This document shows, piece after piece, positions 1 to 56,282 of a stretch of DNA of 56,282 nt; position 1 is the stretch's first letter; every line of letters starts with the position of its first letter. The position numbers and the translations under genes were made by a program. The notes below the pieces were generated by a model. That model did not search any database. It saw nothing but the letters and a program-made list of their open reading frames with translations, and was not told the DNA's origin. This DNA is from Patescibacteria group bacterium. Lineage in GTDB: Bacteria > Pseudomonadota > Alphaproteobacteria > Micavibrionales > Micavibrionaceae. The stretch is taken from NCBI GenBank assembly GCA_035494535.1, contig DATJGZ010000082.1:1-56282 (forward strand), written 5' to 3'.

Positions 1-1
1 C

Positions 2-523
2 CGGGACGCGAAATACGCGCTTGAGACCACCCCGACGATCGCCAGCCGCCTTAATCTGGCGCAGATATGCATGGCCAGGGGCGATTACGACGAGGTCATA
101 GCGGTGCTCGAGCCCGCGCTCACCGGCCAGTTTTCGCAGGATCCGTCGCTGCTCGAAGGGCTGGCCTTCGCGCATTTCTACAAACGCGACTACAAAAGCG
201 CCATGGGCTACATCCAGCGGATTTACGCGCATGAAGACGTCAAGCCGAAGGACTATGTGCGCCTGCTGCGCGCGCAGGTGCTTGAGGAGACCGGGGATCT
301 CGACGGGGCGCTGGCCGAACTCACCGACCTGGTGAAATTCTTCTCGGGCGAGCAGGCGCGCATCGAGCTTGCCGCCCTGTACGAAAAGATGCGTAACCAT
401 GAGAAAGCGCAGGAAATATACGTCGACATCGTCAACCGGGCAAAGCGCGCGCCGTCCTACTACCGGGAGCGCGAAAAGGAATGGATATCGGTTGCGGAGC
501 AGAGGCTGAGCGGCCGATCCTGA
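2..523 (+). CDS. TPR-like helical-repeat protein, 5' partial
   Basis: The frame is open from nt 2 (RDAKYALETTPTIASRLNLAQICMARGDY...), so the ATG at 71 is probably internal. Repeated helix pairs (GDYDEVIAVLEPAL, RDYKSAMGYIQRIY, GDLDGALAELTDLV, HEKAQEIYVDIV) look TPR-like. Confidence 0.6.
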   Translation, partial: RDAKYALETTPTIASRLNLAQICMARGDYDEVIAVLEPALTGQFSQDPSLLEGLAFAHFYKRDYKSAMGYIQRIYAHEDVKPKDYVRLLRAQVLEETGDLDGALAELTDLVKFFSGEQARIELAALYEKMRNHEKAQEIYVDIVNRAKRAPSYYREREKEWISVAEQRLSGRS

Positions 524-548
524 ACAATCCAAAAATAAAGGACACGCA

Positions 549-1028
549 ATGACAACGGCAAAGAACACGATCTGTCTCTGGTACGACAAGGATGCGGAGG
601 AAGCCGCGCGCTTCTATGCGGCAACCTTTCCCGACAGCAAGCTCGGCCGCATTTACCATGCGCCGGCCGACTACCCGTCCGGCAAGAAGGGCGATGTCCT
701 GATGGTCGAGTTCACCGTGGCGGGCATCCCGTGCATCGGGCTGAACGGCGGTCCGGATATTCAGCATAACCAGGCCTTTTCGTTCCAGATCGCCACCGAC
801 GACCAGGCGGAGACCGACCGCTACTGGAATGCGATCATCGGCAATGGCGGCGCGGCGAATGTGTGCGGCTGGTGCCAGGACAAATGGGGCGTCTCGTGGC
901 AGATCACGCCGCGCGTGCTGATGGAGGCGATGGCCGCGGGCGGCGAGGAGGCCCGGCGCGCCTTCGAGGCGATGATGGACATGACGAAGATCGACGTCGC
1001 CGCGATCAAAGCAGCCCGGCGCGGGTAA
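549..1028 (+). CDS. VOC (glyoxalase-fold) family protein, PhnB-like / 3-demethylubiquinone-9 3-methyltransferase-type domain
   Basis: 159 aa. CLWYDKDAEEAARFYAATF, GDVLMVEFTVAGIPCIGLNGGP, ETDRYWNAI and CGWCQDKWGVSWQI match this family from memory. Stop TAA at 1026-1028. Confidence 0.8.
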   Translation: MTTAKNTICLWYDKDAEEAARFYAATFPDSKLGRIYHAPADYPSGKKGDVLMVEFTVAGIPCIGLNGGPDIQHNQAFSFQIATDDQAETDRYWNAIIGNGGAANVCGWCQDKWGVSWQITPRVLMEAMAAGGEEARRAFEAMMDMTKIDVAAIKAARRG

Positions 1029-1050
1029 ATATGATAATGTTCTCTACGAA
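1029..1050 (+). promoter_or_regulatory. Island motif copy (degenerate): ATATGATAATGTTCTCTACGAA
   Basis: TATGATAAT-N5-CTACG begins on the first base after the VOC stop codon, at the left island edge. Confidence 0.45.
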
Positions 1051-1275
1051 AATTCAAAATGATACTGAAGGATGGAAATAAACAAAGAACTGGGTCCAGA
1101 ACTTTTAAAAAAAATCGCCATTAGACCAGAGCGTCAAATTTAATTGACATAAATATTCGTTTCATTCACCATTTAATTAAGAGCTCTGCATCAGGAGCCA
1201 ACCCAATCCATCTGAAATTAACTAAGCAAATATTTCTGCCGACTCTCAACAGCAAGAGACCAGGAGGAAATACTG

Positions 1276-2091
1276 ATGACAATCAATGCAACGAACGGCA
1301 GCCACGAGCACCCTAGATATAGGGCGCCCACAAGGATTCCTACCGAGCAGTATAAAAAATGGACGAGCTTCATCGACAAAAAGGCTCGGGCTTTACGCAA
1401 AGAATTGAAATGTGCTCAGGGCCATCTTGAAGCCATTCACCATGCGTCTTTCAACTGGGGAATATTGCCTCAATACCAAAAGATGAATCTTCTTACAGAT
1501 CTATCAACCGATTTCTGTAGGATACTCGGCCTATCGGATATAAGGCTGTTTTCTAAAAACTCGTGGTCTAGTTACAAAGCAGCATCCCTCCATTTCAAAC
1601 AGGATTACGTTGCAAATTTTGAGATTGCAGAACAGGGCTGTTACGTCTCATCCGAAGGGGACAACTTTTCCCCTATGGTCATTTTATATATGGATAACGA
1701 AATCCTGAACGATCTCGGATTGTTTCCAGTCGTATCTACTTTGGGCCACGAAATTGGGCATTACTGTTTGGACGTATATTACAGGTTGCTTAATGCTCCG
1801 AAACGCAATGACCCCATGGATCACCAAGCCTCGTCATATTTTAAAGGCGTAACAACCGATGTCAAAACACTGACTGATTATCTCGATGTCATGAATTTTC
1901 TTATCGAGGACGAAGTCCATATTTTGCGGAAGGCTAATCTGCTCGAGGAGATATATGCAGCGATTGCAAGGGAAGACTATGAGCATCACGAAACATTGAC
2001 GCGAAAATATCTGCGACTGCCTGACGAGCAGGGCGCCGATTATGTTGGCAAGTCTCTTTCAAAAACCATTCAATCTTTGCTTTGCGATTAG
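1276..2091 (+). CDS. Orphan HExxH protein (putative Zn-metallopeptidase, ImmA/IrrE-like motif context)
   Basis: Strong SD AGGAGGAAATACTG precedes the ATG. VVSTLGHEIGHYCLD contains HEIGH. No signal peptide. Confidence 0.7.
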   Translation: MTINATNGSHEHPRYRAPTRIPTEQYKKWTSFIDKKARALRKELKCAQGHLEAIHHASFNWGILPQYQKMNLLTDLSTDFCRILGLSDIRLFSKNSWSSYKAASLHFKQDYVANFEIAEQGCYVSSEGDNFSPMVILYMDNEILNDLGLFPVVSTLGHEIGHYCLDVYYRLLNAPKRNDPMDHQASSYFKGVTTDVKTLTDYLDVMNFLIEDEVHILRKANLLEEIYAAIAREDYEHHETLTRKYLRLPDEQGADYVGKSLSKTIQSLLCD

Positions 2092-2178
2092 TGGGACAGT
2101 CACTCGTTAAGCCACAGCAAATTTAAATCATATCTAGAGGCGAAGATGAGCCGGTCAAAAACGCCCGATAAGGAAACC

Positions 2179-2201
2179 AATGTGGTAATGTTCTGAAATG
2201 G
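2179..2201 (+). promoter_or_regulatory. Island motif copy: AATGTGGTAATGTTCTGAAATGG
   Basis: TGTGGTAAT lies 37 nt upstream of the ATG at 2227. The downstream TTAYG half is not conserved. Confidence 0.45.
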
Positions 2202-2226
2202 AAATTAACTCAGACAGGAGATAAAA

Positions 2227-2427
2227 ATGAAAAATATCATATTTGCGTTTATTGCCTGCACGGTAATTGCCGGATGTGGAAAGATCGGAGCCGGTGGTGC
2301 GGTAAATCAACTGATGGGCAATTGGGCCGAAGTGAAACTGCCCGCCGATTGCAAAGTTAAGCAGATAGCTGGCGAGGAAGAAAGCGGAGTAATTATTCTG
2401 TGTGAAGATGGGAGAGTATTCCATTAA
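2227..2427 (+). CDS. Small lipoprotein (66 aa)
   Basis: SD GGAGA is 5 nt upstream. MKNIIFAFIACTVIAGCG has a lipobox (IAGC). Confidence 0.55.
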   Translation: MKNIIFAFIACTVIAGCGKIGAGGAVNQLMGNWAEVKLPADCKVKQIAGEEESGVIILCEDGRVFH

Positions 2428-2490
2428 GTCAGGAAACCTCCCAGACCAAAATCAGCGGTAGCAGGACTAAAAACCCCATTTGCCCGCGCC

Positions 2491-2514
2491 GATGTGATAA
2501 TGGAAATTATGAAT
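2491..2514 (+). promoter_or_regulatory. Island motif copy: GATGTGATAATGGAAATTATGAAT
   Basis: TGTGATAAT (2493-2501), then N5, then TTATG. Upstream of the GTG start at 2591. Confidence 0.55.
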
Positions 2515-2521
2515 ACCGATT

Positions 2522-2532
2522 GATTATCACAT
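2522..2532 (-). promoter_or_regulatory. Inverted half-copy of the island motif (GATTATCACAT, reverse complement of ATGTGATAATC)
   Basis: ATTATCACAT (2523-2532) is the exact 10-nt inverted repeat of ATGTGATAAT at 2492-2501. Confidence 0.5.
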
Positions 2533-2590
2533 TATCTGCCCGCAAAATCTTCAGTAGAATTGCTTTTCTTCAGAGGGGAGGGGCCACAAG

Positions 2591-3145
2591 GTGAGGGAAG
2601 TCTTCGAAATACGTCATACTATCGGCCTGAGCCAAGTCCTCGCCTATGAAGAGGCGGCTCAAACTCATCCCTTATTTTTAGAGCTACTGCAAAAACAGAG
2701 AGCAAAAAGGAAATCGTTAGCTGCTAAAAGCTATTTTAAGCTTCTTGTAAAGCTAACGGTTTTGGTCGCCATATTCCTTTATAGCGTGAGGGACAGCGCC
2801 ATTTTTATGTGGAACGTCGTGTTCTCAGCGGTCTTAATAATCGGTATTTCAATCTGGTCGTTAATTGACGCTCGGAAATTTATTCGTGGAGAAAAGGGGC
2901 CTGACACAAAGCACGAGATCGCAACGACAATAAACTCCATCGGAATTAAGAACCGCGTCACAATTTCCGGGAAGGAAATATCGGAAGAATATCCCTGGAC
3001 GAGCGTGGATCAGTTCTTTGACACGAAAAATTATATTTTTATAAATAGAGGAGAAAAAATTGATTATTTATCCAAAGGCGCGTTCAAGGATCCAGGCGAA
3101 GTTGAAGAGTTTCTGGAACAAGCGAAAAATTGGCGACGCGCTTAG
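2591..3145 (+). CDS. YcxB-like membrane protein
   Basis: GTG start follows SD GGGGAGGGG. Two adjacent TM helices (LVKLTVLVAIFLYSV, NVVFSAVLIIGISIWSL) precede a C-terminal domain (YPWTSVDQFFDTKNYIFINRGEKIDYLSKGAF). This is the YcxB architecture from memory. Confidence 0.55.
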   Translation: MREVFEIRHTIGLSQVLAYEEAAQTHPLFLELLQKQRAKRKSLAAKSYFKLLVKLTVLVAIFLYSVRDSAIFMWNVVFSAVLIIGISIWSLIDARKFIRGEKGPDTKHEIATTINSIGIKNRVTISGKEISEEYPWTSVDQFFDTKNYIFINRGEKIDYLSKGAFKDPGEVEEFLEQAKNWRRA

Positions 3146-3151
3146 AAGTGG

Positions 3152-3177
3152 GATGTGATAATATCTTTTACGCAAAA
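3152..3177 (+). promoter_or_regulatory. Island motif copy: GATGTGATAATATCTTTTACGCAAAA
   Basis: Starts 6 nt after the stop codon at 3143-3145. TGTGATAAT at 3154-3162, N5, TTACG. 37 nt before the GTG at 3199. Confidence 0.6.
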
Positions 3178-3198
3178 TAATGGGTCAGGGTTGCTTTA

Positions 3199-3495
3199 GT
3201 GAACAAAATAAGATTGAACGGATGGTTTCTCACATTTGCAATCGCCCTTGCTCTCCTTGGCTACCTTTATATCGATTATCAGGAATACAAGCAGAAATAT
3301 TCTGCGGCCTCTGGGCGCTACAAAATCACTGTAACTGTTGAAACGCCCGAAGGGCTAAAGACTGGCTCCGCCGTGCGCGAGATATATGCCAAAAGTGGCG
3401 GGCCAACAATGCTCGCAGAAGCATCAAGCGGTCATGTTGACGCTACCGGAGAGGCAGTGGTCGTCGATCTAGGCAAGCGCGGACCTCGTCCATAG
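3199..3495 (+). CDS. Small N-terminally anchored hypothetical protein (98 aa), possibly truncated
   Basis: GTG start, TM helix WFLTFAIALALLGYLYI. The ORF ends abruptly (GKRGPRP*), followed by 110 nt of non-coding sequence. Confidence 0.4.
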   Translation: MNKIRLNGWFLTFAIALALLGYLYIDYQEYKQKYSAASGRYKITVTVETPEGLKTGSAVREIYAKSGGPTMLAEASSGHVDATGEAVVVDLGKRGPRP

Positions 3496-3608
3496 TCTGG
3501 AATTTTCCCCTCCATGGATAGCCCGGCAGTTTAGGTTGCGTCCTTCTCGCCATTCGCAAGAGCTTGCACAAAAACAAGCCGTTTGCAAATTGGCCCCGCA
3601 AGCCTGAA

Positions 3609-4412
3609 CTAGGGATTGATTTGTTCGCTTGATTTTAAGTTCAAATTCCAGGGAATCTTTTGCCAAGGACTATCGGGCTGATCGGAGAGCTGCTTAAAAA
3701 CAGCTTTTTCCTTGTCATCATCCTTCACGGAACGGGAGTAATTCCAAAATCTTCTACCAATAAGATAATCGCGGCCGAGATCCTGCCACGATGAGAAAAC
3801 TGATTGTAGATGCATACCCACTGCGTATATGCGAGCCCAAGCTTCGTCTTCCGATAAATATCCAACCAGGTAACCCCACCGGCACAGGCTCACATATCGG
3901 CCAAAATCCCACGCCTGTATGCTTTTAGTACCAAGTTCTCTATGAGCGCTGACAATATCGAGACGGTTTTTTGTTTCACGGAGTTGGGCCACCGCTTTTG
4001 GTCCGGCTTGCGCCATCGCATCAGCTTCGTTTTTGGAATAGTTATCAAGAAACTTTCTGATTTCCGGGCCATCAATATTTGCTGCGTATAAATTAAACAG
4101 ACCGCGATTTCCTCCCTGTTCTATCCAGCTTAACGCAGCTAAAAAATCCTCGCGGTCTTGGATGCCCCACCAAGCTGTCATCGATTGACGCGCATCAATA
4201 ATATTTTGTTCTGTAATTATATCGCCGCCTAATAAGTCGTGTCGCTTATGGTTCATCTCCGTCAGGATGGCGGAGGTGGCTAATAACCAATCCTTCTGCC
4301 CCTGAGTTAAATGAATTGACGATGTGAATGGTTGCTTGCTCGATTGTGCATGGACAATTGTTGACGGCACCGAAATAAATGTAAGAAATAAAACGATGAT
4401 CAGAAAACGCAT
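3609..4412 (-). CDS. DUF1266-like protein with signal peptide
   Basis: AWDFGRYVSLCRWGYLVGYLSEDEAWARI matches the DUF1266 signature from memory. I chose the ATG at 4412 (MRFLIIVLFLTFISVPSTIVHAQS, signal-peptide-like) over the ORF-track start at 4463. Confidence 0.7.
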   Translation of the reverse strand: MRFLIIVLFLTFISVPSTIVHAQSSKQPFTSSIHLTQGQKDWLLATSAILTEMNHKRHDLLGGDIITEQNIIDARQSMTAWWGIQDREDFLAALSWIEQGGNRGLFNLYAANIDGPEIRKFLDNYSKNEADAMAQAGPKAVAQLRETKNRLDIVSAHRELGTKSIQAWDFGRYVSLCRWGYLVGYLSEDEAWARIYAVGMHLQSVFSSWQDLGRDYLIGRRFWNYSRSVKDDDKEKAVFKQLSDQPDSPWQKIPWNLNLKSSEQINP

Positions 4413-4730
4413 CAGATCCCGCCAAATAAGTAATGAGCGAACTATGGTACCATAAATCCACAAAGTGAAATCTTTTGAAAGATCAAAACCAGGGCCTGTC
4501 CTTATGAATAATTTTGTGAGCTTGCACTTGCATTAATTTGCGCCTTAAACCCCGGACCGAAATATACAGTCTGAAATACGGTTATATTAACTCTTGGGAG
4601 GCACCAAAATATTCGAACACTTGATCAGTAAAGTAAACGGCAGTTGCCCAAATGTAAGGCCATCGGTAGCATAAATCATCGGTCAAATTGTTATCTTTCA
4701 CATCGCGTGGCAAATAGAGAATAGATCTCC

Positions 4731-7700
4731 ATGAATTCATTTAGACTCATCATTGCACTCGTATTGTTGATGGCGATGTCTTCTGCCCGCCCATCGTATG
4801 CAAATGATATCAAAGCTCCTCTGGTCAGCGGCCAAGCGGCCACAGGCAATATAACCGGCACAGGGGTTGATACTTATACCTTCAAGACCAAAAAAGGCGG
4901 TTCTTTCGTTATCACCGTCAGTTCTAACGATCCTCACAATGACAAATTTACTCCACAAATGGAAATTAGTGGGCCTGAAAATATTTATGAAGTCGGCATT
5001 GTGCCGGAACCGCATAGCTTTGCCAGAAAACTCGAATCCAAAGTTCCGGAGGGAGACTGGACAGTAAAGGTCACTGGCGGCATGAGCGACGGTGATAGTG
5101 CTGTATCCGGGGCATATGAACTGACACTTCTCCAAGTACCAGGGGCAGTCGGTAAAAAGCTTAAGTTCGGCCAGCAGTACAAGAACGACATTCATGGCGG
5201 AGTACTCGATGTATATACATTCAGCGGAACGCCGGGTGTCACGGTTGAGATAAATACTGATATCACGGGCGATAAAAGCTTCTTCTCTTCGACGATGATT
5301 TTTGATCCCGCTGGTGTCACCATCAGTGACGAAGGCGCCGCGATTGGCAGTATAGGATCAAACCTTACAATGACCGCCTACGGTGATTATACCTTGATGA
5401 TTGGAAGCCAGGATTCAGGCAACGCTCAGGGAGGCTACACCTTATCGATAAACCGTCACGAAGAGGGGGCGAGCGAGCAAGAGGCCTCTACTCAATCTTC
5501 TGCGCCTGCATCGCCGCCATCACCACCCGCTGCGACGGCTCCGCCGACGCCCCCGATTCCCCCGGCCATGACGGTGGCGCAGGTATTCGATAACCCTGCC
5601 GCATATACCATTTACAGCAGGCACGTATTTCCTATGGCATTTAACCCCACAATGTATACCTCAGGAGGGTTACTTCTGACCCTTAATCCGGATGACCTTG
5701 GCAATACTCAAGACAGGAAAATGGTTAGGCAGGGCAATTTGCTGGCTTTGCTATATACCGGAGACTCAGAATTCAGGATGTCGAAGAGGAGGGCTGTAAA
5801 CGATTACTGGATTAAAGCCGCGGATAATGGGAATACGGATGCCCGAAACAGGCTTGGGATTCTTTATAGTATGATGAATGATGACCAAGCGCAGAATTAT
5901 CCGGCGGCAGACTGGTACAAGCGCGCTGTGGAACAGGGCAAGCTTGATAGGCCCGTCAAGATCTCAAATCTTTATCATGGCACCGAGCACCCGCAGGATG
6001 ATGCCGAGATCGTAAAGCTCGCAACAGGTTATGCGGAAAAAGGCGTGCCCGAGGCGCAATATGTACTGGGTGTAGCGTATGAAGCCGGGCAAGGGGTCCA
6101 GCAGGACTATGAGATGGCCGAAAACTGGTATCGAAAGGCAGCATCTCAAAATAATCGTAATGCCGAGTACGCGCTTGGGAAATTATACGTGAACGGGCAC
6201 GGGATGCCGCTTCCCTTACAAGCCTCAAATCCGCTACCACCGGATCCTTATTATGAAGGAGTAAGATGGTTCAAAAAGGCAGCTAATCATGGGCTTGCGC
6301 AGGCACAATTTCAGCATGCTCTTATGTTCCTTTATGGCGACGGCGAGAATATTGATTTCTCCATGGCCAGAGCATCCTTTCAGAGCGCTGCACAACAGGG
6401 TCTAGCCCCCGCCCAGTTCAATATTGCTCTCATGTGCGCGACAGGATTGGGCGGAGATACTGACTATGCATGTGCGGCGAAATGGTACGAGCGTGCAGCA
6501 GCTCAGGGATTGATTCTGGCACAGAACAATCTCGGAGAATTATTCGAACACGGCGCAGGGGTAACTCAGGACTACGAGATAGCCGCCAAATGGTACCGCG
6601 CCGCCGCCGAAACAGGTTATCCGGTCGCTCAATACAATCTGGGGCGTCTGTACCGCGATGGCCGTGGTGTTTCGAAGGATACATCGCAAGCAATGTCACT
6701 CTTCGCCAAGTCGGCCGCAGAGGGCAATGTAGAGGCACTGGCTGAGCTCGATGAACTGAAGGCAGCGGCTGGAAATCCTCAAGCCCGTGGTGAGGAAATC
6801 ACCGTCCTGCGAGCGGCGTCAGCAAACGGTGATAACGATGCTTTATTAAAGCTTGTCACACTTTATCGCTCAGAGGGAATCATGGCGGATGATTACGACG
6901 ATGTGCTGGCGTTGTACCGCAAGGCAGCCGAGCAGGTAAATCCGATAGCTTTTGTCGCCCTCGGGGATCTCTTCGCAAAGAAGGAACCGCCCGACTATGC
7001 AGAGGCGTATTTCTGGTACCGGCTTGCGATTGTTTCTATCGATAAATGGCGTATTTTTTCCGATGAAAAAGAGGATTTAACGAAATATGCGGAGGACATC
7101 GCCGCGAGAATATCCGGAAATCTGATGCCCGAGCAGGTTGCGGTCGCACAATGGCGCATCGCCGATCGTAGTCCACCCGCACCGGATAAAGAGCAACTGG
7201 CAGGCGCCGAACTTTACATCAAGGGCAACGTGGCTGAACAGAAAGGAGACTACTACAGGGCCATGGAATATTATATGGAGGCGGACAGCGATGATGTGGC
7301 TCTCGCGGCAGAAGATCTTGGCCGGTTCTTCGAACACGGTCTGGGCGTCAATCGCAATATGGAGCGGGCCATCTATTATTTTAAAAGAGCTGTCAGGAAT
7401 GGCCGGATCGGGACAGCGACATGGATCGGCGATATATATCTCTACGGCATCGGCGTTCCGGTGGATATCAACGAGGCTGCAAAGTGGTATCAGATGGATG
7501 CCGACCGAGGCTGTGTTCGCGCCATCCAAACTCTTGGCTGGATATATCTGTTTGGTGGGAAGGGTGAAGAAGCAAAAGCCATCGAATTGTACGAGAAAAT
7601 GGCCGCGCGCGATTCCAGATTCAATGCCGATGCATATGATCCACTCGGTATGATCTATCTCTATGGAATAGGGGTGTCGAAGGATCCGAAAAAGGCGCTC

Positions 7701-8198
7701 AGCTGGTATCAAAAAGCGGGCGATTTACCCGGACAGATACAGGCGGCCTGGATCTTAACGAAATTCGAGCCGCATGACTATGGTCAGGCTTTGGAACGCT
7801 TGAGTCATGCCGAAGACCCGGTGATGTATAACGATGTGGGGTATCTATATGAACGCGGTCTTGCAAGCGGAAGGAACAACCTTATTCCCTCCGAATTGAC
7901 GCCGACCGCGATGGATTTTTATCAAATCGCCGCAAATATGTGTTACGGGCGTGCGATGTATCACATGGCGCGCCTTTACCAGAGCGGTGTGAACGACCCC
8001 ACGATCTCTGAAAAACCGATCCCGAAAGACCACGATAAGGCATTGAAGTGGATGAAAATGGCCGCTCATTATGGATCGGTGACCGCCGTTGAATGGTTGT
8101 ACGACGAGGACAAGAGCGATCCAAATCCGAAGGCATCTCTCGAGCCGGAGGTCCATTTCCCGGTGACAGCGTGCAAGCATCTGGAGGAGCTAAAATGA
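4731..8198 (+). CDS. Secreted giant Sel1-repeat protein (1155 aa): 2 PPC-like beta domains, Pro-rich linker, more than 12 Sel1 repeats
   Basis: Signal peptide MNSFRLIIALVLLMAMSSARPSYA. Two PPC-like modules end in GAYELTL and GGYTLSI. Linker is SAPASPPSPPAATAPPTPPIPP. Many A-x-Y-x-LG-x-x-Y-x-x-G-x-GV-x-x-D-x-x-x-A-x-x-WY-x-x-AA units. Confidence 0.9.
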   Translation: MNSFRLIIALVLLMAMSSARPSYANDIKAPLVSGQAATGNITGTGVDTYTFKTKKGGSFVITVSSNDPHNDKFTPQMEISGPENIYEVGIVPEPHSFARKLESKVPEGDWTVKVTGGMSDGDSAVSGAYELTLLQVPGAVGKKLKFGQQYKNDIHGGVLDVYTFSGTPGVTVEINTDITGDKSFFSSTMIFDPAGVTISDEGAAIGSIGSNLTMTAYGDYTLMIGSQDSGNAQGGYTLSINRHEEGASEQEASTQSSAPASPPSPPAATAPPTPPIPPAMTVAQVFDNPAAYTIYSRHVFPMAFNPTMYTSGGLLLTLNPDDLGNTQDRKMVRQGNLLALLYTGDSEFRMSKRRAVNDYWIKAADNGNTDARNRLGILYSMMNDDQAQNYPAADWYKRAVEQGKLDRPVKISNLYHGTEHPQDDAEIVKLATGYAEKGVPEAQYVLGVAYEAGQGVQQDYEMAENWYRKAASQNNRNAEYALGKLYVNGHGMPLPLQASNPLPPDPYYEGVRWFKKAANHGLAQAQFQHALMFLYGDGENIDFSMARASFQSAAQQGLAPAQFNIALMCATGLGGDTDYACAAKWYERAAAQGLILAQNNLGELFEHGAGVTQDYEIAAKWYRAAAETGYPVAQYNLGRLYRDGRGVSKDTSQAMSLFAKSAAEGNVEALAELDELKAAAGNPQARGEEITVLRAASANGDNDALLKLVTLYRSEGIMADDYDDVLALYRKAAEQVNPIAFVALGDLFAKKEPPDYAEAYFWYRLAIVSIDKWRIFSDEKEDLTKYAEDIAARISGNLMPEQVAVAQWRIADRSPPAPDKEQLAGAELYIKGNVAEQKGDYYRAMEYYMEADSDDVALAAEDLGRFFEHGLGVNRNMERAIYYFKRAVRNGRIGTATWIGDIYLYGIGVPVDINEAAKWYQMDADRGCVRAIQTLGWIYLFGGKGEEAKAIELYEKMAARDSRFNADAYDPLGMIYLYGIGVSKDPKKALSWYQKAGDLPGQIQAAWILTKFEPHDYGQALERLSHAEDPVMYNDVGYLYERGLASGRNNLIPSELTPTAMDFYQIAANMCYGRAMYHMARLYQSGVNDPTISEKPIPKDHDKALKWMKMAAHYGSVTAVEWLYDEDKSDPNPKASLEPEVHFPVTACKHLEELK

Positions 8199-9574
8199 AG
8201 ATATTCAGTCGAATGTTTTCATTCACTCTTGTGTTGGCAATCGCACTCGCGTCTCCCTACCAAGTGTCGGCCCGTGCAAAGCCGGAGATAGAATCACGTA
8301 ATCTTGCCCACATGGAAATGTTCATGAGAGCACAGTACAAGGATCTAGACCGCGAAATGAACCAGACTCAGGATGAGTTCAAAAAAGGATTATGGGATGA
8401 TCTCGATCTTATAACGATGATGAGTTATCCGTTTGATTCATCTGATGCGGACTTCGAAGAAAAATATAATGACTGGCTCAAGGAATATCCGAACTCATAT
8501 GCAGGACATCAGGCGCGAGCTTATTACTATACCGACAAGGTTTTCGATGATCTTAAGAAACGCAAACTAGATCAGTTATCTCAACAGGAATTATCCGAAG
8601 TAAGGCATTATGCCGATCTCGCCATTGCTGACGACAAGGCAGCCCTGAAGCTGGATACAAAACCCTTCGCAACCTACACCAACCTTTTGTATTTGTATGG
8701 TCTTATGGGTGAGTGGACTAAAGGCCGGCAGATGCTCGACGAGGCCAACAAAATCGCACCTAGAAACACTGCGGCGCGCTACCAGTATATGCTGGCGCTT
8801 GCGAAGCGAGACCGTCCACTTAAGGAATTTGAATCATTTATCGACGAAACGAGAAAGGCCGGCCTCGATAAAAAATATTTGCGTGATTACGATAATGCTC
8901 TGAATTGGCGTTATCTTGAAGAGGGCCACTACGAGCAGCTCGATGCCACAATGAATCAGGTGCAGAAAGATTATGAAGTCGGAAAAATCAATGATCTTGA
9001 ATTGAGTGATTATTTTACTGTTTTCACAAGAACGGACTCAAAGCTGGAAACGCTTTATAACGCCTGGGTTGAGGCGTATCCAAAGTCTTACGCGGCACGA
9101 CAAGTGCGGGGTTTATATTATAGAGAACTTGCCGAGGACGTGCGTGGTGGTAAATATCTCAGTCAAACGTCGCAACAGGAATTGTCAGGAGCTAATAATT
9201 ACCTCAAACTGGCATTTGATGACGACATGGCGGCGTTGGCGTTAACCGCAAAACCGATAATCTCGATTACTCAGATAATGGCTATAGAGCAGCTAGGGGG
9301 CAGACATGACGGCCTCGATGAAATGCTGAAACTTGCGATCAAGACTGATCCGAAGAATGTTAGCGCACGCCACGTTTACATGAACAGCCTACAGGGCAGA
9401 TGGGGCGGAAGCCTGGAGGAAATGGAAAGATATCTGGAGGCAGTAAAAGCGTCGGGAATGCCGGAAGATCATCTCAAAAGCATGGAGGACATGATCATAG
9501 GCGAAAAGCTTTGGGTCGCGGAACGCAAGGTAGATGATTATTCCGCGATGGGAAAACTGGAAACAGGATTTTAA
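8195..9574 (+). CDS. Secreted helical-repeat protein with internal duplication (DUF4034-like, tentative)
   Basis: Its ATG overlaps the upstream TGA (ATGA at 8195-8198), and SD GGAGGAG lies 5-6 nt upstream. Signal peptide MKIFSRMFSFTLVLAIALASPYQVSARA. Duplicated module: YNDWLKEYPNSYAGHQARAYYY...LSQQELSEV...ALKLDTKP versus YNAWVEAYPKSYAARQVRGLYY...TSQQELSGA...ALALTAKP. Confidence 0.8.
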   Translation: MKIFSRMFSFTLVLAIALASPYQVSARAKPEIESRNLAHMEMFMRAQYKDLDREMNQTQDEFKKGLWDDLDLITMMSYPFDSSDADFEEKYNDWLKEYPNSYAGHQARAYYYTDKVFDDLKKRKLDQLSQQELSEVRHYADLAIADDKAALKLDTKPFATYTNLLYLYGLMGEWTKGRQMLDEANKIAPRNTAARYQYMLALAKRDRPLKEFESFIDETRKAGLDKKYLRDYDNALNWRYLEEGHYEQLDATMNQVQKDYEVGKINDLELSDYFTVFTRTDSKLETLYNAWVEAYPKSYAARQVRGLYYRELAEDVRGGKYLSQTSQQELSGANNYLKLAFDDDMAALALTAKPIISITQIMAIEQLGGRHDGLDEMLKLAIKTDPKNVSARHVYMNSLQGRWGGSLEEMERYLEAVKASGMPEDHLKSMEDMIIGEKLWVAERKVDDYSAMGKLETGF

Positions 9575-9585
9575 GTAAACCGTCT

Positions 9586-10245
9586 ATGAAGCCAATCAAC
9601 CTATATGTCCGAGAATTAATTTATGCCAGTTGTATAGGTCTCTGCTTAACCATCTCAGCCAGGGCCGGGGAAAATCGGGATGCAGAGACAGATTACACGC
9701 TTGGCATGAAATACTACATTGGGACCGATGAGATTGATCAAGATGTGAAACAGGCTGTTGAATGGTTCCGCAAAGCCGCAGAGCTTGGGCTAGCGAAGGG
9801 CCAGTATCGACTGGGTCAAGCTTATGATAGCGGCCAAGGTGTGCGGCAGGATTACCCCACGGCGATGCGGTGGTATCTGCTGGCTGCGGTGCAAGATGAC
9901 CGCGATGCGGAGTCAGCATTGGGAGATATTTACGCTGCTGGGCACGGCGTCAAGATTAACAACGATCAGGCGGCGAAATGGTACTACAAGGCCGCAGAGC
10001 AGGGCGTTGCTCATGCGCAGTCAGAATTGGGCAAGCTCTATTTTTCAGGCACAGGGGTTAAACAGGACTTTGTCGAGGCTTATTTTTGGCTCGGTGTCGC
10101 GTCGAAAGAGATAGACGATGCCGTTGATAAACGCGACGAAGCGGGAGAACGATTGACGCCCGCTCAATTAAGCGGAGTTCGGCACCGCATTGAAACGTGG
10201 CGACCGGAAATTGCGCAAGAAGTCGAAAGAAGCGGAAAACTGTAA
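9586..10245 (+). CDS. Secreted Sel1-repeat protein (219 aa)
   Basis: Signal-peptide-like N-terminus, four Sel1 units (GQYRLGQAYDSGQGVRQDYPTAMRWYLLAA etc.), and a C-terminal EAYFW...LTPAQL...W cap. Confidence 0.9.
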   Translation: MKPINLYVRELIYASCIGLCLTISARAGENRDAETDYTLGMKYYIGTDEIDQDVKQAVEWFRKAAELGLAKGQYRLGQAYDSGQGVRQDYPTAMRWYLLAAVQDDRDAESALGDIYAAGHGVKINNDQAAKWYYKAAEQGVAHAQSELGKLYFSGTGVKQDFVEAYFWLGVASKEIDDAVDKRDEAGERLTPAQLSGVRHRIETWRPEIAQEVERSGKL

Positions 10246-10271
10246 GAATTTTTGAGAGACAGAGTTAGTGA

Positions 10272-10832
10272 TCACCAGGCACTCTCGGCGTGTGGGCCCT
10301 TGAAGGCTTTTGTTTGCACTAGCCCTATATCGCTGTCGGACGTCGTCTTGTACTTGAGATAATAAACCCAATATTCATCTAGAACTTCTGAATCAGGATC
10401 CAGCCGTAAAGGAACATCTCCCTGTTCTGTATGCAATACGACTTTGTAAGCCGGCTTCGTTGGATATGAATGATGATACCGGGATGGCTTTGTATCCATT
10501 TTGCGAAGATCAAAGACCAAGGCGTGGCCGTAATTTACAGGGGCACCATTCACGCCAACCGAAACAACATAACGATTTATAGCCGATACAGCTTCTGCTT
10601 GAGAAATAGATACGATCACAGTTCGACAATATAAAATACCGATCATAATTGCACAAAATATCGTCAGAGCGACAAAGCAATTCAACTTGAGGGCGTGTCT
10701 TACTCCTGGCTCCGAAGAAGTTTTTATTTTGAACAAGGCTAAGACAATAAAGCTCCCGAACATGACAGATAAAGCCGTCAAAATGAGAAGCTTATATTGA
10801 TACAAGTGATCTAATAGGTGCGCAGGGCTCAT
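10272..10832 (-). CDS. Hypothetical membrane protein (2 TM helices plus C-terminal domain)
   Basis: 186 aa. TM helices LLILTALSVMFGSFIVLALF and FVALTIFCAIMIGILY. Convergent with the 9586 gene. Confidence 0.6.
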   Translation of the reverse strand: MSPAHLLDHLYQYKLLILTALSVMFGSFIVLALFKIKTSSEPGVRHALKLNCFVALTIFCAIMIGILYCRTVIVSISQAEAVSAINRYVVSVGVNGAPVNYGHALVFDLRKMDTKPSRYHHSYPTKPAYKVVLHTEQGDVPLRLDPDSEVLDEYWVYYLKYKTTSDSDIGLVQTKAFKGPHAESAW

Positions 10833-10842
10833 TTACTGTTCC

Positions 10843-10868
10843 AGTGTGACAAAAGAAATTACGACAAT
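10843..10868 (+). promoter_or_regulatory. Island motif copy: AGTGTGACAAAAGAAATTACGACAAT
   Basis: TGTGACAAA-N5-TTACGAC, pointing at the ATG at 10952. Confidence 0.5.
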
Positions 10869-10871
10869 CAA

Positions 10872-10897
10872 ACATTATTCGAATGAATTATTGCACC
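10872..10897 (-). promoter_or_regulatory. Island motif copy on the minus strand (degenerate): GGTGCAATAATTCATTCGAATAATGT
   Basis: TGCAATAAT (an extended -10 form) points at the minus-strand gene that starts at 10832. It sits back-to-back with the plus-strand copy at 10843. Confidence 0.4.
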
Positions 10898-10951
10898 GTC
10901 TGGGGCTAAAATCATGTCCTGATTTGCATTTGTGAAGAGGGCAGGGGACCG

Positions 10952-11566
10952 ATGAAGCCGCCATGTTTTGACGTATCAAAGAACGGAAAAAAAATCGTCC
11001 GTGCCGGCGTGCGTGGCGGGGTTGTCTCTTTAATACTTACGTGGGTTGGGAACGTATCCGAGGCGTCTAAACCTTCTGCTTCAAAAAAAGGTCCTGTAGC
11101 CGGTTTAACTTTACGGGTTGGAGGAATAGACCAAAAGCCGGACGGCGATAAAAGAGTTGAATGGCTTGATAATCCTAGGCTCTGCGTCGGTGATGAAATT
11201 CACATCCGCATTACCGATGAGGAGCCCGACAAACCGCTGCGATCTGAACGGAAGACCCCTCACACGATAAGCAAAGAAGGCGTTCAGCTCGCTGAATGCT
11301 CTTTTTGTCTACGAATGCAGCGATCAGATCCTACATTCCGTCCTGCTATACGAACGCCCGATCATTTCATCTGTACGCGCTGTCTTATCCTAGCCGAGCG
11401 AATGCTAGACGAAGATTCCGATCAGCTATTTCACTTACACCGGACGACAGGAAAAAAATGTCTCCTGTGTTCCAGCTATAAGACCAAAGAGAGTGTTTCA
11501 GCTTGGAAGGCGCATGTATGCAGGGCTTGCATTGATAAAACAATGAAGCACGTAATCCCTAACTAA
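10952..11566 (+). CDS. Hypothetical protein with two ClpX-type C4 zinc-ribbon-like motifs
   Basis: CSFCLRMQ-x18-HFICTRCLILAERML and CLLCSSYK-x11-HVCRACIDKTMK both fit CxxC-x(n)-CxxC, as in the ClpX N-terminal zinc binding domain (CSFCG...IC..C). Confidence 0.6.
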   Translation: MKPPCFDVSKNGKKIVRAGVRGGVVSLILTWVGNVSEASKPSASKKGPVAGLTLRVGGIDQKPDGDKRVEWLDNPRLCVGDEIHIRITDEEPDKPLRSERKTPHTISKEGVQLAECSFCLRMQRSDPTFRPAIRTPDHFICTRCLILAERMLDEDSDQLFHLHRTTGKKCLLCSSYKTKESVSAWKAHVCRACIDKTMKHVIPN

Positions 11567-11574
11567 TGCAGTCT

Positions 11575-11600
11575 GATGTGATAATGTTTTTTACGGCATT
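11575..11600 (+). promoter_or_regulatory. Island motif copy: GATGTGATAATGTTTTTTACGGCATT
   Basis: Starts 8 nt after the stop at 11564-11566. TGTGATAAT at 11577-11585, N5, TTACG. Confidence 0.6.
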
Positions 11601-11742
11601 TTTATTCTCAATCGTCTCATTACACGTCAGAGCAAGGTGTTAAAGGCTTATCTCCGTGTAATTCCCTCAAAACAAATACGGCAAATATTCCATAAATTAT
11701 CAAGGGATATTTAATGATGATGTATCAAATTTTCATTATGGG

Positions 11743-14397
11743 GTGAACTTACGCGGGGACCTGATGAGGGATCGTAAAAATAACAACACATTTTTCATTC
11801 TATTCGTCGTCCTTCTGGGCGTCGGAGGTGCAGGATTCTTTCGCGCCTCGGCTAATCCGATGGCACTAAAGTTTTTTGCTGCGCTTGGAGATGCTGATGC
11901 GCAAAGACACCTTGGAGAAATAAATCTTTACGGCAATCCTAAGGATTATGCGGAAGCTCTGAGGTTGTTTCAACTCGCTGCAAAAAAAGGAGATCTTTGG
12001 GCCGAGAGCCGACTGGGAACAATGTATGCAGAAGGCTGGGGTGTGCAACAGGATTTTGAACAGGCCAAAAAATTATGGACCGACGGCGCTTCAAAAGGAT
12101 TTGCGGGAGCTGAGTATAACCTCGGGGTTCTTTATCAAAATGGCGATGGCGTAGAGCAAGACTCTAAACAAGCCAAATTTTGGTACCAGAAGGCTGCAGC
12201 ACAAGGGCACCCGTTGGCGCAAAAGGAACTTTCGCAACTTGCCCAGGTAGATTCCAATCCAGACCCTGACATCGGAAAGATGTCTACTGCGCCGCGGAAA
12301 AATATCAATATCAATATTCAGATCGATCCTGAAGTTAGTAGGGCAAATCACGAATATGATCGGATGGTTGCCAGTCTTTCGCCTGCCGAACAGCAAGAGC
12401 TGAAAGCTTTGGACGGCGAATTGGTCAAGGCGATCGAGCCGAAAATCGAAATTAAGAGTCAGGAAGCGGAATTCTCTGCTTGTGCAAAATCAGACCCTAC
12501 GTTTGAAGCCAGGTACAAGCAGATGATGCAGACGTTCAGACTTCGCAAGATGGATGATCTGACCTCTTTACACAGCTCCTTCATGGAGCGCATCAGCAAA
12601 ATCGATTACATCGATAAAGAAGCCTTGGGCAAGCACTTGTCATTTCAGGAAACCCTCTCAACCGAAATGGCAGGCGGACTGGCAATGGCTGCTGCTCAAA
12701 TGGATAAGGACGGAAAACTATGCGCGAAACTCAAACATGATTTGGAGACCGAATATGCCACACCGTATGTGGTTGCGGATCCGAGAGCAATGTTCGACAG
12801 CCAGCCGATGCGTGACGAAATAAGCGGTCGGATCAAGGAATGCTCATTTGGACTTCGTGAGGATACCAAAGATGGTCATGTCATCAGCACGACAATCCAC
12901 TTTGAAGGACCAGAAGTATCCTTCAGCGCAAAAGTAGCTAATCCTGACATGAGCTTTGTGCCGGTTAGTGATCTATGGATCAACTTTGGGGATTTCGATA
13001 CGAGGAGAGAGGCAAATTTTGGCCAAAGAAACCAGGCCATGCTTATGGGAACAATGCCTCCCACAACTATCATTCCGATCCTTAGCGCCGTTCGTGACGG
13101 TAATGTTGTATATTCTGTCTCGACAGCAGCAGCCGGGAAACCTTACCTCTTTGCTCCGGCGGCGGCACAGCCGCAACTGGCAAATACTGTCGCTAGCTGC
13201 GTCGCTACCCTTCAGCCGGATTATCTTGAGCCTCTTCGGAAGGCGGGGTTAAGTCCGATGCCTGACCCGCGCGATGTCGAGGCGATGTCCGCTCCTCCAA
13301 AAGACTTCATTTATAATGTTTCTGCCCTAAATCAGGGCGAAAATCCCGTAGGCTGCGTGTGGCAGACCACGGCGCATACAGAATCAGACGGCGCTCAAGC
13401 CGCCGCAGTGGTTATCGTCTACGGTGCTGCTGGCCCAATGACAAATATGACAGAGTTCTGGCTTATGGGCGCCGATCCCGCGACAGGGGGGCGTTTAATA
13501 TTTAACGACTTTCAAGTGACCGCCAAGACTTCTGATGGAAAAGTGATTGAGCCCGCCAAGATAAAGAGGGCGAAAATCACAATGGGACAGCTTGCAAAAA
13601 TTGCCCTGACGTCGGCCGATGCTGGTGGAATTGTTAATGCGATAGCTGAAAATGGCATGGAAGTTTCCGGCCGCACCCAAGAAAACAAGACTTTCAACTA
13701 TACACTGCCGGCGCCTGAGCCAGAGTCACTTAAGGCCTATAACGGATGCCTTGACCGGCTTCAGAAATACATAAGCGAACACAAGAACGCTCCTCAGGCA
13801 AAATCCGTAGCCCCGGCTCCCGACATTGCCCCAAACGCCGGACCCGATGAAAAATATCTCGCCTACGTCGATCAGGCGATGGCTGATCCATCTACCGCTA
13901 ACTGGATTATGATCCGTGAATTATATCCAGACACCTCCTTCTACAAAAAAATCGGCGGCACTTATCTTAGTCATGCCAGCCAGGAATTCATGGCTAAAAT
14001 GGGAGACAATCCTACGCCCGAGCAGATTGCTGCGTATAAAACATTCATGAGAGACCATTTCGCCAGCATCGGCGCCCACTCCAGAGCGATAGGTTTATAC
14101 GATAAAACGAAGGCGGGTTACATCAACGTGGAGCAGGAAAAACAAATCTATCACAGTCTCTTTACAAGTATCTTGAGTTCAGGCGACAGCCTGAGTCCCG
14201 CAACCGCTATGAAAGCCATTAGCGTTGAAGAAGTTTCATACGTTCTTAGCCACAGCCCTGGGGGACCGCCGGCACAACCGACTTTCAAACAGGATAATGG
14301 CAATTACTATGCAATAGCGGAGATCAGGAATCCTAAAACAGGTGACATGATGAAGACTTATTTTTTAGTCGACGGCCGGGCGCTCAAAGGGCCCTAG
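11743..14397 (+). CDS. Membrane-anchored Sel1-repeat protein with a roughly 700-aa orphan C-terminal region
   Basis: GTG at 11743 (alternative ATG at 11764). TM helix FFILFVVLLGVGGAGFF. Three to four Sel1 units, after which I recognise no family. Confidence 0.85.
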   Translation: MNLRGDLMRDRKNNNTFFILFVVLLGVGGAGFFRASANPMALKFFAALGDADAQRHLGEINLYGNPKDYAEALRLFQLAAKKGDLWAESRLGTMYAEGWGVQQDFEQAKKLWTDGASKGFAGAEYNLGVLYQNGDGVEQDSKQAKFWYQKAAAQGHPLAQKELSQLAQVDSNPDPDIGKMSTAPRKNININIQIDPEVSRANHEYDRMVASLSPAEQQELKALDGELVKAIEPKIEIKSQEAEFSACAKSDPTFEARYKQMMQTFRLRKMDDLTSLHSSFMERISKIDYIDKEALGKHLSFQETLSTEMAGGLAMAAAQMDKDGKLCAKLKHDLETEYATPYVVADPRAMFDSQPMRDEISGRIKECSFGLREDTKDGHVISTTIHFEGPEVSFSAKVANPDMSFVPVSDLWINFGDFDTRREANFGQRNQAMLMGTMPPTTIIPILSAVRDGNVVYSVSTAAAGKPYLFAPAAAQPQLANTVASCVATLQPDYLEPLRKAGLSPMPDPRDVEAMSAPPKDFIYNVSALNQGENPVGCVWQTTAHTESDGAQAAAVVIVYGAAGPMTNMTEFWLMGADPATGGRLIFNDFQVTAKTSDGKVIEPAKIKRAKITMGQLAKIALTSADAGGIVNAIAENGMEVSGRTQENKTFNYTLPAPEPESLKAYNGCLDRLQKYISEHKNAPQAKSVAPAPDIAPNAGPDEKYLAYVDQAMADPSTANWIMIRELYPDTSFYKKIGGTYLSHASQEFMAKMGDNPTPEQIAAYKTFMRDHFASIGAHSRAIGLYDKTKAGYINVEQEKQIYHSLFTSILSSGDSLSPATAMKAISVEEVSYVLSHSPGGPPAQPTFKQDNGNYYAIAEIRNPKTGDMMKTYFLVDGRALKGP

Positions 14398-14398
14398 A

Positions 14399-14914
14399 AT
14401 GGAGGCGCCTATGGAGAATAAATCAACATGCCATCAAATATGTTTACTAATTTTTGTGGGCATGCTTACAGCATTTTGGAATTCGTCATCATTTGCAGGT
14501 GAGGGGCCTGACTTCATAGGAGATAAAGATCAGGCGGTAATTACAAATATGAAATTCGCTCGCGATCATATCACTGGCGCACATCTTTTAGATGGATCCA
14601 ATGTCCGTCCCGAGACAGCAGAAGAATTAAAAAATCCCGTTATCCCGATTGAAGAAGGCAAACGGGTTGTTAACCGCGGTATTTTGACAGCATTAGCAAA
14701 GTACTGTGGTTTAGACGGACAAAATGACAGCTATCTCCCATTCATGAGCCACGAGCGCCAAAGCAAGCTGTGGTCTGACAAGCAACTCGCCTATATAGGC
14801 TTGTTGCACGGAATAACACAGGCAGAGTTTTATGATCTTTTTAAAAAGAAAGGAAACTGTTCCGATTTGCAAAAGCAACGAGTCCAAACTTTTCTCGATA
14901 ATATTGATAAATAA
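14399..14914 (+). CDS. Hypothetical secreted or anchored protein (171 aa)
   Basis: Starts 1 nt after the upstream stop. Hydrophobic N-terminus ICLLIFVGMLTAFWNSSSFA. Confidence 0.6.
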   Translation: MEAPMENKSTCHQICLLIFVGMLTAFWNSSSFAGEGPDFIGDKDQAVITNMKFARDHITGAHLLDGSNVRPETAEELKNPVIPIEEGKRVVNRGILTALAKYCGLDGQNDSYLPFMSHERQSKLWSDKQLAYIGLLHGITQAEFYDLFKKKGNCSDLQKQRVQTFLDNIDK

Positions 14915-14962
14915 GAAGTTGCAGCTGATACCTGAGAAAACTCAACTTCTGGATTTCGACGG

Positions 14963-14984
14963 GATGACGTTTTTTACGACAAAT
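14963..14984 (+). promoter_or_regulatory. Island motif copy (degenerate, -10 half missing): GATGACGTTTTTTACGACAAAT
   Basis: Keeps GATG and GTTTTTTACGAC. A GATAATAT half-site lies 59 nt upstream (14897-14904), across a hairpin. Confidence 0.35.
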
Positions 14985-14995
14985 GGGGGCTGGAC

Positions 14996-15865
14996 ATGAA
15001 ATTGATCAGATTGACGATACTAATTGCGGCGCTGCTCTTACCGGCGATCATCTCCCCAGTTGAAGCATCCCCTCTTGTGCCTAAAGTCGGCGATATCTAC
15101 GAAATTACCCGAACCAAGGATTCTGCCCAGAAGGGCACCGGATCCAACAGCAGCTCACACGATAAGGATACCATCATCGAGCGCGTAGTGGGACTACGCC
15201 CGGACGGCCTGGAACTGGAATACGACCTGCCGGAAACAACTAAGGCAGCCGAGAGAGCCAGCCAGTGGCAATTTCCCGCTAGGATTTTTAAACCAACTAA
15301 TGGACCGGCGGAGTTGCTCAACCGTCCTGAGCTCGAGGCAAGGGTGGCCGCGTGGCTCAAATCTGCCGGGGTTTCACGTGCCCTCTGCGGACATTGGTAT
15401 TTTACATGGAATGCGTTTCAAGTCGAATGCGATCCTCAATCAGTAATAAAAACGGTCAAATCATTCGAGCTGGGACCCGGTAATCTACATGAAGGGGATT
15501 CCTATCAAGACCCCGACGCAAGCAGGCCAGGAAAATTATCTAAAAAGGATTCCAAGCCGGACAAGGTGATTTTCTCCACCGAGATGCCAGTTGATCCCGA
15601 CGCCGTTCGTCGCGCTCGGGCGGAATCTGACGTTGTTGTAGGGGAAATAATGCGTGAGCCGGTCACTCTTGAGGCTGCGCTCAGTAAACACGCCAAGGAA
15701 ACTGTTTCAGGTACGATCTCCATCGACGTCGAAACAGGTTCTACTGGCAATGTGCGTCGACGGACAAAGGTATCAAAGGTGAACATTCAAGGTCCGGGCA
15801 CCCAGTCAGAGACAGACGCAACGACAGAAACTTTGGAACGCCGACTAATTTCACCAAGGCAATAA
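14996..15865 (+). CDS. Hypothetical secreted protein (289 aa)
   Basis: Signal peptide MKLIRLTILIAALLLPAIISPVEA. No family recognised. Confidence 0.7.
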   Translation: MKLIRLTILIAALLLPAIISPVEASPLVPKVGDIYEITRTKDSAQKGTGSNSSSHDKDTIIERVVGLRPDGLELEYDLPETTKAAERASQWQFPARIFKPTNGPAELLNRPELEARVAAWLKSAGVSRALCGHWYFTWNAFQVECDPQSVIKTVKSFELGPGNLHEGDSYQDPDASRPGKLSKKDSKPDKVIFSTEMPVDPDAVRRARAESDVVVGEIMREPVTLEAALSKHAKETVSGTISIDVETGSTGNVRRRTKVSKVNIQGPGTQSETDATTETLERRLISPRQ

Positions 15866-15894
15866 CAATCACCCTGTAATTGTAAGTCGAAAAT

Positions 15895-18800
15895 ATGTCA
15901 GATAATTCCGGGATTCAGAAAGGCGCAAAACCGAAAAAGCAATTTTCCAAGATACTTATTTTAAGTCTTTCATTTCTAATGCTGGTATTAGCCAGTCTTG
16001 GCCTGGTTAATCGATATTCTTCCAAGCCGCTGCCTTTTCCACTGCTAAAGGTTTTAGCACATCTTGGAGTTGCGGACGCCCAGAGGGCGATAGGCGAAAT
16101 GTACCTGTATGGATTTGGGGTCGATAAGGCTTTTAATGTCTACCCGATAAACAGCGTGAGCATAAACTATCCGGAAGCCTTCAAATGGTTTCAGTTAGCA
16201 ACAAGGAATGGAAACCTCCGCGGCGAGAGCAGGCTCGCGCTAATGTATGCTGGTGGCAAAGGTATCCCGGCAAACGTGGCCGAAGCGGTACGCCTTTGGC
16301 ATGACGGTGCTGATAAGGGCTATTCCCTGGCGCAATACAATCTCGGCGTCATGTACGCGAAGGGCGAGGGCGTTCCTCAAGATTATAACGAGGCAAGGAA
16401 ATGGTATACGAAGGCTGCTGAACAGAATCAGCCCCTTGCCGAAATGCAGCTTGGCCAGATTTATGATAATGGCTGGGGTACGAAGCGGGATTACAGCGAG
16501 GCCATGAAATGGTATCGCAAGGCCGCTCAACAGGGTGTGCCGGGTGCCCAATATCTTCTGGGGTATATGTACGACCATGCTAACGGCGTGGAACAGGATA
16601 ACGCCCAAGCAAGAGATTGGTATCAGAAAGCCGCACAAAATGGCGAGGAAGCCGCCCAGTTCAATCTTGGCATTCTTTACGAGACCGGAAGAGGCGGTGC
16701 CAAGGACTATGAAGAGGCCGCTAAATTATATAGTGCGGCCGCCGCGCAAGGCGTGGCCGACGCACAATTCAACCTTGGCGTATTTTATCAACTGGGCCGC
16801 GGCGTCAAGAAGGATTACGCTGTGGCCATGGACTGGTTTCAAAGAGCGGCAGCTCAGGGGCTCTGGCAGGCCAAATACAACATCGGCATGTTGTATTACA
16901 CCGGTAGTGGCGTAAAAACCGATTACCAAGAGGCTGCAAAGTGGTTCCGCGAAGCGGCTGGCGACGAATGGGCATCTGATGCGCAATACGCCCTTGGGTT
17001 GCTTTATATTAAAGGGCGCGGTGTTCCCCAAGATTACACGGCTGCTGCGCACTTCCTCCAACAGGCCGTCGATCATGGTGACAAACAGGCACAAAAATTA
17101 CTGCCTGAAGTTAATGAAATCATCAAAATAACCCCTAAAGATGACGCTGAAGCAGAGGTGGGCGGCCTTGATAAGGCAATCGAACATGGCAAAGCCGGTG
17201 AATATAAACTGATCGTCTATGAGAATTTGGTATTCAACAAAATAAACGACCACATGTCTGCCGGCGGACTCAATCATTCTGCGTTCGACGTTGACTGCGA
17301 TTATTTCAATTTTATTGAGAACCAAAAGAAAATCACCCGAATATGGAGCGATCCTGACACATTTCCCGAGACACTGTTAAAGCAGGAAGCGACATACAAT
17401 TTGACTCTGGCGCTCCTGCCCGATTTTCCCTATCCACATTTGTGCCATGTAAAAGATTCCCCGGAAGCGACTCGGGCCGTGGAAAAAATCCTTTCACGTC
17501 TCGGCATATCCCGCGGCGAATATGATGCGAGACGGCTAGCCGTCGAGAATTCATCGATTTTTACGGCATCCTTTTTCGGCCACATTGATGCAATTAGAAA
17601 ACACATTGCTGATCTAAATCAGGTCGACGAATTTCATCTTACTGCTCTTAAATACGCTTATATGGGCCAGCAGTTGGATGCCTTCAGGTTCCTTCTCGAT
17701 CATGGTGCCAATACCGGTAGCAACGCATCGTTGTTGCATTCGAAACCTGCTCTGGTCGGTTTCCAGGACAATGAAAACCTGTCGACCTGGCTTCTGCTTC
17801 CGATCCACTACCCGAGCAGCCGCCCATTTTTTGATCTTCTTCTGCAGTCCAAGCCTAAGCTGGATAAGCAAGGTATGAGTTTTGTTGTCAGGTATGCCGA
17901 ACCGGATCTTCTTGTTAAGCTTTTGGACTTAGGAGCCCCACTGCCTCGAATGCTGGACACAGACTTTCGCAGACCCCAAGCATTTGAAATCATAAAAACG
18001 CTTGTGAGTAGGGGGGCGTCAATTGCAAAGGAAGAAAATCCGAGCGACTTTATTGGCGGTCCTACTCAGTCTTTAGCCTGTGCAGCAATCATGGCCGGGC
18101 GTAACGAGATTCTAAAGTATCTGCTTGAACATGGGGCATCGCCAAATGGCTCGGCAAACCACATTCCCTTGTTTTGTGCGACGGAGGGCATCGACCTCAT
18201 CCAAAAGGGTCGAAACTATGAGATGGGTCCCCCCGTTCCTATAAGTTTAGATACGTTGGCCATTCTTCTAGATGCCGGCGCCGACCCAACACTTAAGGAC
18301 AGGAAGGGACATCATCTCCTTGAAAGCCTCTTGAACCCGAATGAACGGGCAAAAGTAGAGAAATTCCTGGCGGATCGGCATATAGATCTAATGGCGTTGG
18401 CTGCGGAGAAGGAAAAGAAAATAGCCGCCACAATTCGCTCGATGCCGATCGAAGACAAAGCGCGACAATGCACGTTGTTTAAATATTCCTCATATTGGTA
18501 TCTAGACTACGTCATTCCGGAACAATATCCGGAGGATCCCAAAAGGTTCTTCTCACGCAATTTTGACGAAGCGATCAGGCTCTGCCGTGAGGCAAAAGAA
18601 GCAGGAAATGCCGACGCTATAAAGTATCTTCCAACACTCCTCCAAAGAAAGGCCGAAATTATTATAGATACGCGCGATACAGCACACTATCCTGAAGCAA
18701 TATCTTTATATCGCGAAGCAGCTGAAACGGGATATCGCCCTGCAATTAGAGGACTTGCGGGATGCTATATGAGTGATCGATGCGGAATGAAAGAGGATTT

Positions 18801-18945
18801 TAAAGAAGCATATTTCTGGCAATTTTTGGATAATGAAAACCAAACCTATTATTTCGCCGCGACTAAACTGACGCCGGCTGACATAGATGTGGAGCAGAAA
18901 CGGGTGGCCGTATGGAAAAACTCGCACCCGAAAGTTCACGACTGA
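15895..18945 (+). CDS. Membrane-anchored Sel1-repeat / ankyrin-repeat fusion protein (1016 aa)
   Basis: TM helix ILILSLSFLMLVLASLGLV. About nine consecutive Sel1 units. Central ankyrin-like units (LTALKYAYMGQQLDAFRFLLDHGANT, ACAAIMAGRNEILKYLLEHGASPN, LAILLDAGADPTLKDRKGHHLL). C-terminal Sel1 unit with an EAYFW cap. Confidence 0.9.
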   Translation: MSDNSGIQKGAKPKKQFSKILILSLSFLMLVLASLGLVNRYSSKPLPFPLLKVLAHLGVADAQRAIGEMYLYGFGVDKAFNVYPINSVSINYPEAFKWFQLATRNGNLRGESRLALMYAGGKGIPANVAEAVRLWHDGADKGYSLAQYNLGVMYAKGEGVPQDYNEARKWYTKAAEQNQPLAEMQLGQIYDNGWGTKRDYSEAMKWYRKAAQQGVPGAQYLLGYMYDHANGVEQDNAQARDWYQKAAQNGEEAAQFNLGILYETGRGGAKDYEEAAKLYSAAAAQGVADAQFNLGVFYQLGRGVKKDYAVAMDWFQRAAAQGLWQAKYNIGMLYYTGSGVKTDYQEAAKWFREAAGDEWASDAQYALGLLYIKGRGVPQDYTAAAHFLQQAVDHGDKQAQKLLPEVNEIIKITPKDDAEAEVGGLDKAIEHGKAGEYKLIVYENLVFNKINDHMSAGGLNHSAFDVDCDYFNFIENQKKITRIWSDPDTFPETLLKQEATYNLTLALLPDFPYPHLCHVKDSPEATRAVEKILSRLGISRGEYDARRLAVENSSIFTASFFGHIDAIRKHIADLNQVDEFHLTALKYAYMGQQLDAFRFLLDHGANTGSNASLLHSKPALVGFQDNENLSTWLLLPIHYPSSRPFFDLLLQSKPKLDKQGMSFVVRYAEPDLLVKLLDLGAPLPRMLDTDFRRPQAFEIIKTLVSRGASIAKEENPSDFIGGPTQSLACAAIMAGRNEILKYLLEHGASPNGSANHIPLFCATEGIDLIQKGRNYEMGPPVPISLDTLAILLDAGADPTLKDRKGHHLLESLLNPNERAKVEKFLADRHIDLMALAAEKEKKIAATIRSMPIEDKARQCTLFKYSSYWYLDYVIPEQYPEDPKRFFSRNFDEAIRLCREAKEAGNADAIKYLPTLLQRKAEIIIDTRDTAHYPEAISLYREAAETGYRPAIRGLAGCYMSDRCGMKEDFKEAYFWQFLDNENQTYYFAATKLTPADIDVEQKRVAVWKNSHPKVHD

Positions 18946-18953
18946 ATGTGCCC

Positions 18954-18979
18954 AATGTGATAATATCTTTTATGAATAT
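18954..18979 (+). promoter_or_regulatory. Island motif copy: AATGTGATAATATCTTTTATGAATAT
   Basis: Starts 8 nt after the stop at 18943-18945. TGTGATAAT at 18956-18964. The next start codon is at 18980. Confidence 0.6.
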
Positions 18980-19489
18980 ATGAAAGATTCCGTAGCCGAA
19001 CGTTTTCGACTAGCAGTTTATTTACTCATCGCCTGCGGTGTCATTTGGCTTGGTAAAGTTATCTTTCACACATTTGTATCACCGGCAACGCCTCGCACGA
19101 TCGGGGAAAAAACTGAGCAATGCGATTTTGCTCTTCAATACACTGCCTTTGAGGCATTTAGTCTGTACATCAATAGGGAAGGGGCGTACACGTCGAAGGA
19201 TTTTAAAGAAGCGTTCGGATGGTGCGAACAAGCTGCCAACGCAGGAAGTCCCTTGGCGCAGGCTACATTGGCGGAGCTCTACGATATGAGTTCGCAGACC
19301 GGCGGAGTACCAAAGGACGATGCAGAAGCATATTTTTGGCTGTCATTGGCGCAAAAATCCAATCCTGCAGTGATCCCAAAAGTAACTAATTTGACTATAG
19401 GATATCTTCGAAAGCAGCTTACAAAGGATCAGATCGCAATTGTTGACCGTCGAGTACAAAATTGGAAGCCAGTCAGAAACGCGATGTGA
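18980..19489 (+). CDS. Membrane-anchored Sel1-repeat protein (169 aa)
   Basis: I chose the ATG at 18980 (MKDSVAERFRLAVYLLIACGVIWLGK) because the ORF-track start at 18887 overlaps the upstream gene. Contains a Sel1 unit and an EAYFW...LTKDQI...W cap. Confidence 0.75.
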   Translation: MKDSVAERFRLAVYLLIACGVIWLGKVIFHTFVSPATPRTIGEKTEQCDFALQYTAFEAFSLYINREGAYTSKDFKEAFGWCEQAANAGSPLAQATLAELYDMSSQTGGVPKDDAEAYFWLSLAQKSNPAVIPKVTNLTIGYLRKQLTKDQIAIVDRRVQNWKPVRNAM

Positions 19490-19508
19490 TAATAACTATT
19501 ACGACTAT
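19483..19508 (+). promoter_or_regulatory. Island motif copy: GATGTGATAATAACTATTACGACTAT
   Basis: Overlaps the TGA stop (19487-19489) of the upstream gene. TGTGATAAT at 19485-19493. The next ATG is at 19511. Confidence 0.6.
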
Positions 19509-19510
19509 AG

Positions 19511-19795
19511 ATGGAAACCAAAAATCAAAAGCAGACTAAAGAGCCTTTGCCTTTATCGACGCAGATTGTACTCGGTCTGGTACTTGGCGGATTAGCTTTC
19601 TTTACGTACCAGATGCTCCGTCTACGGCCTGTTCAGGTTCGAAGCGATGATCCTCCATGTCTCTACTGGGTCGGCAAGGTTGGAGCCAACTGCAAACAAA
19701 CTAGAACCGGTCAATGTCAGCACTGGCAGGATGAGCTTAATAAATGCCTAGAGAGCGTGAAAATCCGCGAAGAGAAACGTAACGACACTCGTTGA
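19511..19795 (+). CDS. Small membrane protein with a Cys-containing C-terminal tail (94 aa)
   Basis: TM helix IVLGLVLGGLAFFTY. Four Cys in the tail. No SD. Confidence 0.5.
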   Translation: METKNQKQTKEPLPLSTQIVLGLVLGGLAFFTYQMLRLRPVQVRSDDPPCLYWVGKVGANCKQTRTGQCQHWQDELNKCLESVKIREEKRNDTR

Positions 19796-19833
19796 TAGGC
19801 ATTGCTAACGGGGCAAACATAGCTTGGAATGCC

Positions 19834-19857
19834 GATGGATAATGTATCTTCTGAATA
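19834..19857 (+). promoter_or_regulatory. Island motif copy (degenerate): GATGGATAATGTATCTTCTGAATA
   Basis: Last copy, at the right island edge. A TTTTACGATATGAAT half-site follows at 19880-19894. Confidence 0.4.
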
Positions 19858-19907
19858 CTTCATCCGAATACCTCACTCATTTTACGATATGAATTAATTC
19901 CTATTCG

Positions 19908-19916
19908 TGCTATAAT
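19908..19916 (+). promoter_or_regulatory. Perfect extended -10 element TGCTATAAT with no ORF downstream
   Basis: Exact TGnTATAAT. Downstream are only an imperfect hairpin (19939-19963), a T7 run (19974-19980) and non-coding sequence. Confidence 0.3.
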
Positions 19917-20280
19917 CCGCATTGGTGATTTACATGGACCGGAATGGGCTGAATGCCATCCGGGCCGGAGGAATTTTTTTGCATCCGCACGAAAGGGCGG
20001 TGACGGAAATTTGAGCAAACGAACTGATATAAAACGCTGCTGCGGCGACCGGAACGGGAAAAACGCACATCGTGGCCCGGCGCCAATTAACTGCTTGAAT
20101 TTTCAGGAGCGAGAGGCAGCGGATTTTTTAAATTTCGACGAACGAACTGAACAGAATTTTTTGCGCCAGCGGAAAATGCACATTCTCAATTTTGTCATTC
20201 TGAGGCCGGAGGCCGAAGAATCTCTCTCTCAAAAAAAGGAAACTCCTCGCTTCGCTGAAGGTAACGCTGTTATCCGCACA

Positions 20281-21117
20281 TCACGCTATCTTGGGAACCA
20301 GGCCGCGGATGAAATTGGGCAGGCCCAGAGACGCCTCGATAATTTCGGCCCGGTTGCTGTAGATCGCCGGATTGTGCTCGATCCCGCCGGGGTCTTCCGG
20401 CCCGTGGTCGATGTCGATGATCCTGCCGCGGCTAGCGCCGAGCGCAAAGATCTGCGGCAGCAGGTCGCCCTTCATCTTCAGCACCGTCACATTCTCGCGC
20501 ATCTTCTGGATCATGGTGTCGAGGCCGTGCGCGGGGGCGACGGATGTGGGCTCGTTCTTCGCGCGTTCATTGAAAATCTGCGCCAGCTGGCGGTCGGAAA
20601 TGCCCAGATCGGCGAACACGGTCGCTTTGGCGTCGTATTTTGCGGCCAGATAATTGCTGAACATGGTGCCCATCGAGAACCCGCCGATCTCCATGTCCTT
20701 GACCGCGGGGTTATTCATCGTCTCAAAATAGGCGTTCTCGGCGTTTTTGTGCTCGGCCGAATAGCCGTTCATGTGGCCCTGCGCTATCGTCCAGACATGC
20801 TTGAGGAACCGGAAGCGGCCGCCGCCCTGATCCGAAAACGGCCGGTCCATGCCCTTGTAGAGAAGAACGGCGTGACCGTCGTCGCGGTTGATAAACGATG
20901 CGGCGACGAAGCCGGTATCCTTGTCCTCATAGCGCTTCAACAGCTCGAATTTGTGAGCGCTGCCATCCTCATAGGCGACGCTCATGCTGGTTTGCCCCTT
21001 GTCGAAATAGCTGTAATAAAGGTCCGTGGCGTAAAGGGGGCTGAGGCGGCGCACGTTTTTGTCGGCAGCGGAGGCTGGGAAGGCGTTGGCAGAGGCACTC
21101 GGCGTTACAGTTGACAT
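20281..21117 (-). CDS. Class-3-lipase-like alpha/beta hydrolase (GxSxG), no signal peptide, no cysteine
   Basis: TGFVAASFINRDDGHAVLLYKG followed by the nucleophile elbow IGGFSMGT (GFSMG). GC-rich third codon positions. I chose the ATG at 21117 because the AT-rich extension to 21210 looks non-coding. Confidence 0.75.
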   Translation of the reverse strand: MSTVTPSASANAFPASAADKNVRRLSPLYATDLYYSYFDKGQTSMSVAYEDGSAHKFELLKRYEDKDTGFVAASFINRDDGHAVLLYKGMDRPFSDQGGGRFRFLKHVWTIAQGHMNGYSAEHKNAENAYFETMNNPAVKDMEIGGFSMGTMFSNYLAAKYDAKATVFADLGISDRQLAQIFNERAKNEPTSVAPAHGLDTMIQKMRENVTVLKMKGDLLPQIFALGASRGRIIDIDHGPEDPGGIEHNPAIYSNRAEIIEASLGLPNFIRGLVPKIA

Positions 21118-21178
21118 AAGCAAAAAATATAGAAAATCGATTAATGCAAAGTTAATAAAGTAGAGAAAGCTGTAACTA

Positions 21179-23008
21179 TTGGAACAGGAAGGACAAAATC
21201 GGGAAAACACGGTGGAGCCCAGGCCGCTTCTGGTCTATGACGGCGATTGCGGATTCTGCAAGTACTGGGTCAATTACTGGGACCGGATGACGCAAGGTCG
21301 CGTGGCTTACGAGCCTTTTCAGACGGCTGCCGCCCGCTATCCGGCCATCCCCGAAAATGCCTTCAAAAAAGCGGTGCAGTACATCACGCCCGACGGCCAT
21401 TACGCCAGCGCCGCCGAGGCCAGTTTTCTCGTGCTCAGTCACGCGCCGGGGAAGGGCCACTGGCTGGCGCTCTACCGCCGCTTTCCGCTTTATGCGTGGT
21501 TTTCCGAACGCGTCTATGAATTCGTCTCGCGCCGTCGCGGCCTGTTCTATGCCATCAGCAAGTTCCTGTGGGGGCCGGACCTGCGCCCGCCCCGGCATGA
21601 GATGATGTCGTGGCTGTTCCTGCGGCTGTTCGGCCTGATCGCGCTCTCGGCTTTTATGTCGTTCGGCGTGCAGGCGATGGGGCTGATCGGCAGCGGCGGC
21701 ATTACGCCGCTGCACGATTTTGTCTCGGCGGTGACCGAGCAGATCGGCGGCGCGCGCTGGCTGCTGGCGCCGATGGTGTTCTGGTGGAACGACAGCGACG
21801 CGGCGATTCAGGCCGTGTGCTGGGCCGGCGCGGCGTTCTCGGTGCTGTTGACGCTGGGCGCGCTGCCGCGCCTGAGCCTGTTTATGATCTACGCGCTCTA
21901 TCTCTCGCTGGTCTATGGCGGCCAGACTTTCATGACCTATCAATGGGACATCTTCATCGTCGAGACCGCGTTCGCGGCGCTGCTGCTGGCGTTCGTCACG
22001 ACGCCGGGATTGTGGATTTTGCGCTGGCTGCTCTTCCGTTTCATGTTCCTGTCAGGCTGCGTGAAGCTTCTGAGCATGGATCCGAACTGGTGGAATTTGC
22101 ACGCGCTCGAATATCACTTCCTGACCCAGCCGCTGCCAACGCCGCTGGCGTGGTACGCGGCGCAGATGCCGCCGGGCGCGCTGCATGTCCTGTGCGGGGT
22201 CGTGTTCGTCGTGGAAATGCTGTTGCCCTTCCTGATCTTCGCGCCGCGGCGGCTGCGGTTCGCGGCGGCCGTCGGCTTCATGGGGCTCGAGATTGCCATT
22301 TTCCTGACCGGCAACTACAACTGGTTCAACCTGCAAACGATGCTGCTGTGCCTGCCGCTGCTGGACGATCAGGCGCTGGAATCCCTAATGCCGCGCAAAT
22401 TTTTTGCCTTTGTCTCCGCGCATGCGCCCGTGCGGCAGCCGAACATATATACGCGGCGCATCGTGCTCGGCATTTCGGTGCTGATCATATTTTGCTCGCT
22501 GGTGCAGACGAGCATGCGCTTCGGCGAGCGTCCGCCGGGTGCGTTCATGGCGATCAACCACATGGTCGGGCCGTTGCAAATCGCGAATACCTACGGGCTG
22601 TTTGCCGTGATGACGACGGCGCGCAACGAGATCGTGGTCGAGGGATCGGATGACGGGCAGAACTGGAAGGAATATGAATTCAAGTACAAACCGGGCGACC
22701 TGACGCGCCGGCCGCCCTGGAACATTCCCCACCAGCCGCGGCTTGATTGGCAGATGTGGTTCGCGGCGCTCGAGGATCCGCGCGATCTGCCATGGTTCCG
22801 CCAGTTTCTGCGGCGGCTGCTCAAAAACGCGCCCGCCGTTACCGCGCTGCTGGCGAAGAATCCATTTCCCGATCATCCGCCGCGTTTCGTGCGGGCGCAA
22901 TTCTACGACTACACTTTCGCGACGCCGGCCGAGCACGCCAAGGGAATCTGGTGGGACCGGCAGTACCTGAAGGTGTGGTTCCCGATTGCGCAGTTGCGGC
23001 ATGACTGA
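21179..23008 (+). CDS. DCC1-like thiol-disulfide oxidoreductase fused to a lipase maturation factor (LMF) family membrane domain
   Basis: N-terminus is LLVYDGDCGFCKYWVNYW (DUF393/DCC). The C-terminal part, NTYGLFAVMTTARNEIVVEGSDDGQNWKEYEFKYKPGDLTRRPPWNIPHQPRLDWQMWFAAL, matches LMF. The start is uncertain: TTG at 21179 or GTG at 21212. Confidence 0.85.
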   Translation: MEQEGQNRENTVEPRPLLVYDGDCGFCKYWVNYWDRMTQGRVAYEPFQTAAARYPAIPENAFKKAVQYITPDGHYASAAEASFLVLSHAPGKGHWLALYRRFPLYAWFSERVYEFVSRRRGLFYAISKFLWGPDLRPPRHEMMSWLFLRLFGLIALSAFMSFGVQAMGLIGSGGITPLHDFVSAVTEQIGGARWLLAPMVFWWNDSDAAIQAVCWAGAAFSVLLTLGALPRLSLFMIYALYLSLVYGGQTFMTYQWDIFIVETAFAALLLAFVTTPGLWILRWLLFRFMFLSGCVKLLSMDPNWWNLHALEYHFLTQPLPTPLAWYAAQMPPGALHVLCGVVFVVEMLLPFLIFAPRRLRFAAAVGFMGLEIAIFLTGNYNWFNLQTMLLCLPLLDDQALESLMPRKFFAFVSAHAPVRQPNIYTRRIVLGISVLIIFCSLVQTSMRFGERPPGAFMAINHMVGPLQIANTYGLFAVMTTARNEIVVEGSDDGQNWKEYEFKYKPGDLTRRPPWNIPHQPRLDWQMWFAALEDPRDLPWFRQFLRRLLKNAPAVTALLAKNPFPDHPPRFVRAQFYDYTFATPAEHAKGIWWDRQYLKVWFPIAQLRHD

Positions 23009-23070
23009 TTTGCCTTTTTCGGAACCGGCCCCAACGTCTGGCGGTTGGCTGGGCGGAAAGGGAGGTTCTT

Positions 23071-23151
23071 ATGAAAGGCATGTTATTGTGGCTTGTGGGC
23101 GTTCCGCTACCGGTTGTTATTCTCCTCTATCTCTTCCACGTCATACATTAA
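23071..23151 (+). CDS. 26-aa hydrophobic micro-protein MKGMLLWLVGVPLPVVILLYLFHVIH
   Basis: Not in the ORF track (too short). Strong SD GGGAGG lies 6 nt upstream. Forms a single TM helix. Similar small ORFs are annotated in other proteobacteria, from memory. Confidence 0.5.
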   Translation: MKGMLLWLVGVPLPVVILLYLFHVIH

Positions 23152-23158
23152 AGGAGAG

Positions 23159-23299
23159 ATGATGGCGCGCGGCGGCAAGGCCGCCTTCGACGGCGGCGAG
23201 GAAATCGGCGGAGTCAGGAAACATACCGGCAGCACGCTAGGCGGCAAGACCCGGTCCAAGCGACCGGGACCCCGATCGGGCGGGAAATCGAGGCGCTAA
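23159..23299 (+). CDS. 46-aa Gly/Lys/Arg-rich small protein
   Basis: SD AAGGAGA lies directly upstream of ATGATG at 23159. Sequence: MMARGGKAAFDGGEEIGGVRKHTGSTLGGKTRSKRPGPRSGGKSRR. Confidence 0.4.
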   Translation: MMARGGKAAFDGGEEIGGVRKHTGSTLGGKTRSKRPGPRSGGKSRR

Positions 23300-23350
23300 A
23301 GCCTCTTTCTTGTATTTCCTCCGGTTTTTCCCTATAAACTCTTCCTCTGG

Positions 23351-23425
23351 GCGCGCGTAGCTCAGCGGCAGAGCACACCCTTCACACGGGTGGGGTCACA
23401 GGTTCAATCCCTGTCGCGCGCACCA
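23351..23425 (+). tRNA. tRNA-Val (anticodon CAC)
   Basis: Hand-folded cloverleaf: GCGCGCG TA GCTC AGCGGCA GAGC A CACCC TTCACAC GGGTG GGGTC ACAGG TTCAATC CCTGT CGCGCGC A CCA. 75 nt, CCA encoded. Confidence 0.9.
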
Positions 23426-23510
23426 GCCTTCGCTAAAGCTTCGGCATGGCGAGTATTCCCGGTTTCACCTTTTGGATCAGACCGTCACGCCGTAGCCTTG
23501 GCGAAGGCGG

Positions 23511-23529
23511 ATCCCTGTCGCGCGCACCA
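23511..23529 (+). repeat. Exact 19-nt direct repeat of the tRNA-Val 3' end (ATCCCTGTCGCGCGCACCA)
   Basis: Identical to 23407-23425. The two copies are separated by 85 nt. Confidence 0.85.
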
Positions 23530-23602
23530 TCATTTCCTGCAATTGATTAAAAACCGTAATTCAGGGTACAATTAAAGGATAATCATTCGGTAGGCGGGTT
23601 TA

Positions 23603-23890
23603 ATGGGCGGGAAAAATAACAGGAACATCGAGGACGAGGACGAATACGACAACGTCGAGCAAACCAAGAAGATCGACGATTTCATCAAGAGTCACTCGCA
23701 CACCGATCAGCCGCTCAAAGAGCAGATCATGGTCGTCATCGTTTTCATGCTCGTCGTTTATCTCGTCGTTAATTATTTCGAGGGCAAGGCCGCTAGCTAT
23801 CATTACGATTCGGCGCTCGGCCACGGCAGCGGCATAGCCACGCAGGTTCAGAGCGCGCCCCGCGACGGGACGGAAAAGGTTAAGTGGTAA
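23603..23890 (+). CDS. Hypothetical acidic-N-terminus, single-TM protein (95 aa)
   Basis: More plausible than the overlapping minus-strand ORF. Has an acidic N-terminus and a TM helix IMVVIVFMLVVYLVVNYF. The RBS is weak. Confidence 0.35.
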   Translation: MGGKNNRNIEDEDEYDNVEQTKKIDDFIKSHSHTDQPLKEQIMVVIVFMLVVYLVVNYFEGKAASYHYDSALGHGSGIATQVQSAPRDGTEKVKW

Positions 23891-23975
23891 CGCCGCTCGT
23901 GCACGCCCCTTGCTATAGCCTGACCGATCATGCACAATTAACGTGCTTGTTTGACTGATAAAAACGGCATTCGTC

Positions 23976-24917
23976 ATGGACCTTTCGGTCGTCGTTCCCT
24001 GTTACAACGAGGAGGAGAGCCTGGTGGAAATGCACCGCCGGGTGAAAGCCGCCTGCGACGCCGTCAACGTCACCTATGAGATCATTTTGGTCAATGACGG
24101 CTCCAAGGACAAAACCCTTCCCCTGATGCGCGAACTCGTCGCCAAGGACAGGAATGTCGTCGCCGTCGACCTGTCGCGCAACCACGGCCACCAGCTCGCT
24201 TTGACAGCCGGTATGGCGCAGGCGAGGGGGGATTACATCTTCATTCTCGACGCCGATCTTCAGGACCCGCCGGAATTGCTCGGGCCCATGCTCGAGCGCG
24301 CACGGGCGGGGGTGGACGTCGTGTACGGCCAGCGTTCGGACCGCGCGGGCGAAACGCCCTTTAAGATCGTAACAGCCAGCCTGTTTTATCGCATGCTGTC
24401 ATGGCTTTCGGACATACCGATCCCGCGTGACGTGGGCGACTTCCGTCTCATCTCGCGCCGGGTGCTGGAGCGTTTTCTGTCCATGCCCGAGCAGCATCGC
24501 TTCATCCGCGGTATGATTGCCTGGATTGGCTACAGGCAAGAGGCCTTCCCCTACAAGCGTGATCCGCGCTATGCCGGCGTCACCAAATATCCGTTCCACA
24601 AGCTGATCCAGTTCGCATTCGATGCGATCACCAGCTTTTCGATCAAACCGCTGCGCGTCAGCCTGTTGTTCGCGCTGGTTGGTGCGACGCTCGCGGGGCT
24701 GTTCGGCCTTTACGCGATTGTGACGTATCTGTTCCTTCCCCATCACTATGCCGGATGGGCTTCGCTGGCTTGTCTCGTCAGTTTCTTCGGTTCGCTGCAG
24801 CTGATTTGCATCGGTTTGATCGGCGAATACATCGGCCGCACCTACATTCAGGTCAAGAACCGGCCGCTATTCCTCGTCAGGACCATTTATCGCGACGGCA
24901 ATCCGGGTACGGCCTGA
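23976..24917 (+). CDS. GT2 polyprenyl-phosphate glycosyltransferase (GtrB/ArnC-like)
   Basis: LSVVVPCYNEEESL, LVNDGSKDKT, DADLQDPPE, and two C-terminal TM helices. Confidence 0.9.
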   Translation: MDLSVVVPCYNEEESLVEMHRRVKAACDAVNVTYEIILVNDGSKDKTLPLMRELVAKDRNVVAVDLSRNHGHQLALTAGMAQARGDYIFILDADLQDPPELLGPMLERARAGVDVVYGQRSDRAGETPFKIVTASLFYRMLSWLSDIPIPRDVGDFRLISRRVLERFLSMPEQHRFIRGMIAWIGYRQEAFPYKRDPRYAGVTKYPFHKLIQFAFDAITSFSIKPLRVSLLFALVGATLAGLFGLYAIVTYLFLPHHYAGWASLACLVSFFGSLQLICIGLIGEYIGRTYIQVKNRPLFLVRTIYRDGNPGTA

Positions 24918-25645
24918 TGGAGCCGCAAACCTACCGCCGCATGGCGGAAATCCAGGAGAAGCACTGGTGGTACGAAGGACGCCGAAAAATCCTGGCATCC
25001 ATGATAAGTGGCCTCGGCCTGCCCGCGCGGGCCGATATCCTCGAAGTTGGCTGCGGCCCCGGTGCGAATTTGAACATGCTCAAACCCTTCGGCATGGTCA
25101 CGGGCGTAGAGCCGGATGATTTTGCCATTATTCATGCCCGGAACGTCTCGGGCTGCCGGGTGGAGAAGGGGATACTGCCGGATGGGCTGATGGTCCGGGG
25201 GCCTTTTGACCTGATCGGCGCTTTCGACGTTATCGAACATGTCGATGAAGACCTCGAAAGCCTCAAGACCATCAAGGACCTTCTGCGCACGGGCGGCCAT
25301 GCTGTATTTACGGTGCCGGCATATCCGTTCCTATGGTCGCAGCACGACGTGGTGAATCACCACAAGCGGCGCTATGTCCTGCCGCAATTTCGCGAACTGC
25401 TTGCGAGTGCAGGCTTCGACGTTACATTTATATCGTACTACAACACGCTGTTATTCCCGCTCATTGTCGCGGTGCGAATGTTAAAGAAGATTCTCAAGAT
25501 GAAAGATGTGCCGGACGAGACCATGCCGCGACTGCCATTCGTCAATGTGGCGCTGGCCGAGGTCTTCGCTTTCGAGCGCCATATCCTGAAATACAAGCCA
25601 ATGCCCTTCGGCGTGTCGATTATCGCCGTCTGCCGGAAGCCGTGA
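24917..25645 (+). CDS. Class I SAM-dependent methyltransferase
   Basis: The start overlaps the upstream stop (TGATG). HWWYEGRRKIL and the EVGCGPGANL motif I are present. Confidence 0.85.
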   Translation: MEPQTYRRMAEIQEKHWWYEGRRKILASMISGLGLPARADILEVGCGPGANLNMLKPFGMVTGVEPDDFAIIHARNVSGCRVEKGILPDGLMVRGPFDLIGAFDVIEHVDEDLESLKTIKDLLRTGGHAVFTVPAYPFLWSQHDVVNHHKRRYVLPQFRELLASAGFDVTFISYYNTLLFPLIVAVRMLKKILKMKDVPDETMPRLPFVNVALAEVFAFERHILKYKPMPFGVSIIAVCRKP

Positions 25646-25646
25646 T

Positions 25647-26081
25647 ATGACCGATCTCAAATCCATTCCGATGCCCGAAATTGTCAGGCGGCTGATCACG
25701 TTTATCGGCGTGGGCGCCATCAATACTGCTATTGGTCTCACCATCATTCTCGGACTGTCGGAGGGGTTGCACGTCCAGTATCTGCTGGCCAACGCCATCG
25801 GCTACGGACTTGGGCTGGTTCTCAGCTTCACGATGCACCGGAATATTACCTTTCGGGATGTTTCCCATATCGGCCGGGTCGGCGCGCAATTCGGCAAATT
25901 CACCACGATCTTCGCGATCTCCTACGGCATACAGTTCGGCGCACTGTTCGTCATGGTGCATATATTTCAGTGGCCCAACTGGTTTTCCCAGATCGTTGCC
26001 TGCGGTTTGTACGTTGTGATAAGTTTTACGGGAAGCAGGTTCATCACCTTCCGCGCGTCCGGACCGGGGGAATCCCAATGA
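25647..26081 (+). CDS. GtrA family membrane protein
   Basis: 144 aa with four TM helices. FIGVGAINTAIGLTIILGL and RFITF motifs are typical of GtrA. Confidence 0.85.
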   Translation: MTDLKSIPMPEIVRRLITFIGVGAINTAIGLTIILGLSEGLHVQYLLANAIGYGLGLVLSFTMHRNITFRDVSHIGRVGAQFGKFTTIFAISYGIQFGALFVMVHIFQWPNWFSQIVACGLYVVISFTGSRFITFRASGPGESQ

Positions 26082-27064
26082 AAAAGATCGTTATCACAGG
26101 CGGCGCCGGTTTCATCGGCTCACATATCGTCGAGCGTTTTGTCGCGCTGTATCCCGCCGCGGAAATCGTCGTGCTGGACAAGATGACCTACGCTGCCGAT
26201 GTACGCAACATTCTGCCGCTCATGACCGAGGGGCGCATACAACTGATTGTCGGCGACATTGTCGATCCGGGCACTTGCGAGCGTGCGGTAAAAGGGGCAG
26301 ATCTTGTCATTCATGCGGCCGCCGAGAGCCATGTCGATAATTCATTCGGCAATTCCTACGAGTTTACTAAGACGAACGTCGCCGGCACGCATTGCCTGAT
26401 CGAGGCAGCACGGCGCGCAAAGGTAGAGCGGTTTATCCATGTCAGCACCGACGAGGTCTACGGCGAGGTCCTGAAAGGCAAGGCGGACGAGGATACGGTG
26501 CTTCGGCCGACCAACCCCTATTCGGCGTCGAAGGCCGCAGCCGAGATGATCATCAATGGTTATCGCCAGTCGTTCAAGTTTCCGGTCATTGTCGTGCGGG
26601 CCAACAATATCTTCGGCATCCGTCAGTATCCCGAGAAGATCATTCCGAAATTCCTCCTGACGCTGATGATGGGCCGACAGCTAACCATTCACGGCTCCGG
26701 CAAGAATATCCGGCATTATCTTTCGGCCTGGGATCTTGCCGACGCGCTCGACCTACTGATCAAGAAGGGCGAGGTCGGCGGCTGCTACAACATCGGCACG
26801 GCGGAGGAATATACGAATCTTGAGATGGCGCGGATGATCTGTGACGTTTTCGGTCTAAATTCGGACGAGCATATCACCTACGTGCAGGATCGTCCCTTTA
26901 ACGATGCGCGTTACGCGCTCGACTGGGGGCGTATCGAAGCACTGGGGTGGAAGGCGCAGCGCAAATTGAAGACGGAGCTTCCGGCGATCGCCAACTGGTA
27001 TGCCGCCAACCTTGACCGCTATGAAGATCCTAACAAGGTCGTCCGGAAACCCCTGCGCGCATAG
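26078..27064 (+). CDS. dTDP-glucose 4,6-dehydratase-like NAD-dependent dehydratase (RfbB/RmlB-like)
   Basis: ATGA overlap with the GtrA gene stop. ITGGAGFIGSH, HAAAESHVDNS, STDEVYG, PYSASKAAAE, QYPEKIIPKF. Confidence 0.85.
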   Translation: MKKIVITGGAGFIGSHIVERFVALYPAAEIVVLDKMTYAADVRNILPLMTEGRIQLIVGDIVDPGTCERAVKGADLVIHAAAESHVDNSFGNSYEFTKTNVAGTHCLIEAARRAKVERFIHVSTDEVYGEVLKGKADEDTVLRPTNPYSASKAAAEMIINGYRQSFKFPVIVVRANNIFGIRQYPEKIIPKFLLTLMMGRQLTIHGSGKNIRHYLSAWDLADALDLLIKKGEVGGCYNIGTAEEYTNLEMARMICDVFGLNSDEHITYVQDRPFNDARYALDWGRIEALGWKAQRKLKTELPAIANWYAANLDRYEDPNKVVRKPLRA

Positions 27065-27067
27065 ACC

Positions 27068-27868
27068 ATGACCATCGTCGCCATTGGAAAATCGAGTTTC
27101 CTCGCGCAGGAAGTGGCAAAACATCCCGCCGCAAAGGACTGGCTGTTCATGCAGCATGAACAAGCGTTGGCCCATCCCGGCTGGATGGACAAAGCCACGG
27201 TCATCGTCAACTTCGCTTTCGCGCCCCAGTTCAAGAAACAGGTCTACGATACGCAGGCCGATTTCGACTCATTCTTAGCGAAGATGCTGGGTGGCCGGGA
27301 CGTACGCTATATCATGCTCAGCAGCCGTATGGTCTATGGACAGGGCGACCATTATTTCGACCTGACGGAGGATCATGCGTGTGAGCCGATCAGCCCTTAC
27401 GGCATGGCGAAGCACGCGGTCGAGCGCGCGCTCGAGCGCTATCTCGGCGATAGGCTTACGATTCTACGCATGGGGAATATCTTCGGCGTAGAAAAAGAAC
27501 GTGCCACTTTCTTTGGTCAAATGATCAAAGGACTTAAGGACGACCGGAAGATCGTCTTCGACATGAGTGCCGAGACAAAGCGGGATTTCCTACCCGCTCA
27601 TCGTTTTGCCGATGCCCTGACCAAGGTTGCTGCCGCCCCTGCGGCCGGTATCTTCAATATAGGTTCGGGTCTGGCGACACCCTGCGGGGACGTGGCCGGA
27701 TGGCTAATCGAAGGGTTCGGCGCCGGCAAGCTGCAGGTCGTAAAATCCGAGATTCGCGACCAGTTCTCGCTTGATGTGTCCAAGGCGCAGGCGCAATGGA
27801 ATATCCCCGCGGTTACACGGGAGACGTTGGGCGAAGACGTCATTAACTGCGGTAAGAAGCTGAAATAA
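27068..27868 (+). CDS. SDR-fold sugar-nucleotide reductase/epimerase-like protein (RmlD-like, degenerate N-terminal motif)
   Basis: 266 aa. Contains SPYGMAKHAVE (YxxxK). Sits 3 nt after the dehydratase stop. Confidence 0.65.
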   Translation: MTIVAIGKSSFLAQEVAKHPAAKDWLFMQHEQALAHPGWMDKATVIVNFAFAPQFKKQVYDTQADFDSFLAKMLGGRDVRYIMLSSRMVYGQGDHYFDLTEDHACEPISPYGMAKHAVERALERYLGDRLTILRMGNIFGVEKERATFFGQMIKGLKDDRKIVFDMSAETKRDFLPAHRFADALTKVAAAPAAGIFNIGSGLATPCGDVAGWLIEGFGAGKLQVVKSEIRDQFSLDVSKAQAQWNIPAVTRETLGEDVINCGKKLK

Positions 27869-27993
27869 ACCGGAAATTACCACCCCTGTTACTGATACAA
27901 AGCTGAAATTCTTTGAAATACAATTATTTACCCGCCCTTAACTTTTTTCGTAAATAATGTTCGTAACTTCAATGTTACCGCGCGGAGATTGAT

Positions 27994-29205
27994 TTGGCCG
28001 ACGCTGAAGACGATAAAGAGAATATGCCAGGGCTTGATGACACCGATGCCCAGGATCTTCAGGCATCGACTTTCCAGTATGGCGTGGTAAAGACCCAGCA
28101 GCAGTTGATGATGAAGAACCCGCTTATGAACGGGGATCTTTATGATGAGGGATCGATCGACGAGGAAGAGCTTGATCGAAATCACAACGGCATCCCAGAC
28201 GACGAGGAGGATCTTGTCGGAACGTTTCTGACGGGCACCGTCAAGGATATGGTCGACGCCCTGCATGACGCCGACTGGAATTTTGACCAAATAGACAAGG
28301 TCGTCAGTCCGCATGATCAGGACATTACGGATCCGACATCGAAGTATAATCACGCGCTCAAGTATGTGCAGGAGCGCGCGAAGACCGATCCGGAGGCGCA
28401 GGCGCTTTTGGACAACTACAACAAGACGACGGATGCGGTTAAATCTGCCATCGAGAATGCCCGGCAGTCGCAGAGCCCGGACAGCTTCCTGGACCTGGAG
28501 ATTGCGGAACTGGATCGAAGCCTCGCCAAATCCGAAATCGCAAAGTATGAGGCCGCCGCGAACGGTCACAGTGACGAGTTGGATCGTGCCCACCGCTGGC
28601 ATGACGGTGCGCAGGCGACCAGGGACCAACTCGCGAAAATAAGAGAGCTTCCGCCCGACCAACAGCAGGCTGCGCTGGAAAAGCTTGCGCAGGACAATCA
28701 AAAGTCGAGGGTCGCGCATGAATGGGCGAGATTCAAAACCGGTGATCTTTCTAAATGGACCAAAGAGAATAACAGCCATATCGACGGGGACAGCCCTGAT
28801 TATCCTAACAGCCCCGATTATCGTGGCAGTAACAACTATCAATCCGGCGGCGCCAGGAACAACGCTTCACCCAGCGGCTCTCCGTCGTACCTGAGTTCAT
28901 CCTTTGGGAATTGGGCGATGCCGTGGAGTTCTTCGCAGCCCGCGGCCAAGCCCGTAGCTCACGAAAATAAGACGGATAATTCATGGAGTCTGACTTCGTT
29001 GTTCGGAAGTCTGGCGATGCCGTGGAGTACGTCGTCGGCACCGGCAGCTAAGCCTGCGGTAGACACCAAAAAGCAGGACGATTCCTGGAGCTTGACCTCG
29101 ATCTTCTCCAACTGGTCGTGGCCGTGGAGCGGCGCATCCAAAGCTTCAACGCCGTCATCAGACGCGAAAAAGCAGACGACCGCGCCTACGACGTCCGGCC
29201 CTTAA
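27994..29205 (+). CDS. Acidic orphan protein with a C-terminal PW-motif tandem repeat (403 aa)
   Basis: TTG at 27994 (alternative ATG at 28024). Highly acidic N-terminal half, no signal peptide, three C-terminal repeats. The overlapping minus-strand ORF 27928-28842 looks like a shadow. Confidence 0.7.
   Translation: MADAEDDKENMPGLDDTDAQDLQASTFQYGVVKTQQQLMMKNPLMNGDLYDEGSIDEEELDRNHNGIPDDEEDLVGTFLTGTVKDMVDALHDADWNFDQIDKVVSPHDQDITDPTSKYNHALKYVQERAKTDPEAQALLDNYNKTTDAVKSAIENARQSQSPDSFLDLEIAELDRSLAKSEIAKYEAAANGHSDELDRAHRWHDGAQATRDQLAKIRELPPDQQQAALEKLAQDNQKSRVAHEWARFKTGDLSKWTKENNSHIDGDSPDYPNSPDYRGSNNYQSGGARNNASPSGSPSYLSSSFGNWAMPWSSSQPAAKPVAHENKTDNSWSLTSLFGSLAMPWSTSSAPAAKPAVDTKKQDDSWSLTSIFSNWSWPWSGASKASTPSSDAKKQTTAPTTSGP
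28885..29184 (+). repeat. Three tandem 33-34-codon repeats inside the CDS (SWSLTSLFGSLAMPWS-type)
   Basis: SYLSSSFGNWAMPWSSSQPAAKPVAHENKTDN / SWSLTSLFGSLAMPWSTSSAPAAKPAVDTKKQDD / SWSLTSIFSNWSWPWSGASKASTPSSDAKKQTT. The 16-mer GGCGATGCCGTGGAGT occurs at both 28914 and 29013. Confidence 0.8.
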
Positions 29206-29218
29206 GAACGTTTAGATT

Positions 29219-29707
29219 TTATTTCCTGTCCGAGCCATCCAGCAGTTTCGGCAGAATTAGAAAATCGGACAGACCGACGACGAACAACGCTCCCCCGAAA
29301 ACTTTTGTGGTGAGTTCGTCCAGGTGCGCCGGACCGTAGTCGACACCGCCCGCATGAAAGGCCAGAAAGCTTCCGGCAACCATGAAAAATAAGCCCGCGA
29401 TGCGCAGGGCGTTCAATACCTGTTCGCTTACCTTCTTAGGATATCGGGTTGAATCGGCCTTTTCGTCCACCACCAGTGATGTATGCTCGGCCTTTTCCGT
29501 TCGGTCCTTCTTCGCCACAACATCGTCGCCAGCGGGCAGATGGGACCTTATTGCCCGATAGACCGCGAAAAAGCCGAGCAGCATCATCAGACCTTCAAAT
29601 GTGTGGAAGGGCCATAGCGACTCGGGCTTTACGTACGGCGCCGCGCTCGCCCAGGAGGCGTCGGAGAAAAACAGCATAATGAGGCTGAAAAACAGGAGCA
29701 TGACCAT
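29219..29707 (-). CDS. Hypothetical membrane protein (162 aa, about 4 TM helices)
   Basis: Last gene of a minus-strand unit. Has hydrophobic segments and a basic central loop. Confidence 0.65.
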   Translation of the reverse strand: MVMLLFFSLIMLFFSDASWASAAPYVKPESLWPFHTFEGLMMLLGFFAVYRAIRSHLPAGDDVVAKKDRTEKAEHTSLVVDEKADSTRYPKKVSEQVLNALRIAGLFFMVAGSFLAFHAGGVDYGPAHLDELTTKVFGGALFVVGLSDFLILPKLLDGSDRK

Positions 29708-29760
29708 AAGCGGTAATTTTACGCCATTGTCAGCTTTTCGAAAAGCTCGTTTGCGAAGGG

Positions 29761-31026
29761 CTATACGGCGGGCGCCGAATTGTTTTTATAGGCCACATTT
29801 TCGGTGGGAGCCGAAGAAACGGGCGGTGTAGAAGTCGGAGGAATTAGCCCCGGAACCGCGTTCTTGTCGGCCTCCCTTGCTGCATTCCACGCACCGGTAA
29901 GTCGAAACCTGCCATTATCCGCATCTCCGCGGACTGATGCGCCTAAGGTGTTGTCGCCCGCCACGAGCGTCCCTCCGTAACGGACGGTGGAATCGGTCCG
30001 ATAATATTGGGTCAGTGTCGGAAGCGTCTGGGCGAGTTGCGTCTGGGTGGGCTCGGTGGGGGCTTCCGTGTCATTGGCGGCTTCCGCCTTCTTGTTCTGG
30101 CCCGGTTTGACGTTTTTGTCGACGACCTCCCGGCGATAGGCGCCGGCATACTGTTCCATGAATTGCTTTACTTCAGGCGTGCTGCCGATGGCATTGTCCT
30201 TCAGCAGGCCATCTACGGTATCAATGTATTTGCGGGGATCTTTTTTCTGTAGATCCTTGGCCTGGTCGACCGTAATGCCCAGTTTGTTGGCGACTCCTTG
30301 ATCCATCTCGGCCTTGAATTTCCCAGCGGCGTCCGCTTGGGCCGGCGTGACGTTAATCGGGCCATTCTGCGCTATCATAAGGCCGGTCGCATGTGTGGGG
30401 TCCTCCGCGGCGCCTAGCGCGCGGGCATCGATTAACGTCTGCGCCATATCTTCCCGGCCCTGTTTCCGGAGGAATTCAATGGCAGCGCGGTCTGATTCCG
30501 CCTCGCGTTGTATGGTCAGGCGCAGTTGCTCGGGAGCCGGAAGATTCGGATCGACGTCGGCCTGCTTTGCATGAGTTCCCTCGTGAATTCCGATCGCCTT
30601 GTCCCACATCCAGTCAGGCCCAGGCGGCGGCTTGAGCTGGTCACGCGGGATATGCGCGATGACCGGCATGATCTTGTTCTTATTGTCGAGCGACTTGTCC
30701 TGAGTATTGACAATCGCTATTTTCTGGCCGTTAAAATTTGCGTTTATTTCGAATGGTCCTCGCGTTGTCGACAGCGCTACCATCTCGGCGAGATCCGCAT
30801 CCGACAAGTAGTCCGGATCTCCCGGCTTTCCTGTTATCCCCGGCATTTGTTTTTCAAGCGACTTGCGCAGATGGGCCACATTCTTGGCCATATCCGGATT
30901 CTTCAGCTCGTTGGGATTGATATATACCGGCTTGACGTCTTTCGGCAGAGCCTCGCGAACGCCGGCCTTGTAATCATTTATGGCGAGATGCTCAACCTGT
31001 TTGACGAGACTTACGAGATCATCCAC
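29761..31026 (-). CDS. Orphan HExxH protein (HEGTHAKQ), putative metallopeptidase
   Basis: 421 aa. Contains WMWDKAIGIHEGTHAKQ. No signal peptide. Pro-rich C-terminal tail. Confidence 0.75.
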   Translation of the reverse strand: MDDLVSLVKQVEHLAINDYKAGVREALPKDVKPVYINPNELKNPDMAKNVAHLRKSLEKQMPGITGKPGDPDYLSDADLAEMVALSTTRGPFEINANFNGQKIAIVNTQDKSLDNKNKIMPVIAHIPRDQLKPPPGPDWMWDKAIGIHEGTHAKQADVDPNLPAPEQLRLTIQREAESDRAAIEFLRKQGREDMAQTLIDARALGAAEDPTHATGLMIAQNGPINVTPAQADAAGKFKAEMDQGVANKLGITVDQAKDLQKKDPRKYIDTVDGLLKDNAIGSTPEVKQFMEQYAGAYRREVVDKNVKPGQNKKAEAANDTEAPTEPTQTQLAQTLPTLTQYYRTDSTVRYGGTLVAGDNTLGASVRGDADNGRFRLTGAWNAAREADKNAVPGLIPPTSTPPVSSAPTENVAYKNNSAPAV

Positions 31027-31037
31027 GTCCGCCGCTC

Positions 31038-31271
31038 CTACTTGTCCGGTTTCGGCACGCCGACCGTAGGAGTCACGACCTGGCGTGAGAACAAACTTTT
31101 CTTTCCGGGCTCCGGATTGACGACAATGCTGCCATCGCCAGCCTTGATAAAAGAATTATTCAAGTCTGGGGTGGGTCGGTCTGTGGATGTTGCCGGAGCC
31201 GCGGGTGCGGGCGCAGTGGTTCTAGAAGCCGGATCGGATTCCGTCTTAAAGGTGTTTGAAACGTCGACCAT
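31038..31271 (-). CDS. Small Pro-rich protein (77 aa), paralog of the 31374 gene product
   Basis: GGGGG RBS lies 5-6 nt upstream, and TATAAT lies further upstream on the minus strand. DGSIVVNPEPGKK...VVTPTVGVPKPDK parallels DGTFVVQKEPPK...VIVPTTTPSPDKK. Confidence 0.5.
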   Translation of the reverse strand: MVDVSNTFKTESDPASRTTAPAPAAPATSTDRPTPDLNNSFIKAGDGSIVVNPEPGKKSLFSRQVVTPTVGVPKPDK

Positions 31272-31373
31272 TATGCCCCCGAAAATATAAGATCAATTAT
31301 AGAGGGTAAACGAATATGAAAAGTTAACGCGCGCTTTAACGCGCGCGGACTCATGTTAACAATTCGTTAATCT

Positions 31374-31670
31374 TTATTTTTTGTCCGGGGATGGCGTCGT
31401 TGTGGGCACAATGACCTGCGGGTGGATAACAAGTCCCTTTTTCCCGTCAGCACTTTTCGGGGCATCCTTCGGCGGCTCTTTCTGAACAACGAAGGTGCCA
31501 TCCGCATTTTGGACAATCATCGGCGGTGTCGTGGTCGTAGAATCCGGCGCCTTCTCGGTCACCGGCGTTTTTGGCGGAGGTGTCTTATCGGCAGCCATTA
31601 GACCTCCCGGAGCGGCGCACGCCGTCAGAAAAGCAAAAAGGGGTGATAGCAGTCGCGCCGACAGTTTCAT
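31374..31670 (-). CDS. Small Pro/Thr-rich lipoprotein (98 aa)
   Basis: The ATG at 31670 gives MKLSARLLSPLFAFLTAC with a lipobox (LTAC). Confidence 0.65.
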   Translation of the reverse strand: MKLSARLLSPLFAFLTACAAPGGLMAADKTPPPKTPVTEKAPDSTTTTPPMIVQNADGTFVVQKEPPKDAPKSADGKKGLVIHPQVIVPTTTPSPDKK

Positions 31671-31842
31671 TTTTTCAAGTCCGTTCAAATGCCTACTTCC
31701 TAATTATAATCAAAATATAGGGATATTGCAAAAAGGCCAGCCTGCGGTGCGGGGCGTTGGTAGACATATTTAATGGACATTAAGAAAAACAGCGTGCTAG
31801 CGTCCCGCTAAACAAGAAACCGACAGGGACGACGACGATTTC

Positions 31843-32826
31843 ATGGACGTTAAGAACGTTCGCCAGCCCGGACAGTGGAAACGGGACAATCTGGAATTAT
31901 GGCGCGCCGGCCATTCATCGGAGCGGCAGGAGAAGGACCGTCAGCAGCTTGCGGAGCTTTTCAATCTCGCAGCGGAAGTGCCGGTGCTCAAGGATGCGCT
32001 CGACTGGGCGAGAGATCATGACATTGAATTCATCGTCGATCACACGACCAGAGCGGCCGGCTATTATTTTCCCGGTACAGGCGTCGTCGGTATATCCCGC
32101 GCATACATGGGTAACACGCGTTACATCGCCGGGGTGCTGGTCCATGAAATACGCCACGCATGGCAGGATTACTACGGCATGATCCCGACGGCCGGCAAGA
32201 ATTTTGCCGATTATTTCATGCGTGAGGCATTGATCGAGGCGGACGCCACGGCGCATCAGGATCTCGCGATGCGGCAATATGATTTATCGCGCCGGATCGC
32301 CCGTCTGGCCGATTTGGATGAGGAAAGGGCGCCGGAACGTAAATTGGGTGCGCGCAAGATCCAACGGGAACGACTCGGGGAAAAGCTTGCGCAGTCAGCA
32401 CAGGATACGGCCGCAATTTGGGAAAGTTTCGGGGAGTGGTTCAAATCATGGAAACCGGGGGTTTACGGCGACGCGGCCATTCGCCGCTTCGCAATTACGC
32501 TGGGTGTTTCCGGCATCGAGCCAAAAGACTACAAATTTGAATACGATCCTTATGACGGGCAGGGGCCGCCTTCACGCGAAGGAATAGACGCCTCGCGTGC
32601 GGAGAATCTTCGTGAGCTGGGCAAGTCATTCAACGACGTGAATTACTTTGACGCCGACGGGAAGCGCAGTCTCAGCCTCGAATTCGCAACGGCCGCGCGG
32701 GCGTCTTCATTTTACAGCGAAAATAATGTTCCCGATCCTCTAGTGGAAGAGGTGCGGCGCCGCTGGCTGCAGCTAGAACATCAGGCCGGGCATGATGTGA
32801 CGATTTGTCCGCCGTACAATTTCTGA
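31843..32826 (+). CDS. Orphan HExxH protein (HEIRHAWQ), putative metallopeptidase (possibly DUF6782-like)
   Basis: 327 aa. Contains IAGVLVHEIRHAWQDYYG, then EALIEADATAHQ (a candidate third ligand Glu). No signal peptide. Confidence 0.8.
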   Translation: MDVKNVRQPGQWKRDNLELWRAGHSSERQEKDRQQLAELFNLAAEVPVLKDALDWARDHDIEFIVDHTTRAAGYYFPGTGVVGISRAYMGNTRYIAGVLVHEIRHAWQDYYGMIPTAGKNFADYFMREALIEADATAHQDLAMRQYDLSRRIARLADLDEERAPERKLGARKIQRERLGEKLAQSAQDTAAIWESFGEWFKSWKPGVYGDAAIRRFAITLGVSGIEPKDYKFEYDPYDGQGPPSREGIDASRAENLRELGKSFNDVNYFDADGKRSLSLEFATAARASSFYSENNVPDPLVEEVRRRWLQLEHQAGHDVTICPPYNF

Positions 32827-33846
32827 TTAAAAGCCGATAAACGGTTTCGGCGCGATTTGCAGCGTTTGCTGGGCCGGTTGGTGTCTTTCGTGAATTTCGC
32901 GCATGATCATATCGTAAGTCCTTATCCCGGCGTTTACACGATCCTTGTCGGCTTTCTCGTGCGTAAAATCGAAGCCGTAAACGCTGCCTTCCTTCGTCAC
33001 AATCTCCCTGCCATTGACGAAGTCTGCGAATGAGAGATTCTCAGCGGGGCGGCGGAATGTGAACGAGTCTTCTGTCCCTTCTACGATGCCTGTGACCATG
33101 CCGTTTTTCTCGGTCACGATGAAGGCGTGGCCTCCGGGGGTGTCTTCATAAATTCCGAATTCGACCATGCCGCTCACGTAAAAATACTTTGATGTCTGAT
33201 CGGCTTTAAGATTGTGGTCGGCGACACGCTGCATGAGAATGATTTTGACGATCGACATGCCTTCGCAGTCGAATTCCTTCTTGTGGGTGCCGTCTTTCAT
33301 GTCCTGGCTGATGTCGTTCAGGTGGCGCGTGCGCGGCACCGGATGATCGCCGGCCTCGGTGCGGTACATGTCGAGCCCTGGGGTGCTGTGGACGATCGCC
33401 GATACGATGTCCGCCACATGGCTGTCCCAATAGCGGCGGTCGGCATCTGTCCAAGTAGCCTTATCTTTCAAAGCCTGGAGGTCGGGACGTGAATCGATCT
33501 CGGCCTGCACCTGATGCTCCATGTTGTGGAAGGCCTGCATGAAGGCGTCGTTCCTGCCGAAATCGATATCCATGTTGCCGGGAAAAATATTCCCAGGGCT
33601 GATGACGGCGTGAATGGGTATCGATCCTGTGTCCGAAATATACGAACCTGCGATGACCGTCGAGTACTGGCCGTCCGGATCGCGGTGCGTCATGATTTTT
33701 CTATTTTCGGGCGCGACACCGCGGTCGGCAACCTCGTTAAAGGCGTGCCGTAACGCGTCGCCATTCGAGAAAATCGCGGCGGGTAGCAGGGCAAGCGCGA
33801 GAGACACAATGGTCCTCTGCGATGCCTTGGAGGAAAATATTTTCAT
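32827..33846 (-). CDS. Secreted protein with a transglutaminase/papain-like Cys...His signature
   Basis: Signal-like N-terminus MKIFSSKASQRTIVSLALALLPAAIFS. FDCEGMSIV, then GGHAFIVTE, resemble the Cys and His motifs of the transglutaminase-like fold. Confidence 0.75.
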   Translation of the reverse strand: MKIFSSKASQRTIVSLALALLPAAIFSNGDALRHAFNEVADRGVAPENRKIMTHRDPDGQYSTVIAGSYISDTGSIPIHAVISPGNIFPGNMDIDFGRNDAFMQAFHNMEHQVQAEIDSRPDLQALKDKATWTDADRRYWDSHVADIVSAIVHSTPGLDMYRTEAGDHPVPRTRHLNDISQDMKDGTHKKEFDCEGMSIVKIILMQRVADHNLKADQTSKYFYVSGMVEFGIYEDTPGGHAFIVTEKNGMVTGIVEGTEDSFTFRRPAENLSFADFVNGREIVTKEGSVYGFDFTHEKADKDRVNAGIRTYDMIMREIHERHQPAQQTLQIAPKPFIGF

Positions 33847-33959
33847 CCCTGTTCTTTTATTTTTTGTATTCGTTATTTTCTTAATACTTAGCCGGGATTC
33901 TTCGTTTCGTCATCTTCTTTTTGTCGGGATTCCGGAAATGACAGAGTCGTAACGTGAAA

Positions 33960-35834
33960 TCATGCAGGAGGGTGCTTATTGACGAGGTAAATCTGAATTG
34001 CTCCGGCGCTCGGAACGCGCGTCAACCAAGCAGGAACGCGGCCGTCTAAGATCCGCGCCGCAAAGTAGTTATGCGTCGGCGATATGCTGTCCCAGAAAAT
34101 CCTTTGCGCCGGGCAAACCATGACGATTCCTACATCGTATTTTTTGACAATCTTATACGCGACGTTATCGTCGGGAGCGATAAATATCCGGTAGGCGGCG
34201 CCGATGCCCTCTTCATCACGATGGTAGTGGCCGGCCAACGCCCAATGTTGCGTGCGATAAATAATTTCGGACCCTTCATCCACGTAAGCGGCAATCATTT
34301 TCGGCGCCGGAATAGCATTCAGGGCTGACGCTGCATCTTTTACACTGCATCGTTCCTGCATGAGGCCCCGTCTTACGTGCATGGCCGGCGCCGGATGATT
34401 TGTTCCGCCGGAAGTCGTCAACGTGACGACGCCGAAAAGACTACTGAAGGCGAACAGCGAGATTTCAATAGCGAGCCTTTGCCGGCGGCCGAGGGACCGA
34501 AAGCCCGTCCACGCGCGCGCGGCTAGCGCTGTCAGCTGTCGAAAAATAAGATTTAGAAGCCACACTATCGGCGCGACCGAAAGCGCCTGCGTAAAACCTA
34601 AGGTGCGGAACTGCCAGAATGCCAGCGCTCCGCCGCAAGCCAGCACCGTTACAAGCCCGATCCACCAGAGACGGCGCGCAGTTTCAATCCGTATTGCCAG
34701 CAACGCGCCAAACAATGCCAGAGCCACCGGTAACAGCATAAATAGTTCGGAGCCTTTGTCCGCTTTCGTCACTGCAAAAATAGGCTGGGCCTCCGCGACG
34801 CGGTTGCGCCAAGCCATGCGGACAAGCGGATCGTGAATGTCGTAGATGTCGTGGAAGCAAACGGGTGAAAGCTTGTAAATGATAATGAATATCCCGAGCG
34901 CCAGTAACTCCGCCACGGCGAACCGCCGGGCAATATTGCTCTTCCACGAAGGCGGCATAAGGTATATCCCGCCCCAAAAAGCGCCGACGGCCGCGGCGAA
35001 GGACAAATATGTGGGCGATATGGTGTCGCATTGGGGAACCAGAAAACGTTCCGGGGGCACCAGGATGATAAACCATACGGCTGTTGCCAGAGTGACTGAA
35101 AGCCCGAGGCGCAGCGCTGCCAATTCATAATCGGAGCCTCGGATCAGGAAATGGATTCCGATCACAAGCACGCCGAGTGCAAACCATGGAACGATGTCGG
35201 CGCCGATGCCAAGGCCGGTGGCGAAAAGTATTCCTGTCAGGACGGGCCAGCGGGCTTCGGTGGGACGAAGACTAACCCGAGCAAGGCAGGCGTAGGATGC
35301 GACTGTCAGCACGATCTGCCAGTCGTGGTGCGTTACGCGGCCGAGGCAGAACTGGTACAGCATTACCGTGAGAAAAGGCATCACGCACAGCGTGAAAAAC
35401 GTCTTTATCGCGGTGGGCTTGTCCTCGCCAGCGGCGCTCCTGACATACCATAGCGAAACGAACACGAGGGCCATCAATGCCATCGCCGGGAATACGGTCG
35501 CGGTCCACAGGGCCGCTGTCTGGCGGGTAAAAAACAGCTGGAAGAACAGCATGAGCAGATAGAGAGGTCCGTCAATCAGACGCGACCAGCCGTTTTCGAC
35601 GCTGCCGCCCGGACCGAGCCGGGGTTGTATCCAGGAAGGATAGTGCCGTCCGTCGAGCAGGTCGAAAATCCGGCTCATGCGCAGGTAGTCATCCGCGTCC
35701 GCCAGATATCCGCTTTGCAGCGGGGACCCAAGAAAGGCCTTTATTAAAAGCAGGATTGCGGCCCAACCCGTAAATGCCATCCAGACCCAAACCGGCGGGA
35801 GGAAAGTTTGCCTTGATGAAGATAGGGACCGCAT
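33960..35834 (-). CDS. Polytopic membrane protein, possible GT-C-type glycosyltransferase (GtrC/ArnT-like role)
   Basis: 624 aa, at least 12 predicted TM segments. First loop has an acidic motif YLADADDYLRMSRI. Soluble C-terminal domain. The function is inferred, not recognised. Confidence 0.7.
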   Translation of the reverse strand: MRSLSSSRQTFLPPVWVWMAFTGWAAILLLIKAFLGSPLQSGYLADADDYLRMSRIFDLLDGRHYPSWIQPRLGPGGSVENGWSRLIDGPLYLLMLFFQLFFTRQTAALWTATVFPAMALMALVFVSLWYVRSAAGEDKPTAIKTFFTLCVMPFLTVMLYQFCLGRVTHHDWQIVLTVASYACLARVSLRPTEARWPVLTGILFATGLGIGADIVPWFALGVLVIGIHFLIRGSDYELAALRLGLSVTLATAVWFIILVPPERFLVPQCDTISPTYLSFAAAVGAFWGGIYLMPPSWKSNIARRFAVAELLALGIFIIIYKLSPVCFHDIYDIHDPLVRMAWRNRVAEAQPIFAVTKADKGSELFMLLPVALALFGALLAIRIETARRLWWIGLVTVLACGGALAFWQFRTLGFTQALSVAPIVWLLNLIFRQLTALAARAWTGFRSLGRRQRLAIEISLFAFSSLFGVVTLTTSGGTNHPAPAMHVRRGLMQERCSVKDAASALNAIPAPKMIAAYVDEGSEIIYRTQHWALAGHYHRDEEGIGAAYRIFIAPDDNVAYKIVKKYDVGIVMVCPAQRIFWDSISPTHNYFAARILDGRVPAWLTRVPSAGAIQIYLVNKHPPA

Positions 35835-35910
35835 GCCGCTGTAACTCTATCCGAATAATTCAGGACCGCAACAGCCGCGAAGCTCATAAACGATGTTAAA
35901 TGCACGCACG

Positions 35911-35943
35911 AAATCTCCCGGCGCGGCGAGGCCGGCCGGGAGA
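35911..35943 (-). terminator. Intrinsic terminator candidate downstream of the entericidin-like gene
   Basis: On the minus strand, the 9-bp stem TCTCCCGGC/GCCGGGAGA has a 12-nt loop and is followed by TTTCG. Confidence 0.45.
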
Positions 35944-35961
35944 AGAAAGCGTTACTCAGGA

Positions 35962-36180
35962 TTACGGGTTGCCGCCGCCGTTAGTGTCGTGGACGTTGCC
36001 GTTGGCCATCTTGCCATCCGAATCGGTGTGGGCGGGCATGCTGCTGGTGTCCGAGCTGCTGTCGCTGCCGGTCATTGAGTGCCAGCCATCGGAGATGTCA
36101 TTGCCAATTCCATGCATGGTTTCGCAGCCGGACAATGTGAATGCCGCGGCGATTGCAGTAATGAGAGCGATACGTTTCAT
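35962..36180 (-). CDS. Entericidin-like lipoprotein with a Ser/Asp-rich C-terminal extension (72 aa)
   Basis: SD GAGGA lies upstream of the ATG at 36180. MKRIALITAIAAAFTLSGCETMHGIGNDISDGW matches the EcnA/B pattern (lipobox followed by NT-x-x-G-x-G-x-DI). Confidence 0.7.
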   Translation of the reverse strand: MKRIALITAIAAAFTLSGCETMHGIGNDISDGWHSMTGSDSSSDTSSMPAHTDSDGKMANGNVHDTNGGGNP

Positions 36181-36281
36181 TTGATTCCTCGATTGTATAT
36201 GGACAATTCGTGAATCCGATATACAGCAGCATGCGCAGACCTGCAATCGACCGCATATAAAAGTCCACAGGCAGATTTTGT

Positions 36282-37988
36282 TCAGGGATTCGGCGCGGGC
36301 GGAGGAGGGCTGGTGGAGATGTCCGGGCGATTCGGCATCTCCGCACCGGGCAGCGGCTGATAGAAGGCTGCGACGTCGATGATCTCGCACAGATGCTCGG
36401 GATCGGCGCATTCGTCGCCGAGCGCGAGTCGATTGAAATTTGCGGTCATTCCAGCGTCCAGGTCACTCTCCTTAATTTTGATCGGCCCGTCTTCCGGTCT
36501 TTCGTTGACGAACATGACAAGTTTGCCGGTCTCCCGGCCGGTTTCGTCATGTGTCAGCGTGCATTCCAATTTAAGCAGTCTGCCGCTGTCGCCGCAGTAC
36601 GAAACCTTGTCGAGCCGCACGTCGGCGTGCGCCTCGTGCAGTTCTTCCTTGAAGTCATTGATCGCTCTTATTCGGGCGAGGAGATTAAGGGGATTCGTTG
36701 AATCGCCGCGCGTGGCTTCAAGCATCTTCCAATATGCGGCGGCCTGCGGCTCGCGAAACACGGATATACGGTCGCGGCAATATTCATAGCCCAATTGCAT
36801 GTAAACGGAATTCCCGATCAACGCCGCGACCGCATAATTACGCGCGCAGATATCCGCTACGACCTTGTTTTTTTGAGCCTCGGGCAGCGATTTGAAGGCG
36901 TCAAAGGCCCACTGCGCGACCGTGTGCGGTGTATCGAGGTTGTCGGGGAAACCGGCACCGCCGAAATGCGCTATTTTTTGCATCCGGTTGATCTCGCCAA
37001 TCATCCAGCCGTCTTTGAAATTCCAGTCGTAGGTCGGCAGCATGGCGAGATCGAATGCTTCGCGCTGTTTTCCATTGATCGTGATTTTCGCGTTCTGCAG
37101 GGCGTTGGCCTGACCGTTGTCGCCGAGCGTCTCGCCCATGAACACGACATCGGGCGCACGGTCATGCGCATATTGGATGAGGTCCGACCAGACGGAGGCG
37201 GGCACCATATACGCGGCGTCGCAGCGAAAGCCGGTGAAGCCGCGGTCGAGATACCAGTCGATCTGCTGCTTCCAGTAGCCTTTCTGTCCGTTCTCGCCCT
37301 TGACGAAGAAATTCTGTGCTTCCGGAGAGGCATAATTTGTCTGTGCGACGTCGTCCCAAGCCTCGAACCAGTCGACCGTCTTTTTCTGCGCGTCATCCCA
37401 TTTCTTGGTCCATACGCCGGGCATGGCGAGCGTGAAATCGTCGTTGCGGCGGAACTTGAAGTAGAAGTCCCGGTTTTGCCCGTCATCGCTGTCGTAACGC
37501 ATGCCAATGAGCGTGTTGTTACTGCCACGGATCGGCTGAATGTTTTTGCCGGTCTGCTTAATGTGCTCGACCTGCGCGTTCTCCTGCAATGCCAGTGGAT
37601 GGTCCCGCGCCACATGATCGAACACGAGATCGCCCATAACGGTGACGCCTTCGTTGGCGGCCTGTTTGGTGAAATGACGGATATTTGCATCATCGAGCTT
37701 CCAGCGTTTCCCGTCGTCGGTTTCGCCCGGTGATGCGCTGAACTCCTTGCCGAGATGGAAATGATCGGTGATGGCATACAGGCTGCCGGAGACCTTTTTG
37801 CCGTTGCGATCAACTTCAAGCTGCGAGGTTTCAAAGAAAGGGCTGAACCAGATGGCGTTGAAGCCCATCTCTTTCGTATGTTCGATCAGCCATGATTGCT
37901 TGTCAGGATCATTGAGTCCGGACCAATCGGCGATAGAGCCGAGCAGGCGCGGATGCGCATACAAAATGCGTAACGCCGAAGCAGTCAC
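36282..37988 (-). CDS. GH13 alpha-amylase family protein
   Basis: Conserved GH13 regions are present: GDLVFDHVA (region I), GFRCDAAYMVP (II) and FMGETLG (III). The subfamily is not resolved. Confidence 0.85.
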   Translation of the reverse strand: MTASALRILYAHPRLLGSIADWSGLNDPDKQSWLIEHTKEMGFNAIWFSPFFETSQLEVDRNGKKVSGSLYAITDHFHLGKEFSASPGETDDGKRWKLDDANIRHFTKQAANEGVTVMGDLVFDHVARDHPLALQENAQVEHIKQTGKNIQPIRGSNNTLIGMRYDSDDGQNRDFYFKFRRNDDFTLAMPGVWTKKWDDAQKKTVDWFEAWDDVAQTNYASPEAQNFFVKGENGQKGYWKQQIDWYLDRGFTGFRCDAAYMVPASVWSDLIQYAHDRAPDVVFMGETLGDNGQANALQNAKITINGKQREAFDLAMLPTYDWNFKDGWMIGEINRMQKIAHFGGAGFPDNLDTPHTVAQWAFDAFKSLPEAQKNKVVADICARNYAVAALIGNSVYMQLGYEYCRDRISVFREPQAAAYWKMLEATRGDSTNPLNLLARIRAINDFKEELHEAHADVRLDKVSYCGDSGRLLKLECTLTHDETGRETGKLVMFVNERPEDGPIKIKESDLDAGMTANFNRLALGDECADPEHLCEIIDVAAFYQPLPGAEMPNRPDISTSPPPPAPNP

Positions 37989-38101
37989 CTGTTCCCCTGT
38001 TCAACTTCTTCTTTTTTTATTGATCACATCCTATCACAGCGCGGTGGAATTTTCACGCTGCATAAGGATTTCTTTGATAAATCAGGGTGCTTTGAAAATA
38101 C

Positions 38102-38386
38102 CTATTTTCTTTCGGGTTTGTTTTCCCGTTCTTCGTCCATCTGCCGGTACGCCTCCATCTCCATTTTCCGGCGGTCTTCCTTCTCGCGATTGGAGATGTA
38201 GGAGATGGAGATTACAAGCAGCAGGAACCCTCCAAGCGGGACCGGCCAATATATCTGAGCCATGATCCAGTCATATTTGAAATAATCGATGGCGTCCGGC
38301 ATCCCGTGCGAAAGCGCATAGGCAATGAGCCCGAAGAGGGGCAACAGGACGATAAGGATAGTGGCGCGGGCGAGAAAGAGTTTCAT
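38102..38386 (-). CDS. Small membrane protein (94 aa)
   Basis: Two TM helices and a charged tail. Lies 4 nt after the upstream gene. Confidence 0.6.
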   Translation of the reverse strand: MKLFLARATILIVLLPLFGLIAYALSHGMPDAIDYFKYDWIMAQIYWPVPLGGFLLLVISISYISNREKEDRRKMEMEAYRQMDEERENKPERK

Positions 38387-38390
38387 ATCA

Positions 38391-38972
38391 TCATGCCTTC
38401 TTTTTCTTCTTCGGCCATATCAGAAACAATAGTGTAGGAGCCAGGACGAGGACGATCATCAGCAATCGAGAAACGTCGGGATGTGGACGTTTCAGCGAAC
38501 CGATGATCGCTTCGTCGCGGCCGATGACGCGATAGAGATTGTTGATCTCCTCCATCTCAGCCTCCGTCAGCCGCTTCTTCGGCACCGAGCGGTCGGTATA
38601 GAAATATTTCGTCATCGAATTGAACTCAAGGTCGTTCGCGGGAAACATTTCACCGGGATTCACGTCGGACGTGACATAGGTGAATCTTTCGTACGGGAAT
38701 TCCTGTGTCTTGCGGACGTCGACGGTGTTGAAATCCGGCTTGATCGCGCCTTCATGAAACCATCCCGGCGAAAAATGGCCGACGCGGGGACCTTCTTCGA
38801 GAGGAAAGCGATTTACCGGTTGGTTAACTATGGTCGCGACCTTTTGGATGGCGGTGTTCATTTCGGTCTGCGCGGCGGCAATCTGGTCGCGCGGAGTGGC
38901 CGCGCCGTTTGCCCACGCCGACGCTGAAATCAGGAATAAAATTACCGAGCCGATCAGCAGTTTCTGAACCAA
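38391..38972 (-). CDS. Secreted, C-terminally anchored hypothetical protein
   Basis: I chose the TTG at 38972 because GGAGA lies 5 nt upstream. This gives (M)VQKLLIGSVILFLISASAWA, a signal peptide. C-terminal TM helix plus KKKKKA. Confidence 0.65.
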   Translation of the reverse strand: MVQKLLIGSVILFLISASAWANGAATPRDQIAAAQTEMNTAIQKVATIVNQPVNRFPLEEGPRVGHFSPGWFHEGAIKPDFNTVDVRKTQEFPYERFTYVTSDVNPGEMFPANDLEFNSMTKYFYTDRSVPKKRLTEAEMEEINNLYRVIGRDEAIIGSLKRPHPDVSRLLMIVLVLAPTLLFLIWPKKKKKA

Positions 38973-39153
38973 GAAAATCTCCGTAAAGCCTAGGAAGAAT
39001 AACAGCTTTACCACCGCGGGACACACCGCCCTCAATTTACAGAACATAGATATTTCCGGTTAATCTTGCTGCGTTGCGTGTAGAAAATACGGCGGCAAAC
39101 TGCTAAAAAGTCGCGTTATATCACGCGTTCCCAGAGCAAACAGGAGCATCACC

Positions 39154-40269
39154 ATGCTGGTCGGCTGTCCCAAGGAAATCAAGGCACAGGAACATCGCGC
39201 GGGTCTCGTCCCGCTGTCGGTTAAGGAATACGTCGCGCACGGTCATAAGGTGATCGTTGAGACCGGGCTAGGTGCCGGGATCAATTTCTCGGACGATGAC
39301 TATAAGGCTGCTGGCGCGCAGATCCGCAAGACAGCGCAAGAGATTTTCGCCGAGGCCGACATGATCGTGAAGGTCAAGGAGCCCCAGCCGGTTGAATGCA
39401 AGATGCTCCGTAAGGACCAGGTGCTGTTCACTTACCTCCATCTCGCGGCGGACGCCGAGCAAGCACGAGCGCTGATGGCATCCGGCTGTGTCGCGATCGC
39501 CTATGAGACTGTTACGGGCCCGAACGGCAAGGGCTTGCCGCTGCTGGCGCCCATGAGCGAGGTGGCAGGACGTCTGTCCGTTCTGGTCGGCGCGAGCAGC
39601 CTTCAAAAACATGCGGGCGGCACCGGTCGCCTGATTTCAGGCGTGCCCGGCGTGTTGCCGGCCAAGGTGCTGGTGATCGGTGGCGGTGTTGCCGGCTTCA
39701 ACGCGGCCAAGATCGCGGTCGGCATGGGCGCGGATACCACTATTCTGGAGAAGGACCATGACCGTATGCGGTTCCTTGACGATTACTTCCGTGGCGCGGC
39801 GCACATTGTCTATTCGAGCCGCGACGCGATCGAAAAGGCGCTGCCGGTAACCGATCTCGTTATCGGTGCTGTGCTGATCCCGGGTGCCTCGGCGCCCGTT
39901 CTGGTTACGCGCAAGGACCTCAAAACCATGATGCCGGGCTCGGTGCTGGTCGATATCGCTATCGATCAGGGCGGCTGCTTTGAGACCTCCAAGGCGACCA
40001 CGCACAAAGAACCGACCTATGTGGTCGACAACGTCGTTCACTATTGCGTGGCCAATATGCCGGGTGCGGTGCCGCTGACTTCGGCGTTGGCGCTAAACAA
40101 TGCCGTTCTGCCCTATGGCCTGAAGCTGGCCGACAAGGGCTGGAAGGCGGCGCTCCAGGCCGACCCGAACCTGCGTAACGGCCTGAATGTCTGCGAAGGC
40201 AAGATTACGCATGAAGGGGTGGCGCAGTCGCTGAGCCTGCCGTGCAACCAGCCGCCCCTTGCGGCCTGA
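39154..40269 (+). CDS. ald: Alanine dehydrogenase
   Basis: 371 aa. Full-length match to the Ald pattern: MLVGCPKEIKAQEHRAGL, LVIGGGVAGFNAAKIAVGMGA, DIAIDQGGC. Confidence 0.95.
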   Translation: MLVGCPKEIKAQEHRAGLVPLSVKEYVAHGHKVIVETGLGAGINFSDDDYKAAGAQIRKTAQEIFAEADMIVKVKEPQPVECKMLRKDQVLFTYLHLAADAEQARALMASGCVAIAYETVTGPNGKGLPLLAPMSEVAGRLSVLVGASSLQKHAGGTGRLISGVPGVLPAKVLVIGGGVAGFNAAKIAVGMGADTTILEKDHDRMRFLDDYFRGAAHIVYSSRDAIEKALPVTDLVIGAVLIPGASAPVLVTRKDLKTMMPGSVLVDIAIDQGGCFETSKATTHKEPTYVVDNVVHYCVANMPGAVPLTSALALNNAVLPYGLKLADKGWKAALQADPNLRNGLNVCEGKITHEGVAQSLSLPCNQPPLAA

Positions 40270-40277
40270 AACCCCGA

Positions 40278-40311
40278 CCCGGACGGATTTCCTTAGCCCG
40301 TCCGGGGTTTT
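40278..40311 (+). terminator. Intrinsic terminator after ald
   Basis: 9-bp stem CCCGGACGG/CCGTCCGGG with a 10-11-nt loop, followed by GTTTT. Confidence 0.6.
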
Positions 40312-40373
40312 GCCAGAAAATGCTTGAAATCCGCCGGGATAGCCATTACTTATACCCCGTCTAAACAGCCTGC

Positions 40374-40450
40374 GCGGGCGTAGTTCAGTTGGTTAGAACG
40401 CTTCCCTGTCACGGAAGAGGTCGCGGGTTCAAGTCCCGTCGCTCGCGCCA
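40374..40450 (+). tRNA. tRNA-Asp (anticodon GTC)
   Basis: Hand-folded: GCGGGCG TA GTTC AGTTGGTTA GAAC G CTTCC CTGTCAC GGAAG AGGTC GCGGG TTCAAGT CCCGT CGCTCGC G CCA. 77 nt. Confidence 0.9.
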
Positions 40451-40460
40451 TTTTAGATCA

Positions 40461-40505
40461 AAAGCTTCCGGGGCGGTCCTTGTTGGGCCGCCCCGGAAGC
40501 TTTTT
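40461..40505 (+). terminator. Intrinsic terminator after tRNA-Asp
   Basis: 15-bp perfect stem AAGCTTCCGGGGCGG/CCGCCCCGGAAGCTT followed by a T-run. Confidence 0.75.
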
Positions 40506-40658
40506 GGCCCTTTGCCAATACTTGACGTAAGCGAAATGGCGGGCTAGGAGTCAGGCATACCACCAAAAAGAAAAGGGCTCCCCTGTACCCCACGGGAGCT
40601 CTTTTCGCATTCGAACAGCCTGTTATGCGGCTCCGCTCGTGCTTATAATAATCGAGCC

Positions 40659-42038
40659 ATGATTCTGAAATGCATCTGCACTGCCATTTTGACCTGTGCG
40701 GTCACGTACCTGCTGTCGCTATCCGCCGACATCTGGTACCACAAGGGCTTCGACTATTTCTATGCATCGCCACTGCGGTGGATTTCGGTGCAGCGGTTCC
40801 AGGCGCAACTGGACAAAAACGCGGACCCGAAGAACAAAAACCGTTATCTATACTTTTATAATTACCAGCGCGACGATGCGGGCGGCGTCGTGACCGTCTC
40901 TCCGTTCAACATGTATGGCGATTTTACGTTTTATCTGTCGTCGGCCGAACGCAAGGCCTGGTTGATCGATTCCAACGGCGCTCCGGTTTATGAATGGTTG
41001 CTGGACACGGCAAAGCTTCCGCCCGACCCCGCGCTCGAGGGAAAGACGGTCTTCAAGGTGCGTCAGCCCGATGCGGTCTGGCGTGCGTTTCTCGACCCCA
41101 ATGACGGAAGTGTCTACGCCATGTATTGCGGTACCGACCCGATCAAGGGATCGTTCGTGTCGAAGGGGATTTTCAAGGTAGACAAGGATTCGAATGTCGT
41201 CTGGGTCCGCCGCGACTTTATCCATCACGACCTGAAAATGTTCGGCGACGGATCGGTGATGGTATTCGGCGAAAATTTGCGCGAAAAACCTTATCCGGGT
41301 GCGCCAAATTTGAAGACACCGTTCGCAGAGGATTTTTTGGTCAAGCTCGATCAAAATGGGAAAGAGCAGTGGCGCGTTTCGATTCTCGATTTGATCGCCA
41401 ACTCGCCGTTCAAGAAAATTCTTCGCGAGATGGGCACGGAAGCCATTCAGAGATACATTAACGGCGATCTTCTGCACCCCAACGTAATGATCCGCGTTAC
41501 AGCGGCGGCGGCAGCGCGAAACCCGGCCCTGAAAGAGGGTGAGTATATGTTGTCGTTCCGAAATCCGGCAATGTTGATGGCGGTCGATATCGAAAAGGGA
41601 AAGGCGGTCTGGGCATCGTACGGTCCCTGGCGCGGACAACACGGCATCAACTTTCTCGATGACGGCACGCTCGCCATCTTCGACAACCTCGGCAACCTGA
41701 CCAACAAGGGCTATATGTCGCGGGTACTCGACGTCGACACCGCGACGGGCGAGATTTTGTGGCAGTATGACGGTCTTGCGAAGAACCCGGTGTACAGCTC
41801 CATCAACTCGATGACGCAGCCATTGCCGAACGGCAACATTCTGGTGACGGAGAGCATGGCCGGCAGAATGTTCGAGGTCACGCCCGACAAGGAACTCGCA
41901 TGGGATTTCCGTTCGCCCGTTCGCCTTAAGGTCAAGGCCGGAAAATTCATTCCCAACATCTATAGCGGCCTACGTTATACCCGAGACGAGCTGAAGTTCA
42001 TGAAAAACATGCCTGCGGCTTCTATCGCCACGCACTAG
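40659..42038 (+). CDS. Arylsulfotransferase (ASST)-like beta-propeller protein with an N-terminal anchor
   Basis: N-terminal TM helix. Repeated beta-strand blocks (DGSVMVFGEN, LLHPNVM, DDGTLAIFDN, NGNILVTESMAGRMFEV) are typical of the ASST family, from memory. Confidence 0.55.
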   Translation: MILKCICTAILTCAVTYLLSLSADIWYHKGFDYFYASPLRWISVQRFQAQLDKNADPKNKNRYLYFYNYQRDDAGGVVTVSPFNMYGDFTFYLSSAERKAWLIDSNGAPVYEWLLDTAKLPPDPALEGKTVFKVRQPDAVWRAFLDPNDGSVYAMYCGTDPIKGSFVSKGIFKVDKDSNVVWVRRDFIHHDLKMFGDGSVMVFGENLREKPYPGAPNLKTPFAEDFLVKLDQNGKEQWRVSILDLIANSPFKKILREMGTEAIQRYINGDLLHPNVMIRVTAAAAARNPALKEGEYMLSFRNPAMLMAVDIEKGKAVWASYGPWRGQHGINFLDDGTLAIFDNLGNLTNKGYMSRVLDVDTATGEILWQYDGLAKNPVYSSINSMTQPLPNGNILVTESMAGRMFEVTPDKELAWDFRSPVRLKVKAGKFIPNIYSGLRYTRDELKFMKNMPAASIATH

Positions 42039-42042
42039 AACG

Positions 42043-43425
42043 TCAGGACGGCATTCGTTCTTTATCGCGCCCCAGCACTGATTTGAGCAGCGCCAGCGCG
42101 AACAAGGATTCAAGCGCAATCGGCAATACCGACACCGTGAAATCATGGCTGTCCTGCGGATAGAAGAAGCCGACCAATCGGTTCGTCACGCCATGCGGAA
42201 TTTCCCCAGCCATAATCGGCAGCAGGAAGTACAAAAGGAACATGTAAACGAGCAGATAGAATCCGACGTGCCGGATCCGTCCGCTCAGGAACAGCAGATG
42301 GAATACAGCAGAGTCGCGTACGACGAGGAACGTGACAGACAGGCAGAGCATCTCGAGCCCTTGCTTGTGACCCGCCAGCATTTCGCCCGGTGCAAAGACA
42401 AACACGGCGGCAAGCGCCGGAATCATGCCGGCGGCGCTTACGACCCATGGCGGCAACGCCGTGAAGAAATCCATCGTTGCCTGTTTGCGGTATGCTGCGG
42501 CAAGGCGCTTGTATCCGGACAGATTATCCGCATTGCTGAACGCGCCGATATAGGTTGAGAAGGCGAGGAAGAAGAAGCAGAAAGTCGCCTTGCTCATCGC
42601 GATCGTTTCTTTTTCGGCGAATATTGCGAGCTGGTCGAAAAACCCGGTGACGTAGATCAGGAACGTGACCTGGAACAGCGCCCACATAATGGGCGTATTT
42701 TTGTATTGCAGGCGCGCGCGGATCATGCGTTGCGCGCCCATAACGGCCCAGAAAGAAAAGAAAGCGATACTGCCGAAGGCTAAATGAGACTGATCCACCA
42801 GCATGCCATTCCAGTGCATGGCCGGCGGCAATTGCATGATATAGCCGGCTCCGGTGTTGTAGCCGACATACTGAAGCGCGCTTATCAGCGCAAAACTACC
42901 GAAGCCGGCGCCAATCAGCGTCGAGAAGAAGTCGTGACGCGCCATGCTGGTATTGATGCTGCACAAGAAACTGACCCCGTGCGCAAGGAAGCCGCAGGCG
43001 AGGAACACCGCCGGAACCTCTATCACCAATTTGGCAAACTGAATCGGGCCGGGATGCTGCACCATGACGCAAGCCAAGTAGATCAGCAGCATTACAAATG
43101 TGCAGTACCACTGGTACGAGGCCGGGCCGAGCAGTTTGCCCCAGGTGATGCTCCACGAACTCAATGCCGACATACGCTGCAGATCCCAGCTCTGGTTTCG
43201 CATTTCGGAGGGCAGGGCGCCCGCGATGCTATGGCATCCCCAGAGATAGAGCACGGCATAGGCCATGGACTGAACGGTTCCGATGATGGTTTTCGGTACA
43301 TCGATCTCGTGGCTGCCGAAGAACCAGACCAGTCCGGCGATAACAATCGGGCCACCGATCACACGTCCCCATGAAAATTCGGTCCATAAGTTGCGATCGA
43401 GTTCGGGATTGGCGGTCAGCTTCAT
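42043..43425 (-). CDS. Polytopic membrane protein, presumed permease partner of the adjacent ABC ATPase
   Basis: 460 aa, about 12 TM segments. Its start overlaps the ATPase stop (ATGA). Confidence 0.75.
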   Translation of the reverse strand: MKLTANPELDRNLWTEFSWGRVIGGPIVIAGLVWFFGSHEIDVPKTIIGTVQSMAYAVLYLWGCHSIAGALPSEMRNQSWDLQRMSALSSWSITWGKLLGPASYQWYCTFVMLLIYLACVMVQHPGPIQFAKLVIEVPAVFLACGFLAHGVSFLCSINTSMARHDFFSTLIGAGFGSFALISALQYVGYNTGAGYIMQLPPAMHWNGMLVDQSHLAFGSIAFFSFWAVMGAQRMIRARLQYKNTPIMWALFQVTFLIYVTGFFDQLAIFAEKETIAMSKATFCFFFLAFSTYIGAFSNADNLSGYKRLAAAYRKQATMDFFTALPPWVVSAAGMIPALAAVFVFAPGEMLAGHKQGLEMLCLSVTFLVVRDSAVFHLLFLSGRIRHVGFYLLVYMFLLYFLLPIMAGEIPHGVTNRLVGFFYPQDSHDFTVSVLPIALESLFALALLKSVLGRDKERMPS

Positions 43426-44363
43426 GATTTGCCCGCCGTTTTGGTAATGTTCAAATAGCGCGTCTCCAGCGAGGCGGAGCCGGCTTTAAACGATGTGACG
43501 TTGACGCCACCTTTAACCAGCGCAGTGAGGCAATCCGATTGGGCGGTGGGCGCGTCCGGCAATGTTACAATCAGTTTTGTCTCAACCGGTCCCGTTTCCG
43601 CCCGGCTCGACAGACCCGCCGCGGTCAGGATATTCGTCGCTTTCTGAATTTCATCCCGCGAAAGAAGCGTGACTTCAACGGTTGCCGTTTGCTCAGGCAA
43701 GGTTTTCTGAGCAGATCCCTCGTGACTGATCACCCGGCCTTCCTTCATCACCAGCATGGAAGTACAGTAATCCTCGAGCTCCGCGAGGATGTGCGACGAG
43801 ACAATGATCGTCGTTCCTTGCGCCTGCAAGGTTTTCATGACAGTCGATAAATGGTGGCGCGAATCCGGATCCATGCCCGAGGCCGGCTCGTCGAGCAGAA
43901 GAAAATCCGGGCGATGCAGGATCGAGAGGGCGACGCCGAGCCGCTGTCGCCAGCCGCGGGAGAGGGCGGACGCTTTTGCATCCCGATATTCCTGCAACTG
44001 AAGCAGCTCAATGACGTCCTCGATCCGCTGCTTCTGCGCGCTTTCGGGAATTTTGTAGGCGCGGGCCATGAACAGCAAATGCTGGTAGACGGTGAGAGCG
44101 GGATAGAGACCGAATGAATCCGAGATATAGCCCATCATGGTGTGTGCGTGGCGGACGTCGTCCTCGAGGTCATTGCCCATGAAGGTGATCTTGCCGGAAA
44201 TCGGTTTATCGAGGCCCGTAAGGCAACGGAGCAATGTTGTTTTTCCCGCGCCGTTGGGGCCGACCAGCGCGGTGACGCTGCCTTTCTCTATGGCAAATGA
44301 AACATCATCAAGCGCGCGCTTGCTGCGATAGTCGAAGACGAGATGGCTGGCTTCAAGGATCAT
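43422..44363 (-). CDS. ABC transporter ATP-binding protein
   Basis: Walker A GPNGAGKTT, signature LSRGWRQRL, Walker B LLLDEPASGMD. Confidence 0.9.
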   Translation of the reverse strand: MILEASHLVFDYRSKRALDDVSFAIEKGSVTALVGPNGAGKTTLLRCLTGLDKPISGKITFMGNDLEDDVRHAHTMMGYISDSFGLYPALTVYQHLLFMARAYKIPESAQKQRIEDVIELLQLQEYRDAKASALSRGWRQRLGVALSILHRPDFLLLDEPASGMDPDSRHHLSTVMKTLQAQGTTIIVSSHILAELEDYCTSMLVMKEGRVISHEGSAQKTLPEQTATVEVTLLSRDEIQKATNILTAAGLSSRAETGPVETKLIVTLPDAPTAQSDCLTALVKGGVNVTSFKAGSASLETRYLNITKTAGKS

Positions 44364-44476
44364 GTTCTGCCTTTGCGGGATTGTACCCTAAACGCCTGCG
44401 GTGGAAATCAGGAAAAGCTTTGCATATATATACATGTGGTGTATCTCTTTGTTGTACGAATTGAAAAGGTTAACGC

Positions 44477-44848
44477 ATGGCTTCCGCCGAATTCCTTTCC
44501 AACTATCTGCCGATTATCGTCTTTCTCGTGATCGCGGGCGGACTGTCGATTGCGATGGTGGCCGCGTCGATGATTGTCGGCCGGCACCGGCCGGACAAAG
44601 CCAAGCTCTCGGCCTATGAGTGCGGTTTCGACGCCTTTCAGGATGCGCGCGGGCAGTTCGACGTTCGCTATTATCTCGTCTCGATCCTGTTCATCATCTT
44701 CGACCTCGAGATCGCGTTCCTTTTCCCGTGGGCTATTACGCTTGGCAAGATCGGCCTGTTCGGTTTCTTCTCGATGATGATTTTCCTGGGCGTCCTGACT
44801 GTCGGGTTCATCTACGAATGGAAAAAGGGCGCGCTGGACTGGGAGTAA
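44477..44848 (+). CDS. nuoA: NADH-quinone oxidoreductase subunit A
   Basis: 123 aa. Contains YECGFDAF and [14 protein letters not shown]. Confidence 0.95.
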
Positions 44849-44854
44849 TGCTGC

Positions 44855-45430
44855 ATGACTCATGATCGCCACGTCATAAAGGCACCTAGCGTCGATCTGC
44901 GGACAACTGTTCCTCAGCCGCCTGCGATTGAGCAGGATGTCGTACCGGCTGCGATTTCCCGGCACGTGAAGGAAAAAGGCTATCTGCTGACCGCTGCCGA
45001 CAAGCTGTTCGACTGGGCGCGCACGGGTTCGATGTGGCCGATGACATTCGGTCTCGCCTGCTGCGGCGTCGAGATGATCCATTCCTACATGAGCCGCTAC
45101 GACCTCGACCGTTTCGGCATCATTCCCCGCCCGAGTCCGCGGCAGTCCGACGTCATGATCGTGGCCGGGACGCTGTGTAACAAGATGGCGCCGGCGCTAC
45201 GCAAGCTTTACGACCAGATGCCCGAGCCGCGCTGGGTGATCTCGATGGGCAGCTGCGCCAACGGTGGCGGCTATTATCACTATTCATATTCCGTCGTTCG
45301 CGGCTGCGACCGTATCGTGCCGGTTGATATCTACATCCCCGGCTGTCCGCCGACGGCCGAGGCGCTGGTTTACGGGCTTCTCCAGCTGCAAAAGAAGATC
45401 CAGCGCGAAGACACCAGAATCGCGCGCTAG
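44855..45430 (+). CDS. nuoB: NADH-quinone oxidoreductase subunit B
   Basis: Contains [23 protein letters not shown] and GCPP. Confidence 0.95.
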
Positions 45431-45443
45431 GCCCTAAAATCTA

Positions 45444-45472
45444 TTGACATAATATATAGAGATGGCCAGAAT
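45444..45472 (+). promoter_or_regulatory. Sigma70-like promoter candidate inside the nuo locus
   Basis: TTGACA-N17-CAGAAT, located 19 nt before the ATG at 45491. Confidence 0.3.
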
Positions 45473-45490
45473 GTCTCGCAGGGGGCAGGG

Positions 45491-46165
45491 ATGAAGCTAT
45501 CTCGGATATTCGGTACGGCTTTGCTGGCGGTGGCGCTCGCCGGGAATGCAATTGCCGCCCAAAATACAGCGGTTACACCTCGATCTTCGCATCAAACTTC
45601 AGGTGACAATCAGCGCACTTTATCCTTCAAAATCGCTAAAGAAGTGATTGATGGAAAGGTAAAATATTACGACGAGCAGACCCATAAGATCACCTATTTC
45701 CATGACGGCGCCTATGACCAGCAAGCGCTAGCCGAGATCAACCGGCTGCTCGAAGACCATGAGAAAAATTCCGAGCCCGATCATGGAATGGATAAGGGAC
45801 TCATGGATCTCCTGTACGGTCTTAAGACTAAGGAAGAGGCAAGGCATCCTGGCCTGAACGTCGTGTTTCATGTCATTTCCGGCTACCGTAGCCCGGAGAC
45901 GAACGCCGGCCTGCGGACCGATCCGAAGAATCCTTTCCGGGCATCGGTCAGCAAGGACTCGATGCATATGCGCGCCAAAGCGATCGATATCTTCGTGCCT
46001 GAAATCCCCGGCGAGGAATTGCGCGACACGGCATGGTGCATGCAGAAGGGCGGGGTCGGCTGGTATCCGCAATTCAAGGACATGTTCCCCTATCGCTATA
46101 TCCATGTGGATACGGGCCGGGTCCGGCATTGGGGCTTTACCCCGCAGACCTTGAAATGCCCGTGA
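45491..46165 (+). CDS. DUF882 / peptidase M15A (YcbK/MepK-like) secreted protein
   Basis: Has a signal peptide. Contains VISGYRSPETNAGL, SMHMRAKAIDI and YIHVDTG (the H-x6-D...H zinc site of M15). Confidence 0.85.
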   Translation: MKLSRIFGTALLAVALAGNAIAAQNTAVTPRSSHQTSGDNQRTLSFKIAKEVIDGKVKYYDEQTHKITYFHDGAYDQQALAEINRLLEDHEKNSEPDHGMDKGLMDLLYGLKTKEEARHPGLNVVFHVISGYRSPETNAGLRTDPKNPFRASVSKDSMHMRAKAIDIFVPEIPGEELRDTAWCMQKGGVGWYPQFKDMFPYRYIHVDTGRVRHWGFTPQTLKCP

Positions 46166-46199
46166 ATTCCATGTGCTAAGGGCCAATTTACCGATAATT

Positions 46200-46245
46200 A
46201 ATCCCCTATCTTTACAATTAAATCAAATAAATAGGGGATTTTTTT
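46200..46245 (+). terminator. Intrinsic terminator between the M15 gene and the next ORF
   Basis: 10-bp stem AATCCCCTAT/ATAGGGGATT with a 21-nt loop, then TTTTT. Confidence 0.6.
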
Positions 46246-47659
46246 GTCGCAGCATCCGCCGGTCAACGACGACCCGATTCAGGAAACCGCGCCGCCGGGC
46301 ACCACTTATAAAACCGTCACGTCCCGGATGGTGGAGGATTTGGGCAAGCGCGTCGTCGGCGGCCAACCCCTCAAGCCGGAAGATCTGAAAGGATGGGGCC
46401 CGCAAGCAACGAGAACGCTTTCGCGCTGGCTCGGAGTTGAAGTCGGCATGGATATAACGAATGCGGGCAATCTGCTGAGCCGCGCAAGGTCGAGCAACCT
46501 ATCGTCCGAACAGGTTGAGGAAGAGGCCAAAAAGCAGATCAGCAACGCAAAGATGCGGGATGATTTTATAAAAAATTATCACCGGGGCATGTCGTCGCAG
46601 GAATTGACCGCCCTGTCGCAAATGCTGAATGACGACCAGCGGGCGTTCGACCAGAATAACGGCAAAGTTATTGGCGATCGGATGTCCGCGATCGGCTCGC
46701 CGCCGGTCCTTGTAAATGTCAGCGCAAGCGCATTCAAGGCGGGCGATAACTCCGTCACCAGAGATAAATCCAATGGCAACTATAAATACGCGGACGTCAC
46801 TTCGGATATGGCGATGAAGGTTGCCAATGATCTTCTCATGGGCCGCCGCGATCAGGTCAAGGGAGCGATAACGGGCTGGGGCGTTGACGGTCTCGCCAAG
46901 CCCTTTGCCGAATGGCGCGGCCATCTGTGGCCCGAGGACCTCAACAAGGCTTCCGCAGCCCTCACTGCCATAGGAACGCCCGAATACGCCGACCAGCTGA
47001 AAAAAATCCAGAGTCCTGAACTGAAGGCGCTGGTCGAAAAAGGGAATTCCGACTTCAACAACGGCAAATCGCGCAATGACATCGCGCACGATTTTGATAT
47101 GGGACAAAAACAGATTTATGGCGCAACAATTACAGTGCAGAACGATGCTCTTGGCGTCGTGCGTGCCCGTGAAGCACAGTTCCTTGCGCAAAAGCAGAAT
47201 GGGCAGGGAAAGTCAGCCGATCCCATTGTCCCTGCACCTATAAGCGCGGCACCGTCCGCAGCGGCTCCTGGCAGCGATATCGCCAAGGTAGCGCAAACGT
47301 TTGCGCATGAACCTTACAGCAAATGGCCGACTTTGAATGGCTGGACGGTTGAAAATATTGCAAAGCTCCAGATCAAGGCGAACGATCAGATCCGCAGGGA
47401 CCGGGACGAGGCGCTCGGGATCGCTATGGATGCCGTCGACAACCGCAAGCGCATCGACGATATACAAAATCCCGTGATGAAAACGATTGTCGATCGTGAC
47501 ATTGCCGTGGGCCAGCCGTACGAAGTTATCGCAAAACACATCCAGGACGCGGCAAAGAGTCAGACCGCAGCGGTCAATGATCGCATTCAAAATACGACGC
47601 CAGGCGTATCCCCGCCGCCGCAGAAACTTTCGTCACCCGGTGGACCAGGCGGGGCCTAA
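46244..47659 (+). CDS. Orphan 471-aa protein inserted between nuoB and nuoC
   Basis: GC-rich coding statistics. The TTG start at 46244 lies 6 nt after GGGGA. No family recognised. Alternative ATG at 46328. Confidence 0.65.
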
Positions 47660-47688
47660 CTTCCTCTGAATTAAAGAACATTTTCCCT

Positions 47689-47717
47689 TTGAACGCTTCA
47701 CGGCGCAGGGCTATATT
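47689..47717 (+). promoter_or_regulatory. Sigma70-like promoter candidate upstream of nuoC
   Basis: TTGAAC-N17-TATATT, located 41 nt before the ATG at 47758. Confidence 0.35.
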
Positions 47718-47757
47718 GGGCCGGCGTTACTTTATTATACGGAGTCCCGGAATCCCC

Positions 47758-48405
47758 ATGACTGATGAGCCTTTTGCCGATCTGCTGACCCATATCAATA
47801 ACGGCCTCGGGGATGCCATCTTCGCGCACGAGATTCAGCGCGGGCAGCTGGCATTGCGGACCCATCGTGACGATATAGTGAAAGTCTTGCGGTTCCTGCG
47901 CGACGATGCGCTTTGCGAATTCAAGGTTCTGGTCGACGTTTTGGGCGTCGATTTCCCCGAGCGGCCCGAGCGCTTCGAGGTCGTTTACAATCTGCTGTCG
48001 CTGAGCCGCAACCAGCGCATACGCGTGAAAGTCACCACGGACGAAGACAAGCCGGTTCCGACGGTAACGGGCGTCTACAGCGCCGCGGGCTGGCTCGAGC
48101 GCGAAGTATGGGACATGTATGGCGTTTATTTCTCCGGCCATCCGGACCTGCGGCGCATCCTGACCGATTACGGTTTTGACGGTCATCCGCAGCGCAAGGA
48201 TTTCCCTCTGACCGGCTATGTCGAACTGCGCTGGGACGATGAGCAAAAGCGCGTTGTCTACGAGCCCGTGAAGTTGACTCAGGACTTCCGGACATTCGAC
48301 TTCGTCTCCCCATGGGAAGGCATGACGAATGTGCAATTGCCGGGTGATGAAAAAGCGGTCAAGCCGTTGGGCGGCCCCGACCGGATGAAGGAGAAGGAAC
48401 TGTGA
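47758..48405 (+). CDS. nuoC: NADH-quinone oxidoreductase subunit C
   Basis: Contains [40 protein letters not shown]. Confidence 0.9.
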
Positions 48406-49631
48406 GCGCGCAGCCCTTGAAAAAAGAAGAGCCGGAAGCGGTCGCTCTGGCATCCGAGACGCAAATCCGGCCCTATACGATGAACTTCGGTCCGCAGCAC
48501 CCCGCGGCGCACGGCGTGTTGCGCCTGGTGCTGGAACTTGACGGCGAAGTGGTCGAGCGCGCGGATCCGCATATCGGTCTGCTGCACCGGGGCACGGAAA
48601 AGCTGATCGAGTACAAGACCTACACCCAGGCGGTGCCTTACTTCGACCGGCTCGATTACGTCGCGCCGATGAATCAGGAGCATGCCTATGCGCTGGCGGT
48701 CGAAAAGCTGCTTGGCATCAAGGCGCCGTTGCGGGCGCAGTATATCAGGGTGCTCTTCAGCGAGCTGACGCGGATCATGAACCACTTGCTGAACATAACG
48801 ACCTTCGCGCTCGACGTCGGCGCCATCACGCCGGCACTGTGGGGATTCGAGGAGCGCGAAAAAGGAATGGAATTCTACGACCGCGTTTGCGGTGCGCGCC
48901 TGCACGCCAACTATTTCCGCCCCGGCGGCGTTCGGTGGGACATGCCCAGGGGCCTCGCCGAGGACATGAAGAACTGGGTCGACAACTCAATCATCAAGGT
49001 GATCGATGACCTCGGCAATCTCCTGACCGATAACCGCATCTTCAAGCAGCGAACGGTTGATATTGGAACCGTCTCCAAGGAACAGGCGCTCGATTGGGGC
49101 TTCTCCGGTCCGATGCTGCGGGCCTCGGGCGTCGCGTGGGATCTGCGCAAGTCGCAACCCTATGAGGTATACGACAAGATGGAATTCGACATTCCCGTGG
49201 GCAAGACCGGCGACTGTTACGCGCGCTACCTGGTGCGCATGGAAGAAATGCGCCAGTCCGTGAAGATCATGCAGCAGTGCCTCGCGCAGCTGCCCGAAGG
49301 TCCGGTGATGGTCGACGACCACAAGGTCACGCCGCCGCCCCGCGCCGAGATGAAACGCTCGATGGAAGCGCTGATCCACCACTTCAAGCTGTTCACCGAG
49401 GGCTATCACGTGCCGGCCGGCGAAGCTTACGCCGCCGTGGAAGCGCCGAAGGGTGAGTTCGGCGTCTATATCGTGGCCGATGGAACCAACAAACCGTACC
49501 GCTGCCGCATCCGCGCGCCGGGTTTCCTGCATCTGCAGGGACTCGACTTCATGAGCCGCGGCCATATGCTGGCCGACACGGTGGCGGTGATCGGCTCGAT
49601 GGATATCGTGTTCGGGGAGATCGATCGGTAA
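48402..49631 (+). CDS. nuoD: NADH-quinone oxidoreductase subunit D
   Basis: GTGA overlap with nuoC. Contains [15 protein letters not shown] and [12 protein letters not shown], and ends in GEIDR. Confidence 0.95.
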
Positions 49632-50461
49632 TGACCGACATGCCGAAAAGCGGGGAACTGGCTGCCGATGCCCGTCAATTCGTGCGGGATAACAAGAAAT
49701 TTTTCTGGGATTATCTAAAGCCGCTCTTGTTGCCCTTCATTGTTATGGACGCCATAGCGCACGTCGGCGCCACCATATCGCCGGCGTTCACGATTGCCAG
49801 TCTCGTTACGGCGTACATTTCCGCATGTTTCGTTCTGGCGTGGCATCGTGCAGTATTATTAGGCCCCCAAAGCAATCACGCCGTTAATCCGTTTCTGCTC
49901 AAGAAAGGCGAGGGCGGCTTCATACTTATTTTCTTTCTGGTCGCCATAACGCCGGCCGCTGTCATGATGTGCGGATTGCTTCCCGTCATCGGCGCGGCGC
50001 TGACCAAGAACATGGTGCTGACGGTGGTAGCTTCCCTGGTAACGATTGTCGCCTTTGTCTATGCGATCATTCTAGGGATGAGCTTTGCATTCGTTCTGCC
50101 AGCGCGCTCAGTCGGCGTTAAGCTTTCCTTCAGGGAAGCTAGAAAAATTGCTAGAGGTCTTATCTGGAAACTTTTCTGGACGGGCATTCGCGTTTCATTC
50201 GGCCCGGCCTTTCTGATCGGTCTATGGTACGGAATAATGGCGGTCGTGGTTATCAGCATGCCCGGCATGTCGGTCATGAAAACCGATTTTGCCGGCAAGA
50301 ATCAGGAAGAACTCACGATGCCGGGCGCTGCCATTCTCTATCTGGTCGGAGGACTGCCTCTCATTTATTTCCACTTCATGATCGTTGCAAGAAACATCAC
50401 TGTGCTTTCCAAACTTTACCAATGGTCGGTGCAGAACCGTGCGCCGGAGCAAGCAAAATGA
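49631..50461 (+). CDS. Orphan polytopic membrane protein inserted between nuoD and nuoE
   Basis: TAATG overlap with nuoD and ATGA overlap with nuoE, so it is translationally embedded. About 6 TM helices. Confidence 0.7.
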   Translation: MTDMPKSGELAADARQFVRDNKKFFWDYLKPLLLPFIVMDAIAHVGATISPAFTIASLVTAYISACFVLAWHRAVLLGPQSNHAVNPFLLKKGEGGFILIFFLVAITPAAVMMCGLLPVIGAALTKNMVLTVVASLVTIVAFVYAIILGMSFAFVLPARSVGVKLSFREARKIARGLIWKLFWTGIRVSFGPAFLIGLWYGIMAVVVISMPGMSVMKTDFAGKNQEELTMPGAAILYLVGGLPLIYFHFMIVARNITVLSKLYQWSVQNRAPEQAK

Positions 50462-51111
50462 AACCCAAGTTCGAACTGAACGCCGATTACCAGCCCGCCA
50501 GCTTTGCCTTCCGCGACAAGAAGCAGGTCGAGGAAATTCTTGGGCGCTATCCGAAGGGATTCCAGCGCAGCGCGGTCATGCCGCTGCTCGATCTTGCCCA
50601 GCGTCAGGTCGCAGAAGACGGCGCGAAGGCCAAGCCGCCCTATGGCGGCTGGATTCCGCGCGCGGCAATGGACGAAATTGCAAGCATCGTCGGTATCGCG
50701 CCGATCAAGGTCTACGAGGTGGCGACTTTCTATTCGATGTACAATCTGGCGCCCGTGGGCAAGTTTCTCGTGCAGCATTGCACCACCACGCCGTGCTGGC
50801 TTCGCGGCTCGGCCGATATAGTAAAGGCTTGCGAAAAGCACCTCGGGATCCACACCGGCGAAAGCACCAAGGACGGTTATTTCACGACGAAGGAAGTTGA
50901 GTGCCTCGGTGCCTGCGTCAACGCGCCGATGGTGCAGATCAATGATGAGTACTATGAGGATTTGACCCCGACGCGCGTGGTCGAGATCCTGAAAGCGCTC
51001 AAGGACGGCAAGGACGTGCCGGCCGGATCCCAGACCGGACGACGGACGTCCATGGCCGCGAGCGGGCCGACGACGCTCATGGAAAAAGCCAAGAAAACAG
51101 GCGTTTCCTGA
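50458..51111 (+). CDS. nuoE: NADH-quinone oxidoreductase subunit E
   Basis: Chosen ATG at 50458. Contains AVMPLLDLAQRQ, the HCTTTPCWLRG...CLGACVNAP 2Fe-2S motif and MVQINDEYYEDL. Confidence 0.9.
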   Translation: MKPKFELNADYQPASFAFRDKKQVEEILGRYPKGFQRSAVMPLLDLAQRQVAEDGAKAKPPYGGWIPRAAMDEIASIVGIAPIKVYEVATFYSMYNLAPVGKFLVQHCTTTPCWLRGSADIVKACEKHLGIHTGESTKDGYFTTKEVECLGACVNAPMVQINDEYYEDLTPTRVVEILKALKDGKDVPAGSQTGRRTSMAASGPTTLMEKAKKTGVS

Positions 51112-51152
51112 ACTTTCTTGACCATTACCATAAATGATCCCTATCCTGCGGC

Positions 51153-52028
51153 ATGACAATAAGCCGCAGGGAGTTCCTAAAGAAATCGGCGCTCGCGCTT
51201 GCCTTCGCCGCCGTCGCCGGCGCGGTCGACGGGCTATTGATCGAACCCAACTGGATTCGCAACCGCGAGTATGAGTTGGTTACGCCTAAATGGCCGAAGG
51301 AGATGGGCCCGCTGACCATCGCCATCGCTGCGGATTTGCATGTAGGTTGCCCATCCGTTTCGCTCAAGACGATAGATAAGATCAGCAAGCGGCTCAACGA
51401 TATGAACGCCGATATGATCTTGCTGCTCGGTGATTTCCTGACCGCCCGCGGGAAAGATGGGCTTGTCGTCGGCGGTGAATATGTGCCGCCCGAACCGATC
51501 GCGGAAAGACTGGCGCAGCTTCACGCGCCGCTCGGCGTTCACGCGGTGCTCGGCAATCACGATTGGTTGTGCGACGGCAGGGGCATGTGGAAAGCCTTGG
51601 AGAAATCCGGAATTCATGTGTATGAAAACAGCGCCGTTCATATCGTTGCGCCGGATAAAAGCTTCTGGCTCGCCGGGCTTGCCGATGACACAACGCGCAA
51701 GCCGGATCTCAAGGGGACTTTCAATCAGGTTACGAACGGAGATCCGATTATTTCGATGATGCACGACCCTGGGACCTTTCTGGATCGGAACGGCCTTTCG
51801 GTCGTTTCGCTGGCGGGACATACACATGGCGGGCAGGTATCCCTGCCGATAATTGGGGCCCCCTACAAATTTACCGGCCGGGCGCCCGAGCACTATGCCT
51901 ACGGCCACATTATCGAGGGCGGCGAGGACTTGATTGTCACCAGCGGAATCGGCACCAGTATGTTGCCGGTTCGGGTTGGCGTGAATGCATTGCCGGAAGT
52001 CGTCAAGCTTACCATTCGCCACCCCTGA
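51153..52028 (+). CDS. Tat-signal metallophosphoesterase inserted between nuoE and nuoF
   Basis: MTISRREFLKKSALALAFAAVAGA. Motifs: ADLHVG, LLGDF, GNHD, GHTHGGQ. Confidence 0.85.
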   Translation: MTISRREFLKKSALALAFAAVAGAVDGLLIEPNWIRNREYELVTPKWPKEMGPLTIAIAADLHVGCPSVSLKTIDKISKRLNDMNADMILLLGDFLTARGKDGLVVGGEYVPPEPIAERLAQLHAPLGVHAVLGNHDWLCDGRGMWKALEKSGIHVYENSAVHIVAPDKSFWLAGLADDTTRKPDLKGTFNQVTNGDPIISMMHDPGTFLDRNGLSVVSLAGHTHGGQVSLPIIGAPYKFTGRAPEHYAYGHIIEGGEDLIVTSGIGTSMLPVRVGVNALPEVVKLTIRHP

Positions 52029-52116
52029 TTTTTTCATAGCGGGGTCATTGTTATCGGCTAAATCCGCGGCTATTATCCGAGGGATAGAGGTTTTTGGTCA
52101 GAAAGGCTGGTTACCC

Positions 52117-52383
52117 ATGGCAGTAGAAGTTGCCCCGACTTACGACAAAATTGTGCAGCTCTGGTGGGCTTATTACTGGCGATTTTTCGGATTGGGATTC
52201 CTGATCGAACTCGTGCTTAGCGTTATATATTTGACGATGGATCAGGTTCTGGGGATCAAGACCCAGCATTATATGATCTCAATCGCCGTGATCATCATTG
52301 GCACCGTCGTTTCGCAATGGGTTTTTCACCGCCTGCTGACCAAGGGCTTCGGCCGTTACCGCCTCGTGCTGATTGAGAAATAG
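52117..52383 (+). CDS. Small membrane protein (88 aa)
   Basis: Chosen ATG at 52117. Two TM helices (FFGLGFLIELVLSVIYL, ISIAVIIIGTVVSQWVF). Confidence 0.55.
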   Translation: MAVEVAPTYDKIVQLWWAYYWRFFGLGFLIELVLSVIYLTMDQVLGIKTQHYMISIAVIIIGTVVSQWVFHRLLTKGFGRYRLVLIEK

Positions 52384-52392
52384 AGAGTACAA

Positions 52393-53679
52393 ATGCTCGA
52401 CGACAAGGACCGCATATTCACCAACATCTTCGGCTGGGAATCGTTTTCTCTCGATTCCGCGAAAAAGCGCGGCGATTGGGACAACACGGCCGAGCTCATA
52501 AAAAAGGGCAAAGACTGGGTTATCGCCGAGATGAAGGCGTCCGGCCTGCGCGGCCGCGGCGGCGCCGGTTTCCCGACCGGCATGAAGTGGTCGTTCATGC
52601 CCGACCCGGCCAAAAGCGGCAAGCCGCATTATCTTGTAATCAACGCCGACGAGTCCGAGCCGGGCACCTGCAAGGACCGCGACATTCTGCGGCACGAGCC
52701 GCATAAACTACTCGAGGGGGCGTTGATAGCCGGGTTCGCAATGGGCGCGCACCGCGCTTATATATATGTACGCGGCGAGTTCTATGACGAAGCTTCAAAT
52801 CTGAACAAAGCGATCAAGGAAGCCTATGCGGCCAAGCTGCTTGGCAAGAACGCTGCGGGATCGGGTTGGGATTTCGACATCATTCTGCATCGCGGCGCAG
52901 GTGCCTATATTTGCGGTGAGGAAACTGCAATGCTCAACTCGCTCGAAGGAAAGAAAGGCGAGCCGCGCAACAAGCCGCCATTCCCGGCGATGGCCGGGCT
53001 ATATTCCTGCCCGACGACAGTCAATAATGTCGAGACAATCGCGGTGGCACCGACGATTCTCCGCCGGGGCGGCAAATGGTTCGCCGGGATCGGGCGTGAC
53101 GAAAAAAACACGGGCACTAAGCTGTTCTGCATTTCCGGCCATGTGAATCAGCCCTGCAACGTCGAAGAAGCGATGGGCATTCCGCTGAAGGAGCTGATTG
53201 AAAAGCACGCCGGCGGGGTGCGCGGTGGCTGGGACAATCTGCTGGCCGTTATTCCGGGAGGATCCTCGACGCCTTTGCTTCCTAAATCGATCTGCGACAC
53301 CGTCCTCATGGATTTCGACGCACTGCGCGCAGTGCAGAGCGGCCTCGGCACAGCCGGTGTCATCGTCATGGATAAATCGACCGACATTGTCTATGCCATC
53401 GCGCGGCTCGCCTATTTCTACATGCACGAGTCCTGCGGCCAGTGTACGCCGTGCCGCGAGGGGACGGGCTGGATGTGGCGCGTCATGCAGCGCATGGTGA
53501 AGGGCAATGCCACGATTGAGGAGATCGACATGCTGATCGACGTCGGCAAGGAGATCGAGGGGCATACAATCTGCGCGCATGGCGATGCCAGCGCCTGGCC
53601 GATTCAGGGGCTCGTCCGTCACTTCCGTCCGGAGATGGAACGGCGAATCCTCGAATATCGCAAACAACTCGCGGCTTAA
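52393..53679 (+). CDS. nuoF: NADH-quinone oxidoreductase subunit F
   Basis: Contains [23 protein letters not shown] and [12 protein letters not shown]. Confidence 0.95.
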
Positions 53680-53846
53680 GCGGCTTTGCCTGCAATTTTG
53701 CAATTAATATTGAAAATGCGCCTTGCATTAGATTTGTGTGGGGTAATAAAAGTACGACTGCTTTTGCCGGTTAAGTAGTTTTCTTTCCCGAAGACTCGAA
53801 TCCTCCGACATATCCTTTTAATTTGTGTTTCTTTTCTGTAGCGGCC

Positions 53847-53875
53847 TTGACCATGACCGGGTGCAGGCGTAGATA
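53847..53875 (+). promoter_or_regulatory. Sigma70-like promoter candidate for the 68-aa ORF
   Basis: TTGACC-N17-TAGATA, located 37 nt upstream of the ATG at 53913. Confidence 0.35.
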
Positions 53876-53912
53876 ACCGCCCGCAAACAGAATTCTTAAA
53901 GGAAGACGAATC

Positions 53913-54119
53913 ATGGCACTCGTAACCGCAGCAAACCCAGAAGACGACCGCAACAACCGGCTCGTTCAGATTTTCACTTTTGGCACGAGCCCTGATCAGC
54001 CGCCGCGGGAAGTTCCGACTGGTATGGTCTTCGCTGTTAAATGCATTGACCGGAACCGCCCGGTCGAAGCCCGCGGTCGCGATTGCTTCCGCGCCTCCAA
54101 GCCCTTCGACATCCGCTAG
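53913..54119 (+). CDS. Orphan 68-aa protein between nuoF and nuoG
   Basis: RBS GGAAGA is 6 nt upstream. A promoter-like element and its own terminator flank it. The overlapping minus-strand ORF looks like junk. Confidence 0.5.
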   Translation: MALVTAANPEDDRNNRLVQIFTFGTSPDQPPREVPTGMVFAVKCIDRNRPVEARGRDCFRASKPFDIR

Positions 54120-54146
54120 GGGCAAACAACAAGTTTCATTCCTGAT

Positions 54147-54173
54147 AGGCCTGTCCTCGGACAGGCCTTTTTT
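54147..54173 (+). terminator. Intrinsic terminator upstream of nuoG
   Basis: 9-bp stem AGGCCTGTC/GACAGGCCT with loop CTCG, then TTTTT. Confidence 0.7.
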
Positions 54174-54243
54174 CTTGGTGCCGGGTGGGTATTCTGTCTA
54201 TTCAAGGACGAAAAATAACCCGTGATGATAAAGTCATAACCGC

Positions 54244-54272
54244 TTGGAATATTTGTATTAGAAGACTATAAG
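54244..54272 (+). promoter_or_regulatory. Sigma70-like promoter candidate for nuoG
   Basis: TTGGAA-N17-TATAAG, located 40 nt before the ATG at 54313. Confidence 0.3.
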
Positions 54273-54312
54273 TACATATGCTTATGACATGCCCCGCCGG
54301 TGAGTAAGAGCG

Positions 54313-56282
54313 ATGCCCAAGCTGACGATCAATGGAATTGAAATCGAGGTCCCGCCGGGAACGTCCATCCTGCAGGCGGCCGAGCAGCTAGGCATCGAAA
54401 TTCCGCGTTTCTGCTATCACGACCGCCTGAGCGTCCCGGCGAACTGCCGCATGTGCCTGGTCGAGGTTGCGCCCGGCCCGCCGAAGCCGCAAGCCTCATG
54501 CGCGCTAGCCTGCGCCGACGGCATGACGGTGAAAACTGAATCCGACATGGCCAAAAAGGCGCGCAAGGGCGTGATGGAATTCCTGCTGATCAACCATCCG
54601 CTAGACTGCCCGATCTGTGACCAGGGCGGGGAGTGCGACCTGCAGGATCAGGCGATGGCCTATGGCTTTGACCGCTCCCGCTATGCCGAGAATAAGCGCG
54701 CCGTGCCGGACAAGAACTTCGGCCCGCTGATCAAGACGTCGATGAATCGCTGCATCCAGTGCACGCGCTGCGTGCGCTTCGGCGAGGAAATTGCGGGCGT
54801 GCCCGACCTCGGCCTGCTCAACCGCGGCGAGGATGTCGAAATTTCGACATTTATCGGCAAGGCTGTTGGTTCCGAACTTTCGGCCAATATGATCGACGTT
54901 TGCCCCGTCGGCGCATTGACCAGCAAGCCTTACGCCTTTATGGCGCGTCCATGGGAACTCACCAAAACCGAGAGCGTCGATGTCATGGACGCGGTCGGCA
55001 GCAACATCCGCGTCGACTCGCGCGGTGGCGAGGTTCTGCGAATTCTGCCGCGCCTGCACGAAGACATCAACGAGGAATGGATCTCCGACAAGACCCGCTA
55101 CGCCTGCGACGGCCTCAAGGTGCGCCGCCTCGACCGGCCGTGGCTGAAGATCGACGGCAAGCTGAAGGAAGTGTCATGGGATGAAGTCCTCGCGGCTGCG
55201 GCGTCAAAACTCAGGAACACGAAACCCGAGAAAATTATAGCTCTGACCGGAGCTATATGCGCATCCGAGGAATTGGTCGCGCTCAAGGATCTGATGGGTA
55301 CGCTCGGTGTCGAGAACGTCTCGGGCCTGATCAACGGCCTACGTATTAATACATCTTCGCGCGCGGCCTATATCGCCAACACCGGTATCGCCAACCTTGA
55401 GAAAGCGGACGCCGTTCTGCTGATCGGCACGAACCCGCGCTGGGAAGCGGCGATGATCAATGCCCGCATCCGCAAGGCGTGGCGCAACAACCGCGCCAAA
55501 ATCGCGCTGGTAGGCCCCGAATGTGATCTCAACTATCCCTATACGCATATCGGCGAGGGGCCGGCGGACCTCGAGGCGCTGGCTTCCGGCAAACATGCGT
55601 TTGCGGCAACACTGAAAAACGCGAAGAACCCGATAATCATTCTCGGTGCCGGCGCGCTTGAACGCGAGGACGGGGAAGCGGTGCACGCACTGGCGGCTTC
55701 GGTCGCCGAGGCGCTCGGCGTCATCCGTCCCGACTGGAACGGCTTCAATGTCCTGCATTACAACGCCGCGCAGGTGGCGGCGCTCGATCTCGGCCTCACG
55801 GCGGCGCTGAGCAACGACGATAAGCAGGGCGCGGAAGTCGTCTATCTGCTCAATGTCGACGGCCCGGTCGTGAACACGCTGCCGCGCAAGGCATTCGCGA
55901 TCTATCAGGGTCACCACGGCGATGCAGGTGCCCACCGCGCGGATCTGATCCTGCCGGGCGCGGCCTACACGGAAAAGAACGGTACCTATGTGAATACCGA
56001 AGGCCGCGTGCAGATCGGGCGCAAGGCCGCCGACGCGCCGGGGCAGGCGCGGGAAGACTGGAAGATTTTGCGCGCGTTGTCGGGCGTGCTGGGCAAGGCG
56101 TTGCCCTACGATGATCTGCCACAGTTACGTGCGCGCATCGTCAAAGAATGGCCGAGCTTCGGCGCCATCGACATGCAGCCCGCCGAACAATGGAAGAAGC
56201 TGCCCGCGCCGATCAAGGGCATGAAGGGCGACTTCAAGCCGGTGATCGAGAATTTCTATTTGACCAACAGCATCGCCCGCGC
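54313..56282 (+). CDS. nuoG: NADH-quinone oxidoreductase subunit G, 3' partial (runs off the window)
   Basis: Absent from the ORF track because it has no stop codon. Hand translation is open for 656 codons: MPKLTINGIEIEVPPGTSILQAAEQLGIEIPRFCYHDRLSVPANCRMCLVEV, HPLDCPICDQGGECDLQD, CIQCTRCVRF, CPVGAL. Confidence 0.9.
   Translation, partial: MPKLTINGIEIEVPPGTSILQAAEQLGIEIPRFCYHDRLSVPANCRMCLVEVAPGPPKPQASCALACADGMTVKTESDMAKKARKGVMEFLLINHPLDCPICDQGGECDLQDQAMAYGFDRSRYAENKRAVPDKNFGPLIKTSMNRCIQCTRCVRFGEEIAGVPDLGLLNRGEDVEISTFIGKAVGSELSANMIDVCPVGALTSKPYAFMARPWELTKTESVDVMDAVGSNIRVDSRGGEVLRILPRLHEDINEEWISDKTRYACDGLKVRRLDRPWLKIDGKLKEVSWDEVLAAAASKLRNTKPEKIIALTGAICASEELVALKDLMGTLGVENVSGLINGLRINTSSRAAYIANTGIANLEKADAVLLIGTNPRWEAAMINARIRKAWRNNRAKIALVGPECDLNYPYTHIGEGPADLEALASGKHAFAATLKNAKNPIIILGAGALEREDGEAVHALAASVAEALGVIRPDWNGFNVLHYNAAQVAALDLGLTAALSNDDKQGAEVVYLLNVDGPVVNTLPRKAFAIYQGHHGDAGAHRADLILPGAAYTEKNGTYVNTEGRVQIGRKAADAPGQAREDWKILRALSGVLGKALPYDDLPQLRARIVKEWPSFGAIDMQPAEQWKKLPAPIKGMKGDFKPVIENFYLTNSIAR

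Follow-up and report, generated by a model that had tools for sequence, protein, structure and literature searches.

The question raised by this locus is how a long segment of foreign composition could have been put together in a genome when no mobility gene lies in or beside it. The segment is found near one end of a contig of 56,282 nucleotides (the window), which belongs to the MAG of an uncultured soil alphaproteobacterium (56% GC, full nuo operon). The original prediction had described a low-GC island here, and GC, GC3 and tetranucleotide profiles all revealed the discontinuity. GC content is 61.9% in positions 1-1028, 47.7% in 1029-19859 and 56.5% in 20293-56282, with 1-kb windows ranging from 41.8 to 53.8% inside the island and from 50.9 to 64.0% outside it. 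GC3 is 0.39-0.54 in island genes versus 0.63-0.86 in flank genes, and the tetranucleotide distance from the rest of the window is 2.2-4.1 within the island and 1.4-2.0 elsewhere. The left edge is abrupt, with GC per 100 nt falling from 0.59-0.71 before the stop codon of the VOC gene to 0.32 at position 1050. The sharp drop that had been described is therefore real, although the figure given for it, 37-48%, is too low for the centre of the island (about 52% at 5-8 kb).

The borders were set by comparison with related loci, for which the following flanking features serve as landmarks.

549 to 1028, + strand: VOC/PhnB-type gene (3-dmu-9_3-mt; Pfam 8e-48), native left flank, 85% nucleotide identity to the relative L081 up to 1024
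19888 to 20182, no strand: conserved non-coding element E, native right flank, terminating in the palindrome GGAATTAATTCC
20281 to 21117, - strand: GxSxG protein of 278 aa, putative lipase without a family match, native right flank
21179 to 23008, + strand: lipase-maturation-factor (LMF) homologue with DCC1-like, LMF1 and LMF1_C matches, start codon uncertain, right flank

In L081 (about 85% nucleotide identity), only about 0.8 kb separates the same VOC and lipase genes. Homology to it ends at 1024, the final codons of the VOC gene being replaced at the junction, and restarts at 20293. The right junction lies at 19887|19888, since homology to L137 covers 20182 to 19888. It had previously been put near 19990, but 19888-20292 is native low-GC non-coding DNA common to relatives. 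The island proper thus spans 1025-19887 (18.9 kb; 47.7% GC versus 56-62% in the flanks). The block is absent from the relatives aligned; it is a compositionally foreign, horizontally acquired accessory segment and not an ancestral one. In other relatives (L083-86, L087-92 and L137) the spot is occupied by different genes, which indicates a recombination hotspot, and the distal end of element E is a breakpoint common to three lineages (the window, L137 and L083/84). Element E gave no Rfam match and no fold signal. The putative lipase gene is paired with LMF in every case, and the segment occupies a hypervariable spot beside this conserved pair.

Nine direct, same-strand copies of an imperfect 28-bp site (..GTGATAA-N6-TTAYGA..) were found in the island. 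In each, a 6-nt centre that varies separates two conserved arms, the left one of 11 nt (..GTGATAA) and the right one reading TTAYGA followed by A/T-rich sequence.

s1, 1027 to 1054, + strand: AAATATGATAA TGTTCT CTACGAAAATT
s2, 2490 to 2517, + strand: CGATGTGATAA TGGAAA TTATGAATACC
s3, 3151 to 3178, + strand: GGATGTGATAA TATCTT TTACGCAAAAT, with the top dif-PWM score of the whole window (14.9 bits)
s4, 10842 to 10869, + strand: CAGTGTGACAA AAGAAA TTACGACAATC, weaker
s5, 11574 to 11601, + strand: TGATGTGATAA TGTTTT TTACGGCATTT
s6, 14957 to 14984, + strand: CGACGGGATGA CGTTTT TTACGACAAAT, weaker
s7, 18953 to 18980, + strand: CAATGTGATAA TATCTT TTATGAATATA, its final base being the A of the next gene's ATG
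s8, 19482 to 19509, + strand: CGATGTGATAA TAACTA TTACGACTATA, within which the 169-aa Sel1 gene has its stop codon
s9, 19832 to 19859, + strand: CCGATGGATAA TGTATC TTCTGAATACT, the most divergent

These sites divide the island into eight modules of 0.3-7.7 kb. Site s1 shares its first two bases with the end of the VOC stop codon and is 2 nt away from the left junction; s9 comes after the final island gene, has no + strand gene downstream and is 28 nt away from the right junction. The sites mark module and island boundaries, and the statement that the borders lack a direct repeat was wrong: copies stand at 1027-1054 and 19832-19859, with seven more inside. All nine are intergenic, although intergenic DNA makes up 8.6% of the island; five overlap an upstream stop codon or start 0-7 nt past it, the next start codon being 0 to about 220 nt away. 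The pattern TGATAATN5TTAYG, with at most one mismatch, gave six matches against 0.47 expected, every one on the + strand and within the island. In a PWM scan (with a matrix other than the dif matrix described below) the sites scored 23-37 bits, and the next best of 112,510 positions scored 12.7. The DNA flanking the 28-mers is not conserved.

The 11+6+11 architecture and the inner core of the sites are those of Xer/dif-type tyrosine-recombinase sites. The 13 alphaproteobacterial dif sites that Carnoy & Roten 2009 list in their Table 1 (PMC2731167) were used to build a dif PWM. Among the 112,510 window positions, eight copies of the motif ranked 1, 2, 3, 10, 11, 27, 169 and 258, and s9 was found by the same scan at rank 9. 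The mean of the sites was +5.4 bits solely in the predicted register and orientation; it fell to between -17 and -41 in shifted registers on either strand and to -2.8 on the reverse strand at shift 0, and none of 5000 column-permuted PWMs attained the observed mean. In sequence, the sites resemble dif, but there are differences. They score from -7 to +15 bits, whereas genuine alphaproteobacterial dif sites reach 15-37. TTACG occurs in six of the nine and TTCTG in s9, in contrast to the TTATG of all but one of the dif sites in the published table. Furthermore, the outer left arm is conserved as ATGTG, which does not resemble the XerC arm of dif, and a different protein may therefore bind there. 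The island is not the chromosomal dif/terminus locus, since GC skew never changes sign along the window.

Between the sites, and counting a 66-aa lipoprotein, we found 16 ORFs on 1276-19795, one fewer than the 17 given earlier, and 14 of them are on the + strand.

Module 1, 1276 to 2091, + strand: HExxH271, cytoplasmic putative zincin, GHExGHY and PDE motifs invariant
Module 1, 2227 to 2427, + strand: 66-aa lipoprotein with lipobox IAGC, a gene called on JGI contig L136 too
Module 2, 2591 to 3145, + strand: 184-aa membrane protein, YcxB-like with a borderline score
Module 3, 3199 to 3495, + strand: 98-aa protein with N-terminal anchor
Module 3, 3609 to 4412, - strand: DUF1266 protein of 267 aa (Pfam 6.8e-38) with signal peptide, divergent from the 1155-aa Sel1 gene
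Module 3, 4731 to 8198, + strand: 1155-aa predicted exported protein with at least eight Sel1 repeats
Module 3, 8195 to 9574, + strand: 459-aa predicted exported helical-repeat protein, DUF4034/TPR
Module 3, 9586 to 10245, + strand: 219-aa Sel1 protein (Pfam)
Module 3, 10272 to 10832, - strand: 186-aa protein, two transmembrane segments, no family detected
Module 4, 10952 to 11566, + strand: 204-aa zinc-ribbon protein, two CxxC...CxxC ribbons, ClpX-ZnF-like (sub-threshold), no signal peptide
Module 5, 11764 to 14397, + strand: 877-aa protein, N-terminal signal or anchor, three Sel1 repeats
Module 5, 14399 to 14914, + strand: 171-aa predicted exported orphan
Module 6, 14996 to 15865, + strand: 289-aa predicted exported orphan
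Module 6, 15895 to 18945, + strand: 1016-aa predicted membrane-anchored protein, eight Sel1 repeats, ankyrin repeats and a C-terminal Sel1 region
Module 7, 18980 to 19489, + strand: 169-aa anchored Sel1 protein, occupying the entire module
Module 8, 19511 to 19795, + strand: 94-aa anchored orphan

The Pfam scan agreed with most of the domain calls that had been made. Sel1 (PF08238) was above threshold in five proteins (1155, 219, 877/884, 1016 and 169/200 aa), the 459-aa protein being DUF4034/TPR, and ankyrin repeats were matched in the 1016-aa protein, which has a paralogous N-terminus in common with the 877-aa protein. The calls of DUF1266, DUF4034 and an HExxH motif held as well, but those of YcxB (23.0 bits, cut-off 23.3), PPC (16.9, cut-off 25.9) and the ClpX zinc finger (zf-C4_ClpX; 19.2, cut-off 27) were sub-threshold. 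In the 1155-aa protein, two beta-rich N-terminal domains (PPC-like, sub-threshold) and a Pro-rich linker precede the Sel1 repeats, while the 711-aa C-terminal region of the 877-aa protein has no detectable homologue. By a simple hydropathy and lipobox script, 13 of the 16 ORFs were predicted to have a lipobox or to be hydrophobic at the N-terminus; the 219-aa Sel1 protein, under the cut-off of the script, was added as the fourteenth by eye from its N-terminal sequence. Thus, nearly all proteins open with a predicted signal or anchor segment, as had been claimed, the two without either being HExxH271 and the zinc-ribbon protein. Proteins with Sel1, ankyrin and other helical repeats, apparently targeted to the envelope, make up the dominant cargo. 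Two proteins tested were near-orphans in billion-sequence libraries. HExxH271 has only two relatives, both distant, among 1.84e9 representatives, and HExxH is invariant in both; it had no match in Pfam, NCBIfam or PHROG, and its AF2 model (pLDDT 68) no fold match.

How the island arose can be read in several ways. A chimeric assembly fusing a low-GC with a high-GC organism might be suspected in a MAG contig where the island begins just 1 kb from the end, but it is extremely improbable: one contig contains both junctions, both flanks are syntenic with relatives, and internal island segments recur in the same order, at 99.85% identity or more, in contigs assembled independently from four or more other samples. 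Since such fragments recur in several soil metagenomes, we do not take the island for an assembly chimera. Among the readable fragments none crosses a junction, and this independent support is for internal segments only. As originally predicted, no integrase, transposase or border tRNA was found: no ORF scanned across the 56-kb window matched an integrase or transposase in Pfam, and the only tRNAs of the window are at 23351 and 40374. The mechanism, which had been left unexplained, now has a concrete hypothesis in the nine dif-like 28-mers that bound and subdivide the island, and these could account for its assembly without mobility genes. Because the window holds no recombinase, the eight modules would have been captured or joined by site-specific recombination in trans at the 28-bp sites, giving an array rather than one block. 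The host XerC/XerD would be the simplest catalyst, an unlinked XerD-family enzyme being the alternative. With every integration into a site already present, the array would grow by a module and a site, so that n modules would come with n+1 sites, and the island has nine sites and eight modules. We infer that the sites are recombination sites on which Xer acts; for a cassette array put together by a recombinase in trans, most simply Xer, our confidence is evenly balanced. IMEX arrays, dif modules and the recombinase-associated rAID-1 arrays are known analogues, the last having skewed GC, an XerD-family recombinase and repetitive intergenic sequences (10.1101/471110). In Alphaproteobacteria, Jorvik-like prophages lack an integrase, and their attP/attB, located at variable loci, are dif-like (PMC10589892). 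A shared promoter or operator is the main rival, possible but on the unlikely side. The 28-mer would then act as an extended -10 promoter (TGnGATAAT) followed by a conserved initiation region (TTACGA), or as one regulator's operator, co-expressing the units of an island that came as a single block by homologous recombination at the hotspot after conjugation or transduction. Indeed, TGTGATAAT fits the extended -10 consensus and is intact in seven of the nine sites, all copies are on the strand of 14 of the 16 genes, and eight lie upstream of a + strand gene. Module GC is fairly even (0.43-0.50), compatible with a single donor, and relatives differ at the locus through replacement and not simple insertion, which fits flank-mediated exchange. 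They hold neither an attB-like site, which also favours this rival, nor an empty site bearing a single dif-like sequence. No structural variant minus one module was found, all other island copies being from the same strain, and a second array of this site family was absent from all loci retrieved. On the other hand, the -35 element is not conserved, the scan marking one site only; s9 has no gene to drive; s1 and s5 adjoin the upstream stop codon about 160-220 nt before the next start; and 5' leaders arising from s7 and s8 would measure just about 8-10 nt and lack a Shine-Dalgarno sequence. A promoter also leaves unaccounted for the coincidence of the terminal copies with the island junctions and the dif-matching 11+6+11 layout in a single register.

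As to function, the array encodes mostly predicted Sec-targeted repeat proteins of protein-binding types (Sel1, Sel1 with ankyrin, DUF4034/TPR), DUF1266 and small orphans that are membrane proteins or lipoproteins. Judged by domain types and predicted export, the cargo proteins might serve as adaptors or neutralisers in the periplasm or envelope, with a role in defence or in interaction at the envelope. One tentative version, which we think rather doubtful, is a store of orphan periplasmic immunity or defence proteins that neutralise competitors' toxins, an alphaproteobacterial counterpart of the Bacteroidales rAID-1, compatible with either mechanism. Three hallmarks listed for rAID-1 (10.1101/471110) recur in the island: its GC is skewed, its intergenic sequences are repetitive, and it forms a large co-oriented array of about 16-19 kb. 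This version also agrees with 14 of the 16 proteins being predicted to reside in the periplasm or membrane, and with the strain specificity of the genes and their richness in orphans. In Pseudomonas, moreover, Sel1-like periplasmic proteins confer immunity to T6SS phospholipase-D effectors. Against it, no Imm or toxin family and no known immunity domain was matched by Pfam among the island proteins, toxin or secretion genes are lacking nearby, three proteins (877-1155 aa) are much bigger than typical immunity proteins, and the adjacent XerD-family recombinase that defines rAID-1 is absent from the island. The suggestion made originally, a Legionella-type Sel1/ankyrin arsenal manipulating a eukaryotic host such as an amoeba, is less probable still and quite unlikely. 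It draws on the presence of both repeat types, on an Lcl_C domain encoded by a neighbour of one distant HExxH271 relative, and on the nearest solved relatives of the 219-aa protein, which include Legionella LpnE (6deh), E. coli EsiB (4bwr) and Helicobacter HcpC/HcpB (1ouv, 1klx), among others. However, Sel1 proteins are common across non-host-associated bacteria. No type IV, III or VI secretion genes occur in the 56 kb, and the host belongs to a free-living-type soil lineage. The predicted Sec-type N-termini and membrane anchors would hold the proteins in the periplasm or membrane, barring a further secretion step, and do not mark translocated effectors. DUF1266 is the only non-repeat family here for which a gene context is known, and the island gene stands divergent beside a Sel1 gene exactly as in ybeQ/ybeR and ybeT/ybeU of E. 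coli K-12, to our knowledge no host-manipulation locus. The nearest metagenome relatives of the DUF1266 protein (43-51% identical) are without island homologues nearby, and the protein shares 30% identity with E. coli YbeR (E 1e-10).

The stretch from 1025 to 19887 is a genomic island of foreign composition, missing from relatives that keep its flanks. The GC content is 61.9% at positions 1-1028, 47.7% at 1029-19859 and 56.5% at 20293-56282, and the left edge is sharp, with 100-nt GC values of 0.59-0.71 dropping to 0.32 right past the stop codon (at 1028) of the flanking VOC/PhnB-type gene. GC3 is 0.39-0.54 in island genes versus 0.63-0.86 in flank genes, and the tetranucleotide distance to the remainder of the window is about twice as high in the island (2.2-4.1) as elsewhere (1.4-2.0). 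The low-GC island proposed in the original prediction is therefore seen in all three measures. The drop itself was confirmed, but the figure of 37-48% GC was too low for the island centre, which has about 52% at 5-8 kb. Island fragments with at least 99.85% identity and the same gene order are found in several soil metagenomes, and for this reason a chimeric assembly is very unlikely to be the source of the island. As to the host, NuoD is nearest to its counterparts in complex I of mitochondria and Paracoccus (620-633 bits versus 336 for E. coli), and NuoF shares a 90%-identity cluster with proteins of MAGs named 'Alphaproteobacteria bacterium' at NCBI.

The right flank consists of a conserved non-coding element (element E), a putative lipase gene coding for a 278-aa GxSxG protein (20281-21117, minus strand) and a lipase-maturation-factor homologue (LMF; 21179-23008, plus strand). 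One relative (L081, GCA_964423895.1) aligns to window positions 538-1024 (VOC) and 20293-22692 (lipase and LMF) with 84-85% identity. It keeps VOC and lipase close together and lacks the island, the gap of about 0.8 kb being occupied by two small GC-rich genes. In the relatives' loci L083-L092 and L137, lipase and LMF are kept and the cargo is different from that of the island. Since L137, with about 85% nucleotide identity over the lipase-LMF flank, aligns with window positions 20182-19888, the low-GC DNA at 19888-20292 is native and non-coding, and the right junction lies between 19887 and 19888 and not, as first proposed, near 20000 (19990). The window, L137 and L083/L084 diverge at a common point, past ...ATAGCACAAATAGGAATTAATTCATA, and show three different contents beyond it, and more distant relatives carry still other genes at the island locus. 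On these alignments, because the breakpoint is common to three lineages with different contents and yet other genes occur in distant relatives, the island is seen to occupy a recurrent recombination hotspot. A search of the relatives' variable regions revealed no repeat families particular to them. No exact match to the VOC protein was on record, and when species-representative genomes were searched with LMF, the best among the matches listed was 63% identical, with no VOC or lipase synteny.

The island was said to be without mobility genes, and indeed no integrase or transposase domain was detected with Pfam in any ORF scanned across the 56-kb window. Only two tRNA genes are present in the window, at 23351 and 40374, and there is no tRNA target at the island, the nearest being the Val tRNA at 23351, 3.4 kb off and past two native genes. 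The borders had also been described as devoid of direct repeats. This did not hold, since imperfect 28-bp repeats in the same orientation are located at 1027-1054 (s1) and 19832-19859 (s9).

These two copies belong to a family of short direct repeats which, in a repeat search of the window, was confined to the island. The pattern TGATAATN5TTAYG, allowing up to one mismatch, gave 6 matches versus 0.47 expected, all on the plus strand, and a position weight matrix of the motif scored eight copies at 27-35 bits, the best non-site position reaching 12.7-14 bits. The ninth copy, at 19832, is more divergent and surfaced in a scan with a matrix of dif sites.

Start positions of the nine 28-bp repeat sites (28-nt register)
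1027, plus strand, site s1
2490, plus strand, site s2
3151, plus strand, site s3
10842, plus strand, site s4
11574, plus strand, site s5
14957, plus strand, site s6
18953, plus strand, site s7
19482, plus strand, site s8
19832, plus strand, site s9

In each site, a left arm of 11 nt (..GTGATAA) and a right arm (TTAYGA followed by A/T-rich sequence) enclose a centre of 6 variable nt. All nine are intergenic, though intergenic DNA makes up 8.6% of the island, and they divide it into eight modules of 0.3-7.7 kb each, with s1 placed 2 nt from the left junction and s9 28 nt from the right one. In five sites, the upstream stop codon lies 0-7 nt before the site start or is overlapped by it, while the distance to the next start codon varies from 0 to about 220 nt; downstream of s9 there is no gene on the plus strand. 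No conservation was observed outside the 28-mers, and RNAalifold returned no consensus pairs in the surrounding 60-nt regions. The best-scoring non-site position in the window is a 28-nt look-alike, CGAGGCGATGATGGACATGACGAAGATC (965-992), which sits in the coding region of VOC at a distance of 35 nt upstream from s1. Being coding, off the junction and present in a weaker form in L081, it was rejected as a site and its likeness to the 28-mer was put down to chance, with a pseudo-attachment site as the less probable alternative.

In their 11+6+11 layout and inner core (GATAA-N6-TTAYG), the sites match Xer recombination sites far beyond chance, though in part only. This follows from the ranks, the register specificity and the permutations obtained with a dif matrix built from 13 alphaproteobacterial dif sites (Table 1 of Carnoy & Roten 2009; PMC2731167). 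Among 112,510 window positions, the eight copies already known ranked 1, 2, 3, 10, 11, 27, 169 and 258, and s9 ranked 9. In the register and orientation predicted for them, the eight copies had a mean dif score of +5.4 bits, versus -17 to -41 in shifted registers on either strand and -2.8 on the reverse strand at shift 0, and none of 5000 column-permuted matrices reached the observed mean (maximum, 1.5). The likeness is partial, with site scores of -7 to 15 bits compared to 15-37 for genuine dif sites with the same matrix. In place of the TTATG that is nearly universal in dif, six of the nine sites have TTACG, and the outer left arm ATGTG, conserved in the sites, is unlike dif. Since the GC skew keeps its sign across the window, in which only 1 kb of left flank is present, the locus is probably not a replication terminus. 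No dif-like site was found at the corresponding locus of the relatives.

Several other identities of the 28-mer were discarded. By eye, the spacing is wrong for a sigma-54 signal, the second half-site of a CRP site (TGTGA) is missing, a Fur box is contradicted by a single GATAAT hexamer with wrong spacing, and the TTAA of a CtrA site is missing. The sites form no hairpin as attC would, and their flanks lack the conservation that MITEs or duplicated gene ends would show. A motif search of viral contigs gave 8 single matches, four of them with an identical 28-mer; in the two contigs inspected (L130 and L133), the 28-mer lies inside a 166-aa ORF adjoining an 857-aa ORF, and the matches were considered fortuitous and not attP sites.

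From the observed sites, their positions and their likeness to dif, we infer that recombination may have taken place at them, with Xer as a candidate agent. The best-supported reading, which in our judgement has about an even chance of being right, is a cassette-like array whose modules were put together by site-specific recombination at the 28-mers. The recombinase would have been provided in trans, the simplest candidate being XerC/XerD of the host. Every integration into a site already present would add one module and one site, so that n modules would come with n+1 sites, all in direct orientation and with the outermost ones at the ends of the island. An array built by successive integrations would thus show the arrangement observed here, eight modules and nine direct sites with the terminal ones at the junctions. 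Module-level variants of the island, an empty site with a single copy in the relatives and a second array of the site family in any of the loci fetched were looked for, and none was found; this counts against the recombination reading, as does a GC skew that gives no sign of a terminus. An extended -10 promoter or an operator is the main alternative identity of the 28-mer, as 7 of the 9 copies carry an intact TGnGATAAT. We regard this as the less likely explanation: the -35 element is not conserved, no gene stands downstream of the last copy (s9) for it to drive, several copies lie right at the stop codon of the preceding gene, transcripts from two of the sites would have leaders of just 8-10 nt, and the terminal copies coincide with the island junctions. 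If the sites were promoters after all, the locus would be a more ordinary one, a hotspot-borne island of orphan genes with one regulon-type signal.

The island as such is an ordinary object; judged from its sequence, the array of nine direct dif-like sites and eight modules is not. IMEX and the gonococcal genetic island are precedents for elements that exploit Xer. Like IMEX (Vibrio CTX/TLC arrays, the gonococcal genetic island and Jorvik-like prophages), the island lacks an integrase and has direct dif-like repeats as bounds, and successive integrations of such elements would yield tandem copies parted by sites. The Jorvik-like prophages of Alphaproteobacteria, which have no integrase and use dif-like attP/attB at variable loci (PMC10589892), indicate that an alphaproteobacterial Xer-type attB away from the terminus is possible. 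Classical IMEX, however, insert at the true chromosomal dif, whereas the island locus shows no terminus and the relatives no dif-like site; moreover, the island is free of phage and replication genes and its sites deviate at the near-invariant TTATG.

In the dif (pdif) modules of Acinetobacter plasmids and chromosomes, the flanking sites are inversely oriented and alternate along the plasmid, while all nine island sites are direct and on the plus strand. Both are composed of discrete accessory modules of about 0.5-8 kb that lack a recombinase and are bounded by 28-bp sites of the XerC-spacer-XerD type (for example, PMC6449649, PMC12907356), to which the island sites bear a significant but partial likeness. 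They differ in that the island is chromosomal and alphaproteobacterial and carries Sel1-type envelope proteins instead of resistance or toxin-antitoxin genes. With integron arrays lacking an integrase (CALIN), the island shares co-oriented and mostly orphan genes, no integrase nearby, a recombination-type repeat right behind each gene's stop codon and, in modules 7 and 8, ORFs that fill small cassettes wholly. In contrast to the attC hairpins (R''-L''/L'-R') of 57-141 bp in CALIN, the island has 28-bp core-type sites with no conserved structure, and some of its modules hold more than one gene, opposite-strand genes among them.

In the rAID-1 elements of Bacteroidales, a skewed GC content goes together with repetitive intergenic sequences and a recombinase of the XerD family (Ross et al. 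2019; 10.1101/471110). The island has in common with them the skewed GC, the repetitive intergenic sequences, a big co-oriented array (rAID-1 can exceed 16 kb) and a diverse, fast-evolving and poorly conserved cargo of small families. A link to the XerD family is also shared, which on the island side lies in the dif-like form of the repeats. The rAID-1 array is headed by a XerD-family recombinase, whereas upstream of s1 there is the VOC/PhnB-type gene and the window holds no recombinase. The hosts are Bacteroidales in one case and Alphaproteobacteria in the other, and rAID-1 carries immunity-family genes, whereas no island gene matched a known immunity family in Pfam; the island encodes several very large multi-domain Sel1/ankyrin proteins.

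Thus, the array resembles rAID-1, dif modules, IMEX and CALIN and fits the definition of none of them in full. Tentatively, and with the odds against it, it could represent an undescribed gene-capture platform of Alphaproteobacteria, that is, an integron- or rAID-like chromosomal array with degenerate dif sites and a recombinase in trans (the host XerC/XerD or an unlinked XerD-family enzyme), which would accumulate orphan genes for exported Sel1/ankyrin-type proteins, possibly as a defence or immunity repertoire. This reading of the array is drawn from one locus and from sequence analysis. Islands without mobility genes are common and mostly left unexplained; here, the island sequence itself supplies a testable mechanism, with nine dif-like sites, eight modules and the outermost sites at the junctions. 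Outside Acinetobacter plasmids, phage-like IMEX and rAID-1 of Bacteroidales, modules bounded by Xer sites have so far hardly been known. Should the sites described here be used by Xer or a related recombinase, such modules would extend to the chromosomes of soil Alphaproteobacteria and to a new class of cargo, exported Sel1/ankyrin proteins.

With regard to this cargo, most of the families named in the original prediction scored above their Pfam cut-offs. Sel1 (PF08238) was detected in five proteins with 229, 110, 79, 251 and 36 bits (cut-off 30.7), ankyrin repeats in the 1016-aa protein (Ank_2, 43-44 bits, cut-off 27.3; Ank, 32.5-36.8 bits, cut-off 21.1), DUF1266 in the product of 3609-4412 (minus strand) with 131 bits (cut-off 27), and DUF4034 in the 459-aa DUF4034/TPR protein with 51.5 bits (cut-off 21.3). 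PPC (16.9 versus 25.9), YcxB (23.0 versus 23.3) and zf-C4_ClpX (19.2 versus 27) stayed below threshold and are resemblances only. An extra gene, coding for a 66-aa lipoprotein, is located at 2227-2427. That most island proteins carry an export signal was also borne out by prediction: a simple hydropathy and lipobox script flagged 13 of the 16 ORFs for a lipobox or a hydrophobic segment at the N-terminus, and the 219-aa Sel1 protein of module 3, under the script cut-off, was counted as the fourteenth from its own sequence. The script detected no N-terminal export signal in the HExxH protein or the zinc-ribbon protein.

The island Sel1 proteins are paralogous; at their N-termini, for instance, those of 877 and 1016 aa share 43% identity across 168 residues. 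The cargo is also strikingly rich in orphans. No homologue of the C-terminal 711 aa of the 877-aa protein turned up in a word-indexed search of 5.8 billion proteins, which did recover the query's own protein. A concatenated non-Sel1 query of 2960 aa gave 0 matches in the same type of search and missed its own proteins too, so this result is uninformative on orphan status. Comparison of the orphans with PHROGs, NCBIfam and PDB sequences gave nothing usable. For the 271-aa HExxH protein of module 1 (1276-2091), an exhaustive HMMER scan of 1.84 billion representatives yielded just two relatives, both distant (39% and 32% identity). The family thus comprises three 50%-identity clusters among these representatives, with GHExGHY and PDE invariant. 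Its AF2 model, from a 3-sequence alignment, reached a pLDDT of 68, and Foldseek matched it to no structure at E<0.5. A strand-strand-helix order is predicted around HExxH, which would suit a zincin but is no evidence of one.

Because 14 of the 16 proteins are predicted to be exported and the repeats (Sel1, ankyrin, TPR) are of protein-binding types, we infer a role in the envelope or periplasm, where the exported proteins may act as adaptors or neutralisers. An attractive but rather unlikely extension is that the cargo constitutes a rAID-like immunity repertoire, against which speak three very large proteins and the lack of a match to any known immunity family (no Pfam Imm/immunity family at E<=0.01 with whole proteins, or at E<=1 with rescanned segments and orphans). 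Manipulation of a eukaryotic host by Legionella-type proteins, as originally suggested from the Sel1 and ankyrin repeats, is not supported by the analysis, and we consider it improbable. The 56-kb window contains no secretion-system genes, Sec-type N-termini were found on the proteins, and the host belongs to a soil lineage.

In the island, the DUF1266 gene (3609-4412, minus strand) is divergent from a Sel1 gene (4731-8198, plus strand), and the same arrangement is present in E. coli K-12 in the pairs ybeR/ybeQ and ybeU/ybeT (675570-680215). YbeR is 30% identical to the island DUF1266 protein (E 1e-10), and YbeT is 43% identical to the 219-aa Sel1 protein over 109 residues. The E. coli pairs adjoin djlB, djlC and hscC, whereas J-domain and Hsp70 partners are missing from the island, whose proteins carry export signals. 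The DUF1266 relatives found in soil metagenomes are 25-51% identical (the closest, 43-51%), and no Sel1 (by tblastn), other island homologues or site copies were found near them in the loci L099-L127. A literature search on the function of DUF1266, DUF4034 and ybeQRTU returned nothing. The divergent DUF1266/Sel1 pairing is a conserved but uncharacterised neighbourhood, on which this locus, having the pairing in common with E. coli, offers a concrete handle.

Some further observations were made on the flanks. Element E, of about 300 nt, adjoins the lipase 3' end and occupies 19888-20182 in the window, 1167-1454 in L137 and 5900-6182 in L083, where it is shifted 2.7 kb away from the lipase. Its terminus is a 12-bp perfect palindrome, GGAATTAATTCC, of which L137 has two copies, and the breakpoint common to the three lineages, past which their gene content differs, is the distal end of the element. 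Neither element E nor the island gave an Rfam match or a folding signal. The 278-aa GxSxG protein has only 7 homologue clusters among 5.8 billion proteins and no family match, and its gene adjoins LMF in every relative whose contig extends far enough. LMF is a bacterial homologue of the eukaryotic lipase maturation factor, with a DCC1-like thiol-disulfide oxidoreductase domain followed by LMF1 and LMF1_C; the two genes are divergent, and the pairing is absent from the 80 more distant LMF loci listed. Judging by this conserved adjacency, both proteins may form a dedicated lipase/maturase pair. In L088, the short LMF-lipase intergenic region contains a perfect 23-nt tandem duplication at 6895-6940 (two copies of TCATTATTTTCCAATAGAATGCC).

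Outside the island, a gene for a putative DUF6782 metallopeptidase (31843-32826) is surrounded by several ORFs of 339-624 aa without family (27994-35834), at native GC. Finally, the nuo operon (nuoB, C, D, E, F; 44855-53679) is broken up by unrelated ORFs: a DUF882/peptidase M15 gene (45491-46165) and a 471-aa ORF without family between nuoB and nuoC, a 276-aa membrane-like ORF between nuoD and nuoE, and a metallophosphoesterase gene (51153-52028) between nuoE and nuoF.

Follow-up and report, generated by a model that had tools for sequence, protein, structure and literature searches.

The window analysed here, a stretch of 56,282 nucleotides from an alphaproteobacterial MAG, contains an island of low GC content. 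Its left edge lies at ~1030, where GC drops from 0.68 to 0.38 exactly at the first of ten short sites (A to J), all on the + strand and in direct orientation. The right compositional edge lies at ~20250-20300, roughly 400 nt past site J. An earlier note on this DNA had placed the first and last copies of a conserved element at the island edges. Between the sites we delimited nine modules (1055-19831, + strand, GC 0.41-0.53), whose contents were taken from the list of open reading frames (ORFs) and whose domain names come from a Pfam search. Module 1 encodes an HExxH protein (1276-2091), module 2 a lipoprotein-like protein of 66 aa (2227-2427) and module 3 a YcxB-like protein (2591-3145). Module 4 comprises an ORF at 3199-3495, a DUF1266 protein (- strand), a Sel1 protein of 1155 aa, a TPR/DUF4034 protein, a Sel1 protein of 219 aa and a 186-aa protein (- strand). 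Module 5 encodes a 204-aa protein with a zinc-finger-like region, module 6 a Sel1 protein of 884 aa and a 171-aa protein, module 7 a 289-aa protein and a Sel1/ankyrin protein of 1016 aa, module 8 a Sel1 protein of 169 aa and module 9 a 94-aa protein. Of the 16 island genes, 14 run in the direction of the sites. None of the 16 island ORFs matched an integrase or recombinase family in Pfam, none of the 21 right-flank ORFs scanned was an integrase, and no xer gene was found among the ORFs scanned in the window. Gene order is identical in other soil samples, whose contigs are colinear with the window and show no structural variants. One module gene is an orphan, and relatives of another are found in ordinary chromosomal contexts devoid of such sites.

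The exact motif ATGTGATAAT-N5-TTAYG occurs five times in the window (starts 2492, 3153, 11576, 18955 and 19484), always on the + strand and always within the island, when 0.00 copies are expected from 100 dinucleotide-preserving shuffles. Five decayed copies start at 1029, 2179, 10843, 14963 and 19834, the last two with an internal deletion and a 1-nt deletion, respectively. Taken alone, these weak copies are not significant (8 matches with at most three mismatches versus 5.7 expected). The motif described in the earlier note is therefore real, and its weaker copies are where they had been placed. We retained ten of the eleven copies claimed; the one on the minus strand (10897-10872) has no TTAYG arm and was not counted. 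The fixed spacing was also recovered: in all five intact copies, as well as in sites A, E and J, a gap of exactly 6 nt (a T plus the 5 nt originally given) separates ATAA from TTAYG. The conservation exceeds what RNA polymerase needs, as had been argued, since GATG, the 6-nt gap and TTAYG are strictly kept. The 6-nt centres, on the other hand, are variable (TGTTCT twice, TGGAAA, TATCTT twice, TGTTTT, TAACTA and TGTATC). Near-misses outside the island occur in the window at 24621 and 26015 only, in agreement with the reported absence of convincing copies beyond it. The element is thus island-specific within this window, but not more generally, because it is widespread elsewhere (see below).

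The sites differ in their state of preservation. Site A (1027-1054), AAATATGATAA-TGTTCT-CTACGAAAATT, is a degenerate dif-like site that overlaps the TAA stop of the gene at 549-1028; its centre is identical, and its right arm nearly so, to those of a site beside the homologous VOC gene in another contig (L222). Site B (2178-2205), CAATGTGGTAA-TGTTCT-GAAATGGAAAT, is also degenerate, shares its centre with site A and fits the 11-6-11 layout discussed below poorly. Site C (2490-2517), CGATGTGATAA-TGGAAA-TTATGAATACC, is an exact match to the pattern and looks intact; its left arm is found again in inverted form, ATTATCACATT, at 2523-2533, 5 nt past the site. Site D (3151-3178), GGATGTGATAA-TATCTT-TTACGCAAAAT, is another intact-looking exact match, located 5 nt past the stop of the gene at 2591-3145. 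Site E (10842-10869), CAGTGTGACAA-AAGAAA-TTACGACAATC, has a decayed left arm and a right arm of the type found in the canonical soil dif sites (TTACGACAAT; compare contig L158). Site F (11574-11601), TGATGTGATAA-TGTTTT-TTACGGCATTT, is intact-looking and exact, lies 7 nt past the stop of the gene at 10952-11566, and forms a junction that is also present in an independent soil contig (L001/L162). Site G (14963-14985), GATGACG..TTTTT-TTACGACAAAT, is dead: its left arm is internally deleted, and it resembles site F minus TGATAATG. Site H (18953-18980), CAATGTGATAA-TATCTT-TTATGAATATA, is an exact match with the centre of site D, and its last base is shared with the start codon of the gene that follows (18980). 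Site I (19482-19509), CGATGTGATAA-TAACTA-TTACGACTATA, is exact as well; its left arm contains the TGA stop (19487-19489) of the Sel1 gene at 18980-19489, and the next gene starts at 19511. Site J (19832-19859), made of CCGATG-GATAA, TGTATC and TTCTGAATACT, is the rightmost one and has the canonical centre of a widespread chromosomal dif, but its left arm has a 1-nt deletion and its right arm is altered. The reported proximity to preceding stops was confirmed: site A overlaps a stop, site I contains one, and D, F and H follow one by 5-7 nt when measured from our 28-bp frames, or by 6-8 nt from the motif starts of the earlier note.

Judged from its sequence, each copy is built like a 28-bp Xer site, with a XerC-type arm of 11 bp on the left, (c)GATGTGATAA, a centre of 6 bp that varies and in which the strands would be exchanged, and on the right a XerD-type arm, also of 11 bp, TTAYGnnAAnT. 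An 11+6+11 organisation of this kind is that of dif (PMC9226527). XerC and XerD act at dif to resolve chromosomes that have become joined. The arms are partial inverted repeats, GTGATAA-N6-TTAYGAC being nearly palindromic. By hand alignment, the widespread version, cGATGTGATAA-TGTATC-TTATGACAACT, matches the predicted dif of Thermodesulfovibrio at 20 of 28 positions and that of Solibacter at 19 of 28. The versions found in alphaproteobacterial MAGs, GATGTGATAA-TGTATA-TTATGGAAAT, have the centre and the XerD arm in common with published alphaproteobacterial dif sites, among them the one from R. rubrum (Kono 2011 supplement), and this type of dif is present in the group to which the host belongs. 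More generally, the chromosomal dif sites that Kono et al. 2011 predicted for Acidobacteria, Nitrospirae and Alphaproteobacteria show the same 11+6+11 layout, the inner arm GATAA, TGTATA-like centres and a XerD arm TTATG(G/T)nAAnT. The sites differ from them in the outer XerC arm, which is GATGTG here and not TTCC, GTCT or TCGC, and in that the centres and XerD arms of the window copies are non-canonical, with ten copies in 19 kb. The XerC-type arm is the better conserved of the two, unlike in cer, psi and pdif sites. A scoring matrix derived from 24 published dif sites, most of them proteobacterial, could not tell the window sites from background; in this weak test, site D obtained the top score among the five exact sites.

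The core GATGTGATAAT-GTATC-TTAYG is found in 59 unrelated high-GC contigs, mostly from soil or peat and including acidobacterial and alphaproteobacterial MAGs, where it is usually present in a single copy per contig. The FtsK-orienting KOPS motif GGGNAGGG switches strand around this canonical site: it is found 28 times on the top strand and 6 on the bottom strand in the left flank, but once and 18 times, respectively, in the right flank (59 non-redundant contexts; Fisher p = 3.3e-8). Counts of GGGCAGGG show the same pattern (11:0 on the left, 1:9 on the right), while a control motif, GGGNTGGG, shows no switch of polarity at the site. The convergence is also seen at the alphaproteobacterial MAG loci, and convergent gene pairs flank the canonical site in 10 of 23 scorable cases. 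A single-copy core on which KOPS converge is what characterises a chromosomal dif. With this canonical soil version as query, we found no match in a collection of plasmids.

The canonical sites often have company. In many contigs, a second directly oriented dif-like site lies 0.2-5 kb away from the canonical dif, mostly on the XerC side. Five contigs have both GATGTGATAATAAACATTCCGGAAA and the canonical dif in common, with unrelated interiors. In L222 and in a further contig (L144), a homologue of the window gene at 549-1028 constitutes a single-gene module. In the modules adjacent to dif in other contigs, the genes run opposite to the sites, and gene orientation is not conserved.

The window itself does not look like a terminus. 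There is no switch in KOPS, GC skew or gene orientation at the island, nor any switch in KOPS or skew at site J. The right flank (20-56 kb) has five KOPS on the top strand and one on the bottom strand, GC skew is positive across the window, and 20 of the 33 right-flank genes are on the + strand, as are the nuo operon and both tRNA genes. Since KOPS, skew and gene bias are unchanged in the right flank, site J is not a functioning chromosomal dif now. The main dif of the host was not seen in our data. Hence, the array is either at a secondary site or a relic.

Ten sites in a row divide the island into nine small gene modules, so that it resembles a pile of captured DNA pieces more than a series of regulated promoters. 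Together with the anatomy of the sites, the dif-adjacent modules of other contigs make the island best read as an array of IMEX (integrative mobile elements that exploit Xer), or 'dif-module' array, devoid of its own recombinase. We thus propose, with a probability of about 0.8, that the motif copies are dif-mimic Xer sites, which link the nine modules of the island head to tail. The earlier note had mentioned a duplicated cassette junction as a secondary idea, and this was essentially right. Small circles, each carrying a dif mimic and lacking a recombinase, would have been inserted serially by the host XerC/XerD at dif or at a dif-like site, in the way that IMEX arrays arise in Vibrio cholerae. 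Every junction would then be a hybrid, in which the conserved XerC arm is kept while the centre and the non-canonical XerD arm come from the incoming element. Such hybrids would account for left arms that are nearly constant, 6-nt centres that vary and right arms that are degenerate. Unlike centres and poor XerD arms should block most recombination between junctions, which would stabilise the array, although centres are identical in A and B and in D and H, two pairs that could still lose the DNA between them. That XerC/XerD are the acting enzymes, that the modules came as circles and that any site is still active in the host are inferences. Unrelated cargo between the same pair of sites in other lineages provides indirect support for mobility.

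This organisation recalls three known systems. The IMEX arrays at the dif of Vibrio cholerae (TLC-phi, CTX-phi, RS1) also have no integrase of their own, are arranged head-to-tail and have direct dif-like junctions (PMC9226527; PMC4246890). At their left junctions the XerC arm is retained and the XerD arm is a deviant one brought in by the new element; the right end should carry the canonical site (PMC9226527; PMC4246890). Site J occupies the place of the 'current dif' in these arrays (PMC9226527). Like IMEX, the island combines the lack of a recombinase among its 16 ORFs with directly repeated dif-like flanking sites; integration at a functional chromosomal dif, typical of IMEX, does not apply to it, in view of the unchanged polarity of the right flank and of the mutated site J. 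Unlike the V. cholerae arrays, the units are of 0.3-7.7 kb and often single-gene, the island yielded no phage, replication or XafT-like genes, the array is away from any detectable terminus in a soil alphaproteobacterium, and the cargo consists of Sel1, TPR and ankyrin repeat proteins together with small secreted or membrane proteins. The second system is the dif/pdif islands of Acinetobacter, such as the 'dif module island' of strain M10, which has 10 sites and 9 modules in 36 kb, away from the main dif (PMC12907356; PMC6449649). The window has the same clustering of Xer sites around small recombinase-free cargo modules (10 sites and 9 modules in 18.8 kb). However, Acinetobacter modules have sites of alternating orientation (C/D then D/C; PMC12907356), when all ten point the same way here, and they are plasmid-linked and carry resistance genes, whereas this island is chromosomal and has none. 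Finally, integron cassette arrays are similarly compact, mostly single-gene and co-oriented, with a short recombination site abutting the stop codon. They differ by intI, attI and the structure of attC, none of which is present here, where the sites are presumably handled by the housekeeping XerC/XerD.

The sites might also have a function in expression. The promoter-like appearance of TGnGATAAT would come from the AT-rich inner arm of dif, which may or may not be used in transcription. One possibility, to which we give some credit while judging it rather unlikely, is that the dif mimics double as module promoters, the left arm serving as the -10 box and its TGA or TAA as the stop of the preceding gene, in an integron-like system run by housekeeping enzymes. 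The tight packing of the modules speaks for such a dual role, as do the stop inside site I, the starts 0-2 nt after sites H and I, the co-orientation of genes and sites in the window and the extended -10 in every intact copy. Yet co-orientation in the window is also predicted by leading-strand bias, and the dif-adjacent modules of other contigs do not conserve gene orientation.

The explanation initially favoured, that the TGTGATAAT box is an extended -10 promoter, perhaps with its own regulator or sigma factor, driving each island gene separately, is improbable. The box resembles TGnTATAAT and makes an acceptable extended -10 in the intact copies. All copies point at downstream genes. Modules 8 and 9 begin 0-2 nt after their site, so that no other private promoter would fit. 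In rumen-derived viral contigs (L121, L186 and L201), the same 21-mer lies 15 nt after TTGACA, as in a real promoter. Against this, a -35-like hexamer accompanies only one copy in the window, promoter-like matches in the island are below chance, and RNA polymerase requires neither the strictly conserved GATG, nor the fixed 6-nt gap, nor TTAYG. Elsewhere the element is usually single-copy at the KOPS switch, where about half of the sites point at a convergent gene's 3' end, and the genes of dif-adjacent modules run against the sites. The presence of the identical element in 59 unrelated contexts also fails to support the idea, put forward at first, of a specificity to Sel1-type islands. That the sites are integron attC, or the repeat ends of MITE or IS-type elements, is very improbable: the repeats do lie at gene boundaries, and the related contig L202 has a match to sRNA-Xcc1, a family associated with integron cassettes, ~7 kb from its dif, but intI is absent, as is any long imperfect palindrome ending in RYYYAAC/GTTRRRY, conservation is limited to a unit of ~28 nt and does not extend into the sequence on either side, as it should at an IS end, and an Rfam search gave no match at the sites.

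Dif-mimic junctions between modules thus remain our preferred reading. Beyond it, we raise tentatively a broader scenario, that of an integrase-free, integron-like gene capture in soil Alphaproteobacteria and Acidobacteria, in which one-gene circles carrying dif mimics would be stacked in the same orientation by XerC/XerD at dif or at secondary sites, with the XerC arm providing also the stop codon of the gene before it and an extended -10 for the gene after it. If this were true, the ten-site array would be a large instance of the process, and the two-site modules beside dif in many soil contigs its common small form.

The motif copies lie in a low-GC island (GC 0.42-0.53, against 0.55-0.62 in the surrounding DNA), whose left edge is abrupt at ~1030 and whose right edge falls at ~20250-20300. 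The exact form, ATGTGATAAT-N5-TTAYG, occurs five times in the window (at 2492, 3153, 11576, 18955 and 19484), each time on the + strand, where 100 shuffles give an expectation of 0.00. The weaker copies described by the earlier note, at 1029, 2179, 10843, 14963 and 19834, were found as claimed; taken alone they are not significant (8 matches with at most 3 mismatches versus 5.7 expected). We dropped the minus-strand copy at 10897-10872, because it lacks the TTAYG arm. The retained copies are indeed placed at gene junctions, and we found no convincing copy in the part of the window outside the island. We regard it as likely, with a probability of roughly 0.8, that they are Xer-type recombination sites.

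Each copy can be framed as 28 bp, with a left XerC-type arm of 11 bp, a centre of 6 bp and a right XerD-type arm of 11 bp (separated by slashes hereafter). From left to right, the ten sites are A (1027-1054, AAATATGATAA/TGTTCT/CTACGAAAATT), B (2178-2205, CAATGTGGTAA/TGTTCT/GAAATGGAAAT), C (2490-2517, CGATGTGATAA/TGGAAA/TTATGAATACC), D (3151-3178, GGATGTGATAA/TATCTT/TTACGCAAAAT), E (10842-10869, CAGTGTGACAA/AAGAAA/TTACGACAATC), F (11574-11601, TGATGTGATAA/TGTTTT/TTACGGCATTT), G (14963-14985, with an internal deletion in the left arm), H (18953-18980, CAATGTGATAA/TATCTT/TTATGAATATA), I (19482-19509, CGATGTGATAA/TAACTA/TTACGACTATA) and J (19832-19859, CCGATG-GATAA/TGTATC/TTCTGAATACT). Sites A and B share a centre, as do D and H. 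Site J, the rightmost, has the centre TGTATC of the canonical version found elsewhere, but is mutated. At 2523-2533 (- strand), 5 nt past the XerD arm of site C, the left arm recurs in inverted orientation (ATTATCACATT); beyond site E, at equal spacing, there is a weaker inverted arm of the ATAA type (10875-10897).

The claim that the element is island-specific failed beyond the window, since related versions occur in other metagenome-assembled genomes (MAGs) and in many metagenome contigs. When a genome collection was scanned with the loose pattern GATGTGATAAT-N5-TTAYG, the matches listed were mostly chance singles. Among them, GATGTGATAATGTATCTTAYG was common to MAGs of Bryobacterales, Bryobacteraceae, Terriglobia and Acidobacteriaceae, and GATGTGATAATGTATATTATGGAAAT was present in several alphaproteobacterial MAGs; these matches led us to recognise a longer conserved version. 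A specific pattern retrieved 117 loci from metagenome contigs, about 80 of them on contigs of GC 0.5-0.6, mostly from soil or peat and in many unrelated sequence contexts. The canonical site is mostly single-copy per contig, and a BLAST search of a plasmid collection with the canonical 60-mer gave no match.

The canonical element reads cGATGTGATAA/TGTATC/TTATGACAACT, and the dif site of E. coli is GGTGCGCATAA/TGTATA/TTATGTTAAAT. In our own alignment the canonical element is identical at 20 of 28 positions to the dif predicted for Thermodesulfovibrio (ATGTCTGATAATGTATATTATGTTAAAT) and at 19 of 28 to that of Solibacter usitatus (ACTTCCGATAACGAATATTATGTCAACT) (Kono et al. 2011, PMC3025954, Additional file 2). 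The same source predicts TTGTCGCATAATGTATATTATGGATAGA for Rhodospirillum rubrum and …CATAAGGTATATTATGGAATAT for Rhodopseudomonas and Nitrobacter; our sites from alphaproteobacterial MAGs carry the alphaproteobacterial XerD arm TTATGGAA(A/T)AT. A scoring matrix derived from 24 published dif sites had too little power to pick out those of the window. We assessed polarity in 59 non-redundant contexts, all oriented with the GATGTGATAA arm first, by counting the E. coli-type FtsK-orienting motif (KOPS) GGGNAGGG. The left flanks had 28 occurrences on the top strand and 6 on the bottom, the right flanks 1 and 18 (Fisher p = 3.3e-8). For GGGCAGGG alone, the top:bottom counts were 11:0 in the left flanks and 1:9 in the right flanks, and the control motif GGGNTGGG showed no strand switch (8:9 and 6:6). 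Mean GC skew reversed sign across the canonical site, which was surrounded by convergent gene pairs in 10 of 23 scorable cases (25% expected). The alphaproteobacterial MAG loci had the same KOPS pattern. Dif anatomy together with location at KOPS convergence identifies the canonical element as a chromosomal dif.

Two further features were observed beside the XerD arm. In 22 of 56 non-redundant canonical contexts, a top-strand GGGCAGGG box (inside TTCAGGGCAGGGGGC) lies 12-14 nt past this arm, at +40 to +42 from the start of the site (loci L030, L080, L134, L151, L180, L196, L202 and others). The box is the E. coli KOPS consensus with left-replichore polarity, and hence is directed away from dif. 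The DNA adjoining the XerD arm is known to influence FtsK activation (PMC2673442); one possible role of the box is to position FtsK at XerD or to halt it there. In addition, an inverted copy of the outer XerD arm often follows it at +22 to +44 (e.g. ACAAC-TATAG-GTTGT or GGAAT-ATA-TTCC), and the two halves of the resulting repeat covary. Such repeats occur in 11 of 56 contexts; permuting 5-mers and tails yields 3.2, and at most 9 in 1000 permutations.

The tight fit between sites and genes in the window bears on a possible dual use, in which a dif-mimic would also be the promoter of its module. Site A runs over the stop codon of gene 549-1028, D, F and H begin (in their 28-bp frames) 5-7 nt past a stop codon, site I contains the TGA stop of gene 18980-19489, and the genes after H and I begin 0-2 nt downstream of the site. 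Modules 8 and 9, with no space for another promoter, make dual use attractive, but gene orientation relative to the sites varies in other lineages. The earlier note had favoured an extended -10 promoter or regulator site. TGTGATAAT is a fair match to an extended -10 element; however, only the copy at 18954 has a -35-like hexamer, and promoter-like matches in the island are fewer than expected by chance. We set this aside as the main reading: Xer arms account for the conservation of GATG and TTAYG and for the constant gap, and RNA polymerase does not. Within site H, a three-codon ORF (ATG AAT ATA TGA, 18970-18983) overlaps the start codon of the Sel1 gene 18980-19489; speculatively, a transcript beginning ~7 nt past GATAAT would carry it as a leaderless mini-ORF, with coupling to the real start.

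Other readings were rejected. A small RNA or 5' leader (hairpin plus G-rich box) was dropped because the box is a KOPS-type motif and the site is dif-like; Rfam gave no match at the sites in the window and 14 related loci. Small ORFs or reverse-strand peptides past the canonical site had apparent protein-like conservation without a consistent start codon or open frame. The defining features of integrons, MITEs and IS ends are missing, and the island is not an integron; a CRP-like TGTGA half-site was discarded because, by eye, the second half-site TCACA is absent.

Site-bounded modules are frequent next to dif in these lineages, and many contigs carry a second site in the same orientation 0.2-5 kb from the canonical dif, mainly on its XerC side. 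Five independent contigs (L038, L129, L135, L192 and L196, with L129 grouped with L137) combine a near-identical site on the left (XerC) side, GATGTGATAATAAACATTCCGGAAA, with the canonical dif to its right. Their interiors of 440-5263 nt are unrelated by blastn and encode differing small proteins, with ORF6N-like and WGR-like features among them by eye. The GATGTGATAATAAACATTCCGGAAA site could be a conserved chromosomal feature, or an attachment site common to a family of small mobile modules. In L222/L144, a VOC-family (VOC/PhnB-like) gene forms a single-gene module (L222 2100-2970) bounded by GATGTGATAT/TGTTCT/TTATGAAAATA and the canonical dif. This gene has 81% DNA identity to window gene 549-1028 (over 537-1024), and site A, directly 3' of the latter, shares the module site's centre and, almost completely, its right arm. 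Hence, the VOC gene of the window's left flank may itself have arrived as a single-gene module; we found no site upstream of it in the window.

Several other loci deserve mention. Apparent relaxase and DNA-ligase gene fragments lie, by eye, upstream of the L222/L144 module. L158 has three dif-like sites inside 520 nt (1910, 1455 and 1389, - strand). The low-GC contig L238 has canonical-centre sites at 4753 (- strand) and 5534 (+ strand), inverted and 780 nt apart, an arrangement typical of Acinetobacter modules. In a Rhodospirillales MAG (L087, 566-1485), a signal-peptide Sel1-repeat gene abuts the XerD side of a dif-like site in a short low-GC stretch, reminiscent of the Sel1 cargo of the window island. 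To the right of its dif site, L030 has what appears by eye to be a 905-aa RHS/YD-repeat protein and, after it on the dif-facing strand, a Sel1-like protein. L202 has an Rfam match to sRNA-Xcc1 (419-505, 55.4 bits, above the gathering score) ~7 kb from its dif; this family is associated with integron cassettes.

The cargo of the nine modules between sites A and J comprises repeat proteins (Sel1, TPR and ankyrin), DUF1266, DUF4034, YcxB-like and HExxH proteins, and small membrane or secreted proteins; we found no recombinase among them. The right flank carries ordinary chromosomal content: glycosyltransferases and epimerases, together with the nuo operon and two tRNA genes. Its NuoF clusters at 90% identity with proteins of alphaproteobacterial MAGs, which identifies the host as an alphaproteobacterial MAG. 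Immediately to the right of the island is an ORF (20281-21210, - strand) that has a lipase-like GFSMG motif but no Pfam match; it lies head-to-head with a gene for a protein with lipase-maturation-factor (LMF1) and DCC1-like domains (21179-23008, + strand).

The array would work like those of IMEX, mobile elements that integrate by making use of Xer. In V. cholerae, the left junction of an IMEX retains the resident XerC arm and gains a deviant XerD arm from the incoming attP, and each integration leaves a new dif on the right side of the inserted element (PMC9226527). A conserved XerC-type arm, variable centres and degenerate XerD-type arms are what this model predicts for internal junctions, and site J, with its canonical centre, occupies the rightmost (new dif) position. 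We think that the array probably arose by serial Xer-mediated insertion. Some observations do not fit. There is no polarity switch at the island: KOPS are 5 top and 1 bottom in the right flank and 4/4 top strand inside the island, GC skew is positive throughout the window, and the + strand carries 20 of the 33 genes of the right flank, as well as the nuo operon and the two tRNA genes. Given this and the mutated site J, the array is a relic or else a secondary dif-like locus. The latter has a precedent in the Acinetobacter 'dif module island', which the array resembles; that island lies ~1.1 Mb from the main dif and consists of ten sites and nine modules (PMC12907356). Nothing that we found points directly to mobility. 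The window is colinear with other soil contigs, a 184-aa module protein is an orphan in homologue searches, and a 289-aa one has relatives in ordinary GC-rich contexts without such sites. A search for an 'empty site' through homologues of the left-flank VOC gene, a very widespread family, gave no synteny. Compared with Vibrio arrays, the island units are minimal, have no detected phage or replication functions, and are not at dif; unlike those of Acinetobacter modules, the sites are chromosomal and all direct, not alternating.

If the Xer reading is true, the main dif of the host is expected to resemble GATGTGATAA-TGTAT(A/C)-TTATGGAAAT. The analysis also provides a usable dif consensus, GATGTGATAA-N6-TTAYG, and a KOPS-based test for poorly studied soil lineages. 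A motif that looks like a strong promoter can be a recombination site, which is relevant to motif-based regulon annotation in MAGs. On the Xer reading, Xer-driven module capture would reach beyond the filamentous phages of Vibrio and the resistance plasmids of Acinetobacter, and would offer soil bacteria a general way to gather small pieces of foreign DNA with near-universal bacterial enzymes.

Follow-up and report, generated by a model that had tools for sequence, protein, structure and literature searches.

Effector-immunity and protease-inhibitor pairs offer described parallels to the locus studied here: lipoprotein immunity genes lie upstream of Xanthomonas T4SS effectors, periplasmic immunity proteins counter T6SS amidases, AprA-AprI is a protease-inhibitor gene pair, and the Bdellovibrio self-protection protein Bd3460 adjoins its secreted endopeptidase. 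Transglutaminase/papain-like enzymes carry the superfamily motifs C-x-x-F-A, H-A-W and D-x-T, and gluzincins have a small beta-sheet, then a helix with HExxH and a following helix that supplies a Glu ligand. The locus occupies positions 27994-33846 of the window (the whole stretch of DNA analysed, 56,282 nt). This chromosomal locus, from an uncultured alphaproteobacterium of soil, is an accessory slot of variable content, built of at least two independent layers. The seven ORFs of the initial annotation, g1 to g7, were all recovered in an ORF check, at the following positions:

27994-29205, plus strand: g1, 403 aa, ORF for an acidic protein; backbone gene
29219-29707, minus strand: g2, 162 aa, small membrane protein, convergent with g1; backbone gene
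29761-31026, minus strand: g3, 421 aa, HExxH...E family, without signal peptide
about 29845-29934, minus strand: degenerate C-terminal copy of the family motif in g3
30502-30504, minus strand: conserved residue E175 of g3
30571-30585, minus strand: HEGTH motif of g3, residues 148-152
31038-31271, minus strand: g4, 77 aa, Pro-rich, ending 11 nt upstream of g3
31328-31347, minus strand: GC-rich hairpin with T-run between g5 and g4, terminator- or attenuator-like (consensus scan only)
31374-31688, minus strand: g5, 104 aa, Pro-rich small lipoprotein with lipobox LTAC
31703-31731, minus strand: sigma-70-like promoter match just upstream of g5, TTGCAA-17-TATAAT, 10/12 (consensus scan)
31843-32826, plus strand: g6, 327 aa, PF20573 (DUF6782) putative gluzincin, without signal peptide
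32143-32157, plus strand: HEIRH motif of g6, residues 101-105
32236-32238, plus strand: conserved residue E132 of g6
32827-33846, minus strand: g7, 339 aa, exported, candidate thiol hydrolase
33079-33081, minus strand: conserved residue E256 of g7
33127-33129, minus strand: H240 of g7, in GGHAFIV
33265-33267, minus strand: C194 of g7, in FDCEGMS

Three close relatives (L003, L009 and a JGI contig) had the same site, with flanks in common with the window at 86-91% amino-acid identity. The first layer, g1, g2, g6 and g7, was a lineage-specific backbone between an epimerase gene and the amylase-like gene. Identity to these relatives was 50-62% for g1, 63-70% for g2 and 80-82% for g7; g6 was kept in two of the three (56-60%) and reduced to a 60-aa remnant in L003. 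The backbone genes diverged faster than the flanking genes, and their syntenic orthologs gave dN/dS values of 0.07-0.20, with dS saturated. Near-identical copies of the stretch were present in several independent soil metagenomes; together with the low dN/dS of the g1, g2, g6 and g7 orthologs, these copies indicate that g1-g7 are real genes. A response regulator and a histidine kinase were inserted between g1 and g2 in L009, and the JGI contig had a 170-aa gene at the g2 position. The second layer, g5-g4-g3, was a separate 2-kb cassette in the divergent g2/g6 intergenic region and was absent from all three relatives. The alignment with L009 covered about 85 bp upstream of g6, placing the cassette boundary near 31755.

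The slot had been described as lying between glycan genes. This was true upstream (GT2, methyltransferase, GtrA and two epimerases); the downstream neighbors were a gene for a 624-aa polytopic protein with no Pfam match and then the amylase-like gene. The window also contained an island encoding Sel1 and ankyrin-repeat proteins. All seven families were confined to a group of uncultured Alphaproteobacteria; none is a widespread housekeeping family. Relatives carrying the same families were labelled Micavibrio sp., Rhodospirillales or Alphaproteobacteria MAGs, the Micavibrio labels being those of the MAG records. In Micavibrio aeruginosavorus, secretion is of types I and II, and types III and IV are absent (PMC3189940); some Micavibrionales are reported not to be predators (PMC9933672). 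Searches of the window and related loci turned up no secretion-system gene, trafficking domain or defence-system model.

The g1 protein had a pI of 4.61 and no Cys, hydrophobic segment or signal peptide. It combined a conserved N-terminal region with Trp-rich C-terminal repeats at about 28888-29127, three at the protein level, of the type SWSLTSLFGSLAMPWS; no DNA-level repeat was detected in this region by Tandem Repeats Finder. The dN/dS of g1 was 0.13-0.15, and no match was obtained in Pfam, NCBIfam or PDB. The four hydrophobic stretches of g2, previously read as four TM segments, were confirmed. The first resembled a cleavable signal (..WASA/APYVKPE, cleavage at the slash), so a signal plus three TM segments is equally likely.

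Only the g5-g4-g3 unit kept its linkage in other genomic contexts, indicating that it is the functional module. One or two small genes were located directly upstream of the g3-family gene, on the same strand, in 7/7 loci examined (the window, L007, L039, L041, L042, L043 and L044/L045); the enzyme-plus-small-partner arrangement first suggested holds for g3 with g4/g5. The surroundings elsewhere were unrelated, namely gyrA/recG, an acyl-carrier/MBOAT cluster, hisG/RNase G and SMODS/pirin. Six of the seven loci had a lipobox, and the contig of the seventh, L039, ended before any lipoprotein gene could appear. Gene order in L041 was identical to that in the window: lipoprotein, signal-less paralog, HExxH gene.

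Although g3 had been regarded as an orphan, a search of 1.84 billion proteins yielded 172 family representatives. Profile and sequence searches revealed no relative in Pfam or PDB; this is an undescribed HExxH...E family. The catalytic domain (residues 1-310, approximately), a low-complexity linker and the degenerate C-terminal motif make up g3. H148, E149, H152, E175 and R202 were invariant in 46/46 diverse members, and HExxH was present in 143 of 148. Given the HEGxH motif and a Glu 23 residues past its second His, g3 is most likely a gluzincin-type zinc hydrolase, the zincin fold being predicted from these motifs. An N-terminal hydrophobic signal was seen in only 1-3 of the 148 members surveyed, and the median pI was 4.7. 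In about 28 of 150 members, the motif IGGVSA..FFA..ADP.LA.QR occupied a constant position some 40 residues from the C-terminus. Family tails were hypervariable, and L044 contained three tandem paralogs.

The earlier description of g4 and g5 as paralogous, Pro-rich proteins, one of them a lipoprotein, was borne out. Both contained 14-15% Pro, and their Smith-Waterman score was 69, compared with 33.6 +/- 6.1 after shuffling (0/2000 shuffles reached 69; z 5.6-5.8); judged by this alignment, they are true paralogs. Each had one copy of a motif of about 40 aa, (D/E)G(S/T)F.(I/V)...P..G..(L/F).I..QV(V/I).PT, accompanied in g5 by a Pro-rich linker, and the motif HMM gave E = 1.5e-17 for g4 and 2.8e-19 for g5. 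The motif was common to 4/7 cassette loci (E = 1e-16 to 1e-37); the lipoproteins of L007, L042 and L043 did not match the HMM. The lipobox of g5 was followed by Ala at +2, and its start is probably M7 at 31670. No signal peptide was found in g4, nor was there room for one. In L039, the ORF preceding the g3-family gene was a homolog of g4 (z 6.7-7.3), and g5 was strongly similar to the corresponding lipoprotein in L041 (z 14.6). The hairpin between the two genes coincided with a 12-nt unit repeated 1.9 times (Tandem Repeats Finder) and had no Rfam match. Promoter-like sites in the region were no more frequent than in shuffled sequence, so the match upstream of g5 is only a pointer.

We give an even chance to the overall reading of a mosaic slot containing a g5-g4-g3 module in which the enzyme has inhibitor or docking partners. 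In this model, g3 would be an exported metallopeptidase, made without a Sec signal and reaching the envelope by a Sec-independent route, possibly by means of its C-terminal region. A candidate is type I secretion, the only Sec-independent system described in the cultured relative M. aeruginosavorus. The small upstream proteins would present the conserved motif for binding to g3, with g5 as an outer-membrane-type lipoprotein and g4 as its signal-less paralog, placed on opposite sides of the inner membrane; they could act as inhibitors in self-protection or as docking partners. Since g3 has no signal peptide and its partner is a lipoprotein, a meeting in one compartment is assumed.

It is possible, though unlikely, that g3 is instead a cytoplasmic regulatory or housekeeping metallopeptidase and that the small proteins serve it not as inhibitors but as substrates or precursors, with cleavage or maturation of their motif-bearing C-terminus as one example. 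The near-universal lack of signal peptides in the family would fit such a role, as would the composition of the small proteins, mostly low-complexity linker plus a motif ending in QVVxPT (a possible recognition or cleavage site), and signal-less g4-type paralogs would share the cytoplasm with g3. However, the lipoprotein partner at 6/7 loci would be exported before meeting a cytoplasmic enzyme. Tandem expansion, hypervariable tails and a near-C-terminal motif are more usual in exported proteins, and one family member, P0091, has a clear Sec signal.

Initially deemed unassignable, g6 matched Pfam PF20573 (DUF6782, putative metallopeptidase) with 61.3 bits against a cut-off of 27, and 71 of its 75 homolog clusters were annotated with this family. 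H101, E102, H105 and E132 were invariant in 31/31 sequences (HEIRHxWQD and EADA); the catalytic-looking residues singled out in g3, g6 and g7 are all conserved in homologs. An AF2 model (pLDDT 91.6) showed three short strands, the HExxH helix and then the Glu helix, a zincin-like topology. The top Foldseek matches were all zincins, none significant (E <= 0.001), led by M1 aminopeptidase/LTA4H, selecase, jannalysin, IrrE/PprI and BlaR1. No relationship between g3 and g6 was detectable, and sequence profiles linked neither to a characterised peptidase family. Elsewhere, DUF6782 genes adjoined thyA-folA in 20/22 loci and lay upstream of tmRNA (16/23) and sspB (15), a setting more in keeping with an intracellular peptidase than with an effector. 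The literature searched contained no mention of DUF6782.

For g7, a search of 5.8 billion sequences returned only nine homolog clusters, with C194, H240 and E256 invariant in 9/9. A hydrophobic segment spans residues 13-32, and g7 is probably an exported enzyme whose triad is Cys-His-Glu. The AF2 model (pLDDT 73.7) placed Cys194 at the N-terminal end of helix 194-212, with His240 beside strand 242-247. Membership in the transglutaminase/papain-like superfamily, whose signature had been noted, was not supported: no match was found in Pfam even at E <= 10, among PDB sequences, or with Foldseek in PDB or BFVD at E <= 0.001. Distant homologs adjoined metE and a Sel1-like gene, or an arylsulfotransferase.

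Still more doubtful is the proposal that g3, g6 and/or g7 are other metal or thiol enzymes, or non-catalytic binding proteins, and not peptidases; examples would be glycan, lipid or peptidoglycan amidases serving the neighboring glycan genes. The glycan-modification neighborhood of the slot is consistent with this proposal, as are the lack of a significant structural match placing g6 or g7 in a specific peptidase family and the motif-based assignment of g3. On the other hand, conserved linkage to glycan genes was lacking for g3, for g6 and for the distant homologs of g7; the gluzincin signature is an HExxH motif followed, 23-27 residues past its second His, by a Glu on the next helix; and the leading weak matches of the g6 model were all peptidases. 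A single co-functional system of all seven genes (secreted effectors or toxins with immunity proteins, or an envelope-remodelling machine) is very improbable: the genes form a contiguous, tightly packed run, three have conserved catalytic motifs, the backbone four stay together in the nearest relatives and the Sel1/ankyrin island is typical of bacteria interacting with other cells, but synteny largely refutes it, with g3-g5 missing and g6 once deleted in the relatives, the remaining six genes all absent within 10 kb of DUF6782 genes in 28 other genomes, distant g7 homologs in unrelated contexts, the g3 cassette recurring alone and secretion or trafficking domains not found.

Compared with known systems, g7 has motifs (C-x-x-M-S, H-A-F and E-x-T) resembling those of the transglutaminase/papain-like superfamily, with Cys at a helix N-terminus, His by a strand 46 residues on and the acidic residue at +16. 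The invariant HEIRHxWQD...EADA core of g6 was common to 30 aligned homologs of PF20573, itself an uncharacterised family, from whose usual thyA-folA, tmRNA or sspB neighborhood g6 stands apart. Minimal and M1-type gluzincins (selecase, jannalysin, LTA4 hydrolase and cold aminopeptidase) were the top fold matches of the g6 model, which has the gluzincin arrangement of sheet and helices; jannalysin reached a probability of 0.91 and a TM-score of 0.47 over the target, below significance. The likeness of g3 to gluzincins lies in the same motif spacing. Relative to effector-immunity and protease-inhibitor pairs, the cassette proteins have no homology, trafficking domain or linked secretion system, and a second, signal-less partner paralog (g4) sets the cassette apart. 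As in those pairs, a signal-less hydrolase gene is invariably found beside a gene for a small envelope-targeted partner, and the module recurs in different contexts, sometimes multiplied in tandem.

All seven open reading frames named in the initial annotation were found in the window. They lie between upstream genes for GT2, a methyltransferase, GtrA and two epimerases and downstream genes for a 624-aa polytopic membrane protein with no Pfam match (33960-35834, reverse strand, adjoining g7) and an amylase-like protein.

The seven neighbouring genes of the window
27994-29205, forward strand: g1, acidic protein (pI 4.6) with no Cys, no signal peptide and three C-terminal Trp-rich protein repeats
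29219-29707, reverse strand: g2, protein whose signal-like N-terminus is followed by three more hydrophobic segments
29761-31026, reverse strand: g3, HExxH protein with HEGTH at residues 148-152
31038-31271, reverse strand: g4, Pro-rich paralog of g5
31374-31688, reverse strand: g5, Pro-rich protein with the lipobox LTAC
31843-32826, forward strand: g6, HExxH protein with HEIRH at residues 101-105
32827-33846, reverse strand: g7, protein with an N-terminal hydrophobic segment, Cys194 and His240

The stretch, including g3-g5, was present nearly unchanged in several independent soil metagenomes, showing that it is not an assembly artefact. When g1, g2, g6 and g7 were compared with their syntenic orthologs, dN/dS was 0.07-0.20, indicating that these are real genes, the ratios being rough because dS was saturated. 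The same four genes had dN values exceeding the dN of the flanking epimerase by a factor of 1.5 to 5. Neither g1 nor g2 had a match in Pfam or NCBIfam, the g1 profile also gave no useful PDB sequence match, and DNA-level tandem repeats were looked for in g1 and not found. None of the seven proteins matched a PADLOC defence-system model at E <= 0.1, and no Rfam family matched on either strand. A search for public RNA runs returned none. Positions 1-20000 of the window form a low-GC island (0.42-0.53 vs about 0.56 elsewhere) that encodes several large Sel1-repeat proteins (1155, 884, 1016, 219 and 200 aa; ankyrin repeats also occur in one of them) as well as DUF1266 and DUF4034 proteins. Sel1/ankyrin-type repertoires are typical of bacteria interacting with other cells. 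At 21179-23008 (forward strand), a 609-aa protein carries a DCC1-like thiol-disulfide oxidoreductase domain and lipase maturation factor (LMF1) domains.

The flanks of the region were common to the window and three close relatives (L003, L009 and a JGI contig), with 86-91% amino-acid identity. L003 carries g1, g2, a g6 remnant and g7; L009 carries g1, g2, g6 and g7 together with a response regulator and histidine kinase inserted between g1 and g2 and a 142-aa gene between g6 and g7; and the order on the JGI contig is g1-like, g2-like, DUF6782 (the g6 family) and g7. None of the three relatives (0/3) contained g3, g4 or g5. The remnant in L003 is a 60-aa ORF (8475-8657) corresponding to the g6 C-terminus, with 46% identity to residues 257-323, indicating that g6 was lost in this relative. 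In L009 the response regulator and hybrid histidine kinase occupy 5765-8652 between the g1 and g2 orthologs, showing that the slot accepts unrelated insertions. The relatives have one or two unrelated proteins of ~510 aa in place of the 624-aa protein, showing that the position beside g7 is also variable. More distant g7 homologs adjoin metE and a Sel1-like gene, or an arylsulfotransferase, and none of the other six genes was found within 10 kb of DUF6782 in 28 other genomes, labelled Micavibrio sp., Rhodospirillales or Alphaproteobacteria MAGs. The initial annotation had proposed a single seven-gene cluster; with g3-g5 absent from all syntenic relatives and relatives of g6 and g7 lying in other contexts, this proposal was abandoned. 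The region is a mosaic, and the supposed effector cluster is ordinary genome mosaicism. The accompanying idea of one effector or envelope system survived in part: catalytic-type residues were invariant and g3 is accompanied by small partners, but the seven genes are not one unit.

A word-indexed search returned a single homolog of g3, and an exhaustive profile search returned 172 representatives, 132 of them with E <= 1e-10. Among 46 diverse members, H148, E149, H152, E175 and R202 were invariant and D179 nearly so, and HExxH was present in 143 of 148 family members. The invariant HExxH is followed by a downstream Glu at gluzincin spacing, pointing to a putative gluzincin-type hydrolase. No Pfam domain was detected in any of the 46 members, trafficking domains included, and g3 had no sequence relative in the PDB. 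Judged by its sequences, this is a clade-restricted and undescribed HExxH family, with no Pfam, PDB or literature record. A distant paralogy between g3 and g6 was considered, and neither BLASTP nor profile-profile comparison detected a relationship. A second metagenome scan for g3-family loci yielded only two short loci. On the metagenome contig L040 (370-1990), the g3-family gene is split across three reading frames, reflecting either a pseudogene or sequencing errors.

The g3 family is acidic (median pI 4.7), with hypervariable, low-complexity tails, and an N-terminal signal was seen in only 1-3 of 148 members, P0091 having a clear Sec signal. About 28 of 150 family proteins, including P0088, P0093, P0095, P0098 and P0101, share the C-terminal motif ..GD.A.M.IGGVSA..FFA..ADP.LA.QR.., which lies at a fixed ~40 residues from the C-terminus regardless of protein length and may serve as a signal for targeting or export. 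A degenerate version of it occurs in the window g3 at 29845-29934 (reverse strand). Residues 319-393 of g3 also gave a weak match to the AtaA anchor (E = 0.004), which more likely reflects the C-terminal motif of the g3 family itself; a trimeric-autotransporter-like protein was rejected because g3 lacks both a signal peptide and a terminal aromatic strand and the segment is absent from P0011.

At each of the seven loci examined (7/7), which differ in context, g3-family genes are immediately preceded by small genes in the same orientation.

Small genes upstream of g3-family genes
Window: g5 (lipoprotein), then g4 (signal-less paralog), upstream of g3
L041: 101-aa lipoprotein (z = 14.6 vs g5), then a signal-less 100-aa paralog
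L039: g4-like ORF (z about 7 vs g4); the contig stops before any lipoprotein gene is visible
L007: one 65-aa lipoprotein
L042: one 105-aa lipoprotein
L043: one 88-aa lipoprotein
L044/L045: 154-aa lipoprotein with two motif units, between the first and second of three g3-family paralogs in a row (526-6307; 442, 463 and 768 aa), the 768-aa one having two catalytic domains

The surroundings of the cassette in L041 are gyrA and recG, unlike those in the window, and the three-paralog array of L044/L045 occupies the same chromosomal site as the single-copy locus L042. The paralogy of g4 and g5 was evident from an alignment score reached by none of 2000 shuffles. The partners share the unit (D/E)G(S/T)F.(I/V)...P..G..(L/F).I..QV(V/I).PT; when its HMM was run against every ORF in the window and in 45 loci, only partner proteins were matched (E = 1e-16 to 1e-37), and a partner was found in 4 of the g3-family loci. 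The signal peptide of g5 ends in a lipobox of the pattern [LVI][ASTVI][GAS]C (MKLSARLLSPLFAFLTAC, with Cys24 numbered from the TTG start). Partners at six loci have a lipobox with Ala or Thr at +2, and the g4-type paralogs have no signal peptide. Under the sorting rule of E. coli, either residue at +2 of the lipidated Cys marks a lipoprotein for the outer membrane, and the partner lipoproteins are accordingly predicted to be directed there.

About 85 bp upstream of g6 (31755-31842) aligned with L009, showing that the cassette fills the divergent intergenic region between g2 and g6 up to about 31755. The conserved sequence of this segment, GACAT.AA.AAA.ACA.C.TG.TAGCGTCCC..., may have a regulatory function for the DUF6782 gene. 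As consensus matches only, there is a promoter-like site upstream of g5, and g5 and g4 are separated by a GC-rich hairpin followed by a T-run. The junctions of the cassette showed no direct repeats. g5-g4-g3 behaves as a unit that is conserved across contexts, and the new finding, at the level of sequence, is a clade-restricted HExxH family consistently paired with small predicted lipoprotein partners that share a short motif.

We suggest that g3 would exit the cytoplasm by a Sec-independent route and that g5, perhaps with g4, would bind it through the shared motif as an inhibitor, self-protection or docking partner. Export of the family is consistent with its acidic pI, its hypervariable tails, the conserved C-terminal motif and the Sec signal of P0091. 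No secretion-system genes were found in the window or at related loci. In M. aeruginosavorus, a cultured relative, secretion of types I and II is present and that of types III and IV absent (PMC3189940), which would also be consistent with export of g3. A more elaborate proposal, which we consider unlikely, is that Micavibrio-related bacteria deploy a new class of zinc peptidases, exported independently of Sec, against other cells, and that the cassette is the self-protection module for these enzymes; the IGGVSA..FFA..ADP.LA.QR motif would then be a new export or targeting signal, and both paralogous partners would neutralise the enzyme, g4 on the cytoplasmic side of the inner membrane and g5, as a lipoprotein, on the envelope side.

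The second HExxH protein, g6, belongs to Pfam PF20573 (DUF6782, putative metallopeptidase), with 61.3 bits vs a gathering threshold of 27 (E = 1.1e-16), and 71 of its 75 homolog clusters carry this domain. In 31 aligned sequences, H101, E102, I103, R104, H105, W107, Q108, D109, E132, A133, D134 and A135 were invariant, making up the blocks HEIRHxWQD and EADA. The AF2 model (pLDDT 91.6) has strands at 62-66, 73-75 and 81-85, a helix at 92-110 bearing HExxH and a long helix at 121-160 bearing E132. When this model was compared with the PDB by Foldseek, the best E-value was 0.33, below significance; the leading weak matches were all zincins (M1 aminopeptidases/LTA4 hydrolase, the minigluzincins selecase and jannalysin, PprI/IrrE and BlaR1). 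The g6 profile gave no useful match to PDB sequences, and no mention of DUF6782 was found in the literature searched. Residues about 250-315 (window 32590-32790) showed weak homeodomain matches (E = 6e-4 for a tandem engrailed construct, 0.03-0.2 for single domains), and the C-terminal region ends in a conserved basic stretch, E-V-R-K-R. This end of the model consists of several short helices with no clean three-helix bundle, and a homeodomain-like DNA-binding domain here is at most tentative.

DUF6782 genes elsewhere (L011-L033, e.g., L014 8464-11946) occur in one to five tandem copies. They adjoin thyA-folA in 20 of 22 loci. Downstream of them, in the same orientation, come a permuted two-piece tmRNA gene in 16 of 23 loci (often only 48-120 bp away) and sspB, the adaptor for ssrA-tagged proteins, in 15 loci; the window has no tmRNA gene. 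This neighbourhood may reflect inherited synteny or a functional link to trans-translation. Given the conserved position of DUF6782 among core genes, g6 looks more like a putative intracellular peptidase, and the tandem expansions leave other roles possible. The usual location directly upstream of tmRNA and sspB provides a lead on an uncharacterised putative peptidase family.

Only nine homolog clusters of g7 were found among 5.8 billion. C194, H240 and E256 were invariant in 9/9, upholding the residues of the Cys...His signature that had been read as transglutaminase/papain-like. In the AF2 model (pLDDT 73.7, moderate), Cys194 is at the start of a helix and His240 is next to a strand, secondary-structure positions compatible with a putative Cys-His-Glu triad. 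The assignment to that clan was not sustained: no Pfam family matched any of the 9 members at E <= 10, no NCBIfam or PDB sequence match was obtained, and Foldseek of the moderate-confidence model against the PDB and BFVD gave no match at E <= 0.001. We regard g7 as an exported candidate thiol enzyme. In the more distant lineages L004 (4234-4902) and L006 (6379-6966), a Sel1-like gene (~200-220 aa) comes after the g7 homolog in the same orientation, separated from it by 6-70 nt, and metE is close by; g7 in the window lineage has no such partner. Kinship of this Sel1-like gene with a Sel1 protein of the window was dismissed, the likeness being generic repeat similarity only.

Compared with known systems, g6 is a member of PF20573/DUF6782, a family that is itself uncharacterised. 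g7 has its Cys, His and Glu ordered and spaced like those of transglutaminase-like and papain-like cysteine peptidases, but matched these families neither by sequence profile nor by fold. g3 and its partners differ from effector-immunity and protease-inhibitor gene pairs in having no homology to them, no trafficking domain (46 members, by Pfam) and no linked secretion system (window and related loci), and we therefore do not claim them as such a pair; the sole lead to a trafficking signal is the uncharacterised C-terminal motif. The likeness is one of architecture only, in the conserved adjacency across contexts and the predicted envelope-targeted partner. Should the pair prove to consist of an exported peptidase and a cognate inhibitor or immunity protein, it would represent a new enzyme-partner family in a group with epibiotic predators among its members, about whose killing machinery little has been learned.
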